Shown here: positions 1 to 51,429 of the stretch, piece by piece
Layout of the letters: the number at the start of each line of letters is the position of its first letter
How positions within the stretch are numbered: the first letter of the stretch is position 1
Assembly (NCBI GenBank): GCA_036260495.1
Contig: DATAMS010000647.1
Location: 1 to 51,429, forward strand
Length of the DNA: 51,429 nucleotides
Source of the DNA: Thermoanaerobaculia bacterium
GTDB lineage: Bacteria; Acidobacteriota; Thermoanaerobaculia; Gp7-AA8
Direction of reading: 5' to 3'
Program-made: the position numbers and the translations under genes
The notes under the pieces: model-generated
The model's input: only the letters and a program-made list of their open reading frames with translations
The model's database searches: none
Told to the model about the DNA's origin: nothing

Positions 1-59
1 CCCAGCTAGTACCTCTTCGCAGCACCTCTGCTTTGCATTTCCCTTAACAACCAAATCTC

Positions 60-641
60 TTGGACATCCGAACAGTCGAGTTCTCCCGAGCGGCATACAA
101 AGCCGGCGACTTTCCGACTGACCGCAGACCGCAATTTGCGATGGTCGGCCGGTCGAACGTCGGAAAATCGAGTGTCATCAACGCGGTTCTGAAACGAAAA
201 GGCATCGCCCGCGTGAGCCAGACGCCTGGGAAAACGCAGGCCATTCAGTTCTATCTCATCAACGAACGCTTCTACATCATCGACTTTCCCGGTTACGGCT
301 ACGCGAAAGTTCCGCGCGACATCGCCCGCTCCTGGGGCGAGCTGGTGCGCGGATATCTGGAGAGCGCCGATGCCCTCAAGCTGATTTTCATTCTTCTCGA
401 CGTGCGGCGAACTCCAAGCCCTGAGGATCGTCAAATGCACGACTGGACGGTCGCGTCGGGAATCGACGAACGAATCCTTCTCACTAAGACCGACAAGCTT
501 TCGAACAATCAACTCGTGAAGAGCCGCGCAGCGATCGCGAACGAGCTCGAGATCACCGAAGACCGCCTCATCAACAGTTCGGTCATCACGAAAACAGGAA
601 TCGAACAAGTACGGCGCGAGATCGCTTCGCGGCTCCAGTAA
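60..641 (+). CDS. engB: Ribosome-biogenesis GTP-binding protein EngB/YsxC
   Basis: 193-aa ORF opening with TTG just after an in-frame TAA (45-47). P-loop [15 protein letters not shown] (G3) and TKTDK (G4) occur in EngB order and spacing. Confidence 0.85.
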
Positions 642-670
642 CGCCATCCCAATCAACGAGGTCTGAACCA

Positions 671-2248
671 ATGTCTGAAACGGAATTCGAAGAAGAAACG
701 CCGGTAGCGGTCGCGGAGTTGCCCGCCCCGAAAGCGGAAAAGGCCGTGCGCAAAACCACGCGCAAGCCGAAAGCGGACAAGGTTGCCGCGCCCGCCGAAG
801 TGGCCGGAGAAGCTCCGGTCGATGAGCCAGTTTCCGCTGACGAGACCGAAGTCGAGCCGGCCGTCGAGGTGAGTGGCAACGAGGCTGATGCCGAACCCGA
901 GCCGGTCGTGGCATCGCCGCCGCCGGTCGACGTCGAGAACGATCGCCCCTCGCCGCCAACGCTCAACAAGCGCAGCGATCCGACGCTGGCCGCCGAGACG
1001 CTCGACATCCGCGTGCTCAAAGAGATGAAGCTTCCGGAGCTGACCAAGGTCGCCAAGGAGCATGGCATCGAGAACGCCACCGGCATGCGCAAACAGGATC
1101 TGATTTTTTCGGTGCTGCAGGTGCAGACCGAAAAGTCCGGTCTCATCTTTTCCGAGGGCGTTCTGGAATGTCTGCCGGACGGCTTTGGCTTTCTGCGCGC
1201 TCCCGAATACAACTACCTTCCCGGTCCGGACGACATCTACGTTTCGCCGTCGCAGATCCGCCGCTTCGATCTTCACACCGGCGACACCGTCTCCGGCCAG
1301 GTGCGTCCGCCGAAAGAAGGGGAACGTTACTTCGCGCTCATCAAAGTCGAGGCGGTCAACTTCGAGCATCCCGACGTCGCGCGCGAGAAGATTCTTTTCG
1401 ATAATCTGACGCCGCTCTATCCCGAGCACCGCATCAAGCTCGAAGTGCCCTCGAACATGTCGTCGCGCGTGCTCGACCTCATCGCGCCGGTCGGCAAAGG
1501 GCAGCGCGGTCTGATCGTCGCGCCGCCGCGCACCGGCAAGACGATGATCCTGCAGGCCATCGCCAACTCGATCACCAGCAACCATCCCGAAGTGACGCTT
1601 ATCGTGCTGCTCATCGACGAGCGTCCGGAAGAAGTCACCGACATGCAGCGCAGCGTGAAGGGCGAAGTGATCTCATCGACGTTCGACGAGCCGGCTTCGC
1701 GTCACGTGCAGGTCGCCGAGATGGTCATCGAGAAGGCCAAGCGTCTCGTCGAACATCGCCGCGACGTCGTCATCCTTCTCGACTCCATCACTCGTCTGGC
1801 ACGCGCCTACAACACCGTCGTGCCGCCGTCCGGCAAGGTGCTCTCCGGCGGTGTCGACTCGAACGCCCTGCAGCGCCCAAAGCGCTTCTTCGGCTCCGCG
1901 CGTAACGTCGAAGAGGGCGGCTCGCTGACGATCATCGCCACAGCCCTGATCGACACCGGCTCGCGCATGGACGACGTCATCTTCGAGGAGTTCAAAGGCA
2001 CCGGCAACATGGAGGTCCACCTCGACCGCAAACTCTCCGACAAGCGCGTCTTCCCGGCCATCGACATCAACAAGTCCGGCACGCGCAAAGAGGAACTGCT
2101 CCTCGAGCGCAACGAGCTCAATCGCATCTGGGTCCTTCGCAAAGTCTTCTCGCCGCTGTCGACCGTCGAGTCGATGGAGCTGCTCGTCGAGAAACTGGAG
2201 AAGACAAGAACGAACTCGGAGTTCCTGAACGCGATGTCGTCGATGTAG
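671..2248 (+). CDS. rho: Transcription termination factor Rho with N-terminal acidic/Pro-Ala-rich extension
   Basis: 525-aa ORF. Rho hallmarks are present: FGFLR RNA-binding region, Walker [36 protein letters not shown] and [10 protein letters not shown]. The first ~100 aa are low-complexity E/P/A/V-rich. Confidence 0.95.
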
Positions 2249-2254
2249 GTTTTC

Positions 2255-2286
2255 GGGGGTGGGGTGTCGGAGGTGGGGAGTGGGAG
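2255..2286 (+). repeat. G-run repeat (GGGGGTGGGGTGTCGGAGGTGGGGAGTGGGAG) in the rho/pxp convergent spacer
   Basis: It starts 7 nt after the rho stop. It shares the exact 12-mer GTGGGGAGTGGG (2273-2284) with 6392-6403. Confidence 0.7.
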
Positions 2287-2350
2287 ACGCGAATCAAGAG
2301 CCGTCTATTGGCCAGCGTTCGTTGGCCTGAGCCGCCGAACTGCTTCAGCG

Positions 2351-3805
2351 TCAATCTCCACCGACAACTTCGAACCTGATCTGCTCGCCCGGCGCAAGCT
2401 GGGCGAGCTTCCACAGATCCTTCGAGATCACTGTCGCAGGCTGGAGATAGCCGCCGGTCACCGGATGATCCGGCCCCATCGCCACGAGACTCCCGTCCGC
2501 ATGCCATTGCAGCGTCCCGAACTGCATCCCACACGAAGGCAACTCGCGAAAATCGTGTAGCGCCGTCGTTTGTCGTAGCGCCGGCGGCTCGCCGGCTGTA
2601 TCGCCGCCGGCCCGGCGGCGAAGTCGAATCCCAATCCGATTCAGCTCCGAAGTCACCTCCCACTCTTCCGGCAACGGCGGCGCATCGTGCGGCCCGGCAA
2701 CGACGCGAATCACGTGCAAATCGCCTCGATCAAATGAAGACGCAACCGCGGACGTCCCAGGACCAGACACCGCAAACAGCGAATCCCCTTTCCGCAGCAC
2801 GCGCGGCCCCTCCGCAAACTGCGCCCGCATCTCATCGATGCCGCCTTCGATTGCAAGGTATCCGCGAAGACCACCGTGAAAACGCCCGATGTCGAGCTCC
2901 TCTCCAGCAGACAACGTGAACGTCCGAACATTCCCGCTCCCATCGCAAAACGCGGCACGTTTCGCAACGCGAAACCGCAATCGTGGCGCGACGAGCACGC
3001 ACTCCAACAACGGCACATCGCCATTCCCAACCGCGCGATTCGCGCTCGCCGCCGCCGTCACATCGAACGCTCCGCCCGGCGTAACGCCATACGTCGCGCG
3101 CTTCCACTCGCGCGTTCCGACGATCGTCGTGAGCTGCCCCGGCATCACGACCTCGGCGACCACATCACCAATCGCGTCGATGCGATCGACAGTAGGCGCA
3201 TCGAAGTGATCGATCGACGCGGCGCGCAGAGAAACGACATCGCCCGGCGCGAACCGATTCGGCGGCTCCGCATTTGGATCCCAAAGCGTGGCATTCGTCC
3301 GCCCGAGGAGGTTCCATCCGCCCGGCGAATCGACGGGATAGAAACCCGCCATCGCTCCGGCAACCGCAAAACTTCCTCGTGGCACGAGATTCCGCGACCG
3401 CTCGCGGCGCGGCATCCGCCACTCCTCCGGCCACCCTTCGAGATAGGCGAAGCCGGCGCGAAACCCGAGGTAACGAGCGGTGAGGCGCAGCGACGGAATG
3501 CGGGTCAGGAACGCCTCGCGCGTGACCCGCGCTTGCGCGAGCAGCTCGTCGAGATCGGGGCCCGAGAAATCAACGTCGATGACGTGCGTCCGAGAAGCGA
3601 TCGTAATCGGCGGGACGTCGTCAAAATCGATCTTCGGCGCTCCGCGAAAAATTACATAGAGCGATTGATGACCGACGATGCACGCGACGACATCCTCACG
3701 TGCGCGCAACGCCGCCGCGCGCGCATGAAGCTCGGTGGCCGCGACATCCGCGCCGAAATCGGCGAGAAGGCCTCGATCGCCGGCACGCGTGACTTTCGGC
3801 GTCAT
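2351..3805 (-). CDS. Fused 5-oxoprolinase subunits PxpB-PxpC (KipI/KipA, allophanate hydrolase subunit 1+2 family)
   Basis: The ORF track gives 2351..4165. The N-terminal 120 aa look like antisense noise, so I take the internal ATG at 3805 (MTPKVTRAGDRGLLADFG). The N-terminal half is KipI-like (GFAYL, FYPVDSPGGW) and the C-terminal half is KipA-like (GVTPGGAFD, GPDHPVTGGY). Confidence 0.8.
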   Translation of the reverse strand: MTPKVTRAGDRGLLADFGADVAATELHARAAALRAREDVVACIVGHQSLYVIFRGAPKIDFDDVPPITIASRTHVIDVDFSGPDLDELLAQARVTREAFLTRIPSLRLTARYLGFRAGFAYLEGWPEEWRMPRRERSRNLVPRGSFAVAGAMAGFYPVDSPGGWNLLGRTNATLWDPNAEPPNRFAPGDVVSLRAASIDHFDAPTVDRIDAIGDVVAEVVMPGQLTTIVGTREWKRATYGVTPGGAFDVTAAASANRAVGNGDVPLLECVLVAPRLRFRVAKRAAFCDGSGNVRTFTLSAGEELDIGRFHGGLRGYLAIEGGIDEMRAQFAEGPRVLRKGDSLFAVSGPGTSAVASSFDRGDLHVIRVVAGPHDAPPLPEEWEVTSELNRIGIRLRRRAGGDTAGEPPALRQTTALHDFRELPSCGMQFGTLQWHADGSLVAMGPDHPVTGGYLQPATVISKDLWKLAQLAPGEQIRFEVVGGD

Positions 3806-3835
3806 ACGTGCAGATGGTAACGTGCGGAGCCGATC

Positions 3836-5323
3836 ATGACAGACGAACACACACACAATGGCTGCAACCACGGCGAGATGCTTCAGGACGTCGCGCGCCA
3901 GGCGATGATCGACAAAGGCCTCGCGCCCGATTTTTCTGCCGACGCTGAGAAACAGGCGGAGGCGGTGACGGGACCGGCGCAGGATACCGACGCGTCGATC
4001 AAAGACCTGCGCAATCTCCTCTGGTGCTCGATCGACAATGACGACTCGCGCGACCTCGACCAACTCACGGTCGCCGAGGACCTCGGCGGCGGAAACGTTC
4101 GCGCGATGATCGCCGTCGCCGACGTCGATGCCATCGTCAAGAAAGGCTCGCCGATCGACGATCACGCGCGCCAGAACACGACCTCGGTCTACACAGCCGC
4201 GCGCATTTTTCCGATGCTGCCCGAAAAGCTATCGACGAACCTGACGTCGTTGAATGAAAACGAAGAACGGATCGCGCTGGTCATGGACATCGTGGTCGAT
4301 TCCACCGGCTCCGTGACGAAGGGCGACGTCTATCGCGCACGCGTTCACAACAAAGCGCAGCTCGCCTACAACGCCCTCGGCATGTGGCTGGAAGGAAAGG
4401 GCGAATTGCCGGCGAAGGCGAAAGCGGTACCGGGCCTCGCCGAGAATCTCAAGCTGCAGGACAAGCTCGCCGATACGATGCGCGAGCTCCGCCACGAGAA
4501 CGGCGCGCTCGATCTCGAGACGATCGAGGCGCGCGCGGTCATGAGCAACGGCCACGTCGTCGATCTGCAGGTGGAGGCGCGCAACAACGCCAAGAACCTG
4601 ATCGAGGACTTCATGATCGCGGCGAACGGCGTCAGCGCACGTTATCTCGCGGACAAAGGTCTGCCCAGTCTGCGCCGCGTCGTCCGTTCGCCGGAACGCT
4701 GGGATCGCATCGAAGCGATCGCCGCGCAGTACGGCGAGAAGCTGCCAGGCGAGGCCGATGCGCAGGCCCTCGAAGAGTTTCTCGTTCGCCGCCGCAAAGC
4801 CGATCCGCTCCGTTTTCCCGATCTATCGCTGGCAATCGTGAAGGCGATGGGTGCGGGCGAGTACGTCGTCGAGATGCCTGGCCAGACGCCGATCGGCCAC
4901 TTCGGATTGGCCGTGAAGGACTACACGCACTCGACCGCGCCGAACCGGCGCTTCCCCGATCTCATTACGCATCGTTTGATCAAAGCCGCGCTCGCGGGCG
5001 CGACTTCGCCGTACACGCGCGAGGAGCTCGAAGCGCTGGCGACGCATTGCACCGAGGCGGAAGATGCGGCGAATAAGGTGGAGCGCCAGGTGAGGAAGTC
5101 TGCTGCTGCCTGCATCCTCGAGCCGCGCATCGGCGACCGCTTCGACGGACTCGTTACCGGCGCGTCCGAAAAAGGAACGTGGGTGCGCGTCTTCCATCCG
5201 CCGGTCGAGGGGAAGGTCGTGCACGGCGCGCAAGGGCTTGACGTCGGCGACAAGGTCACCGTCAAGCTGATCGACGTGAACGTCGAGCGCGGCTACATCG
5301 ACTTCGTGCGCGTCCACCACTGA
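3836..5323 (+). CDS. RNB-domain exoribonuclease (RNase II/R family) with C-terminal S1-like domain
   Basis: 495-aa ORF. RNB motifs are present: DSRDLDQ and HFGLAVKDYTHSTAPNRRFPDLITHR. The C-terminal stretch GDRFDGLVTGASEKGTWVRV resembles an S1 fold. Confidence 0.8.
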   Translation: MTDEHTHNGCNHGEMLQDVARQAMIDKGLAPDFSADAEKQAEAVTGPAQDTDASIKDLRNLLWCSIDNDDSRDLDQLTVAEDLGGGNVRAMIAVADVDAIVKKGSPIDDHARQNTTSVYTAARIFPMLPEKLSTNLTSLNENEERIALVMDIVVDSTGSVTKGDVYRARVHNKAQLAYNALGMWLEGKGELPAKAKAVPGLAENLKLQDKLADTMRELRHENGALDLETIEARAVMSNGHVVDLQVEARNNAKNLIEDFMIAANGVSARYLADKGLPSLRRVVRSPERWDRIEAIAAQYGEKLPGEADAQALEEFLVRRRKADPLRFPDLSLAIVKAMGAGEYVVEMPGQTPIGHFGLAVKDYTHSTAPNRRFPDLITHRLIKAALAGATSPYTREELEALATHCTEAEDAANKVERQVRKSAAACILEPRIGDRFDGLVTGASEKGTWVRVFHPPVEGKVVHGAQGLDVGDKVTVKLIDVNVERGYIDFVRVHH

Positions 5324-6645
5324 GACGCGAGCGCGAGCAGGAAAAGCGCCGGCGCGGCGAGGTGCATCAACAATCGGTTGGCCGTGACTGCGATCAGGTC
5401 GGTGACGACCCATTCCGTGGCGACGTAGACGCCGCAGTAGATGGCCAGCATCGACACGATGACGGCGATGGCGATCGTGGCCGCGCGGCGATCGACGCGG
5501 ATCGCAAATGCGCCAGCGATGATGACGGCGATCCAGAAAATCCCCCAGCTCGAGAAGGCGATCATGTGCTGTGGAAATGCAGTCAGCGCGGCGCGAAGGT
5601 GGTCCAGCTTCTCCGGAATCGTCGGCAGCATGCGCACGAAATTCTCTTCGTCACCAACCGGGATGCGCCCTCGCCAGACAAGGAGTGCGACGGCGGCGAT
5701 GATTGCGAAGATCGCGGGCGTGGCGATCCTCTTTCGAAAGACGAACGCGCCGATGACGAGGAAGACCAGCGCGAATGGCAGCCCTTCGCTCTTCGTGAGG
5801 ATGAGGAAAGCGAGCCAGAGTCCGAAGCGAATCTCGCGGTAGTCTGCGGTCGCGAGGTCTCGCGGCTGCGAGGTCTCGCGATCCTTCTCCCCGATGGAAG
5901 ACCGCGAGACCGCAAAACTGCGAGACCTCGCGACCGCATCCACCAACTCGAAAAACGCGCCTGCCGCAAACGCGGCGATGGCGATGTCGTTGTACGCCGA
6001 GAGCGCGCCTCCTTCCGTTGCGATGGCAAACTGCGGAATCCAGACGAGCAACGCTGCGCACCAGGCACCGATTGCGGGCGAGATCAGATTCGCGATTCGC
6101 TCGCGCACCAGCAGCGCGAGCGCAGCGAGGAGTCCGGCGTAAAGCCAGCGAACTTGACGATCGTCGAGACTGTGCGAAAGAGCAAAGATCACGGCGCCAT
6201 CGATCGGAATCAGGATCGGATATTGGTTGCGCGGATCGAGCGTTGCGCCCTGAAAGAACGGCCCATCGATCGATCGCTCATGCGCGATCCCCTTCGCCTT
6301 CAACACCCAGAACGCGCGGCCATCGAAGTCGTTGAGCGGCGTGACGGCAGCGATGAACGCGAGAACGATCAGCGGAATGGCCATCAGGATTGTGGGGAGT
6401 GGGGTGTGGGGTGTTGGGTGTGGGGTGTCTCCTTTGTATTTGCGGTAGGTCCACACTGCGCCGCCGATGCTTGCAATCAGCAACAGCGCGAATCCAAGCA
6501 CCAACGGCACGTGCACTACGCCAGCGAGGAAGAGAATCGTCCCGAGGAGACCGACGCCGAATAGAAATGCTTCGCCCCAGCTTCGTCGCGCGACGCTCCA
6601 GCCCACGAGCGGAAAAAGGACGAGCGTGATGACGAGGCCGATCAT
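5293..6645 (-). CDS. Polytopic membrane protein, possibly a GT-C/ArnT-like glycosyltransferase; carries two in-frame repeat insertions
   Basis: 450-aa ORF with many hydrophobic helices and an ILTKSEGLPF-type loop. Its start overlaps the upstream stop (ATGA at 6642-6645). Its 3' end overlaps the convergent RNB gene by 31 nt. Confidence 0.6.
   Translation of the reverse strand: MIGLVITLVLFPLVGWSVARRSWGEAFLFGVGLLGTILFLAGVVHVPLVLGFALLLIASIGGAVWTYRKYKGDTPHPTPHTPLPTILMAIPLIVLAFIAAVTPLNDFDGRAFWVLKAKGIAHERSIDGPFFQGATLDPRNQYPILIPIDGAVIFALSHSLDDRQVRWLYAGLLAALALLVRERIANLISPAIGAWCAALLVWIPQFAIATEGGALSAYNDIAIAAFAAGAFFELVDAVARSRSFAVSRSSIGEKDRETSQPRDLATADYREIRFGLWLAFLILTKSEGLPFALVFLVIGAFVFRKRIATPAIFAIIAAVALLVWRGRIPVGDEENFVRMLPTIPEKLDHLRAALTAFPQHMIAFSSWGIFWIAVIIAGAFAIRVDRRAATIAIAVIVSMLAIYCGVYVATEWVVTDLIAVTANRLLMHLAAPALFLLALASQWWTRTKSM
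5845..5938. repeat. 94-nt palindromic element inside a CDS
   Basis: Perfect 19-bp arms: TGCGGTCGCGAGGTCTCGC (5845-5863) pairs with GCGAGACCTCGCGACCGCA (5920-5938). An inner imperfect pair and a direct repeat of GCGAGGTCTCGCG are also present. It is read through in frame. Confidence 0.85.
6392..6429 (+). repeat. G-run heptad repeat inside a CDS (G4 consensus on the + strand)
   Basis: The sequence is GTGGGGAGTGGGGTGTGGGGTGTTGGGTGTGGGGTGT. It has five G3-4 tracts separated by 2-4 nt and is translated on the minus strand as TPHPTPHTP. Confidence 0.8.
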
Positions 6646-7706
6646 CGATTGGGCTGGGACTCCGGCCAGTAAAAATCAGTCTTGCCGTTCAGTTCTCGCG
6701 TCGTTACGAAGGCATACACATTTCCGCTGACAGCCGGAATCGCGTTGATCGGTTTCGTCACGATCGCGTGCGGCATGATCGGAATCGTCTCGGGACCAAC
6801 AGTCGTCACAGCGATCGAGTCGCTGAAATTGAGAAGAAAGAGTTTCGCATCGCGATGAAGCGGAGCCGCCGGAATGTGCGTGGCGAACCGCTGCACATTC
6901 GGCAACCGCGTCGCATCACCGCGTCCTCGGTTCACGAAATAGAACGCCGTGCGCAGTGGAAGGCGTGACTCAATCTGCATCCAGCCGCTCTCCGTGACGC
7001 CGAAAAGTTGATAGACGAGGTCGTAGTACGCGACGCTGTCACCGGCCTCCATCCTCAGCGTTCTGCTCTCGCCTTTGGGCCAGAATGTGATGCGAACCTC
7101 GTTCGTGCGGGGAAGACGTTCCATCAGCGGGCTGTTCGGCGCAGGTCCGTTCTGACCAACGCTCTGGTACAGGAGCGTCGCTTCGATGATGAACGTCTCC
7201 GGCGAGGCACCATCGATTGAGGCCGCGATCGGCAGAATGAACGACGTTCCCGGCTCGCTCAACTGTGGCGTCATGACCTCGCGATGGCCCGCGCGCAACT
7301 CGCGATCGCGGAGAATTTCGTACGATGTCCGCTCCGCCTTTTCTGATGTCACCGCGACGATGGTCTTCGGCCGCGTCGGATCGGGAGCGGCGTTTCGATA
7401 GTCGTTTCGTCCGGCAAATAGTCTGGTGCGGATCGGATACAGATAGTAATTCGCGAAGATGGCCGCCTCGGTATCCCGAATGCCAATGACCAGCGCGACC
7501 GGCTCTTTTTTTGGAAGCGTTCTGCGCAGCGATTCGATCGATGCGTACCACGCGCCCATCTGCCGCTCTCTTCGCGCCTCGTACGGCAGCGGCAAGAGCG
7601 TCAGCGCTTCGCGCGTACGTGCGACCAGTCGCGGCAACGTCGTTGCTGCGAGCGAGAGCAACAGCAGCGCGCAGAAAACGCGCGGAATCAGCGAGCGGTT
7701 CCTCAT
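6642..7706 (-). CDS. Hypothetical protein with N-terminal membrane anchor/signal
   Basis: 354-aa ORF with a hydrophobic N-terminus (VFCALLLLSLAATTL). It is translationally coupled on both sides by ATGA overlaps at 7703-7706 and 6642-6645. I recognise no motif. Confidence 0.6.
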   Translation of the reverse strand: MRNRSLIPRVFCALLLLSLAATTLPRLVARTREALTLLPLPYEARRERQMGAWYASIESLRRTLPKKEPVALVIGIRDTEAAIFANYYLYPIRTRLFAGRNDYRNAAPDPTRPKTIVAVTSEKAERTSYEILRDRELRAGHREVMTPQLSEPGTSFILPIAASIDGASPETFIIEATLLYQSVGQNGPAPNSPLMERLPRTNEVRITFWPKGESRTLRMEAGDSVAYYDLVYQLFGVTESGWMQIESRLPLRTAFYFVNRGRGDATRLPNVQRFATHIPAAPLHRDAKLFLLNFSDSIAVTTVGPETIPIMPHAIVTKPINAIPAVSGNVYAFVTTRELNGKTDFYWPESQPNR

Positions 7707-8062
7707 CCTTCGCCGGCCGATACGACATGATTGTTCGCGCCCAGAGTCACGATGCGCGGTTTGTGCGCGATGGTCTGCCCTTCATGAAACGTGGCAAAGG
7801 AAAGGATGCTGATCGTGTCGCCGGTGCGCACTGGCGAGCGCGCCCCTGCATGCAACGCGATCTCGCCGCTTCCCGACTGCGCCGGCTCGACCCACGTCCG
7901 AAACCGCTCGCCCGTGCCCGTGTTGACGACCTCGACCTCCTCGAACGGCAGGATCTCCGCGGCATTCAAAACAAACGCATCAACGCGCAGCGAGACCGGC
8001 CAGAGCGTAGCCGCGCTGGTGACGACCGCGTTCTGAATGACGGCGTGGAGGAGGGTGCGCAC
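7703..8062 (-). CDS. PanD-like double-psi beta-barrel protein (divergent aspartate 1-decarboxylase homolog)
   Basis: 119-aa ORF with a GTG start. It is colinear with PanD (VT..A, D..L.AA.IL..E.V.VVN...G.RF.T, GD.I.I.SF) and lies downstream of panB-panC. The canonical catalytic motifs are altered (see findings). Confidence 0.7.
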   Translation of the reverse strand: MRTLLHAVIQNAVVTSAATLWPVSLRVDAFVLNAAEILPFEEVEVVNTGTGERFRTWVEPAQSGSGEIALHAGARSPVRTGDTISILSFATFHEGQTIAHKPRIVTLGANNHVVSAGEG

Positions 8063-8099
8063 TGGACTAATCGTATAACTGCATTCGGCTGTGCCGAAT

Positions 8100-8213
8100 G
8101 CGTTGTCGGTTGTCGGTTGATTGCGCTTCGCGCGTTGTCAGAGATGCGGACCGGCGAGACAACCCGCGCGACCGGCAACGCGCGAAGCACAATCAACCGA
8201 CAACCGACAACGC
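8100..8213. repeat. Long palindrome with heptamer-repeat arms between panC and the panD-like gene
   Basis: 37-nt arms at 8101-8137 and 8176-8212 with one mismatch. The arms contain tandem GTTGTCG units and the spacer is 38 nt. It is preceded by an 8-bp hairpin (8081-8101). Confidence 0.9.
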
Positions 8214-9071
8214 GTGCGCCGCCAGGCGCATGCAATCAATCAGGCGCGTTCTGCCCACCTTCACTGCACCGGCGATGAGGATATCGCGCTGAAAGTCTGC
8301 GGGTGCGAGGAACGTTTCGGGATCGACGACGGCCAGATAGTCGATCGTGACGCCGGGAGTTTCTTCGATTGTCTTCTGCATCAACATTTCGATCTTGCCC
8401 GCGTCGTGAACGCCTCGTCTGATCGCCTCTTCGCCAAGTCGCAACGCTCGATAAAGCGCAGGCGCGATCGCTCGTTCATCCGCCGAGAGGTAGCTGTTCC
8501 GCGACGATCGCGCCAGACCATCCGGCTCGCGCGCGGTTTCCGCGAAGACGAGCTTCACGGGGACATCGAGATCGCGGACCATCCGTTCGATCACGGCGCA
8601 TTGCTGCGCGTCTTTGCGGCCGAAGACGGCGAGGCCGGGCTGCACGATATTGAAGAGTTTCAGGACGACTGTGGCCACGCCGTCGAAGTGTCCCGGCCGG
8701 CGCTCGCCTTCGAGCGGCTTGGCCACGGCTCCGGCGCGGACCCAGGTCTGCGATCCGGGCGGATACATGACCGCGACCGTCGGTAGAAAGAGAACATCCG
8801 CACCTTTGCCTTCGAGCAACGCCGCGTCGCGCGCTTCATCGCGCGGATAGCGCTCGAAATCCTCATTCGGCCCGAACTGCGTCGGATTGACGAAGATTGA
8901 TACGACGATGAAGTCCGCGCCATTCGCGCGCGCCTCGTCGATGAGCGAGAGATGGCCATCGTGAAGAAAGCCCATCGTCGGGATGAAGCCGATGATTTTG
9001 CCGGCTGCTCGCGCGTTCGCAATGGCGTCGCGTGTCTCGTCGATGGTTCTTGTCGTGAGCATTCGCGGCAA
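8193..9071 (-). CDS. panC: Pantoate--beta-alanine ligase
   Basis: 292-aa ORF with PTMGFLHDGHLSL and VSIFVNPTQFGPNEDF motifs. The ORF opens with TTG at 9071; an ATG at 9062 is an alternative start. The stop at 8193 lies inside the right arm of the 8100-8213 palindrome. Confidence 0.9.
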   Translation of the reverse strand: MPRMLTTRTIDETRDAIANARAAGKIIGFIPTMGFLHDGHLSLIDEARANGADFIVVSIFVNPTQFGPNEDFERYPRDEARDAALLEGKGADVLFLPTVAVMYPPGSQTWVRAGAVAKPLEGERRPGHFDGVATVVLKLFNIVQPGLAVFGRKDAQQCAVIERMVRDLDVPVKLVFAETAREPDGLARSSRNSYLSADERAIAPALYRALRLGEEAIRRGVHDAGKIEMLMQKTIEETPGVTIDYLAVVDPETFLAPADFQRDILIAGAVKVGRTRLIDCMRLAAHALSVVG

Positions 9072-9075
9072 GAAC

Positions 9076-9951
9076 CTACTGCGCTTTCGGCATCTCGATC
9101 ACGATGCCCTCGCCGTACAACGCGCGCAAATCATCCGCGCTGGCCGCGTGGAACGACTCTTTCTGATCGTCAGGGAAACTTCCTTCGCGCACGTCATTGA
9201 GGTAATGCTCGATCGCGACGCGCATGTCATCGGCGATGTTTGCGTAGCGCCTCACGAATTTGGCCTGGTGGCCGTCGTAGATGCCGAGGAGATCGTGGAA
9301 GACGAGGACTTGTCCGTCGCAGGAAGGGCCGGCGCCGATGCCGAGCGTTGGAATCGAAACGCGCTCGGTGATCATCGCGGCCAGCTCCGACGGGACGCAC
9401 TCGAGCACGATCGAGAAACAGCCGGCTTGATCGAGCGCGAGCGCTTCATCGACGAGGCGGCGGGCATCGTCGAGATTCTTTCCCTGCAGTTTGAAGCCGC
9501 CGAGCGCGTTGACCGATTGCGGCGTGAGTCCGATGTGACCCATCACCGGAATCTCGGCGTCGAGGATGGCTTCGATGGCGCGAATGCGTGAAGCCTTGCC
9601 ACCTTCGACTTTGACCGCCTGCGCGCCGGCCTGGATGAAGCGGCCAGCATTGCGGACCGACTCCTCCAGGCTCACGTGATACGAGAGGTACGGCATGTCG
9701 CCGACGACGAGGGCGTGCGCGGCGCCGCGTGCGGCCGCGCGCGTGTGGTGGAGCATGTCGTCGACCGTGACGCTCAGCGTGTCGGGATAGCCGAGCACGA
9801 CCATGCCGAGGGAATCGCCGACCAGGATGATGTCGGAGCCGGCTGCGTCGGCGACCTTCGCGCTCGGGAAGTCGTACGCGGTGATCATCCCGATGCGCTT
9901 CTCGCCTTTCATGGCGCGGATGGCCGGGACGGTGATGCGTTTTTCTGCCAT
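9076..9951 (-). CDS. panB: 3-methyl-2-oxobutanoate hydroxymethyltransferase
   Basis: 291-aa ORF with MITAYDFPSAK, LVGDSLGMVVLGY and VKVEGG motifs typical of PanB. Confidence 0.95.
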   Translation of the reverse strand: MAEKRITVPAIRAMKGEKRIGMITAYDFPSAKVADAAGSDIILVGDSLGMVVLGYPDTLSVTVDDMLHHTRAAARGAAHALVVGDMPYLSYHVSLEESVRNAGRFIQAGAQAVKVEGGKASRIRAIEAILDAEIPVMGHIGLTPQSVNALGGFKLQGKNLDDARRLVDEALALDQAGCFSIVLECVPSELAAMITERVSIPTLGIGAGPSCDGQVLVFHDLLGIYDGHQAKFVRRYANIADDMRVAIEHYLNDVREGSFPDDQKESFHAASADDLRALYGEGIVIEMPKAQ

Positions 9952-9992
9952 GTGCTCCTCCGTGGGCCAGGAGGAGGAGAGTGAGTCAGCGA

Positions 9993-10089
9993 TCAGTAGA
10001 TTAGTGGTCAGTAGATTAGTGGATTAGGAAAAAACGTTCCTGGACCACCATCGACTGATCTACTCATCCACTATTCTACTAATCCACTG
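9993..10089. repeat. Imperfect palindrome built from tandem 15-mers
   Basis: TCAGTAGATTAGTGG occurs as a perfect tandem pair (9993-10022). It is mirrored by degenerate CCACTA(T/A)TCTAC-type units at 10046-10089. A central AGGAA/TTCCT hairpin is present. Confidence 0.75.
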
Positions 10090-10111
10090 CTTCCCGTCCC
10101 GGTCCGTTTGC

Positions 10112-10753
10112 TCAGGATCCAAGCGGTACGTAGTACTGCGTGCCCTTCTTTGCGTTTCGAATCTGCTCGATGAGCTGATCGAAATGCTCGGGCGTGTTGA
10201 CGAAATCGATCTCGTTCGTGTTCACGACCAGCAATGGCGTCTCGTCGTACCGGTAAAAGTAGTGTGAGTACGCCTCGCTGAGCTCTTGCAAATATTGTGG
10301 CGAGATCGACTTCTCGTAGGCCCGTCCGCGCTTCTTCACGCGTTTGAGTAGTGTATCAAGCGACGCCTGCAGATAGATAACCAGGTCCGGCTTCGGCACG
10401 CTGTCGTACAGGAGCTCGTACATCCGGTTGTAGATCATCAGCTCCGAATCTTCCAACGTCATGTACGCAAAGATCTTGTCTTTCGGAAACGAGTAGTCCG
10501 CGAGGATCAGCTCGGTGAAGAGATCGCGCTGCGAGATCGAGCGCTGCTGGTCGTAGCGCGAGAGCAGAAAAAAGAGCTGGCAGCGGAAGGCCGCGCCGCG
10601 CTTGTCTTTGTAGAAATCGGCAAGGAAGGGGTTGTCGACATCCTCGAGAATCTTCGTCCCGCGAAAGCGCTTGGCGAGCAGGTTCACCAGCGACGTCTTC
10701 CCGACGCCGATCGGTCCCTCGACGGCGATATGACGAAACGGCAGCGGCGGCAC
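10112..10753 (-). CDS. Deoxynucleoside kinase (dAK/dGK/dCK family)
   Basis: Only the C-terminal 213 aa of the 645-aa ORF look genuine. The start is a GTG at 10753 (VPPLPFRHIAVEGPIGVGKTS P-loop). The motif order is that of the dNK family (FLLSRY, DLVIYL, RVKKRGRAYE). Confidence 0.8.
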   Translation of the reverse strand: MPPLPFRHIAVEGPIGVGKTSLVNLLAKRFRGTKILEDVDNPFLADFYKDKRGAAFRCQLFFLLSRYDQQRSISQRDLFTELILADYSFPKDKIFAYMTLEDSELMIYNRMYELLYDSVPKPDLVIYLQASLDTLLKRVKKRGRAYEKSISPQYLQELSEAYSHYFYRYDETPLLVVNTNEIDFVNTPEHFDQLIEQIRNAKKGTQYYVPLGS

Positions 10754-10756
10754 GGA

Positions 10757-10839
10757 CGAAGGATAAGGGATGAAGGATGAAGGATGAAGAAAATGAGCGT
10801 GACGGCCTTCATCCTTCATCCTTCCGACTTCATCCTTCG
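10757..10839. repeat. Palindrome with GGATGAA heptamer arms in the divergent dNK/M16 spacer
   Basis: 34-nt arms at 10757-10790 and 10806-10839 match at about 27 of 34 positions. The spacer is 15 nt. The element fills 83 of the 108 nt between the two start codons. Confidence 0.85.
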
Positions 10840-10861
10840 CCTGTGATACAACCCCTCGCCG

Positions 10862-12118
10862 ATGCTTTCGATTGAAACCTACACTCTCGACAACGGCCTC
10901 CGAGTCGTCCTCAACGAAGATCACTCCGCACCGCTCGTCGCAGTCAACCTCTGGTATCACGTCGGCTCGAAGAACGAACGGCCGGGGCGCACGGGTTTTG
11001 CGCATCTGTTCGAGCACATGCTGTTCTCCGGCTCGGAGCACGTCGGCAACAACGAGCACTTTCGCTACGTGCAGTCCGTCGGCGGCGTGTTGAATGGCAC
11101 GACGTTCTTCGACCGCACGAATTACTTCGAGACGCTGCCGTCGAACTACCTCGCGCTCGGTCTCTGGCTCGAGTCCGATCGGATGGGCTTCTTCCTTCCC
11201 GCTCTGACGCAGGAGAAGCTCGACATCCAGCGCGAAGTGGTGAAGGAAGAACGCCGCCAGCGATACGACAACGTTCCGTACGGCACGGCGTTCGAACGCC
11301 TGCTCAAGCTCGCGTACGATCCCGATTACTCCTACCACTGGCCCACGATCGGCTCGATGGCCGACCTCGGCGCTGCGTCGCTCGACGACATCCGCGAGTT
11401 CTTCAGTACCTGGTACCGGCCCGACAACGCCACGCTCACGCTGATCGGCGATTTCGTTCCCGATGAAGCGAAGCAATTGGTCGAGCACTACTTTGGTTCG
11501 ATCCCCGCTGGAAAATCCTTTCCGAAGTTCGCACTGACGCGGAAGCCGCTGAACGGTGAGCGCCGCGAAACCGTCCCTTCGCCGGTGCAACTGCCGCGCG
11601 TTTACCGGCTCTATCACCTTCCGAAGATGGGACACCCTGATTGGATCGCCGCCGATCTGTTGTCGTCGGTGCTGAGCGGCGACAAAGCCAGCCGGTTCGA
11701 GAAAGCGCTCGTCCTCGAGCAGCAGATCGCGACCGACGTCGCCGCGTATGTGCTGCCAACCGAGTCGACCGGAATTCTCATGATGCAAGCGACGGCGAAC
11801 GACGACGTTCCGATCGAAGACGTCGAGCGCGCCATCGACGCCGAGATTGCCCGCGTCGTCTCGGATGGCATTACTGCCGATGAGCTGACCCGCGCGAAGA
11901 ACCGCGCCGAGGTCGAGTACGCGCACCAGATCGAAAACTACGACTCGCGCGCCGATCTGATCGGGATGATGGCGACGTACTTTGATGACCCTTCGATGGT
12001 TCACACGTGGCTCGATCCATACCGCGCCGCGACCAGCCACGACCTGCAACGCGTGACAGCCGAGTACCTCGTGCCCGACAACCGCGTGACCAGCACGTTC
12101 GTCCCGGAGACCGCATGA
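10862..12118 (+). CDS. M16 (pitrilysin) family zinc peptidase, catalytic-type subunit
   Basis: 418-aa ORF with an intact HxxEH zinc motif (GFAHLFEHMLFSGSEH). Confidence 0.85.
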   Translation: MLSIETYTLDNGLRVVLNEDHSAPLVAVNLWYHVGSKNERPGRTGFAHLFEHMLFSGSEHVGNNEHFRYVQSVGGVLNGTTFFDRTNYFETLPSNYLALGLWLESDRMGFFLPALTQEKLDIQREVVKEERRQRYDNVPYGTAFERLLKLAYDPDYSYHWPTIGSMADLGAASLDDIREFFSTWYRPDNATLTLIGDFVPDEAKQLVEHYFGSIPAGKSFPKFALTRKPLNGERRETVPSPVQLPRVYRLYHLPKMGHPDWIAADLLSSVLSGDKASRFEKALVLEQQIATDVAAYVLPTESTGILMMQATANDDVPIEDVERAIDAEIARVVSDGITADELTRAKNRAEVEYAHQIENYDSRADLIGMMATYFDDPSMVHTWLDPYRAATSHDLQRVTAEYLVPDNRVTSTFVPETA

Positions 12119-13485
12119 CGACGATCGACCGCACGACCGCGCCGCAGCCCGGCGCGCCGCGTCCGTACCATTTCCCGCAAGTCGTCCGCCGCACGCTCGA
12201 CAACGGGCTGCGCCTGCTCGTGGCGGAGAACCACAACGCGCCGCTTGTTTCGATGCGCACGCTGGTTCACTCCGGCGCTGATTACGATACGCCCGAGTTG
12301 GCAGGCCTGGCGTCGTTGACGTCGTCGCTGCTCGACGAAGGCGCCGGCACCCGCGACGCCGTTCGTCTCGCCGAAGACCTCGGCCTCCTCGGCGCGTCGC
12401 TAGGCAGCGGCGCCGATTGGGACGCGTCGTACGTCTCCGTCGATTCGCTCTCGCGTACGTTCGACGAGTCGCTGGCTATTTTCGCCGACGTCAATCGCCG
12501 CCCGATGCTGCCGGAGTCTTCGCTCGATCGCGTCCGCAGCGAGCGGCTCATGGAGTTGCTGCAGCAGAAGGATGATCCTGGCGCGATCGCGGGCAAGCGT
12601 TTCTCGCATCTGATCTACGGCCGCGGCACGTACGGCAACACGGTCATCGGTAATCCCGAATCAGTCGCGAACATCACGGTCGACGATGTTCGCCGCTACT
12701 ACGCCACGCATTTCGTTCCGAACAACGCCTCGATCGTTGTCGCGGGCGATGTCGATGCGCAAAAAGCGTTGGACGGACTGGCGCGCTTCTTCGGCGACTG
12801 GCCCGCGGTCGAAGTTCCTCCACGCCCTCAGATCTCGCCGAGAGCAAACGAAGCAAGCCGCATCTACCTGATCGACCGTCCCACAGCGGTGCAGTCGGAG
12901 ATCCGCGTCGGCCACATCGGCATCGCACGCAGCACCGAGGATTACTTCGCGCTCTCCGTGATGAACGCGCTCCTCGGCGGCGTCTTCAACTCGCGCATCA
13001 ACCTCAACCTGCGCGAAAAACACGGCTACACGTACGGCGCGCGCTCGGTCTTCGCGTTCCGCCGCCAGGCCGGCCCGTTTGTCGTCAGCGCTCCAGTCCG
13101 CAACGAAGTCACGCGCGAATCGGTGACCGAGGTGCTAGGCGAACTTCGCCGCATCCGCACCGGCGACGTCGAAGAGCGCGAGCTCGAAGACACGAAGAAC
13201 TACATCATGGGCTCGTTCCCCTCGACGGTGCAAAGCTCCAGCGACATCGCCGGCCGCGTGCTGGACATGGAGCTGAACAATCTGCCGCAAGACTACTTCG
13301 ACCGCTACCGCGAGAACATCGGCGCCGTCTCGAAAGAAGCGGTCGAGCACGTCGCCCAAAAGTACATCGACCCGGAGCGCGTCATCGTCGTGATCGTCGG
13401 CAATGCGTCGCAGATCCGGGAGCCGCTCGTGGCGCTCGGAATGCCGATTCACGAATTGGATATCGAGGGTCTGGCGATCGGGTAG
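12115..13485 (+). CDS. M16 family peptidase, non-catalytic-type subunit
   Basis: The start ATG at 12115 overlaps the upstream stop (ATGA). The layout is that of an M16 fold, but HxxEH is replaced (LTSSLLDEGAG). The ORF-track start at 12007 lies inside the upstream gene. Confidence 0.8.
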   Translation: MTTIDRTTAPQPGAPRPYHFPQVVRRTLDNGLRLLVAENHNAPLVSMRTLVHSGADYDTPELAGLASLTSSLLDEGAGTRDAVRLAEDLGLLGASLGSGADWDASYVSVDSLSRTFDESLAIFADVNRRPMLPESSLDRVRSERLMELLQQKDDPGAIAGKRFSHLIYGRGTYGNTVIGNPESVANITVDDVRRYYATHFVPNNASIVVAGDVDAQKALDGLARFFGDWPAVEVPPRPQISPRANEASRIYLIDRPTAVQSEIRVGHIGIARSTEDYFALSVMNALLGGVFNSRINLNLREKHGYTYGARSVFAFRRQAGPFVVSAPVRNEVTRESVTEVLGELRRIRTGDVEERELEDTKNYIMGSFPSTVQSSSDIAGRVLDMELNNLPQDYFDRYRENIGAVSKEAVEHVAQKYIDPERVIVVIVGNASQIREPLVALGMPIHELDIEGLAIG

Positions 13486-13489
13486 GGAA

Positions 13490-13669
13490 CCTGTCATTCC
13501 GAAACGGCGGAACCGCGGGGGCGGCGGGGCGGTGGGAGCGGTGGAGCACGGAGAGGAATCCCCTGACGATTGGAATGTACTCGCTTCGAAGGCGGGGGAT
13601 TTCTCATCGCGCTACACCGCTCACACCCACCCGGCCACCCCCGCGGTTCCGCCGATTCGAAATGACAGG
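13490..13669. repeat. 180-nt imperfect palindrome
   Basis: The left arm (13490-13543) and right arm (13615-13669) are about 85% complementary. They share the CCTGTCATT(C/T)CGAA...GGCGGAACCGCGGGGG core. An inner pair joins GAGAGGAATCCCC with GGGGGATTTCTC. Confidence 0.85.
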
Positions 13670-13749
13670 CGGTGCGTTCGCGATCCATACTTCCGTGACA
13701 TCGCCGATGCCTTCGAGTCTTAACTCTGACACCGAGGCGCGTTTAGCGA

Positions 13750-13776
13750 TTGGCGTAGTGGCAGCGCAGCTATAAT
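13750..13776 (+). promoter_or_regulatory. Candidate sigma70-type promoter giving a near-leaderless cyclase mRNA
   Basis: A perfect TATAAT (13771-13776) lies 11 nt upstream of the ATG at 13788. TTGGCG (13750-13755) lies 15 nt upstream of the -10. Confidence 0.35.
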
Positions 13777-13787
13777 CCTCCCTTCGA

Positions 13788-15455
13788 ATGGAGCAGCTCC
13801 AACTTCACTACGTCGATCTGGGTGTGCCGCGGGTCATGGACCTCAAGCATGAGCTGTCGGTGGGGCGCACCGAGGGGAATGATTTGATTTTGAATCACCC
13901 GTCGGTGTCGCGGAAGCATGCGAAGTTCGAGCTGCGAGGCGATCACTGGTGGGTGATCGATCTGAAATCGACGAACGGCGTGAAGGTGAACGGGAACCTC
14001 GTCACCGAGGCGCAGGTTGCGGCCGGCGAGAAGCTGTCGATCGGTTCCGTGCTCATCGATGTCCGCGCGCTTCCCTCCGTCGACTTCAACGCCGACTCGA
14101 TGTTCGACAACCCCTCGGGCACCGTCATCCGGCGCATCTCCGATTTCAATTCGGAGTTCGGACTCGACATCGCCGAGCTGGCGGACAAAGGTCCCGTCAC
14201 GCGGCCGCCCTCGCAGCCGGGACTCCGCGAGCCGGCGGTGTCGCGCGAGAAGATCTTCCAGGTTCTCGTACAGGTTGCGAAGGCGCTGCTCGCGTCGGAA
14301 GAGTTGCAGGTCGTGCTGACGACGGTGATGGACATCATCTTCCGCTACCTCCCGGTCGAGCGCGGCCTGATCATCCTGTTCGATGACGACGGCAATCCCG
14401 TCCCGAAGCTGACGAAGTTCATCGAAGGGGCGGAGCAGCAGGACATCCCCATCTCGCGCACGATTCTGAAGATGGTGTCGCAGCAGCAGGTGGCGCTGAT
14501 GACCTCGAACGCACTTGAAGACGCGCGCCTCCTCGGCGGGAAATCGATCGCCATTCACGGAATCCGTTCGGCGATGTGCGTGCCGCTGTGGAACCGGCAG
14601 CGCGTTATCGGCGCGGTGCAAGTCGATTCGCCGATTCACATCGGCAGCTTCACGGAAGAGGATCTCGATCTGCTCACGGCGCTGGCGAACTTTGCCGCCG
14701 TCGCGATCGAGCGCGCGCAACTTGCGGAAAAGATCGAGGAAGAGCGCAAGATCCGTTCGCGCATGGAGCGCTATCACTCGCCGGCCGTCGTCGATGAGAT
14801 CGTGAAGGGCTCGATCTCGACGGAGGCAGAAGTGCGCAGCACCGATGTCTCGATCCTCTTCGCGGACATCAGCGGCTTCACCACCGTCTCGGAGACGAAA
14901 AAGCCGGAGGAAGTGGCCGAGTTTCTCTCGCACTTTTTCGGATTCGCGGTGGAGTCGATCTTCGCGTACGGCGGAACGCTCGACAAATTCATCGGCGACG
15001 CGGTGATGGCGTTCTTCGGCGCGCCGCTGCCGCAGGACGATCACGCCGACCGCGCCGTTCTGACAGGTCTGATGCTGCAGCGTCTCGTGAACGATTGGAA
15101 CGTCGAGCGCGCAAAGACCGAGTTGCCTCCGGTGATGGTGCGCGTCGGCATCAACAGCGGCCTGGCCGTCGTCGGCAACGTCGGCACCGAGAAGCGCGTC
15201 GATTACACCGTCCTCGGATCGTCAGTGAACATCGCATCGCGCCTCGAAAGCGGCGTCGCCAAACCGGGCCAGGTCGTCATTTCCCAAAACACGATGGACC
15301 GGATCATGGGCAGCTTCGAGACGGAGTCGCTCGGCGAGTTTGCGCTGAAGGGCCTGCAACAGAAGATGCCGGTGTTCGAGGTGAGAGGAACCGTCGGTCT
15401 GTCCAGCGGCACTCCCGCCGGCGGGACGCCGAAGCTGCAGCCGGCAGCAAGTTAG
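13788..15455 (+). CDS. FHA-GAF-class III adenylate/guanylate cyclase
   Basis: 555-aa ORF. The N-terminus is FHA-like (LSVGRTEGNDLILNHPSVSRKHAKF...STNGVKVNG), the central region is GAF-like, and the C-terminus carries cyclase motifs (VSILFADISGFT, KFIGDAVMAFFGAP). Confidence 0.85.
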   Translation: MEQLQLHYVDLGVPRVMDLKHELSVGRTEGNDLILNHPSVSRKHAKFELRGDHWWVIDLKSTNGVKVNGNLVTEAQVAAGEKLSIGSVLIDVRALPSVDFNADSMFDNPSGTVIRRISDFNSEFGLDIAELADKGPVTRPPSQPGLREPAVSREKIFQVLVQVAKALLASEELQVVLTTVMDIIFRYLPVERGLIILFDDDGNPVPKLTKFIEGAEQQDIPISRTILKMVSQQQVALMTSNALEDARLLGGKSIAIHGIRSAMCVPLWNRQRVIGAVQVDSPIHIGSFTEEDLDLLTALANFAAVAIERAQLAEKIEEERKIRSRMERYHSPAVVDEIVKGSISTEAEVRSTDVSILFADISGFTTVSETKKPEEVAEFLSHFFGFAVESIFAYGGTLDKFIGDAVMAFFGAPLPQDDHADRAVLTGLMLQRLVNDWNVERAKTELPPVMVRVGINSGLAVVGNVGTEKRVDYTVLGSSVNIASRLESGVAKPGQVVISQNTMDRIMGSFETESLGEFALKGLQQKMPVFEVRGTVGLSSGTPAGGTPKLQPAAS

Positions 15456-15664
15456 TGGATAACCGCGATGACAAATCGTGAGCCGCGCCTTACCGACGAG
15501 CAGAGGAACGACCTTGTATTCGCCGACGTGAACGATCCTTCCGCGTGGGGAGATCCGATTGTCGTCGGGCCATCGAAGGGCCCTCGTCGCATCAAACACG
15601 AGGAGCATCTGGAGCCAGCTTCGAAATTCGACGTTCGCGGCTCCTGATCCATAATCGCGCCTCC

Positions 15665-16345
15665 ATGCCCTTTCTCGAAGCGCGGTCGCTGTCGAAAACG
15701 TATCGCAACGCGGAAGTTCCTGTGCCGGTGTTGAGCGGGTTGGAACTGACTGTGGAGCGAGGCGAGATGCTGGCCATCGTCGGGCCATCGGGTATCGGCA
15801 AGTCGACCTTGTTGCACCTGCTGGGCGGACTCGATCATCCAGACAGCGGCACGATTCGCGTCGGCGAAGCGGCGGTGTCGTCGATGAGCAACGACGAGCT
15901 GGCGCGCTTCCGCAACCAGAACGTCGGATTCGTTTTCCAGTTCCATCATCTGCTGCCCGAGTTCACGGCCGCCGAAAATGTGGCCATGCCGGGATGGATT
16001 GGACGATTCGGGAAAGACGAAGCGCTGAGCAAAGCGAATTCGCTTCTTGCTGAACTGGGACTCGAGCATCGCAGCCGGCATTTCCCGAATCAGCTCTCAG
16101 GCGGTGAACAACAACGCGTGGCCATCGCTCGAGCGCTCCTCGCCGATCCGTTACTTTTTCTCGCCGATGAGCCGACCGGAAATCTCGATCTCGAAACGAG
16201 TGAGCGGGTCTTCGATCTGATGCGCGAATGTCACGCCAAGCGCGGCCTTACCTCGGTCATCGTCACGCACAATCGTGATCTCGCCGCGCGCTGCGACCGC
16301 GTGTTCGAGATGAAGCAACGGGTAATCGCGGAGGCCGCGTCGTGA
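15665..16345 (+). CDS. lolD: LolD-like ABC transporter ATP-binding protein (no permease gene adjacent)
   Basis: Internal ATG at 15665 ([13 protein letters not shown]). Walker [10 protein letters not shown], the LolD-type stretch [21 protein letters not shown], the signature LSGGEQQRV and Walker [13 protein letters not shown] are all present. Confidence 0.7.
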
Positions 16346-16439
16346 GCGTGGCGGCCGTCACAGAACTGAGTGATTGCCCAAGAATGACGGAGGCCGGAAC
16401 GAAGTTATGACGGAGCGGCGGTAAACTATCCCCAACCTC

Positions 16440-18866
16440 ATGTTCGAAAAATACAACGAGAAAGCACGCCGCGCACTTTTCTTTGCCCGCTACGAAGCCT
16501 CCAAGCTCGGTTCCCGCGTCATCGAGTCCGAGCACATCCTCCTCGGCGTCCTGCGCGAAGGGGAAGAGATCATCAAGGAGATTTTTTCGCGCTTCAACGT
16601 AAAGCCGGAGCAGATCCGGCGCGAAGTTGAAGGCGACCGTCTCTTCGTCGACCGCATCTCCTCGTCGGCGGAATTGCCGCTATCCGAGGAGTCGAAAAAG
16701 ATTCTGGCGTACGCGGCGCACGAAGCGGAGTCGATGCTGCATCAGTACGTCGGCACTGAACATCTCCTGATCGGAATCCTGCGCGTGGAGTCATCGACCG
16801 CCGCGCGCATCCTCACCGCCAAGGGCCTCAACGTTTACGGCGTTCGCGAGGAAACGATCTCGATCCTCAAAGAGCGCGAGGCCGACAAGCAGAAGAAAGA
16901 GCTGCCGTTTCTCGCCGAGTACGCCCGCGACCTCACAGCGATGGCGCATTCGGCGCAGTTCGATCCGCTCATCGGGCGCGAGAAGGAAGTCGAGCGCATC
17001 ATCCAGATCCTCTCCCGCCGCACGAAAAACAATCCGATCCTCCTCGGCGAGCCCGGCGTCGGCAAGACTGCCATCGTCGAAGGACTGGCGCAGCGCATCG
17101 TCGACGGCAACGTTCCGCTCTTCATCGCCAACAAGCGCATCCTCTCGCTCGACCTCTCGCTCATCGTCGCCGGCACGAAGTATCGCGGTCAGTTCGAAGA
17201 GCGGCTCAAAGGCATCATCAAAGAGCTGAAGGAAAACACCGACATCATCATCTTCATCGATGAGATTCATTCGCTCATCGGCGCCGGATCTGCCGAGGGG
17301 TCCCTGGATGCGGCGAACATTTTGAAGCCGGCGTTGTCGCGTGGCGAGATCTCCTGCATCGGCGCGACGACGATCCGCGAGTACCGGCGCTACATCGAGA
17401 AAGACCGCTCGCTGCTCCGCCGCTTCCAGGCCATCAACGTCGCGCCGCCGAACGAAGTCGAGACGTTGCAGATCCTCGAAGGCGTGAAGGAACGCTACGA
17501 GAGCTTCCACAAAGTGAAGTACAGCGACACCGCCATCCGCAGCGCGGTGTATCAATCGAACCGCTACATCACTGACCGTTTCTTTCCCGACAAAGCGATC
17601 GACATCCTCGACGAAGCAGGCGCCAAGGTGAAACTGCGCCGCGTGGCCGACACGCAGAACCTGCGCCGGCTCGAATCGGAGATCCGTTCGATCGTCAAAG
17701 AAATGAAGAAGGCGATCTCCGACAAGGATTTCGAGAAGGCCGTTTTCCTGCGCGAGCGCGAGATCGAGCTGAAGGAAGAAGTGGAGCGCTTCAAACAGGA
17801 GCGCGAGGCCGTCGGCGAAGAGATGATGGAAGTGACGAAGCGGGACGTCGAGGAGATCATCAGCTCCTGGACGGACATTCCGGTCACGTCGATCGAAGCA
17901 GACGAAGCGGCGAAGCTGATCAACATGGAAGACTCGCTGATGCGGCGCGTGGTCGGTCAGGACAAAGCCATCCGCGCCATCTCGCGCGCCATCCGCCGCT
18001 CGCGTCTCGGCGTCGCCTCCCCCAACCGGCCGATGGGATCGTTCATTTTTCTCGGCTCGTCAGGAGTGGGAAAAACCGAAGTGGCGCGGCGTCTGGCGGA
18101 GTTTCTCTTCGGATCACAACGGCATCTCATCCGCTTCGACATGTCGGAGTACATGGAGAAACACGCCGTCTCGAAGCTCATCGGCTCCCCGCCGGGATAC
18201 GTCGGACACGAGGAGGGCGGCCAGCTCACCGAGCGCGTCCGCCGCAATCCCTACTCGGTCGTCCTTCTCGACGAGATCGAGAAAGCGCATCCGGACATCG
18301 CCAACATCCTGCTGCAGATTCTCGAAGACGGCATCCTCACCGACTCGCTCGGCAATCAGGTCGACTTCCGCAACACGCTGATCATCATGACCAGCAACCT
18401 CGGCACACGTTTTCTCACGACGAAAGGCCACATGGGCTTCCGCGAAAAATCGAGCGAGGCCGATCAGAAATCCGCGGAGGCGATGATCCACCAGGAGCTG
18501 AAAAAAGAATTCAGCCCCGAGTTCATCAACCGCATCGACGACATCATCATCTTCAACCCGCTCACGCACATCGAGCTGCGCGAGATCTGCCGGCTGCTGG
18601 TCGACGACGTGAATCTGGCGCTCGTGCAGAAGGGTGTCCAAATCGCCATCGACGATTCGGTGATTGACTGGCTGCTGCGCCGCGCCGAAGAAGAGTCGAA
18701 CTCAGGCGCGCGTCCGCTGCGCCGCGCCATTCAACGCTACATCGAAGACGAATTGTCGGAGTTCCTGATCCGCCACAAAGAAGCCGTCCCGGAGTGGATC
18801 GACTTCACGATGAACGCCAACGAAGTGCTGCTGATGCCACGGAGCACCGAGGCGTTGACGCCGTAG
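16440..18866 (+). CDS. clpC: ATP-dependent Clp protease ATP-binding subunit ClpC-type (class I AAA+)
   Basis: 808-aa ORF with Clp_N repeats, two AAA+ modules (GEPGVGKTA, GSSGVGKTE) and a UVR-like linker (DKDFEKAVFLRERE). Confidence 0.9.
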   Translation: MFEKYNEKARRALFFARYEASKLGSRVIESEHILLGVLREGEEIIKEIFSRFNVKPEQIRREVEGDRLFVDRISSSAELPLSEESKKILAYAAHEAESMLHQYVGTEHLLIGILRVESSTAARILTAKGLNVYGVREETISILKEREADKQKKELPFLAEYARDLTAMAHSAQFDPLIGREKEVERIIQILSRRTKNNPILLGEPGVGKTAIVEGLAQRIVDGNVPLFIANKRILSLDLSLIVAGTKYRGQFEERLKGIIKELKENTDIIIFIDEIHSLIGAGSAEGSLDAANILKPALSRGEISCIGATTIREYRRYIEKDRSLLRRFQAINVAPPNEVETLQILEGVKERYESFHKVKYSDTAIRSAVYQSNRYITDRFFPDKAIDILDEAGAKVKLRRVADTQNLRRLESEIRSIVKEMKKAISDKDFEKAVFLREREIELKEEVERFKQEREAVGEEMMEVTKRDVEEIISSWTDIPVTSIEADEAAKLINMEDSLMRRVVGQDKAIRAISRAIRRSRLGVASPNRPMGSFIFLGSSGVGKTEVARRLAEFLFGSQRHLIRFDMSEYMEKHAVSKLIGSPPGYVGHEEGGQLTERVRRNPYSVVLLDEIEKAHPDIANILLQILEDGILTDSLGNQVDFRNTLIIMTSNLGTRFLTTKGHMGFREKSSEADQKSAEAMIHQELKKEFSPEFINRIDDIIIFNPLTHIELREICRLLVDDVNLALVQKGVQIAIDDSVIDWLLRRAEEESNSGARPLRRAIQRYIEDELSEFLIRHKEAVPEWIDFTMNANEVLLMPRSTEALTP

Positions 18867-18872
18867 ATCAAG

Positions 18873-18947
18873 AACCTTCTCACGCGGAGAGCACGGAGGT
18901 TTTCTTCGCGCTTTCGCGCCTTCGCGTGAGAAGGTTTCTCTCTTTCG
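18873..18947 (+). terminator. Hairpin plus T-rich tail after clpC
   Basis: The 14-bp perfect stem AACCTTCTCACGCG (18873-18886) pairs with CGCGTGAGAAGGTT (18923-18936). It is followed by TTCTCTCTTTCG. The 36-nt loop contains TTCGCGC-type short repeats. Confidence 0.55.
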
Positions 18948-18966
18948 TGGTTAAGCTTCTCCGAAC

Positions 18967-20496
18967 ATGAACCTCGACGACGACGCTCGCGATCTCGCCG
19001 ACCTCGGCTACACGCAGCAGCTCTTTCGCGAGATGGGCGGCTTCTCCAACTTCGCCGTCTCGTTTTCGATCATCTCCATTCTCACCGGCGCCGTACTGCT
19101 GTTTGGATACGGACTCAAGTTCGCAGGTCCGGTAGCGAACTCCATCGGCTGGCCGGTCGTCAGTCTGCTCACGATGACCGTGGCTATGTCGATGGCGGAG
19201 ATCGCCTCGGCCTATCCGACCGCGGGCGGTCTTTACTTCTGGGCCTTCCGCCTCGGCGGGCGAACGTGGGCATGGGTCACGGCGTGGCTCAACATGATCG
19301 GACAAGTCTCGATCACCGCCGGAATCAACATCGCCGCCGCCATCTACATCATCGGCATCTTCACGCGCGAGCCGAAGAGCTGGTGGTTCCAGGTCGGCGT
19401 CATGGTGCTGATCCTCATCCCGCAGGTTGCCATCAATCTCTGGGGCATTCGATTGACCGCGCGCCTTTCCGACATCAGCGTCTGGTGGCACATCGGAGGC
19501 GTCCTCCTCATCGCGCTGGCGCTGACGATCTTCGGCAAGCACCACAATCCCACGTCGTTTCTCTTCGCGTGGAAGCCGGTCGTACACGGCGCGGAGATCG
19601 CGGCGGCACCGATGACGATCGGCGACATCGCAATCCGATCGCCGCTCTTCCGCCTCTTTCCATCGCTGGCAACGCTTTACGCCGCAGCGCCGCCGCTGCT
19701 CTTTTTCGCACTGGCGATGTTGCAAGCGCAGTGGACCTTCACCGGCTACGATGCCTCGGCGCACCTCGCCGAAGAGACGGTGATGGCGCGCAAGAACACG
19801 GCTTGGGGAATCGTGATGTCGGTCGGTGTCTCAGCCGTCGCCGGCTACGTCATGCTGATGATTCTGACGTGGTGCATTCCGAATGGCGATGTGGCGAGGA
19901 CGGCGAACGATCCCTATCCCGTTCTCTACATCGTCTCGAAAAATCTGGCCCCGTTTCTCGCCAACATCATCGCCGTCGTGATCGGTATCGCAATGTGGCT
20001 CTGCGGCGTCGCCTCGGTCACCTCGATGGGACGGATGTGGTACGCCTTCGCCCGCGACGACGGCATGCCCGGCTCGCGCTGGCTCAAACGCGTGAACGGA
20101 ACGCATCGCACACCGGCGGTGGCGATCATCGTGACGTCCGTGCTCAGCGTCATCGTCTGTCTCTACGCCGCTGCGTGGTTCGTCGTCACGTCGATCAGCA
20201 CGATCTGCCTCTACCTCGCGTACGGCATCCCCGTCCTGCTCAACCTGCGCAATCGGCTTCGCGGCAGGGGCGAGCACATGACGTCTGCGAGTGCGCCGTG
20301 GTCGCTCGGCCGATGGTCATCAGCCATCAACGTCATCGCCGTAATCTGGATCGTCATCATCACGATCGTTTTCATGCTCCCGCCCAACGAACTGGTGCTC
20401 TGGACGATGATCGGTGTGTCGTTCCTGCTCATCGCAGTCTGGATGCTGTTCGCGCGACGGAACTTTCGCGGTCCGGCGAAGGCGGTACGCTCGTAG
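18967..20496 (+). CDS. Amino acid/polyamine permease (APC superfamily)
   Basis: 509-aa ORF with about 12 hydrophobic helices. The N-terminal motif AEIASAYPTAGGLYFW is typical of APC transporters. Confidence 0.8.
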   Translation: MNLDDDARDLADLGYTQQLFREMGGFSNFAVSFSIISILTGAVLLFGYGLKFAGPVANSIGWPVVSLLTMTVAMSMAEIASAYPTAGGLYFWAFRLGGRTWAWVTAWLNMIGQVSITAGINIAAAIYIIGIFTREPKSWWFQVGVMVLILIPQVAINLWGIRLTARLSDISVWWHIGGVLLIALALTIFGKHHNPTSFLFAWKPVVHGAEIAAAPMTIGDIAIRSPLFRLFPSLATLYAAAPPLLFFALAMLQAQWTFTGYDASAHLAEETVMARKNTAWGIVMSVGVSAVAGYVMLMILTWCIPNGDVARTANDPYPVLYIVSKNLAPFLANIIAVVIGIAMWLCGVASVTSMGRMWYAFARDDGMPGSRWLKRVNGTHRTPAVAIIVTSVLSVIVCLYAAAWFVVTSISTICLYLAYGIPVLLNLRNRLRGRGEHMTSASAPWSLGRWSSAINVIAVIWIVIITIVFMLPPNELVLWTMIGVSFLLIAVWMLFARRNFRGPAKAVRS

Positions 20497-20563
20497 TCGC
20501 CCGTAGTTCGTGAATGTTCGCCGCGTTCGAATCGAGTCCGCGCAATGGTTGCGGCGCGACTCT

Positions 20564-21895
20564 TTACCTAAGGTCCAACGCGCGCTCCACCGCTTCGATG
20601 GTCGGATCGATCTCGATCGTTCGTTCCTTCGGGACGTTGCGCAGGATGGAGTCAGTGTCCTTGAGCAGGTGGCCTGTCAGCACGCAAACGATCCGCTCGC
20701 CGTCGTGCATGACGCCCGCGGCCCGGAGTTTTCTCACGCCGGCCAGAGTCGTGGCGGATGCGGGCTCGCAGCCGATGCCCATTTCGTCGATCTCGCGTTT
20801 GGCAGCCATCAGCTCGTCGTCGGTCACTTCTTCGACGATGCCGTTCGTTGACTGAATCGCGGTCACTGCTTTGGCGTGGCTGACGGGATCGCCGATGCGG
20901 ATGGCGCTGGCGATGGTTTCGGCGCTGATTTTGTGGCGCGTGGCGAACGACTCGCGGTAGCTGCGGAAGAACGGATTCGCGCCGCTGGCCTGGATCGAGG
21001 CGAGGCGTGGCATCGTCGTGATCCAGCCGGCGTCGAAGGCTTCGCGCAGCGCTTTGCCGAAGGCGCTGGTGTTGCCGAGGTTGCCGGCGGGGACGACGAT
21101 CCAATCGGGAGCGTTCCATTCGAGATCCTGCAGCAACTCCCACACGATCGTTTTCTGGCCCTCGATGCGAAACGGGTTGATGGAGTTGACGAGATAGATG
21201 CCGAGCTTGTCGCAGGCTTCGCGAACGAGCGTCATGGCGGCGTCGAAATCGCCGCGAACGGCAAGCGCGGTTGCTCCGTACGCGAGCGTCTGCGCGAGCT
21301 TGCCGGTGGCGACTTTCCCCGCGGGGACGAACACGACCGCACGAATGCCGGCCTGCGCTGCGTACGCGGCCAGCGACGCGCTGGTGTTGCCGGTCGAGGC
21401 GCAAGCAACGGCGCGGGCGCCGAGCCGTTTGGCCTGCGTCATGGCCACAGTCATGCCGCGGTCTTTGAATGAACCGGTGGGATTTTCGCCTTCGTGTTTG
21501 AAGTGGATTCGGGTGTCGGGTGTCGGGTGTCGGGTGTGGGAGCTGTTGCCCGATCTCGGACTCTCGTTGAGATCGGAGCCTTCTCGAAGATCGTGGCCCT
21601 TGTCTGCTCTCTCCGACTCCCGGCCCCCGGCTCCCCACTCCCGCGAGTACATCCTCGTCGCCCCCTCGGGATGCGTGACGATTTGATCTTCATCGATCGA
21701 CAAGACCGCTTCGCGGAATCGCCAGACGCCGCTTTGATCGATTGTGCGGCGGCTGGCGCGGCGCGCTTCGAAGATCTCGCGATCGGGAAACGTGTCGCGC
21801 TCAACGTTCAGCAGATCGCCGCACTCGCAGGTGTAGCGGATCTCGAGCGCGTCGAACTTGCGTCCGCAGGCGATGCATTGCAGCCATTCGCTCAT
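20564..21895 (-). CDS. thrC: Threonine synthase (N-terminal zinc-ribbon type) carrying an in-frame repeat-derived insertion
   Basis: The start ATG at 21895 overlaps the thrB stop (ATGA). Motifs include CIACGRKF...CECG and the PLP-lysine motif NPTGSFKDRG, plus ASTGNTSAS and NPFRIEGQKT. The ORF-track N-terminal 137 aa are spurious. Confidence 0.9.
   Translation of the reverse strand: MSEWLQCIACGRKFDALEIRYTCECGDLLNVERDTFPDREIFEARRASRRTIDQSGVWRFREAVLSIDEDQIVTHPEGATRMYSREWGAGGRESERADKGHDLREGSDLNESPRSGNSSHTRHPTPDTRIHFKHEGENPTGSFKDRGMTVAMTQAKRLGARAVACASTGNTSASLAAYAAQAGIRAVVFVPAGKVATGKLAQTLAYGATALAVRGDFDAAMTLVREACDKLGIYLVNSINPFRIEGQKTIVWELLQDLEWNAPDWIVVPAGNLGNTSAFGKALREAFDAGWITTMPRLASIQASGANPFFRSYRESFATRHKISAETIASAIRIGDPVSHAKAVTAIQSTNGIVEEVTDDELMAAKREIDEMGIGCEPASATTLAGVRKLRAAGVMHDGERIVCVLTGHLLKDTDSILRNVPKERTIEIDPTIEAVERALDLR
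21506..21645. repeat. ~140-nt imperfect palindromic repeat element inside thrC
   Basis: The left arm is (GGGTGTC)x3-GGGTGTGGGAG (21511-21542). The right arm is C-rich, CTCCGACTCCCGGCCCCCGGCTCCCCACTCCCG (21611-21643). An inner 8-bp hairpin joins CCGATCTC (21550-21557) with GAGATCGG (21569-21576). Confidence 0.8.
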
Positions 21896-22806
21896 ACGGC
21901 GTGCACTCCTTGCCGCGCGATCGGCGAAACGCGCGCGGTCGATCGAACCTGTTCGAAGGCCGTCTGCATCGCCGCGGTCACGCGATGCGCGATGTCGCCG
22001 TCGGCGCAGATTGCGACGAGTGTCGGGCCGGAGCCGCTGATCGTGCAGGCGAACGCGCCGGCGTCGAGTGCGGCGCGCTTCACGGCGTTGAAGTGCGGGA
22101 TGAGCGCGGCGCGGCGCGGTTCGGCGTAGCGATCGTCGAGGGCGCGGCGCAGCAACTCGCCATCGCCGGTCGCGAACGCGTGCACGACACCCGCGGTGTT
22201 CGCCATCTGCTGGACCCAGACCGCGCGGCCCGAGGTCGATGGCAAGACTTCGCGCGCAGCTTTCGTCTGGATGCGGACGTCGGGCGTTACCAACGCGAGG
22301 CGCCAATCGGCGGCCACTGTCAGAGCGATGATGTCGATGGGACGGACGGAGCGCGAGAGGGCAAGTCCGCCCAGAATGGCTGGCGCGATGTTGTCGAGAT
22401 GCTCGCCGGCGACGGTCATCTCACCTTGCAACGCTGCCGCGGCCAGCTCGACCGGCGATGTTTCGCTGCCCATCGCCAGCGCGGCGGCGAACGCGCCGGC
22501 GACACTGCTGGCGGCGCTGCCGCCGAGTCCGCCCGACAGCGGCAAGCCTTTATCAATGGTCACGATCGGATTGCGCGAATCGCCATGCGCGCGAAGCCAG
22601 GCGATGGCGGCGATCGCGGCGGCGTTGCGTTGGGGATCGAGCGGAACGAGCGCGGCGTCGATGCCGGTGATGCTGTCGACGCGCGCATCGCCATCGGTCA
22701 ACTCGATCGTGACGCGGTCGCCGATTCCTTCGATGGCGAGGCCGAGAACGTCGAAACCGGGACCGACGTTGCCGATGGAGCCGGGCGCGAATGCCGTCGC
22801 GCTCAC
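21892..22806 (-). CDS. thrB: Homoserine kinase (GHMP family)
   Basis: 304-aa ORF with APGSIGNVGPGFDVLG and the GHMP motif PLSGGLGGSAAS. It overlaps thrA and thrC by 4 nt each. Confidence 0.9.
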   Translation of the reverse strand: MSATAFAPGSIGNVGPGFDVLGLAIEGIGDRVTIELTDGDARVDSITGIDAALVPLDPQRNAAAIAAIAWLRAHGDSRNPIVTIDKGLPLSGGLGGSAASSVAGAFAAALAMGSETSPVELAAAALQGEMTVAGEHLDNIAPAILGGLALSRSVRPIDIIALTVAADWRLALVTPDVRIQTKAAREVLPSTSGRAVWVQQMANTAGVVHAFATGDGELLRRALDDRYAEPRRAALIPHFNAVKRAALDAGAFACTISGSGPTLVAICADGDIAHRVTAAMQTAFEQVRSTARVSPIARQGVHAV

Positions 22807-25352
22807 CGGCTTCGCCTCCGACGTTCTTCCATGGCGATGGCGACGATGTCGTTGAGAACGCCGGCCGCGGTCACGGTCGCGCCGGCGCCCGGACCGGAGA
22901 CGACGAGCGGATTCGTTTTGTAGCGCTTCGAATAAATCGCCACCTGGTTTGCGGTCCCGCGCAGATGAGCGAGCGGCGAGGTGTTCGGCACGGCTTCGAC
23001 GCCGACGGAGATCGAGCGCTTGCGAATCGTGGCCACGTAGCGCAGAACTTTGCCGCCGCGGCGCGCGCGATCGACACGTTCGCGATACTCGTCGTCGAGC
23101 GAGACCAGTCCGGCAATGAACGTCTTTGCGTCGATGTTGCTGCCATCGCTGCGAACGAGCGGCTCGAGTTTGATCTCGTCCGGCTCGGCGCGATAGCCGA
23201 GCGTGCGCGCCAGAATGAGCGCCTTGCGCGCGACGTCCATGCCGGAGAGATCGTCGCGCGGATCAGGTTCCGTGTAGCCAAGCTCCCACGCTTTGCGCAC
23301 GGCCTCGGAAAACGCGACGCCGTCTTCGAGCGCGGTCATCAGGTAGCCGAGGGTGCCGGAAAAACAGCCGAGAATCATCTCGATTTTGTCGCCCGCTTCC
23401 TGCAGTTTTGCGATCGTGTCGAGCACCGGCAATCCCGCGCCGGCGGTGGCCTCGTAGCGAACGGAAAGGCCGCGCTCTTTCGCGGTTTCCATCAGCCGGT
23501 CGAACTCGAGCTGCGGTCCGGCCAGCGGTTTCTTGTTCGCGCAGACGACGTGAAATCCGTATTCGAGCGCTTCCTGCAGCAGCGGACCTGTTTCTTCCGA
23601 GGTGAGATCGACGAGCACCGGGCGGTACGACGGCAGCATCCAAAGCTCGTCGCGCATCATCGTTTCGAGCTCGCGCAACGTCAGCGGCGAGCCGCGCTCG
23701 AAAAGGCGCGCGCCTGATTCTTTTCGTTTCGCGAATCGCTGCAATGCCGCTGGAGTGAATCCTTTGTCGTCGATGCGGATGCCGGAACGGTCGGCGACGG
23801 CGACGACTTTGAGATCGATGCCGAGGTCTCGGCGGAGGTGCGGTTGCTGCGCGATCAGTTGACGCGCCAGCTCGCGGCCGATCTGGCCGAGGCCGAGAAG
23901 AGTGAGCTTGGCCTCGCGGCCAGTCGTGTCGGCGAGCGGACGGATCTTGTGGAGCTGGTATTCGGAATGAAGCGCCAGCAACGCGCGCGTGGCATCACTT
24001 TCCGAAACCGCGATCGTGATGTTGAGCTCCGAGGAGCCTTGCGCGATGGCGACGATGTTCACGCCGGCGGCGGCGATCGCGGAGAACGTTCGCGCGGCGA
24101 TGCCGGACGTTCCGCGCATGCCCAGTCCGACGACGGCAATGAGTGCGACCCGTTTCTCGGCGTCGATGCGATCGATGAGATGGAGTTTGCGCTCCGGCTC
24201 GAACGCCGCTTCGAGCGCCGCGACGGCATGATCAGCTTCCGATTCGGGGACGACGAAACAGATGCTCGATTCGCTCGATGCCTGGCTGATCATCGAGACG
24301 GAATGGCCTGCCTGCGAGAGTGCGGTGAACGCGCGGCCGGCGACGCCCGGCACGCCGATCATTCCGTTTCCTTCAATCGAGAGGAGCGCCTGGCGATGAA
24401 TCGCGGTGAGCGCTTTGACCGGATAGGAGCCGGGCTTGACGTCGCCGGCGATGCGCGTGCCGGGCGAGGTCTCGCGAAAACTGTTGCGCACGTAAAGCGG
24501 AATGCGGCGGTCGACGAGCGGGATCATCGTGCGCGGATGCAGCACGTTCGCGCCGTAGTAGGCCAGCTCGGCGGCCTCGCGGTAATGCAGATCGGCGATG
24601 ACGCGTGCGGCGGGAACGCTCTTCGGATCGGCGGTCATGAGGCCGTCGACTTCTTTGAAGAGTCGCAGCGCACGCGCGCCGATGCTGCGCGCCAGAATCG
24701 CCGCGGAGAAGTCGGAGCCGCCGCGCCCGAGGGTGACGACGGAGCCGTCCGGGCCGCTGGCGAGGAAGCCGGGCATCACGACGACTTTTCCGGCGGCAAG
24801 CAATGGCAGAACGTTCTTCTTCGCGGCGCGTTCGCACTTCAACAAATTCGGCCAGAGCGTTCCCAATCTTCGCTCCGTTTGAATCACCTCGGTGGCATCG
24901 ACGAACACCGCATCGATTCCGATCTCGATTGCGGCAATGGCGAAGATCGCGGCGACGAGGCGCTCGCCACGGGCGACGAGTGCGTCCTGCGCGCGAGGAG
25001 TCAACTCGCCGAGGACTGCGATGCTTTCGGTCATGGAACGAAGCTCGCGGACGGATTCGGTGATGACCGCGTTCAGGGCGTTGGCGCGATCGGGCGTGGC
25101 AACCAGCTCCGCAACCAGCGTCCGATGCCGCGATTCGACCTGCGCCGCGGCGTCATCGCAACGCGCGCGATCGCGGCGCAACGCGGCCTGGCCGGCTTCG
25201 AGCAGCAGATCGGTGACGCCATTCATCGCCGAGACGACGACAGCAACACCCGGCGCCGCGCGGCTCACGTGCGCGAGCGCAACGCGAATCGCATCGGCAT
25301 TGCCGACGGCGACACCGCCAAACTTGAAGACCTCGGGACGAGCCTGCTTCAT
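22803..25352 (-). CDS. thrA: Bifunctional aspartokinase / homoserine dehydrogenase
   Basis: 849-aa ORF. The N-terminus is an amino-acid kinase (VFKFGGVAVG), followed by ACT-like regions and a C-terminal HSDH (LGLGQIGREL, NKKPLAG, SGTLGYL). Confidence 0.9.
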   Translation of the reverse strand: MKQARPEVFKFGGVAVGNADAIRVALAHVSRAAPGVAVVVSAMNGVTDLLLEAGQAALRRDRARCDDAAAQVESRHRTLVAELVATPDRANALNAVITESVRELRSMTESIAVLGELTPRAQDALVARGERLVAAIFAIAAIEIGIDAVFVDATEVIQTERRLGTLWPNLLKCERAAKKNVLPLLAAGKVVVMPGFLASGPDGSVVTLGRGGSDFSAAILARSIGARALRLFKEVDGLMTADPKSVPAARVIADLHYREAAELAYYGANVLHPRTMIPLVDRRIPLYVRNSFRETSPGTRIAGDVKPGSYPVKALTAIHRQALLSIEGNGMIGVPGVAGRAFTALSQAGHSVSMISQASSESSICFVVPESEADHAVAALEAAFEPERKLHLIDRIDAEKRVALIAVVGLGMRGTSGIAARTFSAIAAAGVNIVAIAQGSSELNITIAVSESDATRALLALHSEYQLHKIRPLADTTGREAKLTLLGLGQIGRELARQLIAQQPHLRRDLGIDLKVVAVADRSGIRIDDKGFTPAALQRFAKRKESGARLFERGSPLTLRELETMMRDELWMLPSYRPVLVDLTSEETGPLLQEALEYGFHVVCANKKPLAGPQLEFDRLMETAKERGLSVRYEATAGAGLPVLDTIAKLQEAGDKIEMILGCFSGTLGYLMTALEDGVAFSEAVRKAWELGYTEPDPRDDLSGMDVARKALILARTLGYRAEPDEIKLEPLVRSDGSNIDAKTFIAGLVSLDDEYRERVDRARRGGKVLRYVATIRKRSISVGVEAVPNTSPLAHLRGTANQVAIYSKRYKTNPLVVSGPGAGATVTAAGVLNDIVAIAMEERRRRSR

Positions 25353-25378
25353 GAGGACGCGGAGTATAAGCGGCGCTT

Positions 25379-25470
25379 GGGGTCAGGTCTGAAGTGTGAA
25401 GTGACGGAAGACCGCTTCGGCCTCTCTGCGACAATCCCGATCCGTCACTTCACACTTCAGACCTGACCCC
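25379..25470. repeat. Perfect 30-bp inverted repeat upstream of thrA
   Basis: GGGGTCAGGTCTGAAGTGTGAAGTGACGGA (25379-25408) is the exact reverse complement of 25441-25470. The spacer is 32 nt. The arms contain tandem GAAGTG(T/A) heptamers. Confidence 0.95.
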
Positions 25471-25536
25471 AGGCGCCTGACGCCCTGGGAACATTGGCGG
25501 CACGCTTTTTTCGCCAGTCGATAAGCCCTGCTCCTG

Positions 25537-25840
25537 ATGACAGAACGTGCCGTGATAGGTTCGCAGCTCGATGAGCCTGTTGGTTTTGACTGGGATGACG
25601 ACAAAGCCGCTGCGAATCTCACGAAGCACGCCGTCACCTTTGAAGAGGCGATGAGTGGTCTTCGACGATCCGCTTGCTCGCATTCACGAAGATCCCGATC
25701 ACTCAGCCGGTGAAACGCGAGAAATCATCACCGGCTACTCCAACTCAGGACGGCTTCTGTTGGTATCGATCCGCATCATCAATGCCCGCAAGCCTGACAA
25801 AGACGAGCGACGCCATCATGAAGAAGAATCACGCCGCTGA
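25537..25840 (+). pseudogene. brnT: Decayed BrnT-type (DUF497) toxin gene: +1 frameshift near 25655 plus an apparent internal deletion
   Basis: Frame 1 from ATG 25537 reads ...FDWDDDKAAANLTKHAVTFEEAMS and then runs out of frame. Frame 2 from 25655 reads VVFDDPLARIHEDPDHSAGETREIITGYSNSGRLLLVS-IRIINARKPDKDERR. Joined together these follow the BrnT consensus apart from one extra G and a missing segment before IRII. Confidence 0.6.
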
Positions 25841-26072
25841 ACCAGCTCCCAACGAGATGCGGCCGCACTACGACTTCGACTACAGCAAGTCGCGCTCGAA
25901 TCGTTTCGCATCCCGGCCAAAGCTCGGCCGTGTTCGTTCGATCGTTCTCGAACCCGATGTCGCGGAGGTGTTCCACTCGTCGGACGAGGTCAACGAGTTG
26001 CTTCGTTCGATCATTACCAACCTCCCTTCCCGGCGAGCGGAGAAAAAGCCGCTGAAGAAACGCGCTAGCTGA
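25818..26072 (+). CDS. Small antitoxin-like protein partnered with brnT
   Basis: Internal ATG at 25818 (84 aa) overlapping the brnT 3' end. The pattern YDFDYSKSRSNRF...VLEPDVAEVFHSSDEVNELLRSI is typical of short antitoxins encoded downstream of DUF497 toxins. Confidence 0.55.
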   Translation: MKKNHAAEPAPNEMRPHYDFDYSKSRSNRFASRPKLGRVRSIVLEPDVAEVFHSSDEVNELLRSIITNLPSRRAEKKPLKKRAS

Positions 26073-26112
26073 TGGAGGATGAGGTTACGCTAGCTGATGG
26101 AGGATGAGGTTA
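26063..26112 (+). repeat. Perfect 25-bp tandem duplication
   Basis: CGCTAGCTGATGGAGGATGAGGTTA occurs twice (26063-26087 and 26088-26112). Copy 1 holds the antitoxin stop (26070-26072). Copy 2 holds the stop of the convergent cNMP-DUF1003 gene (26110-26112). Confidence 0.95.
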
Positions 26113-26961
26113 CGCGGGCCGGTTCGCGCGAAGCTCCTGTTCCAACACTGCAAACCGCGCCAGCATCTGCTCGTACATCCGGTCGGTCTTCTCGTGCAGG
26201 TGCGCGACCTCCAGCTCCGCCTTCACGTTGATCTCGTACTCGACGTCGGACCGGACGTGGTCCTTTTCGGCCTGACGGTTCTGGCTGACGAGGACGAAGC
26301 ACGATAGGAAAATCGCTTCGAGCGAGACGATCATCGTCAGCAGCCCGAACGGGTAAGGATCGAAGCGCGGCAGGCCCACGTTCGTCGTATTGATGATGAT
26401 CCAAATGATGAACCAGATCCCGTTCATCATGAGGAAGGGCATGCTGCCGCTGAACCAGGCGATCCAGTCGGCCACCTTTTGCAGCGTGGTCAGATGCTCT
26501 TCGACCTCTTCGTTGACGTTGCGCGACACACGTGTGCGCAGCAGCTCGTCGGCTTTGCGCATCATTCCTGTGACCGCCGCCAGCATGCTCACGGCGCTGT
26601 CGGGATGGCGTTGAAAAAGAAGAAGGAGATCTTCGCGGTCGAGCTCGAGCAGCTCGCTGTCCGACAGCGCGACCGCCGTCGCCGTCCGCGCACCGCGATC
26701 GAGAAGCGCCAGCTCGCCAAAGAGGCCTCCCTCGACCGCGTTCATCAACACGATCTTCTGGCCGGTGTTGTCGCGAATGAAAAGCTCGACCTCACCGCTG
26801 CGGACGACGAAGAGCGATTCGCCGGGATGGCCGGCTTCGAAGAGCGTCTGGCCGGCGGTTACATGAATGTTGTCGACGACCGCGGCAAGCGCAGCGCGGT
26901 CTTCGTCACTGAGCAACTCGAAAAGCTTGACGCCGGAGAGAAGTTTCGGATCGCATCCCAT
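26110..26961 (-). CDS. Cyclic-nucleotide-binding domain fused to a DUF1003 membrane domain
   Basis: 283-aa ORF. The N-terminus carries a cNMP-binding fold (FGELALLDRGARTATAVA). The C-terminus has two TM helices plus a coiled tail that matches the DUF1003 layout (FDPYPFGLLTMIVSLEAIFLS...QNRQAEKD). Confidence 0.8.
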   Translation of the reverse strand: MGCDPKLLSGVKLFELLSDEDRAALAAVVDNIHVTAGQTLFEAGHPGESLFVVRSGEVELFIRDNTGQKIVLMNAVEGGLFGELALLDRGARTATAVALSDSELLELDREDLLLLFQRHPDSAVSMLAAVTGMMRKADELLRTRVSRNVNEEVEEHLTTLQKVADWIAWFSGSMPFLMMNGIWFIIWIIINTTNVGLPRFDPYPFGLLTMIVSLEAIFLSCFVLVSQNRQAEKDHVRSDVEYEINVKAELEVAHLHEKTDRMYEQMLARFAVLEQELRANRPA

Positions 26962-27005
26962 TCGCGCATTGTAGCGGGGGACGTTTCACGCGGAGATGCG
27001 GAGAA

Positions 27006-27040
27006 ATCAGAGACAGGTGCTCTGATCTCTTGTCTCTGAT
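27006..27040 (-). terminator. Hairpin immediately after the crp stop
   Basis: The 10-bp perfect stem ATCAGAGACA (27006-27015) pairs with TGTCTCTGAT (27031-27040), 1 nt downstream of the TAA. Only a weak T-tract (TTCTCC) follows on the minus strand. Confidence 0.4.
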
Positions 27041-27041
27041 C

Positions 27042-27761
27042 TTACGCCGCCGATCGCTTGATCAGCTTTCGCGAAAACACGCTCAAGCGGTCGTTGATCG
27101 AGGTGTGGCACTCGCACGACTTCGCCTTCAGTCCAACGACGTCGCGAACGATGATGTGATTCCGGCGGCTCTCGATCACGGCATCCATCGCCAGCGCATT
27201 CACGGCAATGGAAACACCCGGGCGGTGAACGCCGAGCATGTGCGCGAGGAAGTCGTGCGTCATCTGCAGATCGTCGTTTCCGACACGCTCCCTCACGATC
27301 AGCACCCACTTCGCCAGGCGTTGTTCGATCGGATGCAGCCGGTTGCAGACGGCGTTCTGCGTCACCTGGTCGAGAAAGATGCTCGTGTATTCGAGCAACA
27401 GCTCGCGAAACGGCTCGTTGGTGCGAAAGAGCTCCTTGATGCGCGAGGCCTTCACGCGCGAAAACCGTCCCTCGCCCTGAACGAGCGCCTCGCTGCCGGC
27501 CGGCGGCGTTTGCGTGAGGAGCGAATGGACGTGGAAGACACCTTCACCGCCGATCACGCCCACCTCGACCATCGAACCGCTTTCGGTGGAACGGATAATC
27601 GACACAAGCGCGCTGGTGTGCGGAAAGAAAATGAATTCCGGACTCTCGTCCGCCTTGATGAGCACCTCGGACAACCGATGATCGGACTCCTGCACGTGCA
27701 GCGAACTTCGCACATCGGGCGGAAGGGTATCGAGAAGAAGACTACGGCTCAGGGTGGGCAC
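27042..27761 (-). CDS. Crp/Fnr family transcriptional regulator
   Basis: 239-aa ORF with an N-terminal cNMP-binding-like beta-roll and a C-terminal HTH (THDFLAHMLGVHRPGVSIAVNAL). Confidence 0.8.
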   Translation of the reverse strand: MPTLSRSLLLDTLPPDVRSSLHVQESDHRLSEVLIKADESPEFIFFPHTSALVSIIRSTESGSMVEVGVIGGEGVFHVHSLLTQTPPAGSEALVQGEGRFSRVKASRIKELFRTNEPFRELLLEYTSIFLDQVTQNAVCNRLHPIEQRLAKWVLIVRERVGNDDLQMTHDFLAHMLGVHRPGVSIAVNALAMDAVIESRRNHIIVRDVVGLKAKSCECHTSINDRLSVFSRKLIKRSAA

Positions 27762-28066
27762 TGCTCCTCCGGAAGCGACGGGTTACGTGAACCGCGACGA
27801 GATCAGGAAGAGACGTTCGCTTAGTACGTCAGTGCCAAATACCGAAGGATCGGCGGGCCGATCGTGCAACTGCACCGTTCAAACTGCCCTGCTCATCGCC
27901 AGATTCCGCAGCAGCGGCTGTGAGGCGCGTATGCTCGCTCAAGACGGTCTCTGCGCTTTGTTCGATAGAATACGGACCGTAGGGAAGGCGGCGATGTGGC
28001 CTGATTGTTCGTCTCAGCAATAACGCTCACACGATTTTCGTCCGGCAAGCCAACGGACGGTGCCCC

Positions 28067-28477
28067 ATGTCGATCACCCTGGAACGCCTCGCTCCCCGAG
28101 TGCTCATCGTCGATGATGACGACGGCATCCAGACCCTCATGAAGGCGCTCCTGCGACGTCGCGAAGTCATCGTCGACAGCGCCTCGGATGGCGATGCCGC
28201 CCTTCGCAAGATGCGCGAGCTCCGCTACGACTCGATCGTTCTCGATCTGATGCTGCCGAAGGTGAACGGTTTCGAGATCGTCCGGGAACTGAAGACCAGT
28301 TTGCCGGACCTTCTGAAACGAACCATCGTCGTCACCGCCGTCTCGAATCACGCACTCGCGGACTTCGAAGACAGCGAGCTCGTTCGCCGCGTCCTCCGCA
28401 AGCCGTTCGACATCAACGAGTTCATCGATGAAGTGCTGGCCTGCGCGAGCGACAACAACGGAGTAATTGACAATTGA
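28067..28477 (+). CDS. Single-domain response regulator (CheY-like receiver)
   Basis: 136-aa ORF with the acidic pocket VDDDD, the phospho-acceptor region IVLDLMLP and KPF. The last codons and the stop lie inside a tandem ATTGACA heptamer run. Confidence 0.85.
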   Translation: MSITLERLAPRVLIVDDDDGIQTLMKALLRRREVIVDSASDGDAALRKMRELRYDSIVLDLMLPKVNGFEIVRELKTSLPDLLKRTIVVTAVSNHALADFEDSELVRRVLRKPFDINEFIDEVLACASDNNGVIDN

Positions 28478-28493
28478 CAAGGGACAATTGACA
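28466..28493 (+). repeat. Tandem heptamers ATTGACA/ATTGACA/AGGGACA/ATTGACA
   Basis: Direct reading of the sequence. The response-regulator stop codon (28475-28477) lies in unit 2. Degenerate TCTnnnn heptads follow up to about 28560. Confidence 0.8.
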
Positions 28494-28659
28494 ACGAGGG
28501 CTGAAGGGTTGTTGCCTGGTCTCTTGTCTCTGCCCTCTCGTTTCTGACCTCCCCGCGACTCCGCGTCTCCGCGTGACCGTTCCCCGTAATGCAACCCATT
28601 GCATTCACCCCCCTCGTCAGCGTATTAGTTCAGCCACGTAAAACCGAGGAGCATCCGAG

Positions 28660-30021
28660 ATGACGGCAACAGCAGAAACCACTGGCGCAATGACCGCGGA
28701 AGAGATCGTCTCACTGACCAAACGCCACACGATTTTTTCCTGGTCCGCGCAGGGCAGCGTCAATCCCATCCCCATGGTCCGCGGCGAAGGCATCTACTTC
28801 TGGGACGCCAACGGCAAGCGCTACATGGACATGAACTCGCAGCTCATGTGCGTGAACATCGGCCACGGCGACCGGCGCGTCATCGATGCCATCAAACGGC
28901 AGGCCGAGGAATTGGCGTATGCGGGGCCGGGGATGGCGACGCCGGTGCGCGCGCGCGTCGGCAAGATGCTCGCGGACCTCACGCCCGGCGATCTCAATCG
29001 CTTCTTCTTCACCCTCGGCGGCGCCGAAGCCAACGAAAACGCCATCCGCGTCGCGCGCATGGTCACCGGCCGCCAGAAAATCATGGTCCGCTATCGCTCG
29101 TATCACGGCGCCACAGCGGGCGCGATCTCGCTCACCGGCGATCCGCGCCGCTGGGCCAATGAGCCTGGCCTTCCCGGCGTCGTCCGCTTCTTCGATCCCT
29201 ACAAATACCGCAGCCATCTTTTCCGCGAAGGCGACAGCGACGAGATGTTCACGCGCCGCTGCCTCGACGAGATCGAAGAGACGTTGATGTACGAAGGTCC
29301 GCAGACCATCGCTGCGATTTTCATCGAGACGGTCACCGGCACGAACGGCCTCATCGTCCCGCCCGACGGTTATCTCCAGGGCCTGCGCCAGATCTGCGAC
29401 CGTCACGGCATCCTCCTCGTCTGCGACGAAGTGATGTGCGGCCTCGGCAGAACCGGAAAATGGTTCGCCGCCGATCATTGGAACGTCGTCCCCGACATGA
29501 TCACAATGGCCAAGGGATTGACGTCGGCGTACCTGCCGCTTGGCGCGCTGGCGTTGAGCGACCGCCTCGCCAACTATTTCGACAAGAACATTTTCTTCGG
29601 CGGTCTCACATACAACGCGCATCCGATGAGCCTCGCCGCGGCCGAAGCGTGCCTGCAGGCGATGATCGACGACGACACGATGGTGCACACGCAGAAGATG
29701 GGACGCGTCCTCCGCGATCTTCACGGCGCGATGAAGGACAAGCACCCCTCGGTCGGCGACGTCCGCTCCATCGGCCTCTTCGGCGTCCTGGAATTGGTGC
29801 GCAATCGCGCAACGAAAGAACCGATGGCCCCGTTCAACGGCACCAGCCCCGAAATGCAAAAGCTCGGCGCGTTCCTGAAAGAAAACGGCATGTACGCGTT
29901 CATCAATTGGAACAATCTCTTCACGAATCCGCCGCTGTGCATCACGGAATCGCAGCTCCGCGAGGCGTTCGAGCTGATCGATCGCGGGCTGGAGATTACG
30001 GACGCCGCGGTGACTCAATAA
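28660..30021 (+). CDS. Class-III (omega) aminotransferase, PLP-dependent
   Basis: 453-aa ORF with YHG, LVCDEVMCGLGRTGKWF and the PLP-lysine context ITMAKGLTS. Confidence 0.85.
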   Translation: MTATAETTGAMTAEEIVSLTKRHTIFSWSAQGSVNPIPMVRGEGIYFWDANGKRYMDMNSQLMCVNIGHGDRRVIDAIKRQAEELAYAGPGMATPVRARVGKMLADLTPGDLNRFFFTLGGAEANENAIRVARMVTGRQKIMVRYRSYHGATAGAISLTGDPRRWANEPGLPGVVRFFDPYKYRSHLFREGDSDEMFTRRCLDEIEETLMYEGPQTIAAIFIETVTGTNGLIVPPDGYLQGLRQICDRHGILLVCDEVMCGLGRTGKWFAADHWNVVPDMITMAKGLTSAYLPLGALALSDRLANYFDKNIFFGGLTYNAHPMSLAAAEACLQAMIDDDTMVHTQKMGRVLRDLHGAMKDKHPSVGDVRSIGLFGVLELVRNRATKEPMAPFNGTSPEMQKLGAFLKENGMYAFINWNNLFTNPPLCITESQLREAFELIDRGLEITDAAVTQ

Positions 30022-30033
30022 AACGCCGCGGAT

Positions 30034-31332
30034 GTGATGAAAGAGCGCACGGCGGCAGTGATCGCGGGAGTCGCCACCGCGTCAGCTCTGGCCGTGGTCT
30101 GCTATCGCGGAATCTACCTTCGCTGGTTCGCTGACGACTACTGGACCGCCGGCGTCACCGCCACGCACGGTTTCTGGGGCGGGCAGGCGCTCTGGTACCG
30201 CATCTGGAGCGGCCGCTACGTCTTCACGTTCGTGCAGACCGTGCTCGTTTCGATGGGACCGCGAGCAAGCATTTTTCTTGTCGCCACCGCCACGCTCGGA
30301 TTGGTCGCGGCGTTGCGCGCGCGTTTGCGATGGCCTCTGGCTCTGGCGATGGCGTACGCGATTCTCCTTGGCACGAGTGACGTGCCGCAGTCGCTGCTGT
30401 GGCAGACCGGCCTGCTCAGCTACACGATTCCGCTGGCGGTTTTCGTGTGGTGGCTGGGCAACGCTGCGGAGCGCGAGGAGGTTCGGTGGTTTGACTTCGT
30501 CGTGCTTCTCGTGTCGGGCGGATGTTCGGAGACGGGGGTGCTCGCACAAATCGTGGTCTGTGCGATTGCCTTCGCGTCGTGGCGGCGCAAGCCGATGCTG
30601 GCCGCGCTTCTCGGATCTCTAGTCTCGCTCGCCGTCATCGCCGCGGCGCCCGGGAATCTCGTAAGAAAAGCGGCATATCCGGCGATGCCTCCTCTTCTTC
30701 ACGTGCTCGAGGCGATGGCGAGCGATGCAGGAGCATTCCTGGCAAACACGTTCGCCAGTTCCGGCATCGCTCTCCTGCTCGTCTTCCTCGCCGCGGCACT
30801 TTTCGCGCCACGCGTTTCGCGGCGTCTCACGATCGTGGCCGTCCTCTGCGCGATCGTGTGCGTGCTCGTCACCTTCGCGCCGGCGCAAGCAATCCTTCTG
30901 ACCGCATTGCCGCTACGCGCGAGGATCGTTCCGTACGCGTTCGTCGTCGCAGCGGTAGCAGCCGCCGGCGCGACGGTGCCGTGGCAGGAGCGATGGCGCG
31001 GAGCGCTCGCCGCCGCTCTGATCGTCACGTCGATCGCGCCGCTCATCACCGCCGTGCAAATGGCGCGTGAGATTCCGCAAGCGCGAACCTTCGCCAGACG
31101 CTGGGACAGCCTCGATGCGTTTCTCCGAACCAACCGCGGGAAAGAAGTCTTCGTCGATCACGCGCCTGGGATGGCCGGCACGCTTCTCTTCATCGCACAC
31201 GATCCCGCCGGCAACCGATTCATGCGCGACACATACGGCTTGCGCTCGCTAGCCAGCATGCCACCCGATCACAACGGCCGGCTGGTGACCGGGCCACTAC
31301 CGAAGGACGCGGTTCGTTATCGTTTCGATTAG
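30034..31332 (+). CDS. Polytopic membrane protein (possible GT-C-type glycosyltransferase/polymerase)
   Basis: 432-aa ORF with GTG at 30034 and ATG at 30037. It has about 10 or more hydrophobic helices and sits next to polysaccharide genes. No specific motif is assigned. Confidence 0.55.
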   Translation: MMKERTAAVIAGVATASALAVVCYRGIYLRWFADDYWTAGVTATHGFWGGQALWYRIWSGRYVFTFVQTVLVSMGPRASIFLVATATLGLVAALRARLRWPLALAMAYAILLGTSDVPQSLLWQTGLLSYTIPLAVFVWWLGNAAEREEVRWFDFVVLLVSGGCSETGVLAQIVVCAIAFASWRRKPMLAALLGSLVSLAVIAAAPGNLVRKAAYPAMPPLLHVLEAMASDAGAFLANTFASSGIALLLVFLAAALFAPRVSRRLTIVAVLCAIVCVLVTFAPAQAILLTALPLRARIVPYAFVVAAVAAAGATVPWQERWRGALAAALIVTSIAPLITAVQMAREIPQARTFARRWDSLDAFLRTNRGKEVFVDHAPGMAGTLLFIAHDPAGNRFMRDTYGLRSLASMPPDHNGRLVTGPLPKDAVRYRFD

Positions 31333-31514
31333 AAGCGCGACATGATTGAAGGCCTCGCCGCGAATTTACCGCCGGCGAATTTCCGCCCCAGTGCCCGCAG
31401 AGTGTGGCGAGCTCAATCAGCCGAACCGCCGAGTGCGGAACGAGCACGCACGGTGGTGCGGGAGGGCGGAGCCGCGAGGCTCCCCCTATCCCGAATCGAG
31501 AAGTCCCGCACTCC

Positions 31515-32744
31515 TCACTTCACATCGGCTAGCCGGAAGGTGCTGTCCGAGGTGCGGTTGTCGATGACGGAGCTGTAGACGAAGGCTCTGCCGCCGAAGA
31601 CGTTGAAGGTAATCAAAATGTATCCGCCCGGCGGTACCGCGGTCGCGCCGGTAAACGTGGCCACCGGCATCTGATCAAACACGTTCGGCCCATAAGGCGG
31701 CAAAACGCGGGTGGCTTTGATTGCCCCCGTTGCGTCGAACGTGGAGACGCTGAGGGTTGCGCCGCTGTCGAGCGTTCGCACGCCGATGTTCATCCGGAAA
31801 TTCGTCAGGTCTGACGGAATCAACAGGACTCCCCGGCTGAAGTAATCGAGTGCGTCGTTCGGCGACACTCCCTCCTCGGAAAATCCGGACGTGCCGGCCG
31901 TTCCGCCGTCGCTGAAAACGCGCGCGGTGGCGATCGGCGCGTCGCCACCGTTTGTGACGATGTCGAGCGTGCCGAGACCGCTGGTGCCCATCGACGCGAT
32001 GACGTCCGGATAGGAAGTGGACTGCCCGGCAGGCAGCGTGAAGTCGAGAGATGGATCGCCCGGACCCGGCGACTGGAGCTGCTTGTGAAAAACAAGTTTG
32101 CCGGTGATGGACGAACCCGTCGGATTCAGCATCTGCAGCGAAGTTCGGAAGAATGCGCTCGATCCCTGAACCGCGCCGGCGGCGGGAAGGATGCGCACCA
32201 GCAGCGGGTCGCTGTTGAACGCGACCGCGCCGATGGCAAGGCCACTCGAGTAGTTCGATGAGCTACCGATCACGCCTGAAGTCGTGCTCATGTCAGCAGT
32301 GGTCACCAGGTTGTAGCCGGTGCTGCTGGCGAACGATTGCGTCCGGATCGAGCCGCAGGTCGCCACAGGAAGCAGTTGCACGACGCCGATGAAATCGCCC
32401 TGGTTCACGTTGACGGGCGGCGTCAGCGTGACTTCGTTGCGTCCGCTGACGGCATTGAAAGGTCCACGGGAGGCCACGAGAGTAAATGAAGAAACGGAAT
32501 TGAAGGTTTCTCGCAGGAAGACGATCTTGAACGCATTCGAGCAGGTGGCGCTCCAGGCCACGGTGGCCTTGTTGACCGTACCGTTCGCCGTTGCGCCGTT
32601 GCTGAGGTTCACGTACGTAACCGGCCCGCCGTTCGTGATCGTCGCCGTGCCGCCGGTGTCCACGATCTGCGTACCGACGGTGAGTGGTTGAGCGGCGAGC
32701 GATGAAGCGAAGAGAAAAACGACGATGGCGAAGGTATTGCGCAC
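31515..32744 (-). CDS. Secreted hypothetical protein (beta-rich, Ser/Thr/Gly-rich)
   Basis: 409-aa ORF with a signal-peptide-like N-terminus (FAIVVFLFASSLAAQP). I recognise no catalytic motif. Confidence 0.6.
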   Translation of the reverse strand: MRNTFAIVVFLFASSLAAQPLTVGTQIVDTGGTATITNGGPVTYVNLSNGATANGTVNKATVAWSATCSNAFKIVFLRETFNSVSSFTLVASRGPFNAVSGRNEVTLTPPVNVNQGDFIGVVQLLPVATCGSIRTQSFASSTGYNLVTTADMSTTSGVIGSSSNYSSGLAIGAVAFNSDPLLVRILPAAGAVQGSSAFFRTSLQMLNPTGSSITGKLVFHKQLQSPGPGDPSLDFTLPAGQSTSYPDVIASMGTSGLGTLDIVTNGGDAPIATARVFSDGGTAGTSGFSEEGVSPNDALDYFSRGVLLIPSDLTNFRMNIGVRTLDSGATLSVSTFDATGAIKATRVLPPYGPNVFDQMPVATFTGATAVPPGGYILITFNVFGGRAFVYSSVIDNRTSDSTFRLADVK

Positions 32745-32834
32745 GTGAGCTCCTTTTTGGTTTTGGGCAGGAAGCAGATGCAGAATGCGTGACAGGAGTG
32801 CGGTGGGGACTCTCAGGATAAACTCAACTCACTC

Positions 32835-33626
32835 TTGGACTCCCTCCGAACTCTCTACCGCTACCGCCAGCTCATCGTTGCGCTTACGGCGCGCGATCTG
32901 AAAGCGCGTTACCGCGGCTCGATCCTCGGATTTTTTTGGTCGCTGGCGAACCCGCTCCTGCTGCTCGCGGTCTACACGATCGTCTTCACGTTCCTGTTTC
33001 CGCCGAATCTCGTCCATCCCTATCCGCTGTTTCTTTTTGCCGGGATCCTGCCGTGGACGTTCTTCTCCGCCGCCGTTCTCGAATCGACGATGTCGATCTC
33101 GTCGAACGCGGGGCTGATCAAGAAGGTGATGTTTCCCGCCGAGGCGTTGCCGCTGGTCACGGTGGCATCGCATCTCGTGCATTTCGTCCTGGCCATGCCC
33201 ATCCTCCTTCTCGCCACGCTCGGCTACGCGATTCACGGCGACATCAAAGTCACTCTCACCATCCTGCTCGTGCCGGTTTTCATGATCCTGCAGACGCTCT
33301 TCGTGGCCGGCATCGCCATGACCGTTTCGTCCGCGTCGGTGCTCTTTCGTGATCTTCGCGACATCCTGACGAATCTGATGCAGCTCGGCTTTTTCGTGAC
33401 GCCGATTCTCTATCTCGTCGATCGCGTCCAATCACGTCCGCTGCGCGCGCTACTGCGGCTCAATCCGATGACGCCGTTCGTGATTTCGTACCAGGACGTG
33501 CTGTTCTTCGGACATTTGCCCGGGCTCGCCGACTCGTTACTGATGATTGCGTACGCGTCGTTCTCCGTGGCGATGGGCGTGATCGTGTTCGGAAGACTGC
33601 GCGATACGCTGGCGGAGGCGATTTAG
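32835..33626 (+). CDS. wzm: ABC-2 type polysaccharide/O-antigen export permease
   Basis: 263-aa ORF with a TTG start. The N-terminal stretch LIVALTARDLKARYRGSILGFFWSLANPLL is the hallmark of Wzm/TagG permeases, and there are six TM segments. Confidence 0.8.
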   Translation: MDSLRTLYRYRQLIVALTARDLKARYRGSILGFFWSLANPLLLLAVYTIVFTFLFPPNLVHPYPLFLFAGILPWTFFSAAVLESTMSISSNAGLIKKVMFPAEALPLVTVASHLVHFVLAMPILLLATLGYAIHGDIKVTLTILLVPVFMILQTLFVAGIAMTVSSASVLFRDLRDILTNLMQLGFFVTPILYLVDRVQSRPLRALLRLNPMTPFVISYQDVLFFGHLPGLADSLLMIAYASFSVAMGVIVFGRLRDTLAEAI

Positions 33627-33823
33627 GGGTTGCTGGGTTGCTCGGTTGCTGGGTTTTTGGGTTGCCGGGTTGCCGGGTTACCTGGTTGCCGGCGGCAGTC
33701 CGGTTTGTTTGAAGACAAATCATCAAAGCCAAACGTACTCAATCATTCGCCGGCAACCCGACAACCCGGCAACCCGACAACCCGACAACCCCAGCAACCT
33801 AGCAACTCGGCAACCCAGCAACC
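33627..33823. repeat. ~200-nt palindrome with 8-nt-period arms between wzm and wzt
   Basis: The left arm is (N)GGGTTGC-type octamers (33627-33693). The right arm is the complementary GCAACCC(N) octamers (33748-33823). The central 54-nt spacer holds a small hairpin. Confidence 0.9.
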
Positions 33824-33837
33824 ATAATCACCACAAC

Positions 33838-35187
33838 GTGTCCGACTACGCCATCGCACTGACCAACGTCTCCAAGTCCTACCGGCTCTGGGGACGCGGC
33901 TCGCAATTCGCGACGCTCAAGAGTGCGCTGCTGAAACGTGATCTGGCGCTCACGCCGGAAACGAGCGTCGAGGCGGTGCGCGATGTCTCGTTTGCCGTCG
34001 ATCGCGGCGAGGCATTCGGCATCATCGGCCGCAACGGCTCCGGCAAGTCAACGCTGCTCAAGCTCATCTCCGGAATTCTGAAGCCGACCAGCGGGAGCGT
34101 GAAGGTCAACGGCCGCGTCGCCGCGCTGATCGAGCTCGGCGCGGGCTTTCATCCCGAGATCACCGGGCGCGAGAACATCTACATCAACGGCATCATGCTC
34201 GGCCTTTCGCGCCGCGAGATCGAGGCCCGCTTCGACCAGATCGTGGCCTTCTCCGGCATCCCCGAGTTCATCGATCAACCAGTCAAAACCTACTCCTCGG
34301 GCATGTACGTCCGCCTCGGGTTCGCTGTCGCCGTTCACGTCGATCCTGATGTGCTGCTGATCGACGAGGTGCTCTCCGTCGGCGACGAGGAGTTCTCTGC
34401 CAAGTGTGTAGCCAAGATTCAGGAGATGAAGTACCGCGGGGTGACCCTCGTTTTCGTCACGCACCAACTCGATCAGGTGCGCAATCTCTGCGACCGCGCG
34501 CTCTGGATCGATCACGGCGAGCCGGAGACGATCGGGGATCCGGTTCGCGTTGTCGACGCGTATCTGCAAGCCGTTTCGTCAACGCAGACAGCACCTGCGC
34601 GAGCCGCTGTTGACGAGATCAAGCCGCCCACCACCGATGGTCCTCGCGATGATTCCGGCGAAGAAGAACGCTGGGGCTCCGGCGAAGTGGTCCTCTCCCG
34701 CGTCGTTCTCGTCGATAGCCGCGGCGACGAGCTCGTCGCCCTCGGGCCCGGCACGCCCGTCTCGATCGAAATGGACGTAACGGTGCGCGTGCCGCAGGAC
34801 GATTTTGTCTTCGGCGTCGGTATCTACCACGCCGGCGGCACGTGCGTGTACGGAACGAACACCGACCTCGAAGGTCTGATGCCGGAGCGCCTCGAAACGA
34901 ACGGGCGCGTCCGCTTCATCATGCCCGCCCTCGACCTCGTCGCCGGAACCTACCGCATCGACGCCGCCATCCACACCCGCAACGGCCGCGCCTTCGACTA
35001 CCGCCGCGGCGTCATCCGCTTCGTCGCCGGCTCCCGCATCCACGACGTCGGCGTCTACCGCCCCAAACACCACTGGAAATTCGAAGGTGGCATCGCCTTT
35101 CGGGAAATCGACCTCGAACAGCGCAACGTCCCGGTGGAAGTGGCGGAGGCGATGCGAGAGGCGAGGAAGCCGAGGGGGAAGGTCTAA
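33838..35187 (+). CDS. wzt: Polysaccharide/O-antigen export ABC ATPase with a C-terminal extra domain
   Basis: GTG start at 33838 (VSDYAIALTNVSKSY); upstream ORF-track residues are translated repeat DNA. Walker A GRNGSGKST, signature YSSGMYVRL and Walker B LLIDEVLSVGD are present. About 200 aa of C-terminal beta-rich sequence follow, as in Wzt carbohydrate-binding domains (inference). Confidence 0.85.
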   Translation: MSDYAIALTNVSKSYRLWGRGSQFATLKSALLKRDLALTPETSVEAVRDVSFAVDRGEAFGIIGRNGSGKSTLLKLISGILKPTSGSVKVNGRVAALIELGAGFHPEITGRENIYINGIMLGLSRREIEARFDQIVAFSGIPEFIDQPVKTYSSGMYVRLGFAVAVHVDPDVLLIDEVLSVGDEEFSAKCVAKIQEMKYRGVTLVFVTHQLDQVRNLCDRALWIDHGEPETIGDPVRVVDAYLQAVSSTQTAPARAAVDEIKPPTTDGPRDDSGEEERWGSGEVVLSRVVLVDSRGDELVALGPGTPVSIEMDVTVRVPQDDFVFGVGIYHAGGTCVYGTNTDLEGLMPERLETNGRVRFIMPALDLVAGTYRIDAAIHTRNGRAFDYRRGVIRFVAGSRIHDVGVYRPKHHWKFEGGIAFREIDLEQRNVPVEVAEAMREARKPRGKV

Positions 35188-35218
35188 CTCGTGCGGCCCG
35201 ATCTGCAACCAAAGACTC

Positions 35219-35284
35219 AACCACAGAGACGCAGAGATCACTGAGAAGAAGCGTCGACTCTGTGCTCTCTGCGCCTCTGTGGTT
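35219..35284. repeat. Inverted repeat in the wzt / antitoxin-like convergent spacer (possible bidirectional terminator)
   Basis: AACCACAGAGACGCAGAGA (35219-35237) pairs with TCTCTGCGCCTCTGTGGTT (35266-35284) with one mismatch over 19 nt. Confidence 0.8.
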
Positions 35285-35335
35285 CAGGGTTCTGAAATTT
35301 AAACGGAGCGACACTTTTCGCGCCAACCGCTGAAC

Positions 35336-35581
35336 TCAAAACTCGATGGTCTCGCCGCGATCGAATTCTGCCAAGGCTTCCGCTTCGAGCTGGTCGAACT
35401 TACCTGCTTTCGAATCTGCTTCTATCTGCCGATCCCAGAGCTCGTTGTCATAATCCTCGAACCATTTCCGAAACTCGACCAGTTCGCGCGGAGTCAGATT
35501 CTGAATTTCGCTCGCCAACGCTTGGACTCTTGTCATTACGTCATGATTATGACTTCGCTCAATGTCCTTTGCTTGGGTCAC
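35336..35581 (-). CDS. Small antitoxin-like protein (likely 66 aa from ATG 35536)
   Basis: The pattern LTPRELVEFRKWFEDYDNELWDRQIEADSKAGKFDQLEAEALAEF resembles a widespread small antitoxin-type family that is usually encoded next to RelE/ParE- or PIN-type toxins. Local GC is about 48-50%. The start is either GTG 35581 or ATG 35536. Confidence 0.45.
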   Translation of the reverse strand: MTQAKDIERSHNHDVMTRVQALASEIQNLTPRELVEFRKWFEDYDNELWDRQIEADSKAGKFDQLEAEALAEFDRGETIEF

Positions 35582-35608
35582 GCAACGCCGGGCTTCGTAA
35601 ATCGTCGA

Positions 35609-35848
35609 TTACGTTTCAACAACTCGCAGCGTCTCCGGTGCGATATCCGCGCCGTTCGGCCAGCAGACGGTTCCGCCATCGATGAAAAAGCGTTTGAACT
35701 CCCGCTTATCAACGAGTGGACGAAAAACTTCGCCGTGAAGCCATCGCGAGAAATCGACGACCTTCTCTACTCCGTCCGAGAAACAAATTCGCAGTTGATA
35801 CTCGCTGATGTATCTCGCGCTAACGACTCGAATCGTCGGCCTGGTCAC
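35609..35848 (-). CDS. DUF2442 family protein
   Basis: 79-aa ORF with a GTG start 3 nt after the GT2 stop. The pattern YQLRICFSDGVEKVVDFSRWL.GEVFRPL...FKRFFIDGGTVCWPNGADIAPETL follows the DUF2442 consensus. Confidence 0.7.
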   Translation of the reverse strand: MTRPTIRVVSARYISEYQLRICFSDGVEKVVDFSRWLHGEVFRPLVDKREFKRFFIDGGTVCWPNGADIAPETLRVVET

Positions 35849-35851
35849 TGA

Positions 35852-36688
35852 CTACCCCTTCACCCACGGCAACTCCCATCGCCCCTCCCCCTCATCGAGT
35901 TTCGGCAGCGGGACCGGCTTGCCGGCGAGTTTGAGTTGGGTCAGTTCCCATAGCTTCGCGTACTTCCAGAACGTGTAATAGACGTGCATACCGACGGAGA
36001 TCAGGCCGCGGGTGCCGTCGAGGAAGCCGAGGTTGATGACGAAATCGCGGGCGAACTTGGCGATGGGGTGGCCGAGGATGCCGAAAAGGTTCGTTGATTT
36101 GCCGTCGATGAACATCTGCGCGGCGCCCCAGTTTGCGTAGCGCGTCATCTTGGCGATCATGTGATCGAACGTGCGGATGTAGTAATGGTCCATCTTCTGC
36201 GCCAACCGGCCGGTGAGCCCGTCGACGACGAGGTCTGCATGCACGCGCTTGTTCGGATAGCGGGCGTGGCCGCGGTGAAAAAGACGCGTCACGCGATCGC
36301 GCTGCAGGCCGGAGAATCGAACGGGCTTGCCGAACATGAAGTTGAGACGGCCGACGGAATACGCCCACTTGTCCAGCGGGCCGTCGAGCGTGCGCAGGAT
36401 CTCGTCGCGCAGTTTCGGAGTGACTCGTTCGTCGGCATCGATGACGAAGATCCAGTCGTGCGCGGCGCGGTCGATGGCGTAGTTCTTCGCTGATGCGGCG
36501 CCGAGATATTCGCGTTGCTCGATGCGAACGCTTGGGAACTTCTCGCGTACGAGCCCGATCGTCCCGTCCTTCGAGAATGAATCGAGGAGATAGATTTCAT
36601 CGCCCCACGCCACCGAGCGGAGGCAATCCTCGATGAAGGCGGTTTCGTCGAGGGTGTGGATGATGACGGTGACGGGCGCGCGCGGCAT
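35852..36688 (-). CDS. Family 2 glycosyltransferase
   Basis: 278-aa ORF with an N-terminal GT-A fold (VTVIIHTLDE...DSFSKDGT...FVIDADE DxD motif). Confidence 0.85.
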   Translation of the reverse strand: MPRAPVTVIIHTLDETAFIEDCLRSVAWGDEIYLLDSFSKDGTIGLVREKFPSVRIEQREYLGAASAKNYAIDRAAHDWIFVIDADERVTPKLRDEILRTLDGPLDKWAYSVGRLNFMFGKPVRFSGLQRDRVTRLFHRGHARYPNKRVHADLVVDGLTGRLAQKMDHYYIRTFDHMIAKMTRYANWGAAQMFIDGKSTNLFGILGHPIAKFARDFVINLGFLDGTRGLISVGMHVYYTFWKYAKLWELTQLKLAGKPVPLPKLDEGEGRWELPWVKG

Positions 36689-36715
36689 GGGCGAAGCGGA
36701 TTGTAGCGGTTGGCG

Positions 36716-37219
36716 TCAGAGACTCGCGGTTGGCATTTCGACGAAGAACTTCGGCGTCAAAAGGTGTGCGTCATTGCAACCTTTGACGACCGATACACGC
36801 ACTTGATACCGCTCGCCTGCCGTTCGTGGAAATGGAATGAACTTGTAGACGGAGGCCGGTAAGTCCTGGCTCGAGCCGTTCGTCAAAGTCCAGCCGCTCT
36901 CATGTGAGATACGGCTGACTTCCCGCATACGAACGACACCTGAGGCGTCGGTGATGGTGATATCGACAGTCGGAGAGATCTCACTCCACGCTTTCTTCGA
37001 CTCCGTTTCGTAGTTCCGAATGTCCCAGTGATCGCTCTTCACGAACGCCGGCCGGAACGCGAAGCCGTACGCATAGCTATGCTGCGGATGGGCGAACTTT
37101 ATGGTGCGCTGGATGGGCGTACCGGCGTGTTCGAGGTCAACAGGAGTTTGGATTGGAGTGTCCGAGCAACTGGCGAAGAGAAGAGCCAGACTTACGACGC
37201 CCAACCATCTCCGTTCCAT
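36716..37219 (-). CDS. Hypothetical lipoprotein
   Basis: I take the internal ATG at 37219 (MERRWLGVVSLALLFASCSD, lipobox-like FASC). The ORF-track start at 37291 would overlap the divergent amidohydrolase gene. Confidence 0.5.
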   Translation of the reverse strand: MERRWLGVVSLALLFASCSDTPIQTPVDLEHAGTPIQRTIKFAHPQHSYAYGFAFRPAFVKSDHWDIRNYETESKKAWSEISPTVDITITDASGVVRMREVSRISHESGWTLTNGSSQDLPASVYKFIPFPRTAGERYQVRVSVVKGCNDAHLLTPKFFVEMPTASL

Positions 37220-37229
37220 CGAACAGGAC

Positions 37230-39221
37230 ATGCCGGCAAGATCGTACACTTTGCGGATGCGAATCCGCCTGCTCGCTCTCGCCGCCGCCACGTTGACCGC
37301 ATGCGCTCACACGACTCCGCCGCCGGCGCCGCCGCCCACGCACGCAACACAAACGCGCAACTTCATCATGGGCGGGCGGAAGGCGGGGACGGAGACGGTG
37401 ATCGTCGACGGATCGACGCGCACCGTCGACTTCGAATTCAACGACCGAGGACGCGGTCCGAAAACGCACACGGTGCTGACGAGCGGCGGGAACGCGATTA
37501 CGGCGTCGCTGCACACCAGCGGCAACGACTATTTCAAGGTTCCGGTCGATGAGACGTTCGCGAACGGCGCGTGGTCGAACGGCGCGGAAAAGGGAAGCGC
37601 GGCGAATGGCTTCTTCGTCTCGATGTACGGGCCGCCCGAGGAGACCGCGGTGCTTGCGCGCGCGTTGCTGGCGGCGCCGGAGCATCGGTTGTCGTTGCTG
37701 CCTGCCGGCGAGGCGTCCATCCGCAAGGTTGGTGAGCTCACCGTGTCCGCGGCTGGACAGACGCAACACGTCACCTGCTACGAGATCAGCGGACTTGGTT
37801 TCACGCCGTCGCCGGTCTGGCTCGACGACCACAACGAGCTCTTTGCATCCGCATCCTCCTGGTCGTCGGTGATCGCCGATGGTTGGGACAGCGTCATACC
37901 GCAACTCCTGAAAGCGCAGGATGCCTGGCGCGACGAGGCGGTCTCGCGGGAGGCCGCGCGCCTCATGCGCACGCCCGCGGGAGGCGGCATCGTCATCACG
38001 AACGCGCGCCTTTTTGATCCGGTCACACTGCAGACGACGCCGGGAACAACGATCGTGATCCGCGGTAATCGAATCGAATCGGTCGGTGCCTCCGGCGTCG
38101 CGCTGGACAAACTCGAGCACATCGACGCCGCCGGCCGCGCAGTCATCCCGGGCCTGTGGGACATGCACACGCACAACTCCGCCGACGACGGCCTTCTCAA
38201 CATATCCAACGGCATCACCTCGGTTCGCGATCTCGCTAACGACACCGACTTCCTGCTCGACCTGCGCAAGAAGATCGACAGCGGCGCCGCGATCGGCCCG
38301 CGCATCGTCCTGGCCGGCATCATCGACGGTCCGGGCAAATACGCAGGCCCGACGAAAGTGATCGTCGATACCGAGGAGCAGGCCCGGGAGGCGGTAGAGA
38401 ATTACGCGAAGCTCGGATACGAGCAGATCAAGATCTACAGCTCTGTGCGGCCAGCGCTGGTGCCGTTCATTGCCCGTCTCGCGCACGAGCATGGGATGCG
38501 CGTGAGTGGACACGTGCCCGCGTTCATGCGCGCCGAGGATGCGGTTCGCGCCGGCTATGACGAGATCCAGCACGTCAACTTTCTCTTTCTCAATTTCTGG
38601 CCCGACATTCAGGACACGCGCACGCCGGTGCGGTTCACGGCGGTGGCCGAGCGCGCGGCGACGCTCGACTTGAATTCGCCGGAGGTCAAGGCGTTCATCG
38701 AGCTTCTGCACGAGCATCACACCGTCATCGATCCGACCGTGTCGGTTTTCGAGGGGATGTTCGTCTCGCGCAAAGGGACGATGTCGCCGAGTTACGCGAT
38801 GGTCGCGGACCGGCTGCCGCCGCAGGTGCGCCGCGGATTTCTCACCGGCGGTCTGCCGGTGCCCGACGGAATGGACCAGCGTTATCGCGACTCGTTCCGC
38901 AATGTGCTGGCGATGGTGAAAGCGCTCTACGACGCGCACGTCCCGATCGTGGCGGGCACCGACGCGATGGCCGGCTACACGCTGGCGCGCGAGTTGGAGC
39001 TGTACGTCCAGGCGGGGATTCCGCCTGCCGAAGTGCTGCGCATCGCCACGCTGGGAGCGGCCAAGGTGATGAAGCACGACGACCAACTCGGATCGGTCGC
39101 GCCCGGCAAGCTCGCCGATCTCGTCATCATCGACGGCGATCCGGCGGCGAACATCAGCGATGTGCGCAAGGTCGTCACAGTAATCAAGGAGGGGAAGGTG
39201 TTCGATCCGAAGGCTCGATAG
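37230..39221 (+). CDS. Amidohydrolase-family metallohydrolase, probable lipoprotein
   Basis: Internal ATG at 37230 (or 37257) with lipobox LTAC. Metal-binding motifs GLWDMHTHN and VAGTDAM and the C-terminal stretch GKLADLVIIDGDP are typical of the amidohydrolase superfamily. Confidence 0.8.
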   Translation: MPARSYTLRMRIRLLALAAATLTACAHTTPPPAPPPTHATQTRNFIMGGRKAGTETVIVDGSTRTVDFEFNDRGRGPKTHTVLTSGGNAITASLHTSGNDYFKVPVDETFANGAWSNGAEKGSAANGFFVSMYGPPEETAVLARALLAAPEHRLSLLPAGEASIRKVGELTVSAAGQTQHVTCYEISGLGFTPSPVWLDDHNELFASASSWSSVIADGWDSVIPQLLKAQDAWRDEAVSREAARLMRTPAGGGIVITNARLFDPVTLQTTPGTTIVIRGNRIESVGASGVALDKLEHIDAAGRAVIPGLWDMHTHNSADDGLLNISNGITSVRDLANDTDFLLDLRKKIDSGAAIGPRIVLAGIIDGPGKYAGPTKVIVDTEEQAREAVENYAKLGYEQIKIYSSVRPALVPFIARLAHEHGMRVSGHVPAFMRAEDAVRAGYDEIQHVNFLFLNFWPDIQDTRTPVRFTAVAERAATLDLNSPEVKAFIELLHEHHTVIDPTVSVFEGMFVSRKGTMSPSYAMVADRLPPQVRRGFLTGGLPVPDGMDQRYRDSFRNVLAMVKALYDAHVPIVAGTDAMAGYTLARELELYVQAGIPPAEVLRIATLGAAKVMKHDDQLGSVAPGKLADLVIIDGDPAANISDVRKVVTVIKEGKVFDPKAR

Positions 39222-39262
39222 GTCACTTACGCCTATTACGCCTATCTTTCGCCAACTTCCGC

Positions 39263-39291
39263 TTGACTTTCGCGTTGTTACCGCCTACATT
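39263..39291 (+). promoter_or_regulatory. Candidate sigma70-type lexA promoter
   Basis: TTGACT (39263-39268), a 17-nt spacer, then TACATT (39286-39291), which ends 19 nt upstream of the lexA ATG. A tandem 9-mer TACGCCTAT x2 sits at 39228-39245. Confidence 0.5.
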
Positions 39292-39310
39292 GTCCCTTCA
39301 CGAGGCGGAA

Positions 39311-39931
39311 ATGACGTATCTGACCGAGCGGCAACGCGACATTCTGCAGTTCATCCGGGATTGCCAACGGGAGCGTGGGGTAGCGCCGACGCACCGTGAA
39401 ATCTGCGATCACTTCGGCTTTTCATCGTACGGCACGGTCTACAAACATCTCTCCCTGCTCCAGAAGAAGGGACTGATCCGGCGCGACTGGAACCAGAAGC
39501 GTGGCGTCGAGCTCGTCGAGAACGATGACAAGCCTGCTTCTGCGACGGCCTCGGGAGTTCTCGAACTGCCGCTGTTCGGCTACATCGCCGCCGGCCCTCC
39601 GCTCGACGTCGAGATCTCGAACGAGACGATCACAGTGCCCGAGCGCCTCACCAGCCGCGGCGAAAACTACGTGCTCAAAGTGAAGGGCGACTCGATGATC
39701 GACGACGGGATCATGGATGGCGATTACGTCATCATCGCCCGCCGCGAGCGCGCCGAGAACGGCGAGATGGTCGTCGCCAACGTCAGCGGCGAAGTCACGC
39801 TCAAGCGCTTCTACCATGAGGGCGAGAAGGTTCGCCTGCAGCCAGCCAATTCAATGATGCATCCGATTTACGCCCAGGCCCGCGACGTCGCGGTGCAGGG
39901 AGTGGTCGTCGGTCTGATGCGCCGTTTCTGA
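39311..39931 (+). CDS. lexA: LexA repressor (S24 autopeptidase)
   Basis: ATG at 39311 (MTYLTERQRDILQFI). It has a winged HTH, the cleavage-site region FGYIAAGPP, the catalytic Ser in KGDSM and the Lys in TLKRF. Confidence 0.9.
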   Translation: MTYLTERQRDILQFIRDCQRERGVAPTHREICDHFGFSSYGTVYKHLSLLQKKGLIRRDWNQKRGVELVENDDKPASATASGVLELPLFGYIAAGPPLDVEISNETITVPERLTSRGENYVLKVKGDSMIDDGIMDGDYVIIARRERAENGEMVVANVSGEVTLKRFYHEGEKVRLQPANSMMHPIYAQARDVAVQGVVVGLMRRF

Positions 39932-39952
39932 TCGCGAAAGTGAGGAAGAACC

Positions 39953-40375
39953 ATGGATCTCGTACTCAAACTTCGTGAAGTCCGCCGCCTCAAGGGCCTG
40001 AGCCAGAAGGATGTGGCGCGTATGTCGGGCGTCGGCGAAAAGACCATCAGCTCGTTCGAGACCGGCGAGCGCGTCGGCTCGATGAAACTCGCGCAGCTAA
40101 AACGCCTCCTCGCGGTCTACGACATGACCGAAGCCGATTTCTTCGGCGGATGCGTGGAGAAGAAGATCGCGCCATGGGAGCTCGATCAGGACCAGTTCGC
40201 CACCGTGCGCATGCTCGAAGAGCTGCAGTCGCTTCCGAAGCCATCGCAGCGCAACCTCCTGGCGAAGTTCCAGCTCATGATCGAAACGATCTCCGAAGGC
40301 CACGAAGCGCGGCACAGACGTCCCCGCTACCTTCGCGACGATCCGAATTGGGAGATGATGGCGTCGCGAAACTGA
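39953..40375 (+). CDS. XRE-family HTH transcriptional regulator
   Basis: 140-aa ORF starting 21 nt after lexA. The N-terminal HTH_3 pattern is LKGLSQKDVARMSGVGEKTISSFETGER. Confidence 0.75.
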   Translation: MDLVLKLREVRRLKGLSQKDVARMSGVGEKTISSFETGERVGSMKLAQLKRLLAVYDMTEADFFGGCVEKKIAPWELDQDQFATVRMLEELQSLPKPSQRNLLAKFQLMIETISEGHEARHRRPRYLRDDPNWEMMASRN

Positions 40376-40494
40376 GGAGTGCAGTCGTCTCGACCGCAGG
40401 CACTCGGGCGTCTCGCCCGGGTGCTGTCAGGAAGAAGACCGAAATCCGTCGACGTGCTGTGAGAACAGCTTCGCAGTCTCTCGCGCGCAAACTT

Positions 40495-40968
40495 CTAGCC
40501 CGCGACAATTGAAAACGCTTTGAGCGCTGCCAGCCACGCGGCAACGAGAATCACGAACCGGCACCAATTCAGCCGAACCCACAGTCGAACCATTCTCGTG
40601 AGCTGCGCCTCCGGCATCTTCGCGGCATCAGGCAGACGAAGGAGCACCGGGACGAAGTAAGCGAACGTCACGACAATGACGAAGAGAGTTGCTCCGGACG
40701 CGATGAGCCACCATGTTCGCCCCGGTCCAGCGTACAGCCACCCCGCGACAAGATTCAGCAGCGAAATGACGCCGGTAAGCGGCGTGAGAAAGATCCAAAG
40801 GCGGTGGCCGGAATCCGGACGGATCGTGACCGCGAGGTACGCCAATACCGATTGCGGCGGAGATGATGCCCACAGCGGCACGAGCACACGCGTTTCGAAA
40901 AGTCCGGCGCCGGTCTGAATCCCGAGCGCGATCACGAGAAGCCAAAGCGCGACGTCGCTGAACGCCAT
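40495..40968 (-). CDS. DUF1772 (anthrone oxygenase-like) membrane protein
   Basis: 157-aa ORF with four TM helices and an N-terminal G..LFE..VLVPLW pattern. Confidence 0.6.
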   Translation of the reverse strand: MAFSDVALWLLVIALGIQTGAGLFETRVLVPLWASSPPQSVLAYLAVTIRPDSGHRLWIFLTPLTGVISLLNLVAGWLYAGPGRTWWLIASGATLFVIVVTFAYFVPVLLRLPDAAKMPEAQLTRMVRLWVRLNWCRFVILVAAWLAALKAFSIVAG

Positions 40969-40989
40969 GATTGGTCCTGGTTGTCTCGT

Positions 40990-41841
40990 CTAATGCACCA
41001 TCGCCGCGCCATGCATCGCCACATCCCACAGCTCGACACGGTTGCGGCCGTGGTGTTTGGCGGAGTAAAGCGCGCGGTCGGCGCGATCGATCAGGATTGA
41101 CGGGCTGACGATTCCTTCCCCGTCCATCGAGTCGATGCCTGCGATTCCGATCGAGGCGGTCACGACGACCGAATCGCCACCGACGTTGAAGGAGCTCGCC
41201 GCCATGCGTTCGCGGATCCGTTCGGCAACCACAGTCGTGTTCCCCGTCTTCGTTTCGGGAAGAACGACGCAGAACTCTTCCCCGCCGTAGCGGCCCGGCA
41301 CGTCGTACACGCGGCAGCTATCGCGCAGCACCTGGGCAACGGACCGCAACACGCCGTCGCCGGCGGCGTGGCCGAAGGCATCGTTCACTCGTTTGAAGTG
41401 ATCGATGTCGAGCATGAGGACGGAGACCGGACATCCGTGACGCAACGAGCGGTTCATCTCGCTGTCGATCTTCTCCATCACGTACCATCGATTGTAGAGA
41501 CCAGTCAGGGAGTCACGCGCCGAGATCTCGGCCAGCGTGCGGTTCTTCATGACCAGATCGAGATTGTCGCTTTGCATCTCGGCGAGGCGCCGCTCCAGAT
41601 CGAGAACGCGCTCCTCGCGCTCGCCTGCGAAGCGAACGACCGAGGCAACCTCGCGCACGAGGTCGCGGCCGGAAGCGCTGAGGTCATCGTCGTCGCGCAC
41701 CGCCATTGACGGCGTCAGCACGAACGACCGCGCGCCATCCTCCGACGCCGGATCAACCAGGGAAACTTCCTTGTGGAGTAACGCAGACAACGACCGCACA
41801 ATGCGGCCCGCCGCGTCTTCGGCGAAGCTCATCTCACACAC
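40990..41841 (-). CDS. Diguanylate cyclase (GGDEF domain)
   Basis: 283-aa ORF with DSLTGLYNR, LDIDHFKRVND and the active site RYGGEEF. Confidence 0.85.
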   Translation of the reverse strand: MCEMSFAEDAAGRIVRSLSALLHKEVSLVDPASEDGARSFVLTPSMAVRDDDDLSASGRDLVREVASVVRFAGEREERVLDLERRLAEMQSDNLDLVMKNRTLAEISARDSLTGLYNRWYVMEKIDSEMNRSLRHGCPVSVLMLDIDHFKRVNDAFGHAAGDGVLRSVAQVLRDSCRVYDVPGRYGGEEFCVVLPETKTGNTTVVAERIRERMAASSFNVGGDSVVVTASIGIAGIDSMDGEGIVSPSILIDRADRALYSAKHHGRNRVELWDVAMHGAAMVH

Positions 41842-41925
41842 TCCCTTGTTTGGATCGCGCGGAGTATGAGCAGCCCGCGCGGCCTCGTCAAGTCTCCGAT
41901 TTTGGTGACGACGGAACGACGGAAG

Positions 41926-42894
41926 TTACCGCTGCTCGATGCGAAAGCGGTTTATCCCGGCGCGAATCTCGTCGCCGCTCTGGACCTTCGTATCGCTCGC
42001 CGGCAGCGTGTTCAGGAACGTGCCGTTGCGGCTGCCGAGGTCGTGGACGCGGATAGAGCCGTCGGCATTGGGCTTAACCTCGAAATGCCGCCGCGAAAGG
42101 AATTCGTCGGGAACGCGGACGTGGCCTTCGCGGCCCACCACGAGCCCTGACGGTGGAATCTCGAACTCCTGACCATTCAATGCGCCGTCGATGCAAATGA
42201 GGACGGGACGTGTGGCCGGTGCAGCCGCTGGTGCCGGCGTCTTCTGCGTGATCCTGTGCGCGAGCTCCGCCTCTTCGATCGGTGCTTCGGCATCCGCGCG
42301 GACCGGCTCCACGGGAACACCCGGCTCGCCGGTTGGCTCGATGGTGACGATCGCGGAGCCAACGCGCAGCAGGTGTGTTCCGTCGCCGATCACGGTCTCG
42401 GTGATCCGCTGGCCGTCCAGAAACGTCCCCATGTGCGAATCGGCGTCGCGCGCAATCAGCTCATCGCCCTGGAGCGAGATCGAGCAATGACGGAGCGACA
42501 GGTCCGATTCAGCCAGCTCGATGTGACAACCTTTCCGGCCGATCCAGAGCGGGTAATTGCCGATCGTGAAGACCCTGTTGACCGCCTCCTTCGCGCCGCG
42601 CGCGATGATGCGGATCGACCGTGGCGTTCCCGGCGGTTTTGGCGCCGCGACGGGTGCGGCAGGCGTGTCGCCGGATCGCTGGACTCTGTACGGCTCGAGG
42701 TCGATCTCCTTGATCTCGTCCGGATTCATCAGGCGCGCCAGGACTGCGGCCTTGCTGCCGGAAATCCACTCGCCGCAATGACACGTGGCGATCGAATTGG
42801 GGAGGCGAACGGCGATCACACCCGGGACGTCGTACGCCTGTCCGCACTTCGCGCAGCGGATGAGAGGCATGCGCGGATGATAGCGCAGCGCCAT
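41926..42894 (-). CDS. Zinc-ribbon plus two FHA domains protein
   Basis: 322-aa ORF (alternative ATG at 42870). The N-terminus has CAKCG...CHCG. Two FHA-like modules follow (IGRKGCHIELAESDLSLRHCSI...SHMGTFLDG and VGREGHVRVPDEFLSRRHFEV...SRNGTFLN). Confidence 0.75.
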   Translation of the reverse strand: MALRYHPRMPLIRCAKCGQAYDVPGVIAVRLPNSIATCHCGEWISGSKAAVLARLMNPDEIKEIDLEPYRVQRSGDTPAAPVAAPKPPGTPRSIRIIARGAKEAVNRVFTIGNYPLWIGRKGCHIELAESDLSLRHCSISLQGDELIARDADSHMGTFLDGQRITETVIGDGTHLLRVGSAIVTIEPTGEPGVPVEPVRADAEAPIEEAELAHRITQKTPAPAAAPATRPVLICIDGALNGQEFEIPPSGLVVGREGHVRVPDEFLSRRHFEVKPNADGSIRVHDLGSRNGTFLNTLPASDTKVQSGDEIRAGINRFRIEQR

Positions 42895-42917
42895 ACGCTA
42901 CACTTCCGCTCATTCGC

Positions 42918-44972
42918 ATGCTCTCCGGCGCCTCCACCGAAACCTCCGCCCGCCGCCTCGGCCTCCGGCCAAAATTCATTCTCGCGTTCGCGCTGCAGAC
43001 GCTCATCAGCGCGATCCTCATCGTCGGGCTCGAACAGTGGCGCGTTCGCACGGTCGTTCGCGATCAGTTCGTCGCGCACGCCGACTCGCTCTCGCGCACG
43101 GTCGCCGTCGCAGCAGCGAATGCCGCGAAAACATCGCGCACTGACGAGCTCAGGGCAATCGTCAACGATCTCAAATCGCAGTCCTGGATCGACTACGCCG
43201 ATTTCATCGCTGCCGATGGGAAAGTGCTCGCAGCCGCGGGGACCTTGCCCTCTGGTTTTTCCGTCACGCCAGGCCGCTCGCAACTTCTGAACAAAGACGG
43301 CGACGCGCTTCACGTTTTCGTCGTCCCGATTCCTGGCGACACGTCGCTCTTCCGGCTCGTCGCAAACGAGCATGACGTGCTCTCCATCGCGCAACAACTT
43401 CGCTGGTCAAACCTCGGCGTCGTTCTTCTGGCCCTGCTGATCGCCATCGGTCTCGCCGTGCTTTCCTCCCGCTTCATCATTCGTCCCGTTCTCGACCTTG
43501 CCGATCACGCGCGCGGCCTTGCCGAGGGCGATCTCACGCAGCGCTCCACCGTGCAATCCGGCGATGAGATTGGCGACCTCGCCGATGCGTTCAACGCCAT
43601 GGCCGGTAACCTTGAAAGAACCATCACGAAGCTCGTTCGCTCGCAATCGCAACTCAAATCGGTGGTCGAAAACGTCGGCACGCAATCGCGCAACGTTGCC
43701 GAGCGTGTCAGCGAGCAGCGCTCGATGATCGACAACAACTACCACTCGATCGATCAGCTCAACAACGGCGTCCGCAAGATCACCGACAACGTTGAAGCGC
43801 TCTCCGCGTCGTCGGAAGAGACGTCGTCTTCGATGCTGGAAATGGTCGCTTCGATCGAAGAAGTCAGCCGCCACACCGACACGCTTTTCAACTCGGTCGA
43901 GGAAACCGCATCCGCGACCAGCGAGATGGTCAGCTCGATCAGCGAGGTCGATCAGAACGTCGACTACCTCGCCAACTTCGTGACCGACACGTCCTCGTCG
44001 ATGGTGGAGATGAGCGCGTCGATCGCGCAGGTGGAGGCGAACGCCGCGCGCTCGTACGACCTCGCCCTCGCAGTCGCCGACGCAGCGGAATCGGGGATGA
44101 AGGCGGTGCGCGAAACGATCGACGGAATGGAACAGATCCGCCGCTCCGTCGCCGAATCCAACGCCGTCATCACGCGACTTGGCGACCGGTCCATCGCCAT
44201 CGGCAAGATTCTCAACGTCATCGAAGACATCGCCGAGCAGACGAACCTTCTCGCGCTGAACGCCGCCATCCTCGCCGCATCGGCCGGTGAGCACGGCAAG
44301 GGCTTCTCCGTCGTGGCCGCGGAGATTCGTGATCTTTCCGAGCGCACCGCGTCGTCCACACGCGAGATCGCAAATCTCATCCGCTCCGTGCAGGAAGAAG
44401 TCGGCAACGCGCTCCGCTCGATGTCGTCCGGCACCAAGCTCGTCGAAGATGGCGTGTCGCTGTCGCACGAAGCGGGCAAGGCGCTCAACAACATCCTCGA
44501 CTCGTCGACGAAAGCCTCGGGCATGGGCAAGGAGATCGCCGCGGGAACGCGCGAGCAGACGGCGGGAAGCGAAAACATCACGCGCTCCATCGACCGTCTG
44601 CAGGAGCTCCTCAGTCAGATCAACGGCGCCACGACGCAGCAGGCGCAGGGCTCGGATCACATCATGAACGCCGTCGAGTCGATGCGCGAGGTCACGAAGT
44701 ACGTGCGCCAGGCCATGACCGAACAGCGCTCCGGCTCATCGATGATCTCCGCGTCGGCCGAGAAGATGATCGACATGATCCACGAGATTTTCCAGGTGGC
44801 CACGAACCAGGCCGCCGAGAGCGAAAAGATCGTGGCCACGATGGAGCAGGTGCGCGCGCTCGCGGAAGGCAGCGGAAGCTACGCCGCCGAAATGGGCGAA
44901 TCGCTCACGCTTCTCTCCGACGCCATTCGCGGACTGGATGAAGAGATTCGCCGCTTCCGCGTTCGGGCTTAA
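42918..44972 (+). CDS. Methyl-accepting chemotaxis protein (HAMP + MCP signalling domain)
   Basis: 684-aa ORF with a HAMP domain (DEIGDLADAFNAMAGNL) and the highly conserved MCP hairpin tip (EQTNLLALNAAILAASAGEHGKGFSVVAAEIRDLSERT). Confidence 0.9.
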   Translation: MLSGASTETSARRLGLRPKFILAFALQTLISAILIVGLEQWRVRTVVRDQFVAHADSLSRTVAVAAANAAKTSRTDELRAIVNDLKSQSWIDYADFIAADGKVLAAAGTLPSGFSVTPGRSQLLNKDGDALHVFVVPIPGDTSLFRLVANEHDVLSIAQQLRWSNLGVVLLALLIAIGLAVLSSRFIIRPVLDLADHARGLAEGDLTQRSTVQSGDEIGDLADAFNAMAGNLERTITKLVRSQSQLKSVVENVGTQSRNVAERVSEQRSMIDNNYHSIDQLNNGVRKITDNVEALSASSEETSSSMLEMVASIEEVSRHTDTLFNSVEETASATSEMVSSISEVDQNVDYLANFVTDTSSSMVEMSASIAQVEANAARSYDLALAVADAAESGMKAVRETIDGMEQIRRSVAESNAVITRLGDRSIAIGKILNVIEDIAEQTNLLALNAAILAASAGEHGKGFSVVAAEIRDLSERTASSTREIANLIRSVQEEVGNALRSMSSGTKLVEDGVSLSHEAGKALNNILDSSTKASGMGKEIAAGTREQTAGSENITRSIDRLQELLSQINGATTQQAQGSDHIMNAVESMREVTKYVRQAMTEQRSGSSMISASAEKMIDMIHEIFQVATNQAAESEKIVATMEQVRALAEGSGSYAAEMGESLTLLSDAIRGLDEEIRRFRVRA

Positions 44973-44985
44973 TCGTTCGTCTCGA

Positions 44986-46056
44986 TCAGCGCGCCTCCAC
45001 GGCCTCGCGCAATTTCTCCGCCTGGAAGTGGCCGAGGAGGGGTTCGAGGAGGACATCGAGGTTGCCGTTCATGATGTCGGGAAGGTTGTGGACGGTGAGA
45101 CCGATGCGATGATCGGTGACGCGATCCTGCGGGAAATTGTAGGTGCGGATTTTTTCGGATCGGTCGCCGCTACCGATCATTCCTTTGCGCGTTGCGGACA
45201 ATTCTGACTCGCGTTTCAGACGTTCGATATCGTAGAGACGGGCCTTCAAAACTTTGAGCGCCTTCTGCCGGTTTTTGATCTGCGATTTTTCGTCCTGACA
45301 CGACACCACGACGCCAGTTGGAAGGTGCGTCATGCGCACCGCGGAGTAGGTCGTGTTCACCGATTGCCCGCCGGGACCTGACGAACAGAAGGTGTCGATG
45401 CGCAAGTCTTTTTCGTTGACCACGATATCGATATCCTCAACCTCGGGCAGCACCGCGACGGTGATGGCCGAGGTGTGGATGCGGCCCTGGGTCTCGGTTT
45501 GTGGAACGCGCTGCACGCGGTGAACGCCCGACTCGAATTTCAGGCGCGAATAGACTTTGTTGCCTTCGATCTGCAGCGTGGCGTCTTTGATGCCGTTGAC
45601 CGAAGAGTAGTTCGCGTCCGTCATGTCCACTTTCCAGCGACGCATCTCGGCGTAGCGGATGTACATGCGCATGATCTCGGCGGCAAACAGCGACGCTTCG
45701 TCGCCGCCTGTGCCGGCGCGAATCTCGACGAAGACGTTCTTGTCATCGTTCGGATCCTTCGGCTGCAACAGGACCTGAATCTCTTTTTCCAGCTCCGGCG
45801 CGCGCGGCTCGAGCTCCGCAATCTCCATCTCCGCAAGCTCGCGCATATCGTCATCCGACTTCAGCATCTCGCGCGCGTCCGCGAGACGCTTGCGAACATC
45901 TTTGAGCTGGCGGTATTTGGCGACGACATCGTCGATCTCCGACACGGCTTTCATCGTGTCGCGGAAAGCGGCGACATCGACTGCGACAGCCGGATCGGCC
46001 ATCTTCTGTTGGAGCTCTTCGTAGCGTTTTTCGATGTCGTCGAGTTTCTCGTACAT
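44986..46056 (-). CDS. prfA: Peptide chain release factor 1
   Basis: Internal ATG at 46056 ([15 protein letters not shown]). It carries the PxT-type tripeptide context [14 protein letters not shown] and the GGQ motif [10 protein letters not shown]. It lacks the RF2 SPF motif and the RF2 frameshift site. Confidence 0.92.
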
Positions 46057-46083
46057 GGAACGATCCTTTTTTGCAGGCCCGCG

Positions 46084-46120
46084 AAAAACAAAAATGGGAA
46101 GACGCAATCTGCGCCTTCCC
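46084..46120 (-). terminator. Rho-independent terminator after the DUF1385 gene, directly upstream of prfA
   Basis: The minus-strand RNA would be GGGAAGGCGCA-GAU-UGCGUCUUCCC. This is an 11-bp stem including one G-U pair, followed by AUUUUUGUUUUU. It starts 23 nt after the DUF1385 stop. Confidence 0.7.
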
Positions 46121-46143
46121 ACGATGAATGTGACGAACGTTCG

Positions 46144-47163
46144 CTAAGCAACCGCGGCTTGCGTCTCCTCGACGATGTCGTACATCAGCGCTTCCTTGAG
46201 CGCGGTGATGGCGACCTGAAGCTGCGAGTCGTCGGGCTCTTTGGTAGTGATCTTCTGCAACAGCATGCCGGGCCGCGTCATCATCCGGCAGACTGGATTG
46301 CCGAGGTGGCGGGCGGAGAAACGGATCACCTCGTAGGCGAGGCCGGCGATGAGCGGAATCAGAACGACGCGCGCCAGGAACTTCACGGCAAAGGGCACGG
46401 TGGAAGGAACGAGCGAGAAGACCAGAATCGAAATCGCCATCACGAACATGAGGAAGCTCGTGCCGCAGCGCGGATGGAGCGTCGATTTCGTTCTCGCGTT
46501 TTCGACGGTCAGATCCTCATTCGCTTCGAACGTGTAGACCGTCTTGTGCTCGGCGCCGTGATACTGGAAGACGCGCTTGATCTCATCCATGAACGAGATC
46601 GAGATGATGTAGACGAAGAAGAAGAGCGCGCGCAGCACGCCGTCGATTGCGTTGTACGCAAGATTTCCCATTCCGGGCGCGAAGTAATGGCGGATCAGGT
46701 TCGTGATCCCGAGCGGCGCGAGGATGAAGACGCCGACGCCGAGGACGAGGGCGATCAGCATCGAGCTCGCGACGGCCCAGCTCGACATTTCCTTCTCACC
46801 TTCTTCGCTGGCCGTGGCAACGCTCGCCGAGTAGTTCAGCGCGCGGATGCCGAGGATGAGCGATTGGATGAGAACGACCGAGCCGCGAAGCACCGGAAAC
46901 TTGAGAAACGGATACTTCGTCGTGACGGAGACGAGCTTGTCCTTCTTGATCGCCACGCCGCCATCCGGCTGCCGGACCGCGACCGAGTAGCCGGTGAGCG
47001 AGCGCATCATGACGCCCTCGATCACCGCCTGGCCGCCGATCAGCATGTCGACGTTTTTGTCCGCCGTTGCGGCCGGCATGGCCGCGGTAAGACCGTTCAT
47101 CACGGCGCCAAACGTGCCGCTGATGAGTCTCGCCGAGCCAAGCCACGCCTTCGGGGCTCGCAT
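46144..47163 (-). CDS. DUF1385 (YqhQ-like) membrane protein
   Basis: The internal ATG at 47163 shares one nt with the rpmE stop (TAATG). The hallmark IGGQAVIEGVMMR and the motif QYHGAEHKTV are present. Confidence 0.8.
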   Translation of the reverse strand: MRAPKAWLGSARLISGTFGAVMNGLTAAMPAATADKNVDMLIGGQAVIEGVMMRSLTGYSVAVRQPDGGVAIKKDKLVSVTTKYPFLKFPVLRGSVVLIQSLILGIRALNYSASVATASEEGEKEMSSWAVASSMLIALVLGVGVFILAPLGITNLIRHYFAPGMGNLAYNAIDGVLRALFFFVYIISISFMDEIKRVFQYHGAEHKTVYTFEANEDLTVENARTKSTLHPRCGTSFLMFVMAISILVFSLVPSTVPFAVKFLARVVLIPLIAGLAYEVIRFSARHLGNPVCRMMTRPGMLLQKITTKEPDDSQLQVAITALKEALMYDIVEETQAAVA

Positions 47164-47390
47164 TATTTCGCCGCCGCTTCTTTCGGTCCGGCCTTCTTGG
47201 CGTAGCGCTGCTGGAAGCGGTCGATGCGGCCGGCAGTGTCGAGCAGCTTCTGCTTGCCCGTGAAGTACGGATGGCACTTCGAGCAAATCTCGACGCGCAG
47301 CTCTTTCTTCGTCGAGCCGGTCATCCACTGTTCGCCACAGGCGCAGTGCACCTGGACCTGCTGATACTTCGGGTGAATCTCTGGTTTCAT
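47163..47390 (-). CDS. rpmE: 50S ribosomal protein L31
   Basis: 75-aa ORF: MKPEIHPKY...CACG...[13 protein letters not shown] (zinc-binding type). A GAGGT Shine-Dalgarno lies 8 nt upstream. Confidence 0.95.
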
Positions 47391-47501
47391 TGGATTTACC
47401 TCGCTGAGGACCTTTCTGAGTCGTGCTGAAAACGGCGAGTATATCCAAAAAATTCTGGGCGGCCCGGGGCGCTGGAAACTCGGGCAACGACGCCTATTCC
47501 G

Positions 47502-47849
47502 TCACGTGTACGCGGGCAGTGTCACGCGCACGACGAACGCGTTGCCGCGAACGTCCTGCCGAGCAGACTCCTCGTCGTCCATCGGTCGAAAATTCGTCTC
47601 CTGCAGCGCTCGCTCCAGCGTGCCTCGCTCAATACAGCTCTCGAACCACAGATGAACAGCCTCATCAAGACATCGCTTTGCGTCGTGCGCGCTAAAACCT
47701 TGCGACGCGACGTCGATCGACGGACAGACGGCAATCCAGCGCTCATCCGTATCGCGCCTCACGAACGCCAGCAACTCAACGTCGAGGGAGATCGTTTCGT
47801 TCACGGTCTGAGGATCACGCGACAAAGCGCGGTGATGGTTGCATCTCAA
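47502..47849 (-). CDS. HicB/UPF0150-like antitoxin-fold protein
   Basis: The TTG start at 47849 overlaps the stop of the upstream gene (TTGA); an in-frame GTG at 47804 is an alternative start. The pattern RWIAVCPSIDVASQGFSAHDAKRCLDEAVHLWFESCIERG follows the HicB N-domain consensus (x-A-x-x-P-x-x-x-G-x-x-tqG-x-t-x-eEA-x-x-x-x-x-EA-x). This was matched by eye. Confidence 0.5.
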   Translation of the reverse strand: MRCNHHRALSRDPQTVNETISLDVELLAFVRRDTDERWIAVCPSIDVASQGFSAHDAKRCLDEAVHLWFESCIERGTLERALQETNFRPMDDEESARQDVRGNAFVVRVTLPAYT

Positions 47850-48238
47850 ATCACGATTCGATCAAGGACGTCCTGGCTGATCGTCCTCGAAGCACGGAGG
47901 ATCTCGTTGGTCCGTTCCATGTGATCTGAAATCAGCTCTCCTCGCACCACAAACTGAGGCTGCACGACGATCTTTGACAACGCCGCTGCGTGAACCTCAC
48001 GAAGATCGATCACCGTGTCCCTGTTCAGGAATCCGTAGTCGCTAGGCCCAGTGCGAATGATCTCGTTGTTGACGAAGCTGGGGAACTTCGACGACGTCAT
48101 GATCGAAAACAGAACGACGTCATCGGGCGGAGGCCATTCCAAATTCAGGATCACTGCGAGGTGGTTGCCGAACGGCTGGTGCCAGTGGCAGATGCTTCCG
48201 CGTTTAAGGGCTGCCTTCGCGAGTTGGAGCTTCTGCAC
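47846..48238 (-). CDS. Unassigned 130-aa protein, candidate toxin with a MazF/PemK-like pattern
   Basis: GTG start 9 nt after the Panacea gene stop. The segments KRGSI, HLAVILN, VVLFSIMTSS, GFLNRDTVIDLREVHAAALSKI and RGELISDHMERTNEIL follow the order of MazF/PemK beta-strands and the C-terminal helix. This was matched by eye only. Confidence 0.45.
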   Translation of the reverse strand: MQKLQLAKAALKRGSICHWHQPFGNHLAVILNLEWPPPDDVVLFSIMTSSKFPSFVNNEIIRTGPSDYGFLNRDTVIDLREVHAAALSKIVVQPQFVVRGELISDHMERTNEILRASRTISQDVLDRIVI

Positions 48239-48247
48239 AGCGACGCG

Positions 48248-48838
48248 TCACCGTATCGCTGCTACCAGATCGCGGTGCTCCTGCTCCACCTCAGCCAGCT
48301 CCAGCATTTCGCTGTCCTCGCCTTCGAAGAATGTCTCGTACGGCATCGGCGCGCGGCCATTTGGCGCTCTGCCTTTGTCGGCCAGCCGATACGCCGGCTC
48401 CTCGTGCGACAGCTCGACGAGACGCTTCCAGTGCAGCTTTCCGTATTTCTTTGCCACATCGCCGAGCACTTCCAGATCGGACTTTGAAAAGACTCCGAAA
48501 CTCTCGCTGCCGTTGGCGACGTAGCGAGGCCAGTAGTCAGCAACGACGTCGAGATAACGCAGAAACTCTTCCTGCTCGGGAGTGGACGGCCCGGCCTGAT
48601 GCGCAGCCAATGCCTCATCGAAGAAGTCATCTGCCTGCGACGGAACCGGACCAAGGTTGAGGGCGAAGTACGAGTCCCCGATGATCGGCCGGCCGTACCT
48701 GAGCAGATGCTCTTTGTCCGCGAAGTAAAAGAGCTTCGCAGCTTTGAGTTTCGTCAGATCCGATACGCCGTTCTTCGAAAGAAAAACGAGCGACTGGATA
48801 AACTTGGGAAGGCTGAACCGAAACTGAAGTTTGCTCAT
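48248..48838 (-). CDS. Panacea (DUF4065) domain protein, SocA-type antitoxin
   Basis: 196-aa ORF with an ATG start. The stretch LTKLKAAKLFYFADKEHLLRYGRPIIGDSYFALNLGPVP matches the DUF4065/GepA core. The C-terminal stretch SKSDLEVLGDVAKKYG...LVELSHEEPAY is also typical. Confidence 0.75.
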   Translation of the reverse strand: MSKLQFRFSLPKFIQSLVFLSKNGVSDLTKLKAAKLFYFADKEHLLRYGRPIIGDSYFALNLGPVPSQADDFFDEALAAHQAGPSTPEQEEFLRYLDVVADYWPRYVANGSESFGVFSKSDLEVLGDVAKKYGKLHWKRLVELSHEEPAYRLADKGRAPNGRAPMPYETFFEGEDSEMLELAEVEQEHRDLVAAIR

Positions 48839-48862
48839 CTCACGAATTCTTCTGCGACGAAT

Positions 48863-48889
48863 ATACCCTCGGTAGCAAGGCGAGGGTAT
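48863..48889 (-). promoter_or_regulatory. 9-bp inverted repeat upstream of the Panacea gene (candidate operator, or pit-operon terminator hairpin)
   Basis: ATACCCTCG (48863-48871), a 9-nt gap, then CGAGGGTAT (48881-48889). On the minus strand its downstream arm overlaps a TATATT -10-like hexamer 21 nt before the ATG at 48838. Confidence 0.4.
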
Positions 48890-48913
48890 CGATGCAAATT
48901 TCCGCGCTTGAGC

Positions 48914-49918
48914 CTACTTCGCGCCGAACAGCGTCACGATCCAGTACGTCACGGCGCCCATGATCGCGGCCATCGGAATGGTCAGGATCCAGGCCCACAC
49001 GATTCGGCCGGCCACGCCCCAGCGCACGGCGGAAAGGCGTCGCGTGGCGCCGACGCCGACGATCGCGCCGGTGATCGTGTGCGTCGTCGAGACCGGAATG
49101 CCGAACGAGCTGGCCAGGAAAAGCGTGATCGCGCCTGCGGTCTCAGCGGCGAAACCGCCCACCGGCTGCAGCTTTGTGATCTTGGAGCCCATCGTGTGGA
49201 TGATTCGCCAGCCGCCCGACAGTGTGCCCAGGCCGATCGCCGAGTGGGCGGCGAGAATTACCCAGATCGGGATGTAGAACGTTTTGAGGTACCCGGCGGT
49301 GAAGAGCACGCCGGCGATGATGCCCATCGTTTTTTGCGCGTCGTTCGTGCCGTGGCCGAGGGAGTAGGCGGCGGCGGAAACGAGCTGGAGGCGGCGGAAC
49401 GTCTTGTCGACCGACTTTGGCGACTTGCGCTGGAAGATCCACATGATCGCAACAGTGATCAGAAAACCCAGCAAAAGGCCGATTAGCGGCGCGATAACGA
49501 TGAAGATCAGCGTCTTCGTCCAGCCCGACGGAATGATCGCGCCGAAACCGTAGCGCGCCACTGCCGCTCCCGCGTAGCCGCCGATGAGCGCATGCGACGA
49601 ACTGGTTGGCAAACCGAAATACCACGTGATCAGATCCCAGACGATCGCGCCAACGAGTCCGCCGAAGATCACGCCGAACGTCACGGCGTGGATGTCGATC
49701 ATGCCGTTGCCGATGGTTTTTGCCACCGCCGTTCCGAATCCGAACGCGGCCACGAAGTTGAAGAAGGCCGCCCAGATCACGGCCTGACCCGGCGACAGAA
49801 CGCGCGTTGAGACGACCGTCGCGATCGAGTTCGCCGCATCGTGAAAGCCGTTGATGTAGTCGAACACCAACGCCACGCCGATCAGGCCGGCGACCAGCAG
49901 AAAGAGATGGCTCGGCAT
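48914..49918 (-). CDS. pitA: Inorganic phosphate transporter, PiT family
   Basis: 334-aa ORF with the PiT signature GFHDAANSIAT at the N-terminus and its repeat GHGTNDAQKTMG. Confidence 0.9.
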   Translation of the reverse strand: MPSHLFLLVAGLIGVALVFDYINGFHDAANSIATVVSTRVLSPGQAVIWAAFFNFVAAFGFGTAVAKTIGNGMIDIHAVTFGVIFGGLVGAIVWDLITWYFGLPTSSSHALIGGYAGAAVARYGFGAIIPSGWTKTLIFIVIAPLIGLLLGFLITVAIMWIFQRKSPKSVDKTFRRLQLVSAAAYSLGHGTNDAQKTMGIIAGVLFTAGYLKTFYIPIWVILAAHSAIGLGTLSGGWRIIHTMGSKITKLQPVGGFAAETAGAITLFLASSFGIPVSTTHTITGAIVGVGATRRLSAVRWGVAGRIVWAWILTIPMAAIMGAVTYWIVTLFGAK

Positions 49919-50535
49919 CAGCTATGTTTCACGACCACGTTCTCGAGCAGGTTTGCGACATCCTCGCAGCGGTCGGTGGCTTCTTCGAGAAGGTCGAGGA
50001 TCTCCTTCCACTTCATCACCGCGATCGGATCGCGCTCTTCGTCGAAAAGCTGTCCGACGGCCTTCTGATGGATGCGGTCCGCCTCGTTCTCGAGCCGGTT
50101 GATCTCGACCGCGCACGCCATGACGCCGTCGCGCCGTTCGAGCGCGATCACGGCGCGCCGGACTTCATCAGCCGATGACGAAATGACTTTCGCCAGCTCG
50201 CGCGCGCCCGGCCGGACGCGATCGATTTTGTACAGCGGTATCAGGCTCGCCGCGTTGTCGATGGCGTCCATCACGTCGTCGAGCGTGCGGGCCAGCGAGT
50301 GAATGTCCTCGCGGTCCATCGGCGTGACGAAGGTCTTGTTGAGCCGCTGGATGATCGCGTGCGTCAGAAAATCGCACTTGTGCTCGACTTCCTTGATCTC
50401 GTGCGCCTTGTCGGCGATCGGCGGATCGGGCGCGAACATTTCTTCGAGCAGACGCGCGCCCACCTTGAGCTGATCGGACATTGCGATCATGTCGGCGTAA
50501 AACGTTTCTTCCCGGGGGAGAAGGCGGAATCGCAA
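49918..50535 (-). CDS. DUF47 / PhoU-like Pit accessory protein
   Basis: 205-aa ORF with a TTG start. The layout follows the TIGR00153/DUF47 pattern (EETFY...IKEVEHKCDFLTH...TPMDREDIHSLA..LDDVMD). The stop shares one nt with the pitA start. Confidence 0.8.
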   Translation of the reverse strand: MRFRLLPREETFYADMIAMSDQLKVGARLLEEMFAPDPPIADKAHEIKEVEHKCDFLTHAIIQRLNKTFVTPMDREDIHSLARTLDDVMDAIDNAASLIPLYKIDRVRPGARELAKVISSSADEVRRAVIALERRDGVMACAVEINRLENEADRIHQKAVGQLFDEERDPIAVMKWKEILDLLEEATDRCEDVANLLENVVVKHS

Positions 50536-50592
50536 GGGGGGACCTCCGTCGAAAACGCGCGGATTGTATCGGAAAGGCTGTCGCGGCGGAGG

Positions 50593-51429
50593 TCAGTAGC
50601 TGATCATCAATTTGATCCCGTACGCCGTCGCATGCGTTCCCGCCGCCGGGCCGCGGCTCGCGTCGCGATCGAGCATCAACGCGGACGAGAGGCCAGCCTG
50701 CACCGGTATCCAGTAAGCGATTCCTTCGATGTCGCGGCTCTTCCGGCCAACGCCCTCGGTGTGCAAAGCGTCGTGACGGAGAAGCGCTTCCCAGCCGCCG
50801 CCGAACTTCGGAGTCACCCAGATCGACGAACCGTGCGCACGCGTTTCCGCAGTGGCGCGCGTCGGCCGGTCGGTGGCGCTGAGAACATCGATGCCAGCGG
50901 TGATTCGCGGATGTTCATACGTCACCTGCGCGATGGCTCGTTTGCGCGGAAGTCCGGCGGCGTAATGATCGGCATCGAAGAAACCGGCCACGCGCAAACC
51001 ATGAAGCGCGGTGTTGCCGGGCACAGGACGAACTGCCGCACGAACCTGGAGCGCTTTCTCGCCATTCGGATCGGAATGCGCGGAGCCTTCGCCGTTGTAC
51101 ACGCCCGCCTGGAAGTCGCCGGAGTCGCGCGGCAGGTTGTAGTGAAACGTCACACCGGCGTCCGACGGAAACAGAAAACCTTCGCGGTCCACGAAGAGCG
51201 TTCCTTCAAAACGATAGCGGTAAATCGACTCTTCGTAATCGAGCCACGGCGTTTGATTGAGTCCTGCGCGAATCCACGATCCTTTCGTCAGCCACTGATC
51301 GAGATTGAGCTGCGCGTAAGCGAACTTGAGCCGGAAAACCTGACTCCCATTCAGCGAGCTGCTCCCGGTCTCGCGAGCGACCTCGGGCGTCACGCGGAAC
51401 GAAAGATAGCGATTGAGCGTGCCGAAGAC
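50593..51429 (-). CDS. Outer-membrane porin, phosphate-selective OprO/P-like (5' end outside window)
   Basis: The frame stays open to the window edge. It has an alternating beta-strand pattern and the C-terminal ...GIKLMISY ends in an aromatic residue. It is adjacent to the pit genes. The family call is an inference. Confidence 0.6.
   Translation of the reverse strand, partial: VFGTLNRYLSFRVTPEVARETGSSSLNGSQVFRLKFAYAQLNLDQWLTKGSWIRAGLNQTPWLDYEESIYRYRFEGTLFVDREGFLFPSDAGVTFHYNLPRDSGDFQAGVYNGEGSAHSDPNGEKALQVRAAVRPVPGNTALHGLRVAGFFDADHYAAGLPRKRAIAQVTYEHPRITAGIDVLSATDRPTRATAETRAHGSSIWVTPKFGGGWEALLRHDALHTEGVGRKSRDIEGIAYWIPVQAGLSSALMLDRDASRGPAAGTHATAYGIKLMISY

Follow-up and report, generated by a model that had tools for sequence, protein, structure and literature searches.

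A PanD homologue without its catalytic residues in the pantothenate operon of uncultured Thermoanaerobaculia: a probable pseudoenzyme

Results

Organization of the pan locus

The window, i.e. the whole stretch of 51,429 nucleotides analysed here, derives from an uncultured soil acidobacterium of the class Thermoanaerobaculia (Acidobacteriota) whose genome is 94% complete; all carriers of the gene described below are likewise uncultured and represented by metagenome-assembled genomes. The pan operon lies on the minus strand and opens with panB (positions 9076-9951; PF02548, 371.7 bits), which encodes ketopantoate hydroxymethyltransferase and stands upstream of panC in all relatives examined, followed by panC itself, the pantoate-beta-alanine ligase gene (8193-9071, minus strand; PF02569, 333.9 bits). 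Further downstream on the same strand come a PanD-like gene with a GTG start encoding 119 aa (7703-8062), a gene for a family-restricted protein of 354 aa (6642-7706) and a gene for a polytopic membrane protein of 450 aa (5293-6645). An earlier note on this DNA had described these three ORFs as linked by two ATGA overlaps, and both are indeed present, one between the PanD-like stop and the 354-aa gene and the other between the latter and the 450-aa gene. The same note had placed a palindrome between panC and the PanD-like gene; this element (8095-8218) consists of two 43-nt arms (8095-8137 and 8176-8218) that are 93% complementary and spaced by 38 nt, with the panC stop inside the right arm. 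In relatives (e.g. L005 and L007) the PanD-like gene abuts panC or lies close to it, the palindrome being an insertion that separates the two genes in the window. The operon is bounded by a convergent gene of the RNase II family with RNB and S1 domains (3836-5323, plus strand; PF00773, 290 bits; PF18614), which, in relatives lacking the pair of membrane genes, is found directly 3' of the PanD-like gene or of panC.

A full-length PanD homologue with an altered active site

The 119-aa protein is a genuine full-length PanD homologue, matched by PF02261 over residues 2-113 with 82.4 bits (cut-off 25). TIGR00223, the NCBIfam panD equivalog, gives 68.3 bits, under its cut-off of 106, and no signal peptide or anchor was found in the sequence. 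The residue states were read from three alignments, one made with MAFFT against E. coli PanD, one gapless and profile-based against M. tuberculosis PanD (2c45) and one against 30 canonical PanDs from within the class. The gapless, full-length correspondence to PanD that had been proposed was borne out by the profile alignment to PanDs of the PDB, and the accompanying table of residues was reproduced by the three alignments, which agree on the changes K9V, H11Q, Y22W, G24V, Y58W and N72H and on the retention of S25, R54 and T57. None of the three restored equivalents of Lys9, Tyr58 or Gly-Ser, the Gly24-Ser25 self-cleavage site reading Val-Ser. To that table we add G73A, A74G and I86S, positions 72-75 thus being His-Ala-Gly-Ala instead of the canonical Asn-Gly-Ala-Ala, as well as the lack of the canonical C-terminal tail. 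In the pocket, Arg54 and Thr57 are kept and Trp22, Trp58, His72 and Arg26 have been gained.

Catalytic positions drift across the divergent clade

Comparison of 31 canonical with 61 divergent PanD sequences placed these changes in a wider frame. K9, H11, Y22, G24, S25, R54, T57, Y58, N72, G73, A74 and A75 are invariant in the former, whereas K9, G24 and N72 are absent from all 61 of the latter and Tyr58, like Lys9, is missing in essentially every member. Position 25 has changed at least 8 times within the divergent clade, where it is Ser in 32 sequences, Ala in 22, Thr in 6 and Gly in 1; the window protein has Ser, most of its congeners Ala (positions 24-25 being Val-Ala) and the sister genera Thr, Gly or Ala (Leu-Thr, Val-Ala or Ala-Gly). 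Positions 9, 24, 54, 58 and 72 vary freely, with at least 8 changes at position 54, 7 at 58 and 8 at 72, against none in the canonical set. Thr57 is kept in 60 of the 61 divergent sequences and Arg54, the residue that in PanD binds the distal carboxylate, in 50, its replacements including His, Gln, Glu and Gly. E. coli PanD can no longer be activated when it carries S25A or T57V (PMC4410942), and R54A renders the M. tuberculosis enzyme inactive (PMC6969166). N12, L26, E37, R80 and S86 are newly conserved in the divergent clade. An H-E-G-Q motif also occurs in canonical PanDs of the family (L009, L015, L021) and is therefore not part of the novelty.

Orthology and single origin

The PanD-like gene is the positional orthologue of panD. 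The order panB-panC-panD holds across the class for canonical and divergent copies alike, and every genome of the family carries at most one PF02261 match, a canonical and a divergent copy never occurring together. The search for a canonical panD elsewhere in the window's own genome, suggested in the earlier note, yielded a single PF02261 match, namely the divergent copy, and no second gene. In the tree of PanB plus PanC, one clade (SH-aLRT 98) unites every one of the 25 divergent loci with 6 that lack panD, and contains no canonical one. In the PanD tree the divergent sequences are monophyletic (support 100) and nested among the canonical PanDs of the family, on a stem of 1.15 substitutions per site that is the longest inner branch.

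Purifying selection and repeated loss

Despite the lost catalytic set, the PanD-like gene is under purifying selection. Its dN/dS within the window's genus is 0.03-0.21, for Ser25 and Ala25 forms alike, to be compared with 0.05-0.09 for panB, 0.15-0.27 for panC and 0.05-0.20 for canonical PanDs; values of 0.24-0.36 in other genera of the clade indicate weaker constraint. Since the burst of change on the stem, the ORF has remained intact and constant in length in many genera. The gene has nonetheless been lost at least 5 times with retention of panB and panC, including clean losses beside gene-keeping sisters: G039, a 98% complete congener that has panB-panC but not the PanD-like gene, G047 (against G176), G051 (against G181), G012 (against L007) and G007/G179. 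Relics are also found, i.e. an internally deleted copy in G172 and a frameshifted one in G027. These repeated losses show that the role of the gene is dispensable. Within the family, 46 of 46 good genomes have panC, those devoid of panD included. In the class it is common for panC to occur in the absence of panD, as illustrated by another family (f5) with panC in 17 of 17 genomes and PanD in 1 of 17.

The two membrane genes form a separate module

The 354-aa protein combines an N-terminal membrane anchor with an alpha/beta domain and beta-sandwich domains. It has no Pfam or NCBIfam match, its relatives are 'hypothetical' Thermoanaerobaculia proteins only, and its AlphaFold2 model (pLDDT 82.5) has no significant match among PDB folds. 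The model of the 450-aa protein (pLDDT 66) is all-helical, with 18 helices. Its best Foldseek matches in the PDB are all GT-C enzymes (STT3, AftA, ALG12; E 0.04-0.9, TM 0.35-0.44), none at E<=0.001, and Pfam and NCBIfam searches at E<=1 returned no family, curated GT-C families included. D106 and D108 of its N-D-F-D-G-R loop are invariant in 33 sequences, the loop itself being modelled at pLDDT below 50. The label of GT-C-like previously given to this protein thus has weak support.

The linkage of the three genes, which had been presented as a unit, is kept throughout the window's genus but fails beyond it. The PanD-like gene occurs without adjoining membrane genes in at least 8 loci (L007, L042, L052, L054, L055, L057, L058, L059), G039, G047 and G173 have the two membrane genes but not the PanD-like gene, and in G172, G185, G174 and G119 the membrane genes are located elsewhere than at the pan locus. 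In one genome (G043), panBC lies 14 kb away and the PanD-like gene is still beside the membrane genes. The genes for the 354-aa and 450-aa proteins make up an envelope module of their own at the 3' end of the operon, one that is movable and unrelated to the PanD-like gene.

Discussion

Our favoured explanation, to which we assign a probability of roughly 0.6, is that the protein is a PanD that can no longer be cleaved, is catalytically dead and has taken on a new, dispensable role in the pan operon. A non-enzymatic role is probable because the catalytic residues have been lost and yet the gene is tightly conserved; both the lack of activity and the uncleaved state are probable in view of the residues concerned. 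A burst of change in the ancestor of the clade would have stripped panD of the aspartate-decarboxylase machinery, removing the alpha-carboxylate-binding Lys9, the proton donor Tyr58, the Asn72-Gly-Ala-Ala substrate loop and the Gly24-Ser25 site, where self-cleavage gives rise to the pyruvoyl group, and leaving the core of the double-psi beta-barrel in place. Purifying selection would then have acted on a permanently uncleaved, zymogen-like PanD whose function, useful but dispensable, is non-catalytic and connected with the pantothenate operon. This function is probably ligand binding or regulation. Most likely, the pocket that was once the active site and has since been remodelled (Trp22, Arg26, Arg54, Thr57, Trp58, His72, Ser86) would bind either a small carboxylate or a partner protein, PanC for instance. 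It is tempting to speculate further, though quite tentatively, on a 'frozen zymogen' whose pocket senses or carries beta-alanine, aspartate or pantothenate and thereby regulates or feeds PanC, in cells that would obtain beta-alanine by a route other than PanD.

Several alternatives have to be weighed against this reading. The earlier note had considered, as one of two readings, an unusual PanD class with its own activation and catalytic set. Such an aspartate 1-decarboxylase would cleave at Val-Ser and have, for instance, His72 or Trp58 standing in for Tyr58 and Asn72. Pyruvoyl enzymes other than PanD can cleave at sites that are not Gly-Ser, and the subclade of the window, which keeps Ser25, Arg54 and Thr57, may still do so. 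The panD position within the operon, the lack of another PF02261 gene and the retention of panB and panC, which need beta-alanine, in a genome 94% complete all speak for such an enzyme. However, Ser25 is the source of the required pyruvoyl group and an S25A E. coli PanD cannot be activated (PMC4410942), whereas most congeners of the window carry Ala25 at a dN/dS of 0.03-0.09, and Thr, Gly or Ala occupies this position in sister genera. With Lys9 and Tyr58 gone in essentially all members, a score under the equivalog cut-off and a nearly complete congener that keeps panB-panC without the gene, activity of this kind is very improbable. A new enzyme, in which the remodelled pocket would catalyse a pyruvoyl-independent reaction on a small pathway-related acid and hence be kept in the pan operon, would account for the strong purifying selection, for the new conserved polar set (N12, E37, R80 and S86, plus H94, Q97 and H101) and for a burst followed by constraint, the typical pattern of neofunctionalization. 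We nevertheless regard it as rather unlikely: the H-E-G-Q motif is shared with canonical PanDs, positions 24, 25, 54, 58 and 72 are still changing, which is unexpected of a catalytic pocket, and the gene is repeatedly lost while panB and panC stay. To our knowledge, no double-psi beta-barrel of the aspartate-decarboxylase type catalyses a reaction without a pyruvoyl group.

The PanD-like gene might instead be a relic without a function of its own, heading for loss and persisting as a passenger that, for example, carries translation into the downstream genes. The independent losses, the two broken copies, the drift at catalytic positions, the ATGA coupling to the next gene and the relaxed dN/dS of some genera would all fit. 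Such a fate is very improbable given that a dN/dS of 0.03-0.10 in the window's genus is on par with that of canonical PanD and panB, that ORFs stay intact and constant in length in many genera after the stem burst, and that the gene is conserved where no coupled gene follows, the convergent RNB gene being next in L007, L054 and L055. Least credible to us is the other reading of the earlier note, a repurposed double-psi beta-barrel working with the anchored 354-aa and GT-C-like 450-aa proteins. The repurposed look of the protein and a beta-alanine source lying elsewhere survive from that proposal, but not the envelope partnership: the overlaps that link the three genes in the window, the trio throughout the genus and its persistence when panBC moved 14 kb away are outweighed by the relatives in which either partner is found without the other or the membrane genes sit off the pan locus, and, in contrast to the two envelope proteins, the PanD-like protein shows neither a signal peptide nor an anchor in its sequence.

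The preferred reading of a dead PanD can be set against known systems. With canonical PanD (PF02261/TIGR00223; E. coli 1AW8/1PPY, M. tuberculosis 2C45) the window protein shares its length class, gapless homology, the slot after panB-panC, Arg54 and Thr57, and its origin lies in the canonical PanD of its own family; it differs in lacking Lys9, His11, Tyr22, Gly24, Tyr58, the Asn72-Gly73-Ala74-Ala75 loop and the C-terminal tail, in belonging to a clade where position 25 is unconserved and in scoring below the equivalog cut-off. The known classes, i.e. the PanM/PanZ-dependent class I and the autonomous class II, are active enzymes (PMC4537548), unlike the PanD-like protein, which is probably inactive. 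The S25A and T57V variants of E. coli PanD (4CS0, 4CRZ) are zymogen-like pi-proteins, folded tetramers unable to form the pyruvoyl group, whose affinity for PanZ.AcCoA is still nanomolar (PMC4410942). In nature, S25A has its counterpart in those congeners of the window protein that carry Ala25, but these laboratory constructs have an otherwise intact active site, whereas the natural clade has its whole pocket remodelled and lacks the PanZ-binding C-terminal tail; in the part of the literature consulted, PanZ is reported from a small group of Gammaproteobacteria only (PMC3496974).

In trypanosomatids, the AdoMetDC prozyme is reportedly a pyruvoyl-decarboxylase paralogue without catalytic activity. 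By analogy, the PanD-like protein would also be a pyruvoyl decarboxylase descendant that lost self-processing and catalysis and was selected for a regulatory role. The prozyme, however, acts by pairing with an active paralogue present alongside it in the cell; the genome studied here probably has no active PanD, and the protein would therefore be an orthologue that became a pseudoenzyme, not a paralogue that assists an active enzyme. Finally, the 450-aa protein resembles GT-C glycosyltransferases (STT3/PglB, AftA, ALG12) in being polytopic and all-helical, and its invariant acidic D-x-D motif may correspond to theirs, since the predicted topology would place it in an extracytoplasmic loop that follows the early helices; it differs from them in its lack of a Pfam GT-C match and of significant fold matches.

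The lone PF02261 match and the retention of panC even where panD is gone imply, as far as sequence can tell, that the beta-alanine for PanC must come from elsewhere, by another route or by uptake. Zymomonas mobilis has panB and panC without panD (bioRxiv 10.1101/144709), the same state as the panD-less relatives and probably the window genome too, with the difference that there the gene is simply missing whereas a remodelled copy is retained and conserved here. Other routes include uracil degradation (PMC7142369) and a promiscuous route from diaminopropane (PMC9213253); our search for an alternative source in these genomes pinned none down.

Databases and annotation pipelines label the divergent proteins 'aspartate 1-decarboxylase', and metabolic reconstructions therefore credit these Acidobacteriota with a beta-alanine source that is probably missing. 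Abundant uncultured soil Acidobacteriota that make beta-alanine by another route or scavenge it would bear on vitamin cross-feeding in soil. Within this single family one pathway gene is found canonical, eroding, remodelled and conserved, freshly broken or deleted, a clean natural set in which to study the change from enzyme to pseudoenzyme. Our literature search found no paper on such a divergent PanD, and a 'frozen zymogen', if real, would be the first described PanD-derived pseudoenzyme as far as that search extends and would add a pantothenate regulatory layer beyond PanZ/PanM. Should the protein bind a pathway metabolite or PanC, the synthesis of CoA precursors would have a regulator of a new type.

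Results

The locus spans five consecutive genes on the minus strand, namely panB (9076-9951; PF02548, 372 bits), panC (8193-9071; PF02569, 334 bits), the GTG-started gene of the 119-aa PanD-like protein (7703-8062; PF02261) and the genes of a 354-aa anchored protein (6642-7706) and a 450-aa polytopic membrane protein (5293-6645), and it is closed by a convergent RNase II-family (RNB) gene on the plus strand (3836-5323). The ATGA stop/start overlaps that the earlier note had described at the PanD-like/354-aa and 354-aa/450-aa junctions are both in the sequence, as is the palindrome between panC and the PanD-like gene (8095-8218, 43-nt arms), which contains the panC stop.

PF02261 matches the PanD-like protein over residues 2-113 with 82.4 bits (cut-off 25), and a profile of its close relatives found PanD structures as the only matches in the PDB, with a gapless alignment to M. 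tuberculosis PanD. The protein is a true PanD homologue, yet it fails as an equivalog, scoring 68.3 bits against NCBIfam TIGR00223, under the cut-off of 106. Our alignment reproduced the residue changes listed previously (E. coli numbering: K9V, H11Q, Y22W, G24V, Y58W and N72H, with S25, R54 and T57 kept) and added G73A, A74G and I86S. New residues fixed in the divergent clade, i.e. the PanD copies grouping with that of the window, include N12 (canonical R), L26, E37, R80 and S86 (canonical I), and the C-terminal tail is absent. An H-E-G-Q-T motif was rejected as a clade novelty; H-E-G-Q is inherited from the canonical PanDs of the family and therefore does not belong to what is new in the clade.

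PF02261 was searched in 151 genomes of the class Thermoanaerobaculia and 61 of the window's family, all of them MAGs, and absence holds for the genomes searched. Most genomes carry a canonical PanD at 140-170 bits and always in the order panB-panC-panD. The family sample comprised 10 canonical, two intermediate (genomes G035 and G095) and about 25 divergent forms (43-81 bits, including the window), relics in G172 and G027, and 22 genomes without a match, some of them incomplete; no family genome searched had more than one match. In the window's own genome (94% complete) the PanD-like gene is the single PF02261 match and the genome-wide check proposed earlier found no canonical panD. The gene is the panD orthologue, not an extra paralogue, and the prozyme idea, a dead copy aiding an active one, was rejected since a second PF02261 gene is absent from this genome. 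In a PanB+PanC tree, all 25 divergent and 6 panD-less loci fall in one clade (SH-aLRT 98) with no canonical locus; in the PanD tree the divergent sequences are monophyletic (support 100), nested among the canonical PanDs of the family, on the longest inner branch (stem of 1.15 substitutions per site). Divergent PanD had a single origin and a burst of change, followed by constraint. It forms a small family: the clade profile, run against 1.84 billion representative proteins, retrieved about ten clusters above 100 bits and then canonical PanDs, and the 41 GTDB-genome loci with the divergent form are all in MAGs of uncultured organisms that bear the label Thermoanaerobaculia or Acidobacteria gp7, soil surveys being the source of most. 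A search of the literature for a dead or a divergent PanD gave no relevant result.

In the canonical reference set (E. coli PanD and 30 from the class) K9, H11, Y22, G24, S25, R54, T57, Y58, N72, G73, A74 and A75 are invariant. Tyr58 is reportedly the proton donor of PanD and Lys9 is said to bind the alpha-carboxylate. Among 61 divergent sequences, position 25 is Ser in 32, Ala in 22, Thr in 6 and Gly in 1 (minimum of 8 changes on the tree), position 54 is Arg in 50 and other residues in 11 (8 changes), position 58 is Trp in 45, Phe in 12, Tyr in 3 and Arg in 1 (7 changes), and position 72 is His in 43, Pro in 13 and other residues in 5 (8 changes); position 57 is Thr in 60 and Ala in 1 (a single change). 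None of these five positions changed among canonical sequences. In the divergent clade, catalytic constraint no longer acts on the catalytic positions. The protein is nonetheless conserved despite its changed catalytic positions: dN/dS (Nei-Gojobori) was 0.03-0.21 within the genus for Ser25 or Ala25 forms and 0.10-0.36 in other genera of the clade, compared with 0.05-0.20 for canonical PanD pairs in the class, 0.05-0.09 for panB, 0.15-0.27 for panC, 0.17-0.31 for the 354-aa gene, 0.14-0.25 for the 450-aa gene and about 0.3 for intermediate forms vs canonical ones.

While panC is present in 46 of 46 good genomes of the family, the PanD-like gene was cleanly lost downstream of it in G039, G047, G051, G012, G007 and G179. 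G039, of the window's genus and 98% complete, reads panB-panC-354-450-RNB with a 44-bp junction; G047 has the same order and its congener G176 has the gene, as does G181, the congener of G051, and G012 is sister to locus L007. Each of these losses is an event of its own on a species-proxy tree, beside gene-bearing sisters, and G173/G152 and G159/G175 are further presence/absence pairs within genera. Canonical PanD has decayed as well, by in-frame deletion of residues about 25-96 in G172, whose congener G185 (L085) is intact, and G027 has a frameshifted relic. In family f5 panC occurs in 17 of 17 genomes and PanD in 1 of 17, in f9 the figures are 15 and 5 of 16, and f13 is without both. The PanD-like gene is dispensable, and PanD is generally dispensable in the class.

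Several other PanD homologues deserve mention. The G172 relic is a 56-aa ORF (L084, about 2140-2400, minus strand; G172:C126:6639-6899) whose deletion endpoints are two 'EG' sites (YEG/S... to ...HEG/Q). The intermediate PanDs at L060 (G035) and L061 (G095), from a different subclade of the family beside canonical L065, carry K9R, H11D/E, Y22A/L and G24D/A plus Y58S or T57S, with Ser25 and Asn72 kept and dN/dS about 0.3, so that here the catalytic set has eroded a second time, separately from the window's clade. In another family of the class, genome G011 has a degenerate 133-aa PanD-like gene (L068, 6926-7327, plus strand; G011:C3 about 350650-351051) that overlaps the stop of a deoxynucleoside kinase gene, with serS next; its product is without K9, G24-S25, R54, T57 and Y58 and has a Gly-rich loop in place of N72-GAA, and a canonical PanD adjoins panC elsewhere (G011:C3:273014-273349). 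This second degenerate gene is independent of the window's clade; it is a dead paralogue beside an active copy and thus closer to the prozyme situation. An extra PanD-like domain inside a 488-aa open frame (L067, G100:C5:2674-2946) has most catalytic residues intact (K9, H11, Y22, G24, S25, R54, T57, Y58 and N72); its genome encodes a normal panD besides. Among the best 150 clade-profile matches, P0310, P0314, P0316, P0321, P0327, P0348, P0375, P0396, P0416 and P0421 lack several of K9, G24, S25, Y58 and N72; catalytic erosion may recur outside the window's family.

The 354-aa and 450-aa proteins have no matches in Pfam or NCBIfam, and their relatives are only 'hypothetical protein' entries of Thermoanaerobaculia. 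The 450-aa model is all-helical and polytopic (pLDDT 66, pTM 0.69), with an invariant N-D-F-D-G-R loop; the earlier description as GT-C-like finds weak support in its best PDB fold matches, all GT-C enzymes (STT3, AftA, ALG12), none of which is significant. The 354-aa model (pLDDT 82.5) combines a membrane anchor, an alpha/beta domain and beta-sandwiches, and the matches from its PDB fold search were all of a generic kind (beta-sandwich or jelly-roll) and short of significance. A palindromic element in the 450-aa gene (5845-5938, residues about 236-267) encodes a charged Ser/Arg-rich stretch where relatives share no consensus and pLDDT at residues 244-261 is below 50, in keeping with an in-frame insertion derived from a repeat.

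In all of the genus the 354-aa/450-aa pair lies downstream of the PanD-like gene; elsewhere this arrangement is patchy (L005, L051, L053, L056, L077). The pair is missing in at least 8 loci where RNB directly follows the PanD-like gene (L007, L042, L052, L054, L055, L057-L059), occurs without that gene in G039, G047 and G173, and is found outside the pan locus in G172, G185, G174 and G119. A single event in the opposite direction was seen in G043, where the PanD-like gene and the pair remained together when panBC moved 14 kb away; on contig C15 (L045, L076) panB-panC is on the opposite strand to the PanD-like, 354-aa, 450-aa and RNB genes, the pan operon of this congener having been divided by a rearrangement. 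The three-gene linkage postulated earlier is not obligate in either direction, each part being found without the other among the relatives' loci; the 354-aa and 450-aa genes are a separate module.

The window's genome encodes four group-II PLP decarboxylases (PF00282). Their best partial matches in NCBIfam are DABA decarboxylase and PanP, and none of the four passes an equivalog cut-off. The most PanP-like of the four (contig C497), traced across the 61 family genomes, is found whether PanD is canonical, divergent or absent, and some PanD-less genomes lack it; it was rejected as a PanD substitute for want of a useful correlation with PanD status. Contig C553 has a strong dihydropyrimidinase/hydantoinase (TIGR02033, 637 bits) whose neighbours do not belong to the pathway, and no M20-type ureidopropionase scored above its cut-off in this genome. 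The C497 gene (219-1673, minus strand) carries an in-frame insert reading ...SRESEQNRGTIEQPPSTTPDTRHPTPAP..., absent in relatives, whose matches split at residues about 155-187; it resembles translated G-run/palindromic repeats of two genes of the window, the 450-aa gene (TPHPTPHTP) and thrC.

Discussion

The data fit a single functional loss, remodelling and retention for a new role: the panD orthologue would have lost decarboxylase function once, the protein would have been remodelled around the former active site, and it would now be kept for a new role, useful but not essential. PanC is retained without PanD across families, and therefore a non-PanD supply of beta-alanine is common in the class; known alternatives are uracil degradation (PMC7142369) and a promiscuous diaminopropane route (PMC9213253), and outright auxotrophy is found in Zymomonas (bioRxiv 10.1101/144709).

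Other, less likely explanations have to be weighed together with this one. A still-active unusual decarboxylase could be imagined from the Ser25 retained in the window's subclade; in the majority of congeneric species Ala stands in an identical context (TLWPV-S-LRVD vs TLWPV-A-LRVD), and activation of E. coli PanD is abolished by Ser25->Ala, likewise by T57V (PMC4410942). M. tuberculosis PanD is inactivated by R54A, and backbone amides of Ala74/Ala75 bind the ligand carboxylate (PMC6969166). A functionless relic would go with the repeated clean losses and would have to be reconciled with the low dN/dS of the copies that persist, a constraint that a new enzyme would share with the preferred reading; the shifting residues at positions 25, 54, 58 and 72 speak against a catalytic pocket. 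Finally, the protein could be a partner of the 354-aa and 450-aa membrane proteins, as their overlapping genes and the G043 arrangement would allow; the many loci with one and not the other speak against such a partnership.

Returning to functional loss and retention for a new role, the carbonyl of residue 24 in the E. coli PanD zymogen accepts a hydrogen bond from Thr57 (PMC4410942), and the retention of Thr57 would agree with a permanently uncleaved, zymogen-like protein, as would that of Arg54 in most members. The retention of Arg54 also suggests a pocket that could still bind a carboxylate. Our best guess, reasoned from these sequence patterns, is that the PanD-like protein of this clade may serve in ligand binding or in PanC-associated regulation.

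Follow-up and report, generated by a model that had tools for sequence, protein, structure and literature searches.

Inverted arrays of short tandem repeats have been described as the "convergent" GGGAATC heptamer arrays of Xanthomonas, and related tandem heptamers as the STRR or GGGGA(C/T)T repeats of heterocystous cyanobacteria (Rehm et al. 2015, PMC4692102). Each Xanthomonas genome has 70-75 array pairs in which a plus-strand array precedes a minus-strand one, an order that could yield a stem-loop (PMC4692102). Such arrays lie between the same genes in relatives, vary widely in length, including when inverted, and in sequence, and no function has been found for them; the excess of heptamers was ascribed to slippage (PMC4692102). 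REP, BIME and REPIN elements with a GTAG tag are extragenic palindromes, mostly downstream of genes and sometimes intragenic; REPs are 20-40 nt long, share a consensus over tens to thousands of copies, and are often head-to-head dimers folding as one long hairpin, sometimes nested in palindromes (PMC3733652, PMC3116915). Rickettsia palindromic elements are tolerated palindromic inserts of ~100-150 nt, in frame in housekeeping genes; each belongs to a conserved family whose members, spread over many genes, encode a conserved peptide (PMC10969869). Finally, template-switch quasipalindrome mutation is an established class in E. coli (PMC7202029), and template switching makes and maintains perfect hairpins (PMC8794818).

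The hairpins described here were found in a 51-kb chromosomal housekeeping stretch of a soil acidobacterium belonging to the uncultured Thermoanaerobaculia (Acidobacteriota); this whole stretch of 51,429 nucleotides is called the window. Their closest precedent is the inverted GGGAATC arrays of Xanthomonas. They share with these and with the STRR the tandem heptamers, which are G-rich, C-poor and mostly intergenic near gene ends, and with Xanthomonas the polarity, the G-rich array being 5' and its complement 3'. They differ from the Xanthomonas arrays by the use of many units, including GAGTCGG, AGAGAYC, AATTGAC, GGGTTGCN and a 15-mer, instead of a single genome-wide one, by arms that also hold unique sequence, by longer stems (up to ~70 bp), by two in-frame intragenic cases and by their lineage. 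The REP pattern fits one insert of thrC (type B, see below), the 5845-5938 hairpin and several hairpins of relatives, whereas the periodic hairpins share at most a 7-8-nt unit and mostly lack GTAG. The in-frame inserts of thrC and of a 450-aa membrane protein recall the Rickettsia elements, but each gene has a single insertion site, at which insert length and sequence are hypervariable among close relatives. As for quasipalindrome template switching, it is a mutational mechanism and not an element class; its predictions, i.e., multi-base compensation in one step, extended stems, and arms that become perfect with no wobble intermediates (PMC7202029, PMC8794818), match the patterns observed here upstream of thrA and in thrC.

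Hairpins of the window and their positions

A reading of the sequence alone had proposed a population of long palindromes at ten loci, and all ten are present as strong inverted repeats, at positions that are exact or a few bases off (Table 1). With a gapped inverted-repeat scorer written for this analysis and a hairpin cut-off of score >= 60, nine hairpins are detected in the window, versus none in 20 dinucleotide shuffles of it (shuffle maxima 45-58). The predicted fold energies of the ten loci range from -43 to -137 kcal/mol, indicating very stable stems. The window sequence is identical to that of an independent JGI contig, a Logan contig spanning 9991-10084 is also identical, and homologous hairpins are found across many independent assemblies; the hairpins are therefore not an assembly artefact.

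Table 1. Hairpins, arrays and host genes of the window (complementarity of the paired arms in %; unit copies according to TRF; arm periodicity significant at p <= 0.01 unless indicated)
Positions	Feature	Strand	Paired arms	Score	Arm periodicity	Setting
2253..2286	unpaired G-rich 14-mer array	+				directly past rho stop codon
5293-6645	450-aa membrane-protein gene	-				host of 5845-5938 hairpin
5845..5938	hairpin of self-complementary CGCGAGGTCTCGCG units, REP/BIME-like		5845-5883 / 5900-5938, 39 nt, 85%	77	lag 16	in frame in membrane-protein gene; GTAG at 5839-5842, two bases upstream
6391..6428	unpaired TGTGGGG array, 5.4 copies	+				in membrane-protein gene, encodes TPHPTPHTPLPT
8080..8234	GTTGTCG-heptamer hairpin, 52 bp; units GTTGTCG/CAACCGA		8095-8137 / 8176-8218, 43 nt, 93%	120	lag 7	panC-panD spacer, minus-strand operon; right arm overlaps panC final codons and stop
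9991..10084	hairpin with two TCAGTAGATTAGTGG 15-mer copies per arm (2 copies, 100%)			60	lag 15	dNK stop to panB start
10751..10845	GGATGAA-heptamer hairpin; GGATGAA 5.1 copies, CCTTCAT 4.7		10751-10789 / 10807-10845, 39 nt, 82%	68	lag 7/14	divergent dNK-M16a spacer
13490..13669	180-nt hairpin, G-rich, weakly periodic, -137 kcal/mol		13490-13532 / 13627-13669, 43 nt, 88%	138	5' arm only	begins 5 nt past M16b stop; cyclase promoter downstream
18873..18936	short hairpin, T-rich tail	+	18873-18889 / 18920-18936, 17 nt, 94%	45	none	after clpC
20564..21895	thrC (threonine synthase)	-				member of thrA-thrB-thrC operon
21506..21645	GGGTGTC-heptamer hairpin, partly degenerated; TCGGGTG 4.1 copies, 100%			43	lag 7 (from 21510)	thrC codons ~84-130, in frame
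25372..25477	near-perfect 37-bp hairpin, GAAGTGT units		25372-25408 / 25441-25477, 37 nt, 97%	104	marginal (two units)	directly upstream of thrA promoter (TATACT, 10 nt before ATG)
27025..27037	AGAGACAAGAGAT remnant	-				crp>cNMP spacer
28465..28600	decayed hairpin, AATTGAC array on one side, AGAGAC units on the other; poor pairing					RR>AT3 spacer
33627..33823	GGGTTGCN-octamer hairpin, -129 kcal/mol; 8.2 and 8.8 copies		33651-33694 / 33748-33791, 44 nt, 86%	134	lag 8	ABC-2 permease to wzt spacer
35216..35287	30-bp hairpin, AGAGAC/AGAGAT units		35216-35245 / 35258-35287, 30 nt, 87%	62	none	after wzt, convergent spacer

When each arm is compared with shuffled arms, the idea that arms are made of short tandem units holds for seven of the ten loci, mostly with units of 7 or 8 nt; periodicity is marginal at 25372 and absent from the arms of 18873 and 35216. 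At 18873-18936, the repeats had rightly been placed in the loop, where TRF finds CTTCGCGC units. TRF detects at least eight different units in the window, some of them recurring. In the 33627 hairpin, one arm has 8 units and the other 9, and the unit variants differ between arms.

Most hairpins (8/10) are located in spacers, six of these between co-directional genes, and several begin 1-7 nt past a stop codon (13490, 18873, 33627). Truly intragenic and in frame are 21506-21645 and 5845-5938, and the TGTGGGG array lies at a second length-variable site of the membrane protein. Most overlaps with coding sequences came from spurious open reading frames or over-extended gene calls. Two of the low-complexity peptides attributed to translated hairpins turned out to be false N-termini, of dNK (MKDEG...) and of wzt (GFLGCRVAG...).

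The hairpins are not simply terminators, in agreement with the sequence-only reading. A T-rich tail is present at 18873-18936 alone, a terminator scan of 5-25 kb flags, among hairpins, 18912-18935 only, and no T run was read past 25372, 33627 or 35216. No locus but 18873-18936 resembles an intrinsic terminator. No Rfam family matches the hairpins, and Pfam scans of the 51-kb window reveal neither a transposase gene, RAYT (tyrosine transposase) included, nor an integrase gene.

Integron attC sites are hairpins of conserved structure and variable sequence, located after promoterless cassettes and carrying RYYYAAC/GTTRRRY cores. This candidate was rejected, as the flanking housekeeping operons are in mixed orientation, no core sites are seen in the arms and the window has no integrase.

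Lineage enrichment, recurring units and border tags

Such hairpins are a typical feature of one uncultured Thermoanaerobaculia clade, which has ~62% G+C and a ThrC at least ~80% identical to that of the window. In 315 kb of this clade, 54 hairpins reach a score >= 60 (1.7 per 10 kb) and 19 are periodic, versus 60 (0.27 per 10 kb) and 11 (0.05) in 2.2 Mb of unrelated control loci. Heptamers dominate, with a lag of 7 or 14 in 13 of the 19 periodic clade hairpins. G exceeds C in the 5' arm of all 19, versus 9/11 in control loci. Such a strict polarity, together with the position past stop codons, could reflect a selected function, which would count against the remodelling reading given below.

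Every copy had been thought to be different. There is indeed no single consensus, but unit families do recur: AGAGAY units are found in three separate window spacers (0.02 expected), GGTTGY units at 8100 and 33627 and twice in locus L084, where two hairpins contain the GGGTTGCN octamer of 33627, and GGGAGTC/GGGTGTC units in thrC and at other loci in relatives. The recurrence of unit families at non-orthologous spacers speaks against change in place. An all-against-all BLAST covered 57 clade hairpins, drawn from 315 kb. Matches between non-orthologous hairpins span just 18-36 nt of periodic array, loops and flanks being unshared, which bears out the view that these hairpins are not one REP, BIME or MITE family with a shared consensus; low-copy families may still exist beyond this sample. 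No near-identical non-orthologous copies are found among the 57 hairpins, and alignments of occupied with empty or replaced sites reveal no target-site duplications or shared termini; both results speak against MITEs.

A GTAG/CTAC motif is found within 10 nt of the border of 15 of 57 lineage hairpins, whereas ~3.4 would be expected (~four-fold). In the window, it tags 5845, 9991 and 13490, overlapping a TAG stop codon in the last case, and is absent at 8080, 10751, 21510, 25372, 33627 and 35216. Clear REP-like multi-copy units are present in relatives (L165, 5968-6543; L171, 9873 and 11274). The border enrichment may point to some REP/RAYT-type involvement, which would speak against change in place.

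Hairpins at the same sites in relatives

The sites of the hairpins are fixed. They are either spacers, with the hairpin mostly following closely on a stop codon and lying between co-directional genes, or one of two insertion points within proteins. Comparison of orthologous spacers, advocated earlier, reveals gain, loss, replacement and unit-number variation between relatives. Inside thrC, ahead of thrA, and in the panC>panD, M16a-dNK and RR>AT3 spacers, relatives carry hairpins at matching positions. Outer stems are kept, inner stems have changed on the two arms alike and across all tandem units at once, and loops bear no resemblance to each other. When the window is compared with L163, hairpin-free spacer DNA is 84-97% identical, whereas hairpins 13490 and 18873 are absent from L163 and others are replaced. 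The spacer downstream of M16b is 63 nt long in L163, and L083 has a different hairpin there. As judged from these alignments, the hairpins are vertically inherited, and their rewriting in place far outpaces change in the DNA on either side. Local generation or very rapid divergence had been put forward; the latter stands, whereas the hairpins did not arise as new local products. Most sites hold a hairpin in relatives too, so the hairpins are inherited and then remodelled.

Upstream of thrA, L164 and L169 have a hairpin at the window site, with an identical outer stem and unrelated loops. Among these three sequences, 8 inner pairs are changed on both sides and 0 on one side only, the compensated changes include transversions, and both tandem units are changed jointly (TGAAGTG TGAAGTG to GAAAGTC GAAAGTG). 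G.U pairs are not in excess among stem mismatches, whichever strand is considered; this and the compensated transversions argue for a DNA-level rather than an RNA-level process. In the dNK-M16a spacer, the outer GGAAGGATAA is kept in L163 and L173, with inner GGATGAA units in the window versus GRGTGAA in these relatives. Units in panC>panD number 2.6 per arm in the window, versus one in the 5' arm and two in the 3' arm of L173. In dNK>panB, L173 has an unrelated GGATGAA hairpin between conserved flanks, whose unit is that of the window hairpin across dNK; this resembles cassette exchange or movement and not in-place change. Hairpins of the RR>AT3 spacer are intact in L163, L164, L165, L167 and L169, and decayed in the window. 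Finally, the crp>cNMP remnant of the window belongs to a unit family common to the large hairpins of this spacer in L165 and L167.

Inserts at the two intragenic sites range from 0 to ~44 residues across relatives. The thrC inserts grade from none in L170 through perfect GAGTCGG x4 hairpins in L168 and degenerate forms in the window and L172 to half-hairpins in L167 and L169, where the C-rich arm alone remains. The type B insert of thrC consists of two GTAG-tagged palindromes joined head to head, and this dimer sits within the loop of the older hairpin; the type B sequence has no other occurrence among the fetched loci. Protein alignments of membrane-protein homologues at the 5845 site range from no insert (FFELIDA-EAR-KSEIRFG) to ~+40 aa, and insert peptides of both genes vary between close relatives, at one site per gene. 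No near-identical strains differing by a single slippage or template-switch event were found.

A proposed remodelling mechanism and its alternatives

The reading that we favour, and to which we give an even chance, is that these long quasi-palindromes would be remodelled in place by replication slippage and arm-to-arm template switching. Slippage would build and resize the arrays of 7-8-nt units within an arm, and in intramolecular template switching, known as quasipalindrome "correction" mutation, the nascent strand would copy the other arm, so that each change would reach the opposite arm and complementarity would survive without step-by-step selection. Turnover would be strongest near the apex, and a hairpin would occasionally be replaced, or receive in its loop a new nested palindrome, GTAG-tagged REP-like dimers included. 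Selection would act as a filter only, keeping the frame inside genes and the G-rich 5'/C-rich 3' polarity, and a role as transcribed stem-loops (3'-end protection, cistron insulation or termination) would probably be secondary and sequence-independent. Slippage with hairpin-templated copying, already suggested from the sequence alone, fits the comparative data well, i.e., the unit-number differences, the compensated stem changes and the concerted changes of tandem units. Template switching has not been described as sustaining genome-wide 60-200-nt hairpins with tandem-repeat arms.

Alternatively, the hairpins could be non-autonomous elements resembling REP/REPIN or MITE palindromes, which a transposase (RAYT-type or another) would mobilize and which would have diverged so fast, partly by slippage, that families hide within 51 kb. 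Such mobility, which we regard as rather unlikely, is consistent with the border tags, the REP-like multi-copy units of L165 and L171, the unit families shared by different loci, the presence/absence or wholesale replacement of hairpins between conserved flanks, and the type B dimer nested in an older thrC hairpin, nesting and intragenic location being known for GTAG REPs (PMC3733652); in-frame insertion in genes likewise parallels the Rickettsia palindromic elements (PMC10969869). However, similarity between non-orthologous hairpins is confined to the periodic arrays, neither target-site duplications nor common termini are seen, most periodic window hairpins lack GTAG, type B is found at no other fetched locus, the window has no transposase gene, and same-site hairpins clearly diverge in place. 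A further alternative is that the hairpins are RNA stem-loops maintained by selection, acting as U-tract-less terminators, as exonuclease 3'-end protectors or as RNase III processing sites that would tune the expression of adjacent cistrons relative to each other, a role proposed for REP/BIME. This functional explanation is unlikely in our opinion, even though the stems are very stable, mostly lie in spacers between co-directional genes, several just past a stop codon, and persist at the same spacers across species, fully compensated; the G-rich-arm-first polarity might moreover be expected if nascent C-rich, G-poor RNA needs hiding from Rho. Nevertheless, coding sequence hosts two hairpins, L167 and L169 retain half-hairpins in thrC, L163 lacks 13490 and 18873 despite its conserved spacers, the window has only a decayed RR>AT3 hairpin, only 1/10 has a T-rich tail, the sense strand shows no G.U enrichment, selection for pairing alone leaves the concerted change of all tandem units unexplained, and there is no Rfam match.

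It is very improbable that the arrays are G-quadruplex or i-motif DNA or RNA elements whose hairpin form is incidental. Some 5' arms do contain at least four G3 tracts with short loops (GGGTGTC x4 at 21509-21537, 33627-33692, 6391-6428, 13515-13547), and quadruplexes were considered for the Xanthomonas and Nostoc heptamers (PMC4692102), but many units have no more than GG (GGATGAA, GTTGTCG, GAAGTGT, AATTGAC, AGAGAYC, TAGATTAGTGG), and the complementary arm, nearly always present, would out-compete quadruplex folding.

Beyond remodelling by slippage and template switching, there is a small chance that the clade has an active, undescribed process growing palindromes outward from the tip or swapping cassettes between spacers. 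One possibility is that its agent could be a structure-specific nuclease or an HUH/RAYT-like enzyme opening hairpin loops, followed by fill-in. If true, such a process would explain the new palindromes nested at the apex, the old outer and young inner stems, and the strict G-rich-5' polarity. It would also explain how a hypervariable, in-frame palindrome is found at one fixed site in essential genes such as thrC.

Hairpins in the window and in related loci

All ten hairpin loci of the window are recovered by find_repeats, TRF and RNAfold. They score 43-138 in a gapped outward dynamic-programming search for inverted repeats; ungapped and self-reverse-complement finders missed gapped hairpins or counted them twice. 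Nine hairpins of the real window score at least 60, versus none in 20 dinucleotide shuffles. A local-fold scan (RNALfold-style, 240-nt span) was uninformative, strong folding being found in every scanned segment at 62% G+C. The short-unit periodicity that the sequence-only reading had seen in the arms is enriched over shuffled arms at seven loci, marginally so at 25372 and not at 18873 and 35216; the refuting condition set in that reading, a lack of such enrichment, thus does not hold for most loci.

A census of the ~62% G+C clade (315 kb) gives 54 hairpins scoring 60 or more (1.7 per 10 kb), 19 of them with periodic arms, versus 60 (0.27 per 10 kb; 11 periodic) in 2.2 Mb of unrelated loci. 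The architecture is thus present at low frequency outside the clade and much enriched within it. GTDB relatives retrieved through ClpC (65-80% identical, 67-69% G+C) were used as controls only; they show no synteny to the window, contain few hairpins and are too distant. The inverted repeat within the cyclase coding sequence (see table) is probably a by-product of this conserved sequence, outside the hairpin population.

The hairpins lie in a region of 62% G+C and of ordinary housekeeping content, including rho, RNase II, panBCD, two M16 peptidases, an FHA-GAF-cyclase, clpC, thrABC, a wzm/wzt pair and lexA. The closest named genomes are Thermoanaerobaculia (Acidobacteriota) MAGs. A JGI soil-metagenome contig is identical to window bases 5-12618 and a Logan contig to 8826-10099, and an assembly artefact is therefore rejected as the origin of the hairpins. 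An integron attC reading is also rejected, as housekeeping operons flank the hairpins, the arms show no core sites and no integrase is encoded within the window; so is a CRISPR-like array. Scans of the window revealed neither a tRNA gene nor a match to an Rfam family.

Coordinates of features in the window and in loci of relatives (L numbers)
Location	Coordinates	Feature
Window, carboxyltransferase gene	2575-2620	Two GTAG-headed, G+C-rich palindromes (GTAGCGCCGGCGGCTCGCCGGC...), closely resembling the intergenic L171 hairpin 17905-18014
Window, membrane-protein gene	5845-5938	Intragenic hairpin
Window	10112-10819; 33646-33840	Automatic gene calls extended by hairpin-derived codons
Window, before FHA-GAF-cyclase gene	13764-13787	TATACT/TATAAT element
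Window, cyclase coding sequence	14655-14861	Inverted repeat, score 68, 96-nt loop; L083 and L085 have weaker counterparts there
Window, thrC	21506-21645	Intragenic hairpin, codons ~84-130
Window, before thrA	25353-25371	TATACT/TATAAT element
Window, 757-nt cNMP>thrA spacer	25674-26072	132-codon ORF without Pfam match
Window, 3' end of cNMP-binding/DUF1003 gene	26063-26115	Perfect 25-nt tandem duplication (CGCTAGCTGATGGAGGATGAGGTTA, 2.1 copies, 100% identical)
L083, between M16b and cyclase	1850-4000	2.2-kb insertion
L165, upstream of thrA	5968-6543	About three tandem units of roughly 130-190 nt, rich in small REP-like palindromes (GAGGCGAGACGCCTC, GCGAGCGAGACGCTCGC)
GH3-family gene, called start	L166 13681-13900; L167 11345-11485; L168 10967-11263	Composite hairpin, outer GGGTGTG-type and inner GGGAGTC units
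L173, panB/panC	7306-7579	274-nt element, long outer stem around seven 15-mer copies (GCAGATAGTTCTTGG-like)

Positions, gene calls and the two intragenic sites

With the gene limits properly set, eight of the ten fall in intergenic spacers. Six are located between co-directional genes (panC>panD, dNK>panB, M16b>cyclase, clpC>permease, cNMP>thrA and wzm>wzt), one in the divergent dNK|M16a spacer and one in the convergent spacer after wzt. The proposal that hairpins occur inside coding sequences thus holds for two of them, in thrC and in a membrane-protein gene, and is not retained for the others. The peptides attributed to translated hairpins (MKDEG..., GFLGCRVAG...) are artefacts that arise where ORFs or gene calls run into hairpins. 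Translation of dNK should begin at the GTG that yields VPPLPFRH..., and the wzt start lies beyond 33823. The called GH3-family protein varies from 453 to 533 aa among relatives, and the composite hairpin at its start corresponds either to an in-frame insertion at the N terminus or to a hairpin between cistrons that the gene call absorbed. The cNMP>thrA spacer partly aligns to L163 with 77% identity, so that a small or decayed gene may be present in it.

Both intragenic hairpins preserve the reading frame. The thrC hairpin splits blocks that are 14 residues apart in Arabidopsis ThrC. This placement rests on an alignment with PDB sequences, the AlphaFold model (25 close sequences) being unusable (mean pLDDT 46.6). 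Outside this one site, ThrC homologues share 85-90% identity with the window protein; at the site, the length varies from 399 aa (insert-free, YER-GG-IFFKHEG) to 443 aa, and the two complementary heptamer arms translate into the motifs E(S/W)GVGSR and TRHPTPDT. The insert is absent from L170, a perfect hairpin in L168 (GAGTCGG x4 paired with CCGACNC x4), degenerate in the window, L171 and L172, and reduced in L167 and L169 to a half-hairpin with the C-rich arm alone. In L165, the loop of the first palindrome contains a second, nested one (AACGTAG-GTCGGACTCTCCAGTCCGAC ... CTACGTT); the nested palindrome persists in L163, L164 and L166, where the outer arms are decaying. The other host is a 450-aa multi-pass membrane protein, whose insert is absent from three homologues (P0198, P0205 and P0224) and reaches up to ~40 additional aa in others.

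Remodelling at fixed sites

Hairpins stay at fixed sites across relatives, where they are gained, lost, replaced or nested, with a turnover that is maximal towards the apex. The idea that copies are locally generated is therefore not supported. L163 is fully syntenic with the window and matches it at 84-97% identity in spacers without hairpins, yet it lacks both the 13490 hairpin (180 nt) and the 18873 hairpin, and others are replaced. The panC>panD hairpin is conserved in L173, with one unit in the 5' arm and two in the 3' arm. The dNK|M16a hairpin retains an outer GGAAGGATAA in relatives and differs in its inner units, and the RR>AT3 hairpin, decayed in the window, is intact in five relatives (AATTGAC or AGAGAYC units). 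Upstream of thrA, the hairpins of the window, L164 and L169 share an identical outer stem around unrelated loops; eight inner pairs are changed on both sides and none on one side, with parallel change in both tandem units. Compensated stem changes include transversions. The panB and panC genes, just a few bases apart in the window, are separated in L173 by the 274-nt element. The insertion preceding the L083 cyclase (90% identical) contains ORFs that, judged by their translations, resemble a toxin-antitoxin pair and a gene for a membrane protein.

We infer that rewriting is driven by slippage and arm-to-arm template switching. Slippage of 7-8-nt units would be joined by intramolecular template switching between arms (PMC7202029, PMC8794818), and REP-like palindromes would occasionally be inserted. 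Slippage with hairpin-templated copying, as initially proposed, is largely supported by the changes in unit number, the fully compensated stems and the units changing in concert. In addition, the 5' arm contains more G than C in each of the 19 periodic clade hairpins and in 9 of the 11 control ones, independently of the strand read. A possible reason for this polarity is that a polymerase, when it stalls with the G-rich arm as template, would switch only if the nascent G-rich arm were already made. Alternatively, a Rho loading site rich in C and poor in G might be exposed if the C-rich arm came first.

Relation to known systems and possible roles

The uniqueness of each copy is not upheld. AGAGAY units recur at 27025, 28519 and 35225 (expected 0.02), GGTTGY-type units at 8100, 33627 and twice in L084, and GGGAGTC units in thrC and other loci of L166-L168. 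The dNK>panB spacer carries a GGATGAA hairpin in L173 versus a 15-mer hairpin in the window, whose GGATGAA hairpin is across dNK. Furthermore, hairpin borders are enriched for GTAG/CTAC, and several hairpins of relatives are clear REP/REPIN-like multi-copy units. The 5845-5938 hairpin belongs to this REP-like group, given its self-complementary units and the GTAG located 2 nt upstream of it. Shorter forms of the L165 repeat are found in L163 and L166-L168, where the window carries its GAAGTGT hairpin. As for the carboxyltransferase palindromes, a REP insert is rejected, since alignment to PDB sequences shows no net protein insertion there.

Part of the population resembles REP/REPIN elements. 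The closest precedent is the heptamer arrays of Xanthomonas and cyanobacteria, similar in units, polarity, positions and between-species variability; the inverted GGGAATC arrays of Xanthomonas termed 'convergent' also have the G-rich arm 5' (PMC4692102). However, these arrays have a single genome-wide unit, which the window hairpins do not. The intragenic hairpins resemble RPEs in behaviour, except that they are hypervariable and bound to one site.

A wobble strand test detected no G.U excess in stems on either strand, although the counts are small and the evidence against RNA-level selection weak, and a T-rich tail is limited to a single hairpin. These sequence features do not favour a function at the RNA level alone; a secondary role as transcript stem-loops is likely. 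The TATACT/TATAAT elements of thrA and the FHA-GAF-cyclase gene lie 10-11 nt before the ATG, without a Shine-Dalgarno sequence, and are kept in all relatives, an arrangement that suggests leaderless transcripts. Hairpins end directly upstream of them and their 3' arms provide -35-like hexamers containing TGAC.

In annotation, hairpins of this type give rise to spurious ORFs and to spurious extensions of N termini. The G-rich-arm-5' polarity is a simple rule, common to the Xanthomonas arrays. An essential threonine synthase and a membrane protein put up with an ever-changing palindrome at one fixed site. If our reading is true, dozens of shared sites in many metagenome-assembled relatives would be a record of slippage and arm-to-arm copying. 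They would constitute a dense natural system for the origin and upkeep of long perfect hairpins without step-by-step selection.

Follow-up and report, generated by a model that had tools for sequence, protein, structure and literature searches.

The window analyzed here, a 51,429-nt stretch of DNA from a Thermoanaerobaculia bacterium, carries a threonine biosynthesis operon on its minus strand in the order thrA-thrB-thrC. According to open reading frames and Pfam matches, thrA (22803-25352) encodes a bifunctional aspartokinase / homoserine dehydrogenase (AA_kinase, ACT, and Homoserine_dh) and thrB (21892-22806) encodes a homoserine kinase (GHMP_kinases_N/C, matched on an identical JGI contig). 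thrB lies directly upstream of thrC, the final gene, and its stop codon overlaps the thrC start. thrC (20564-21895), identified by its open reading frame and translation, by PDB and Pfam matches, and by an AlphaFold2 (AF2) model, encodes a threonine synthase of 443 residues. The protein matched PDB entries 2zsj (E = 1.3e-78) and 1e5x (E = 1.3e-76) as well as the Pfam family PALP (PF00291; 1.3e-65), contained the PLP-lysine motif FKHEGENPTGSFKDRG (SFKDRG), and was, outside the insert described below, ~90% identical to its relatives, with every invariant motif and residue retained. Judged by these matches and by the predicted fold, the gene is a bona fide threonine synthase, a fold-type II PLP enzyme.

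An in-frame repeat insert in thrC

Protein alignment, together with a comparison of the insertion site at the DNA level across 160 loci, delimited an in-frame insert of 132 nt on the minus strand (21509-21640), corresponding to 44 codons and to ThrC residues 86 to 129 (EWGAGGRESERADKGHDLREGSDLNESPRSGNSSHTRHPTPDTR). The insert stands where insert-free close relatives have Gly-Gly, and this replacement makes the net gain 126 rather than 132 nt. Among the 160 loci, most Thermoanaerobaculia read ...LYERGGIFFKHEG at the site, which is a two-residue turn. The HPEG-to-NPTG spacing is 192 nt in the window, 66 nt in most Thermoanaerobaculia, and 93 nt in the ThrC genes of Gemmatimonadota and Myxococcota. 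A preliminary description of this DNA had placed an insertion of ~45 codons at 21506-21645, within a protein reading ...THPEGATRMYSREWGAGG...HPTPDTRIHFKHEGENPTGSFKDRG. The protein reading, the open and conserved frame, and the insertion itself were all recovered, and the boundaries were refined to those given above. The alignment with ThrC homologs that had been proposed at that stage set these boundaries and revealed that most Thermoanaerobaculia, and other phyla as well, lack the segment; an equivalent segment conserved across many phyla, which would have spoken against an insertion, was not found in the homolog comparison.

The insert consists of two repeat arms and a central segment. The arm located on the 5' side in the mRNA (21609-21640, minus strand; coding strand GAGTGGGGAGCCGGGGGCCGGGAGTCGGAGAG) encodes EWGAGGRESE. 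It is an array of degenerate (GGGRGNC/GGGGAGT) heptamers, has four G3+ tracts on the coding strand, and is homologous to the (GGGAGTC)n or (GGGGAGT)n arms of relatives. The central segment of 67 nt (21542-21608, minus strand) is restricted to this genome within the DNA compared, since a blastn-short search recovered no second copy in the window or in the 160 loci. An inner hairpin of 8 bp with an 11-nt loop, CCGATCTC/GAGATCGG (21550-21557 / 21569-21576), was detected there by a repeat-pair search; it is 100% complementary and is also part of the minimum free energy (MFE) fold. The arm on the 3' side in the mRNA (21509-21541, minus strand), which reads (GGGTGTC)x4-GGGAG on the plus strand and encodes SHTRHPTPDTR, was defined by Tandem Repeats Finder (21509-21537; period 7, 4.1 copies, 100% matches) and by its best matches in relatives, the closest being the 3' arms of the thrC inserts in loci L084, L086, and L088. 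In the mRNA this arm is C rich, CTCCCAC(ACCCGAC)x3ACCCGA, and the template strand has five G3 tracts.

The outer palindrome is weak in the window copy. Its arms pair over 15 nt with 73% complementarity, and the RNA fold of the insert has a z-score of -2.8, 1 of 200 shuffled sequences folding equally well; the copy is recognizable as a hairpin mainly because near-perfect versions occur in relatives. The preliminary description had proposed an imperfect palindrome made of a left arm, (GGGTGTC)x3-GGGTGTGGGAG on the plus strand (21510-21541), an inner 8-bp hairpin, and a C-rich right arm, CTCCGACTCCCGGCCCCCGGCTCCCCACTCCCG (21611-21643). All three parts are present as described, but the pairing of the outer arms is poor. 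It had also assigned the G-rich arm to the template strand of thrC, which holds for one arm, but the other strand carries a G-rich arm too. With at least four G3 tracts separated by loops of 2 to 4 nt, each strand has a putative G-quadruplex motif, as defined by sequence alone. The inserts are GC rich, and stop codons are scarce in their two other reading frames too. With every frame nearly open, the absence of stop codons was dropped as evidence for translation; the informative feature is a length in multiples of three.

An AF2 model of ThrC was obtained with a mean pLDDT of 82.4 and a pTM of 0.84 from an input of 103 sequences that included Gemmatimonadota ThrC (46 close relatives alone gave a mean pLDDT of 54.7). 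The model superimposed on the Arabidopsis ThrC structure 2c2b with a TM score of 0.80. Residues 91 to 126 were modeled as coil with pLDDT values below 50, between strands formed by residues 82 to 86 and 129 to 134. This single model predicts that the insert forms a disordered surface loop at the tip of a β-hairpin, the rest of the ThrC fold being normal, and the predicted position is surface exposed and likely to be permissive. The AlphaFold check suggested in the preliminary description thus points to the disordered loop that was sought; the low-confidence, unstructured segment supports the proposal that a structured repeat may be tolerated as a surface loop in a core gene.

Variation of the insert and similar hairpins elsewhere

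Homologous inserts were found at exactly this site of thrC in 29 relatives belonging to one Thermoanaerobaculia subclade, namely, 12 loci from genomes and 17 from metagenomes (with some redundancy) that were identified independently of gene calls. The comparison of related genomes proposed earlier found insert-free relatives, and the insert proved to be a hypervariable feature with a patchy occurrence across the subclade rather than private to the genome under study. The inserts have 10 distinct lengths, from 45 nt at the shortest to 132 nt at the longest, and each is divisible by three, an outcome with a chance of ~3^-10 for 10 independent lengths; their reading frame is constrained. The encoded peptide is not conserved among relatives, DDNRQPTTDN being one of several found at the same place.

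Most inserts of relatives, with arms of the (GGGAGTC)3-4 and (GGGGAGT)3-4 types, fold as much stronger hairpins than the window copy (-45 to -79 kcal/mol), and near-perfect hairpins are present in L005 (-63 kcal/mol) and L081 (-70 kcal/mol). Other inserts display a regular pattern of one mismatch per heptamer. In L085, L086, and L087 the mismatches are of the G.G type, the 5' arm alone having changed; in the lineage comprising L005, L006, and L092, C-G to G-C changes occupy both arms in three units. The 5' arm is wholly lost in six nonredundant alleles (L008, L009, L014, L082, L091, and L096). As judged from these sequences, the inserts represent a series of decay stages, not a conserved structure, and the window copy is among the most decayed.

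The hairpin nonetheless persists, with arms of approximately four units, in four or more subclades whose ThrC proteins diverge by 10 to 20% in sequence. Its presence is patchy both on a thrA/thrB tree and on a thrC tree, requiring at least six gains or at least eight losses. Insert-free alleles read CGC GGC GGN ATC, as in outgroups. Since simple deletion of the insert cannot yield this outgroup-like sequence, recombination or repeated site-specific gain is needed. A sliding nearest-neighbor comparison along thrC gave a mosaic, noisy pattern with no decisive recombination tract. The thrC inserts share the loop motif GCGTCT(T/C)TTC and subclade-specific 3' junctions (GATTCCCC and GAACCACC), whereas the other genomic copies have only the heptamer arms in common with them, their loops being unrelated; descent from one thrC insertion is therefore favored.

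The thrC inserts of L001, L002, and L012 contain an additional REP-like doublet, an inverted pair formed by GTAG followed by GTCGGACT-CTCC-AGTCCGAC, that is missing from their neighbors L014, L081, and L082. No match to this doublet was found in the window at three mismatches or fewer, the 1.46 Mb examined (7 to 21 kb per relative genome) yielded no additional copy, and viral contigs contained it in neither its exact nor its loop-degenerate form. All that the center of the window copy has in common with the doublet of L001 and L002 is an identical stretch of 10 nt, GAGAGTCCGA, in the corresponding position, with 4 to 10 of 500 shuffled sequences scoring equally; this center may be a decayed nested doublet.

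Hairpins of the same architecture as the thrC insert occupy intergenic positions elsewhere in the window (2253-2286, 8095-8218, 10751-10845, 13490-13669, 33626-33823, and 35216-35287). In relatives, (GGGAGTC)n...(GACNCCC)n hairpins are located just 3' of stop codons in L090 (16894-16986) and L012 (6715-6866), and others of this type are present in L081 (11053-11244) and L092 (4582-4661). In all, 105 arrays with a period of 7 or 8 were detected outside thrC in 1.18 Mb, most of them with an inverted partner, and the examples that were checked lie just after stop codons. The likeness to the intergenic elements of the window, noted in the preliminary description, was borne out by these tandem 7- or 8-mer hairpins between genes of the window and its relatives. 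A second in-frame hairpin insert is present in a membrane-protein gene of the window (5842-5937; MFE, -92.3; z-score, -9.7) and is missing from all 12 aligned homologs. In-frame hairpin inserts are a general phenomenon in this genome. A GC3-based screen for intragenic arrays did not separate true coding sequence from upstream extensions of stop-to-stop open reading frames, and the intragenic cases claimed here are those verified by homolog alignment.

Origin and maintenance of the insert

We propose, with a probability of roughly two in three, that the insert is a tolerated, translated, and fast-evolving repeat hairpin within thrC. According to this model, it would belong to a class of hairpins found throughout the genome, with both arms made of tandem arrays of a 7- to 8-nt unit, that are normally intergenic and usually located just past stop codons. 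The thrC copy would sit at the Gly-Gly tip of a β-hairpin, just upstream of the strand leading to the PLP-lysine motif, and would have no catalytic role, transcription and translation running straight through it to produce a 44-residue hydrophilic, disordered loop. Selection would act only on a length divisible by three and on the harmlessness of the loop, the DNA otherwise changing quickly. Slippage of units would homogenize each arm, matching changes would occasionally arise in the opposite arm, the loop would turn over, one arm could disappear, and a REP-like palindromic doublet would have been inserted into the loop in some lineages. The window copy would represent a late, decayed stage, with arms that are partly complementary and a unique 67-nt center that is perhaps the remnant of a nested doublet. 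Beyond the position of the insert, the constraint on its frame, its family resemblance, the decay series, and the disordered loop of the model, all of which come from the comparisons reported above, we infer a lack of function and a mode of evolution by slippage or template switching. The element may first have arrived either by a transposition-like insertion or by local growth. Persistence of the hairpin and the changes in both arms in L005, L006, and L092 might reflect selection for pairing, not neutrality, and a purely passive model explains neither the persistence nor the patchy distribution.

Such selection is the core of an alternative, which we consider unlikely, in which the hairpin or competing G-quadruplexes form a selected cis element within thrC, the encoded loop being the price paid. 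This element might act by pausing of the ribosome or RNA polymerase, by determining thrABC mRNA stability, or at the DNA level. It would fit the strong hairpins retained with approximately four heptamers per arm in several subclades, the two-sided C-G to G-C changes, the patchy occupation of a single site with the many state changes that this implies, and the four or more G3 tracts on each strand of the window copy, four being the preferred G-quadruplex-competent number in Xanthomonas (PMC4692102). However, many close relatives do without the insert and have a plain GG turn, six alleles have lost the 5' arm, the one-arm change in L085, L086, and L087 is uncompensated, and the fold of the window copy is barely better than those of its shuffled versions. 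The two-sided changes, moreover, amount to a single homogenized event, for which repeat homogenization and templated arm-to-arm repair suffice without selection. Neither a terminator nor a known RNA family received support: a terminator scan returned no site from the outer hairpin of the insert, with totals near shuffle expectation, and no Rfam family reached its gathering score anywhere in the window, the only match near the insert being a chance-level one to gyrA (E = 0.86). It is decidedly doubtful that the site is a hotspot targeted or precisely vacated by a mobile hairpin element, with patchiness arising from mobility rather than descent, the mobilizer being a hairpin-recognizing enzyme such as a REP-associated (IS200/IS605-type) tyrosine transposase. 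The number of gains or losses required on two concordant trees, the ancestral appearance of the insert-free alleles, the restriction of the REP-like doublet to three loci and not their neighbors, and the occurrence at other loci of hairpins built on the heptamer unit of the thrC insert are in agreement with mobility, but shared loop motifs and subclade-specific junctions favor descent from one insertion, the REP-like element lacks further copies in the 1.46 Mb and in viral contigs, and homologous recombination accounts equally well for the mosaic nearest-neighbor patterns. Of the features of a miniature inverted-repeat transposable element, the insert has arms that are inverted repeats, but no target-site duplication is visible as a direct repeat flanking it in the window or in relatives. 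A combined proposal, that the thrC turn is either a hotspot at which a dedicated structure-specific mechanism repeatedly creates hairpins and nested doublets, homogenizes both arms, and precisely removes them, or the seat of a selected hairpin or G-quadruplex cis regulator in thrABC, is also quite unlikely.

The preliminary description had considered that the insert might be removed at the RNA or protein level. Excision from the mRNA, ribosomal skipping, or protein splicing would agree with the interruption of a conserved enzyme core and with the strong structure seen in relatives, but each of the 10 lengths observed is divisible by three, which neither RNA excision nor ribosomal bypass requires; 44 residues are far below the size of an intein; the residues at the junctions (Arg|Glu ... 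Arg|Ile) are unlike those of inteins; and Rfam identified no intron or ribozyme family. We therefore regard removal as highly improbable. The same holds for an assembly artifact or a decaying thrC pseudogene, to which we give hardly any credence. The source is metagenome derived, and hairpins and repeats are error prone in short-read assembly, but a 22.8-kb JGI contig from a separate assembly carries an identical thrC with its insert (0 mismatches in 5,332 nt), the homologous inserts at the same codon in 29 other loci, some redundant, include one in a 5.9-Mb chromosome record, and a pseudogene is at odds with the ~90% identity of the rest of thrC and the retention of all invariant residues.

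A tolerated hairpin in thrC would imply that normally intergenic repeat hairpins can persist over evolutionarily long periods within the gene for an essential enzyme in a free-living bacterium, their length and sequence changing rapidly while selection polices the frame. The natural series of 13- to 44-residue loop insertions at one turn of ThrC is a resource for the study of insertion tolerance, and the site offers a tractable locus for the evolution of tandem-repeat hairpins by slippage, arm-to-arm correction, and nested REP-like insertion. Caution is also warranted in annotating and homology modeling Acidobacteriota proteins. If the site were indeed a hotspot or a cis regulator, simple-repeat hairpins would be a regular source of new loops in core genes of Acidobacteriota, two such genes being present within 51 kb.

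Comparison with known repeat elements

None of the papers searched links Thermoanaerobaculia with inverted repeats, and the insert was compared with three known types of elements. REP and REPIN elements are mobilized by RAYT transposases of the IS200/IS605 family, a subject reportedly treated by Nunvar in 2010, Bertels and Rainey in 2011, and Ton-Hoang in 2012. To our knowledge, REPs are extragenic by definition and number in the tens to hundreds per genome, alongside a cognate RAYT gene. The doublet in L001, L002, and L012 is REPIN-like in having a 5' GTAG head, a short palindrome, and an inverted pair that would produce one long hairpin, a combination not found in the window. Unlike REPs, this doublet is part of a coding sequence, whose frame it keeps.

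The Rickettsia palindromic elements (RPEs) are in-frame, translated inserts in unrelated housekeeping genes (Ogata et al. 2000, Science 290:347, as excerpted via PMC10969869). As RPEs are portrayed in that excerpt, they and the thrC insert are both palindromic, hairpin-forming repeats of ~100 to 150 bp that are in frame and, presumably in the case of thrC, translated, their tolerance being ascribed in both cases to permissive, surface-exposed landing positions, and both affect more than one gene per genome, here thrC and the membrane-protein gene within 51 kb. Like an RPE, the thrC insert is a hairpin repeat within an open reading frame that keeps the frame and is missing from orthologs. It does not belong to a dispersed multicopy family with conserved sequence and peptide; RPEs, in the same excerpt, are sequence families with a conserved peptide, whereas the unit, peptide, and length differ here between close relatives. 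The copies studied here also depart from that portrayal in being mostly intergenic and in having arms made of tandem 7- to 8-nt simple repeats, similarity to RPEs in sequence is not expected, and the host is a free-living, GC-rich soil member of the Acidobacteriota rather than a bacterium with a reduced, intracellular genome.

The arms themselves resemble G-rich heptamer repeats, such as GGGAATC in Xanthomonas and GGGGA(C/T)T in Nostoc, whose arrangements, as described by Rehm et al. (2015, PMC4692102), include convergent inverted pairs. These repeats and the units found here (GGGAGTC, GGGGAGT, and GGGTGTC) are heptamers with a G3-4 tract, typically in about four copies, as in the 4.1-copy array of thrC. 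In both cases the arrays are frequently arranged in convergent pairs capable of forming a stem-loop or a G-quadruplex, are scattered over the genome, mainly in intergenic regions near the end of the upstream open reading frame, and vary in length and sequence between close relatives. Intragenic copies are rare in Xanthomonas (7 to 11%), and PMC4692102 describes no in-frame insert in a clade-wide essential enzyme, unlike the situation in thrC. Many units coexist here (GGTTGCC, GGATGAA, GATAGCA, GCGGTCTC, and others), and some are not competent for G-quadruplex formation, in contrast to those of Xanthomonas and Nostoc. The thrC insert is best read as a novel variant that resembles both the Rickettsia RPEs and the G-rich heptamer inverted repeats of Xanthomonas.

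The threonine synthase gene and its insert

The 443-codon open reading frame on the window's minus strand (20564-21895) encodes threonine synthase (ThrC). A PDB structure search matched its product to solved ThrC structures (E=1e-78 to 1e-72), a Pfam PALP domain was found, and the PLP-lysine motif FKHEGENPTGSFKDRG is retained. thrC closes the thrA-thrB-thrC operon, and the next gene, which is convergent, encodes an amino-acid permease. Exactly the same 443-aa protein is encoded on the 22.8-kb JGI contig Ga0400311_0000035, which is 100% identical to the window across 5332 nt and ends short of it on both sides, indicating that this contig is a separate assembly product, possibly built from the same reads.

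Alignment of the window ThrC with 45 relatives (79-91% identity) revealed that length varies at a single site and nowhere else. The DNA distance between the HPEG and NPTGSFKD motifs, measured in 160 thrC loci without reliance on gene calls, was 93 nt in Gemmatimonadota and Myxococcota, 66 nt in most Thermoanaerobaculia (...LYERGGIFFKHEG), and 192 nt in the window. Together, the alignment and the distances fix the boundaries of the previously noticed insert at 21509-21640, where 44 codons (ThrC residues 86-129) stand in place of a Gly-Gly turn and make the gene 126 nt longer (net). At the same site, all Thermoanaerobaculia loci (e.g., L010 and L015) lack 9 residues present in Gemmatimonadota and Myxococcota ThrC (66 versus 93 nt between the motifs). 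Since this difference extends to the whole class, the inserts occupy the place of an earlier short deletion.

The repeat features reported in the preliminary description, including the quoted peptide, were all recovered: a TRF-identified (TCGGGTG) array with 4.1 exact copies of the 7-nt unit (21509-21537), a perfect 8-bp inner hairpin (21550-21557/21569-21576), and a C-rich arm on the + strand (21611-21643). The outer arms pair loosely (15 nt, 73% complementary), and the minimum free energy (MFE) of the insert is -64.5 kcal/mol versus -54.0 ± 3.8 kcal/mol for shuffled sequences (z = -2.8). A G-rich arm containing four or more G3 tracts is present on both strands of the DNA, one per strand, so that the initial statement placing the G-rich arm on the template strand is correct for one of the two arms and incomplete as a picture of the whole.

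The insert peptide is hydrophilic, of low complexity, and rich in G/S/E/R/P/T/D. An AF2 model based on a shallow alignment (pLDDT 54.7) was not used; that obtained from a protein alignment of 103 sequences had a mean pLDDT of 82.4 and a pTM of 0.84, with Arabidopsis ThrC (2c2b) as the top Foldseek match (TM 0.80). Residues 91-126 were modeled as coil with pLDDT <50, flanked by strands 82-86 and 129-134. On this basis, the insert is predicted to form a disordered loop at the tip of a β-hairpin in an otherwise normal ThrC fold.

Inserts of relatives at the same codon

The insert is not private to the window genome, since 29 further loci (12 from genomes and 17 from metagenomes, some redundant) carry one, in all cases at exactly the same codon position. 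These loci all belong to one Thermoanaerobaculia subclade, with ThrC at least 78% identical to that of the window. After removal of duplicates, 10 distinct insert lengths were found (45, 48, 54, 75, 81, 84, 87, 90, 111, and 132 nt), all of them multiples of three (chance of ~3^-10 if independent). Length is the informative constraint, because these GC-rich inserts contain hardly any stop codons in whichever of the three frames they are read. The divisibility by three argues that the insert is translated and speaks against the alternative, raised initially, that it is removed at the RNA level.

The majority of the relatives' inserts are long hairpins (MFE of -40 to -70 kcal/mol) composed of a 5' arm, (GGGAGTC)3-4 or (GGGGAGT)3-4, a loop of 12-20 nt, and a 3' arm, (GACNCCC)3-4 or (ACTCCCC)n, often with one mismatch per heptamer at regular spacing. 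The C-rich 3' arm alone is kept in L008, L009, L014, L082, L091, and L096. The inserts of L001 and L012 contain a different element, AAC-GTAG-GTCGGACT-CTCC-AGTCCGAC ... plus an inverted copy, which looks like a REP doublet. This doublet lies in frame in thrC (3258-3335 in both L001 and L012; 3273-3350 in L002) and is patchily distributed within clade A, the clade that includes the window. In L002 it is nested within a heptamer hairpin, the insert having the same length as that of the window (132 nt). The central 67 nt of the window insert had no other copy in the window and the 160 loci. It shares with the doublet only a 10-nt identity at the matching position (GAGAGTCCGA), equaled by 4-10 of 500 shuffles, and may be a decayed nested doublet. 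Elsewhere in thrC, in the N-terminal zinc-ribbon region, a (GTTGGCC)x4 array (L132, 106-133; L139, 2504-2531) encodes LLAVGRLPLAVGR where the window reads LLNVERDTFPDRE, with no change in length.

RNAalifold predicted 24 pairs in an alignment of 13 inserts of 75-87 nt. Three of these pairs, all at heptamer position 7, are switched from C-G to G-C in L005, L006, and L092; in L085, L086, and L087, the 5' arm alone is switched, generating G.G mismatches. Weighed jointly, these two types of switches, the one-armed alleles, the regularly spaced mismatches, and the weak folding of the window copy suggest that arms are homogenized within themselves, with the opposite arm corrected now and then, and do not suggest strong selection on the structure. 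Terminator scans produced no call matching the outer hairpin, with totals close to the shuffle expectation, and the Rfam search returned no family match.

Neighbor-joining trees of 2.4 kb of thrA/thrB and, separately, of thrC minus the insert were concordant on the main groups and were relied on for robust patchiness only. The insert is present in 7/7 members of clade A, 7/7 of clade B1, and 2/3 of clade B2; in clade B3, the two states are interleaved, L084 (+78) for example grouping with L105 and L106 (+0), and L006 (+81) with L010 (+0). To explain this pattern, a minimum of 6 gains or of 8 losses is required. Within the clade, alleles lacking the insert have the outgroup-like sequence CGC GGC GGN ATC, which simple deletion from insert-bearing alleles could not regenerate; therefore, either alleles must have been exchanged by homologous recombination or the insert must have been gained repeatedly. 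A sliding nearest-neighbor comparison along thrC revealed a mosaic compatible with either process.

Related hairpins between and within other genes

Several other hairpins with tandem 7-8-mer arms are present in the window, including elements between genes, in agreement with the shared architecture noted in the preliminary description. Intergenic elements located mostly directly past stop codons include hairpins with units GTTGTCG (8095-8218, the right arm overlapping the final codons of a gene whose end is at 8193) and GGATGAA (10751-10845), further elements, hairpins or arrays, whose arms are tandem 7-mers (13490-13669 and 35216-35287), and a single G-rich array 5 nt past the rho stop codon (2253-2286). 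The largest of the class in the window (33626-33823; ~200 nt, ~8 octamers per arm, (GGGTTGCC)n/(CCGRCAAC)n) starts immediately at the stop codon that ends the upstream gene and lies before the next gene. A further hairpin with 37-nt, 97% complementary arms (25372-25477), containing GAAGTGT/GAAGTGA repeats, lies in the thrABC leader region, upstream of thrA and 20 nt from its start codon.

A count over 1.18 Mb of Thermoanaerobaculia loci, thrC excluded, gave 105 arrays with a period of 7 or 8, most of which had an inverted partner. GGGAGTC/GACNCCC hairpins of the thrC-insert type also occur at other loci of relatives, just past stop codons for the two copies compared with open reading frames (L090, 16894-16986; L012, 6715-6866), with further copies at L081 11053-11244 and L092 4582-4661. 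L012 6680-6920 and L081 11020-11255 are orthologous intergenic elements of ~240 nt (MFE of -144 and -135 kcal/mol) with concentric arms, (GGGGGTG)n/(CACCCCC)n outside and (GGGAGTC)n/(GACYCCC)n inside. The loops of the thrC-type hairpins at these other loci are mutually unrelated. The thrC inserts share the loop motif GCGTCT(T/C)TTC, and their 3' junctions are specific to subclades, features that point to descent linking them, the wider hairpin class being defined by architecture.

An additional in-frame case was found in a 450-aa minus-strand open reading frame (5293-6645). Its start codon shares bases with the stop codon of the gene upstream. With 461 homologs, many aligning from residue 1, it is a real membrane protein. 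A near-perfect in-frame hairpin whose arms are tandem 8-mers, (GCGGTCTC)n/(GCGAGACC)n, at 5842-5937 (RNA MFE of -92.3 kcal/mol, z = -9.7) encodes ~31 extra residues, DAVARSRSFAVSRSSIGEKDRETSQPRDLATADYRE (DAVARSRSF...ATADYRE), missing from 12/12 aligned homologs. In the same gene, a (TGTGGGG)x5.4 array (6391-6428) encodes GDTPHPTPHTPLPT, which falls in a loop between transmembrane segments that differs in length among homologs. Together with the thrC insert, these inserts indicate that in-frame repeat capture is recurrent in this genome.

Interpretation and comparison with known repeats

These results support the main interpretation initially put forward, that of a structured repeat residing in a core gene and tolerated as a surface loop: we consider the insert to be probably a tolerated, translated passenger (probability of about 0.68). 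Persistence of the hairpin and its patchy distribution keep two minority readings live. The insert could be a cis-acting structure under selection, which appears unlikely, or the thrC site could be an actively targeted hotspot, which we regard as more doubtful still. Clear precedents exist for in-frame repeat inserts. The novelty lies in the type of element, the phylum, the clade-wide series of hypervariable inserts that share one codon position in an essential enzyme, and a second in-frame case 15 kb from the thrC insert.

The nested doublet of the relatives resembles REP/REPIN elements, with GTAG at its head, a palindrome, and an arrangement as an inverted pair. The closest functional analogues of the thrC insert are the Rickettsia palindromic elements (RPEs), palindromic repeats that interrupt many housekeeping genes without breaking the reading frame and are tolerated where they occupy permissive positions (PMC10969869). 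RPEs are defined by a conserved sequence and peptide family, which the thrC insert lacks. The closest structural analogues are the G-rich heptamer repeats of Xanthomonas (GGGAATC) and Nostoc (GGGGA(C/T)T), which form 70-75 convergent inverted pairs per genome, are 89-93% intergenic and near the upstream open reading frame, preferentially contain four units, and have no known function (PMC4692102). Because the conserved sequence and peptide of RPEs are missing, the thrC insert is best likened to an inverted pair of heptamer repeats in its construction and to RPEs in its behavior.
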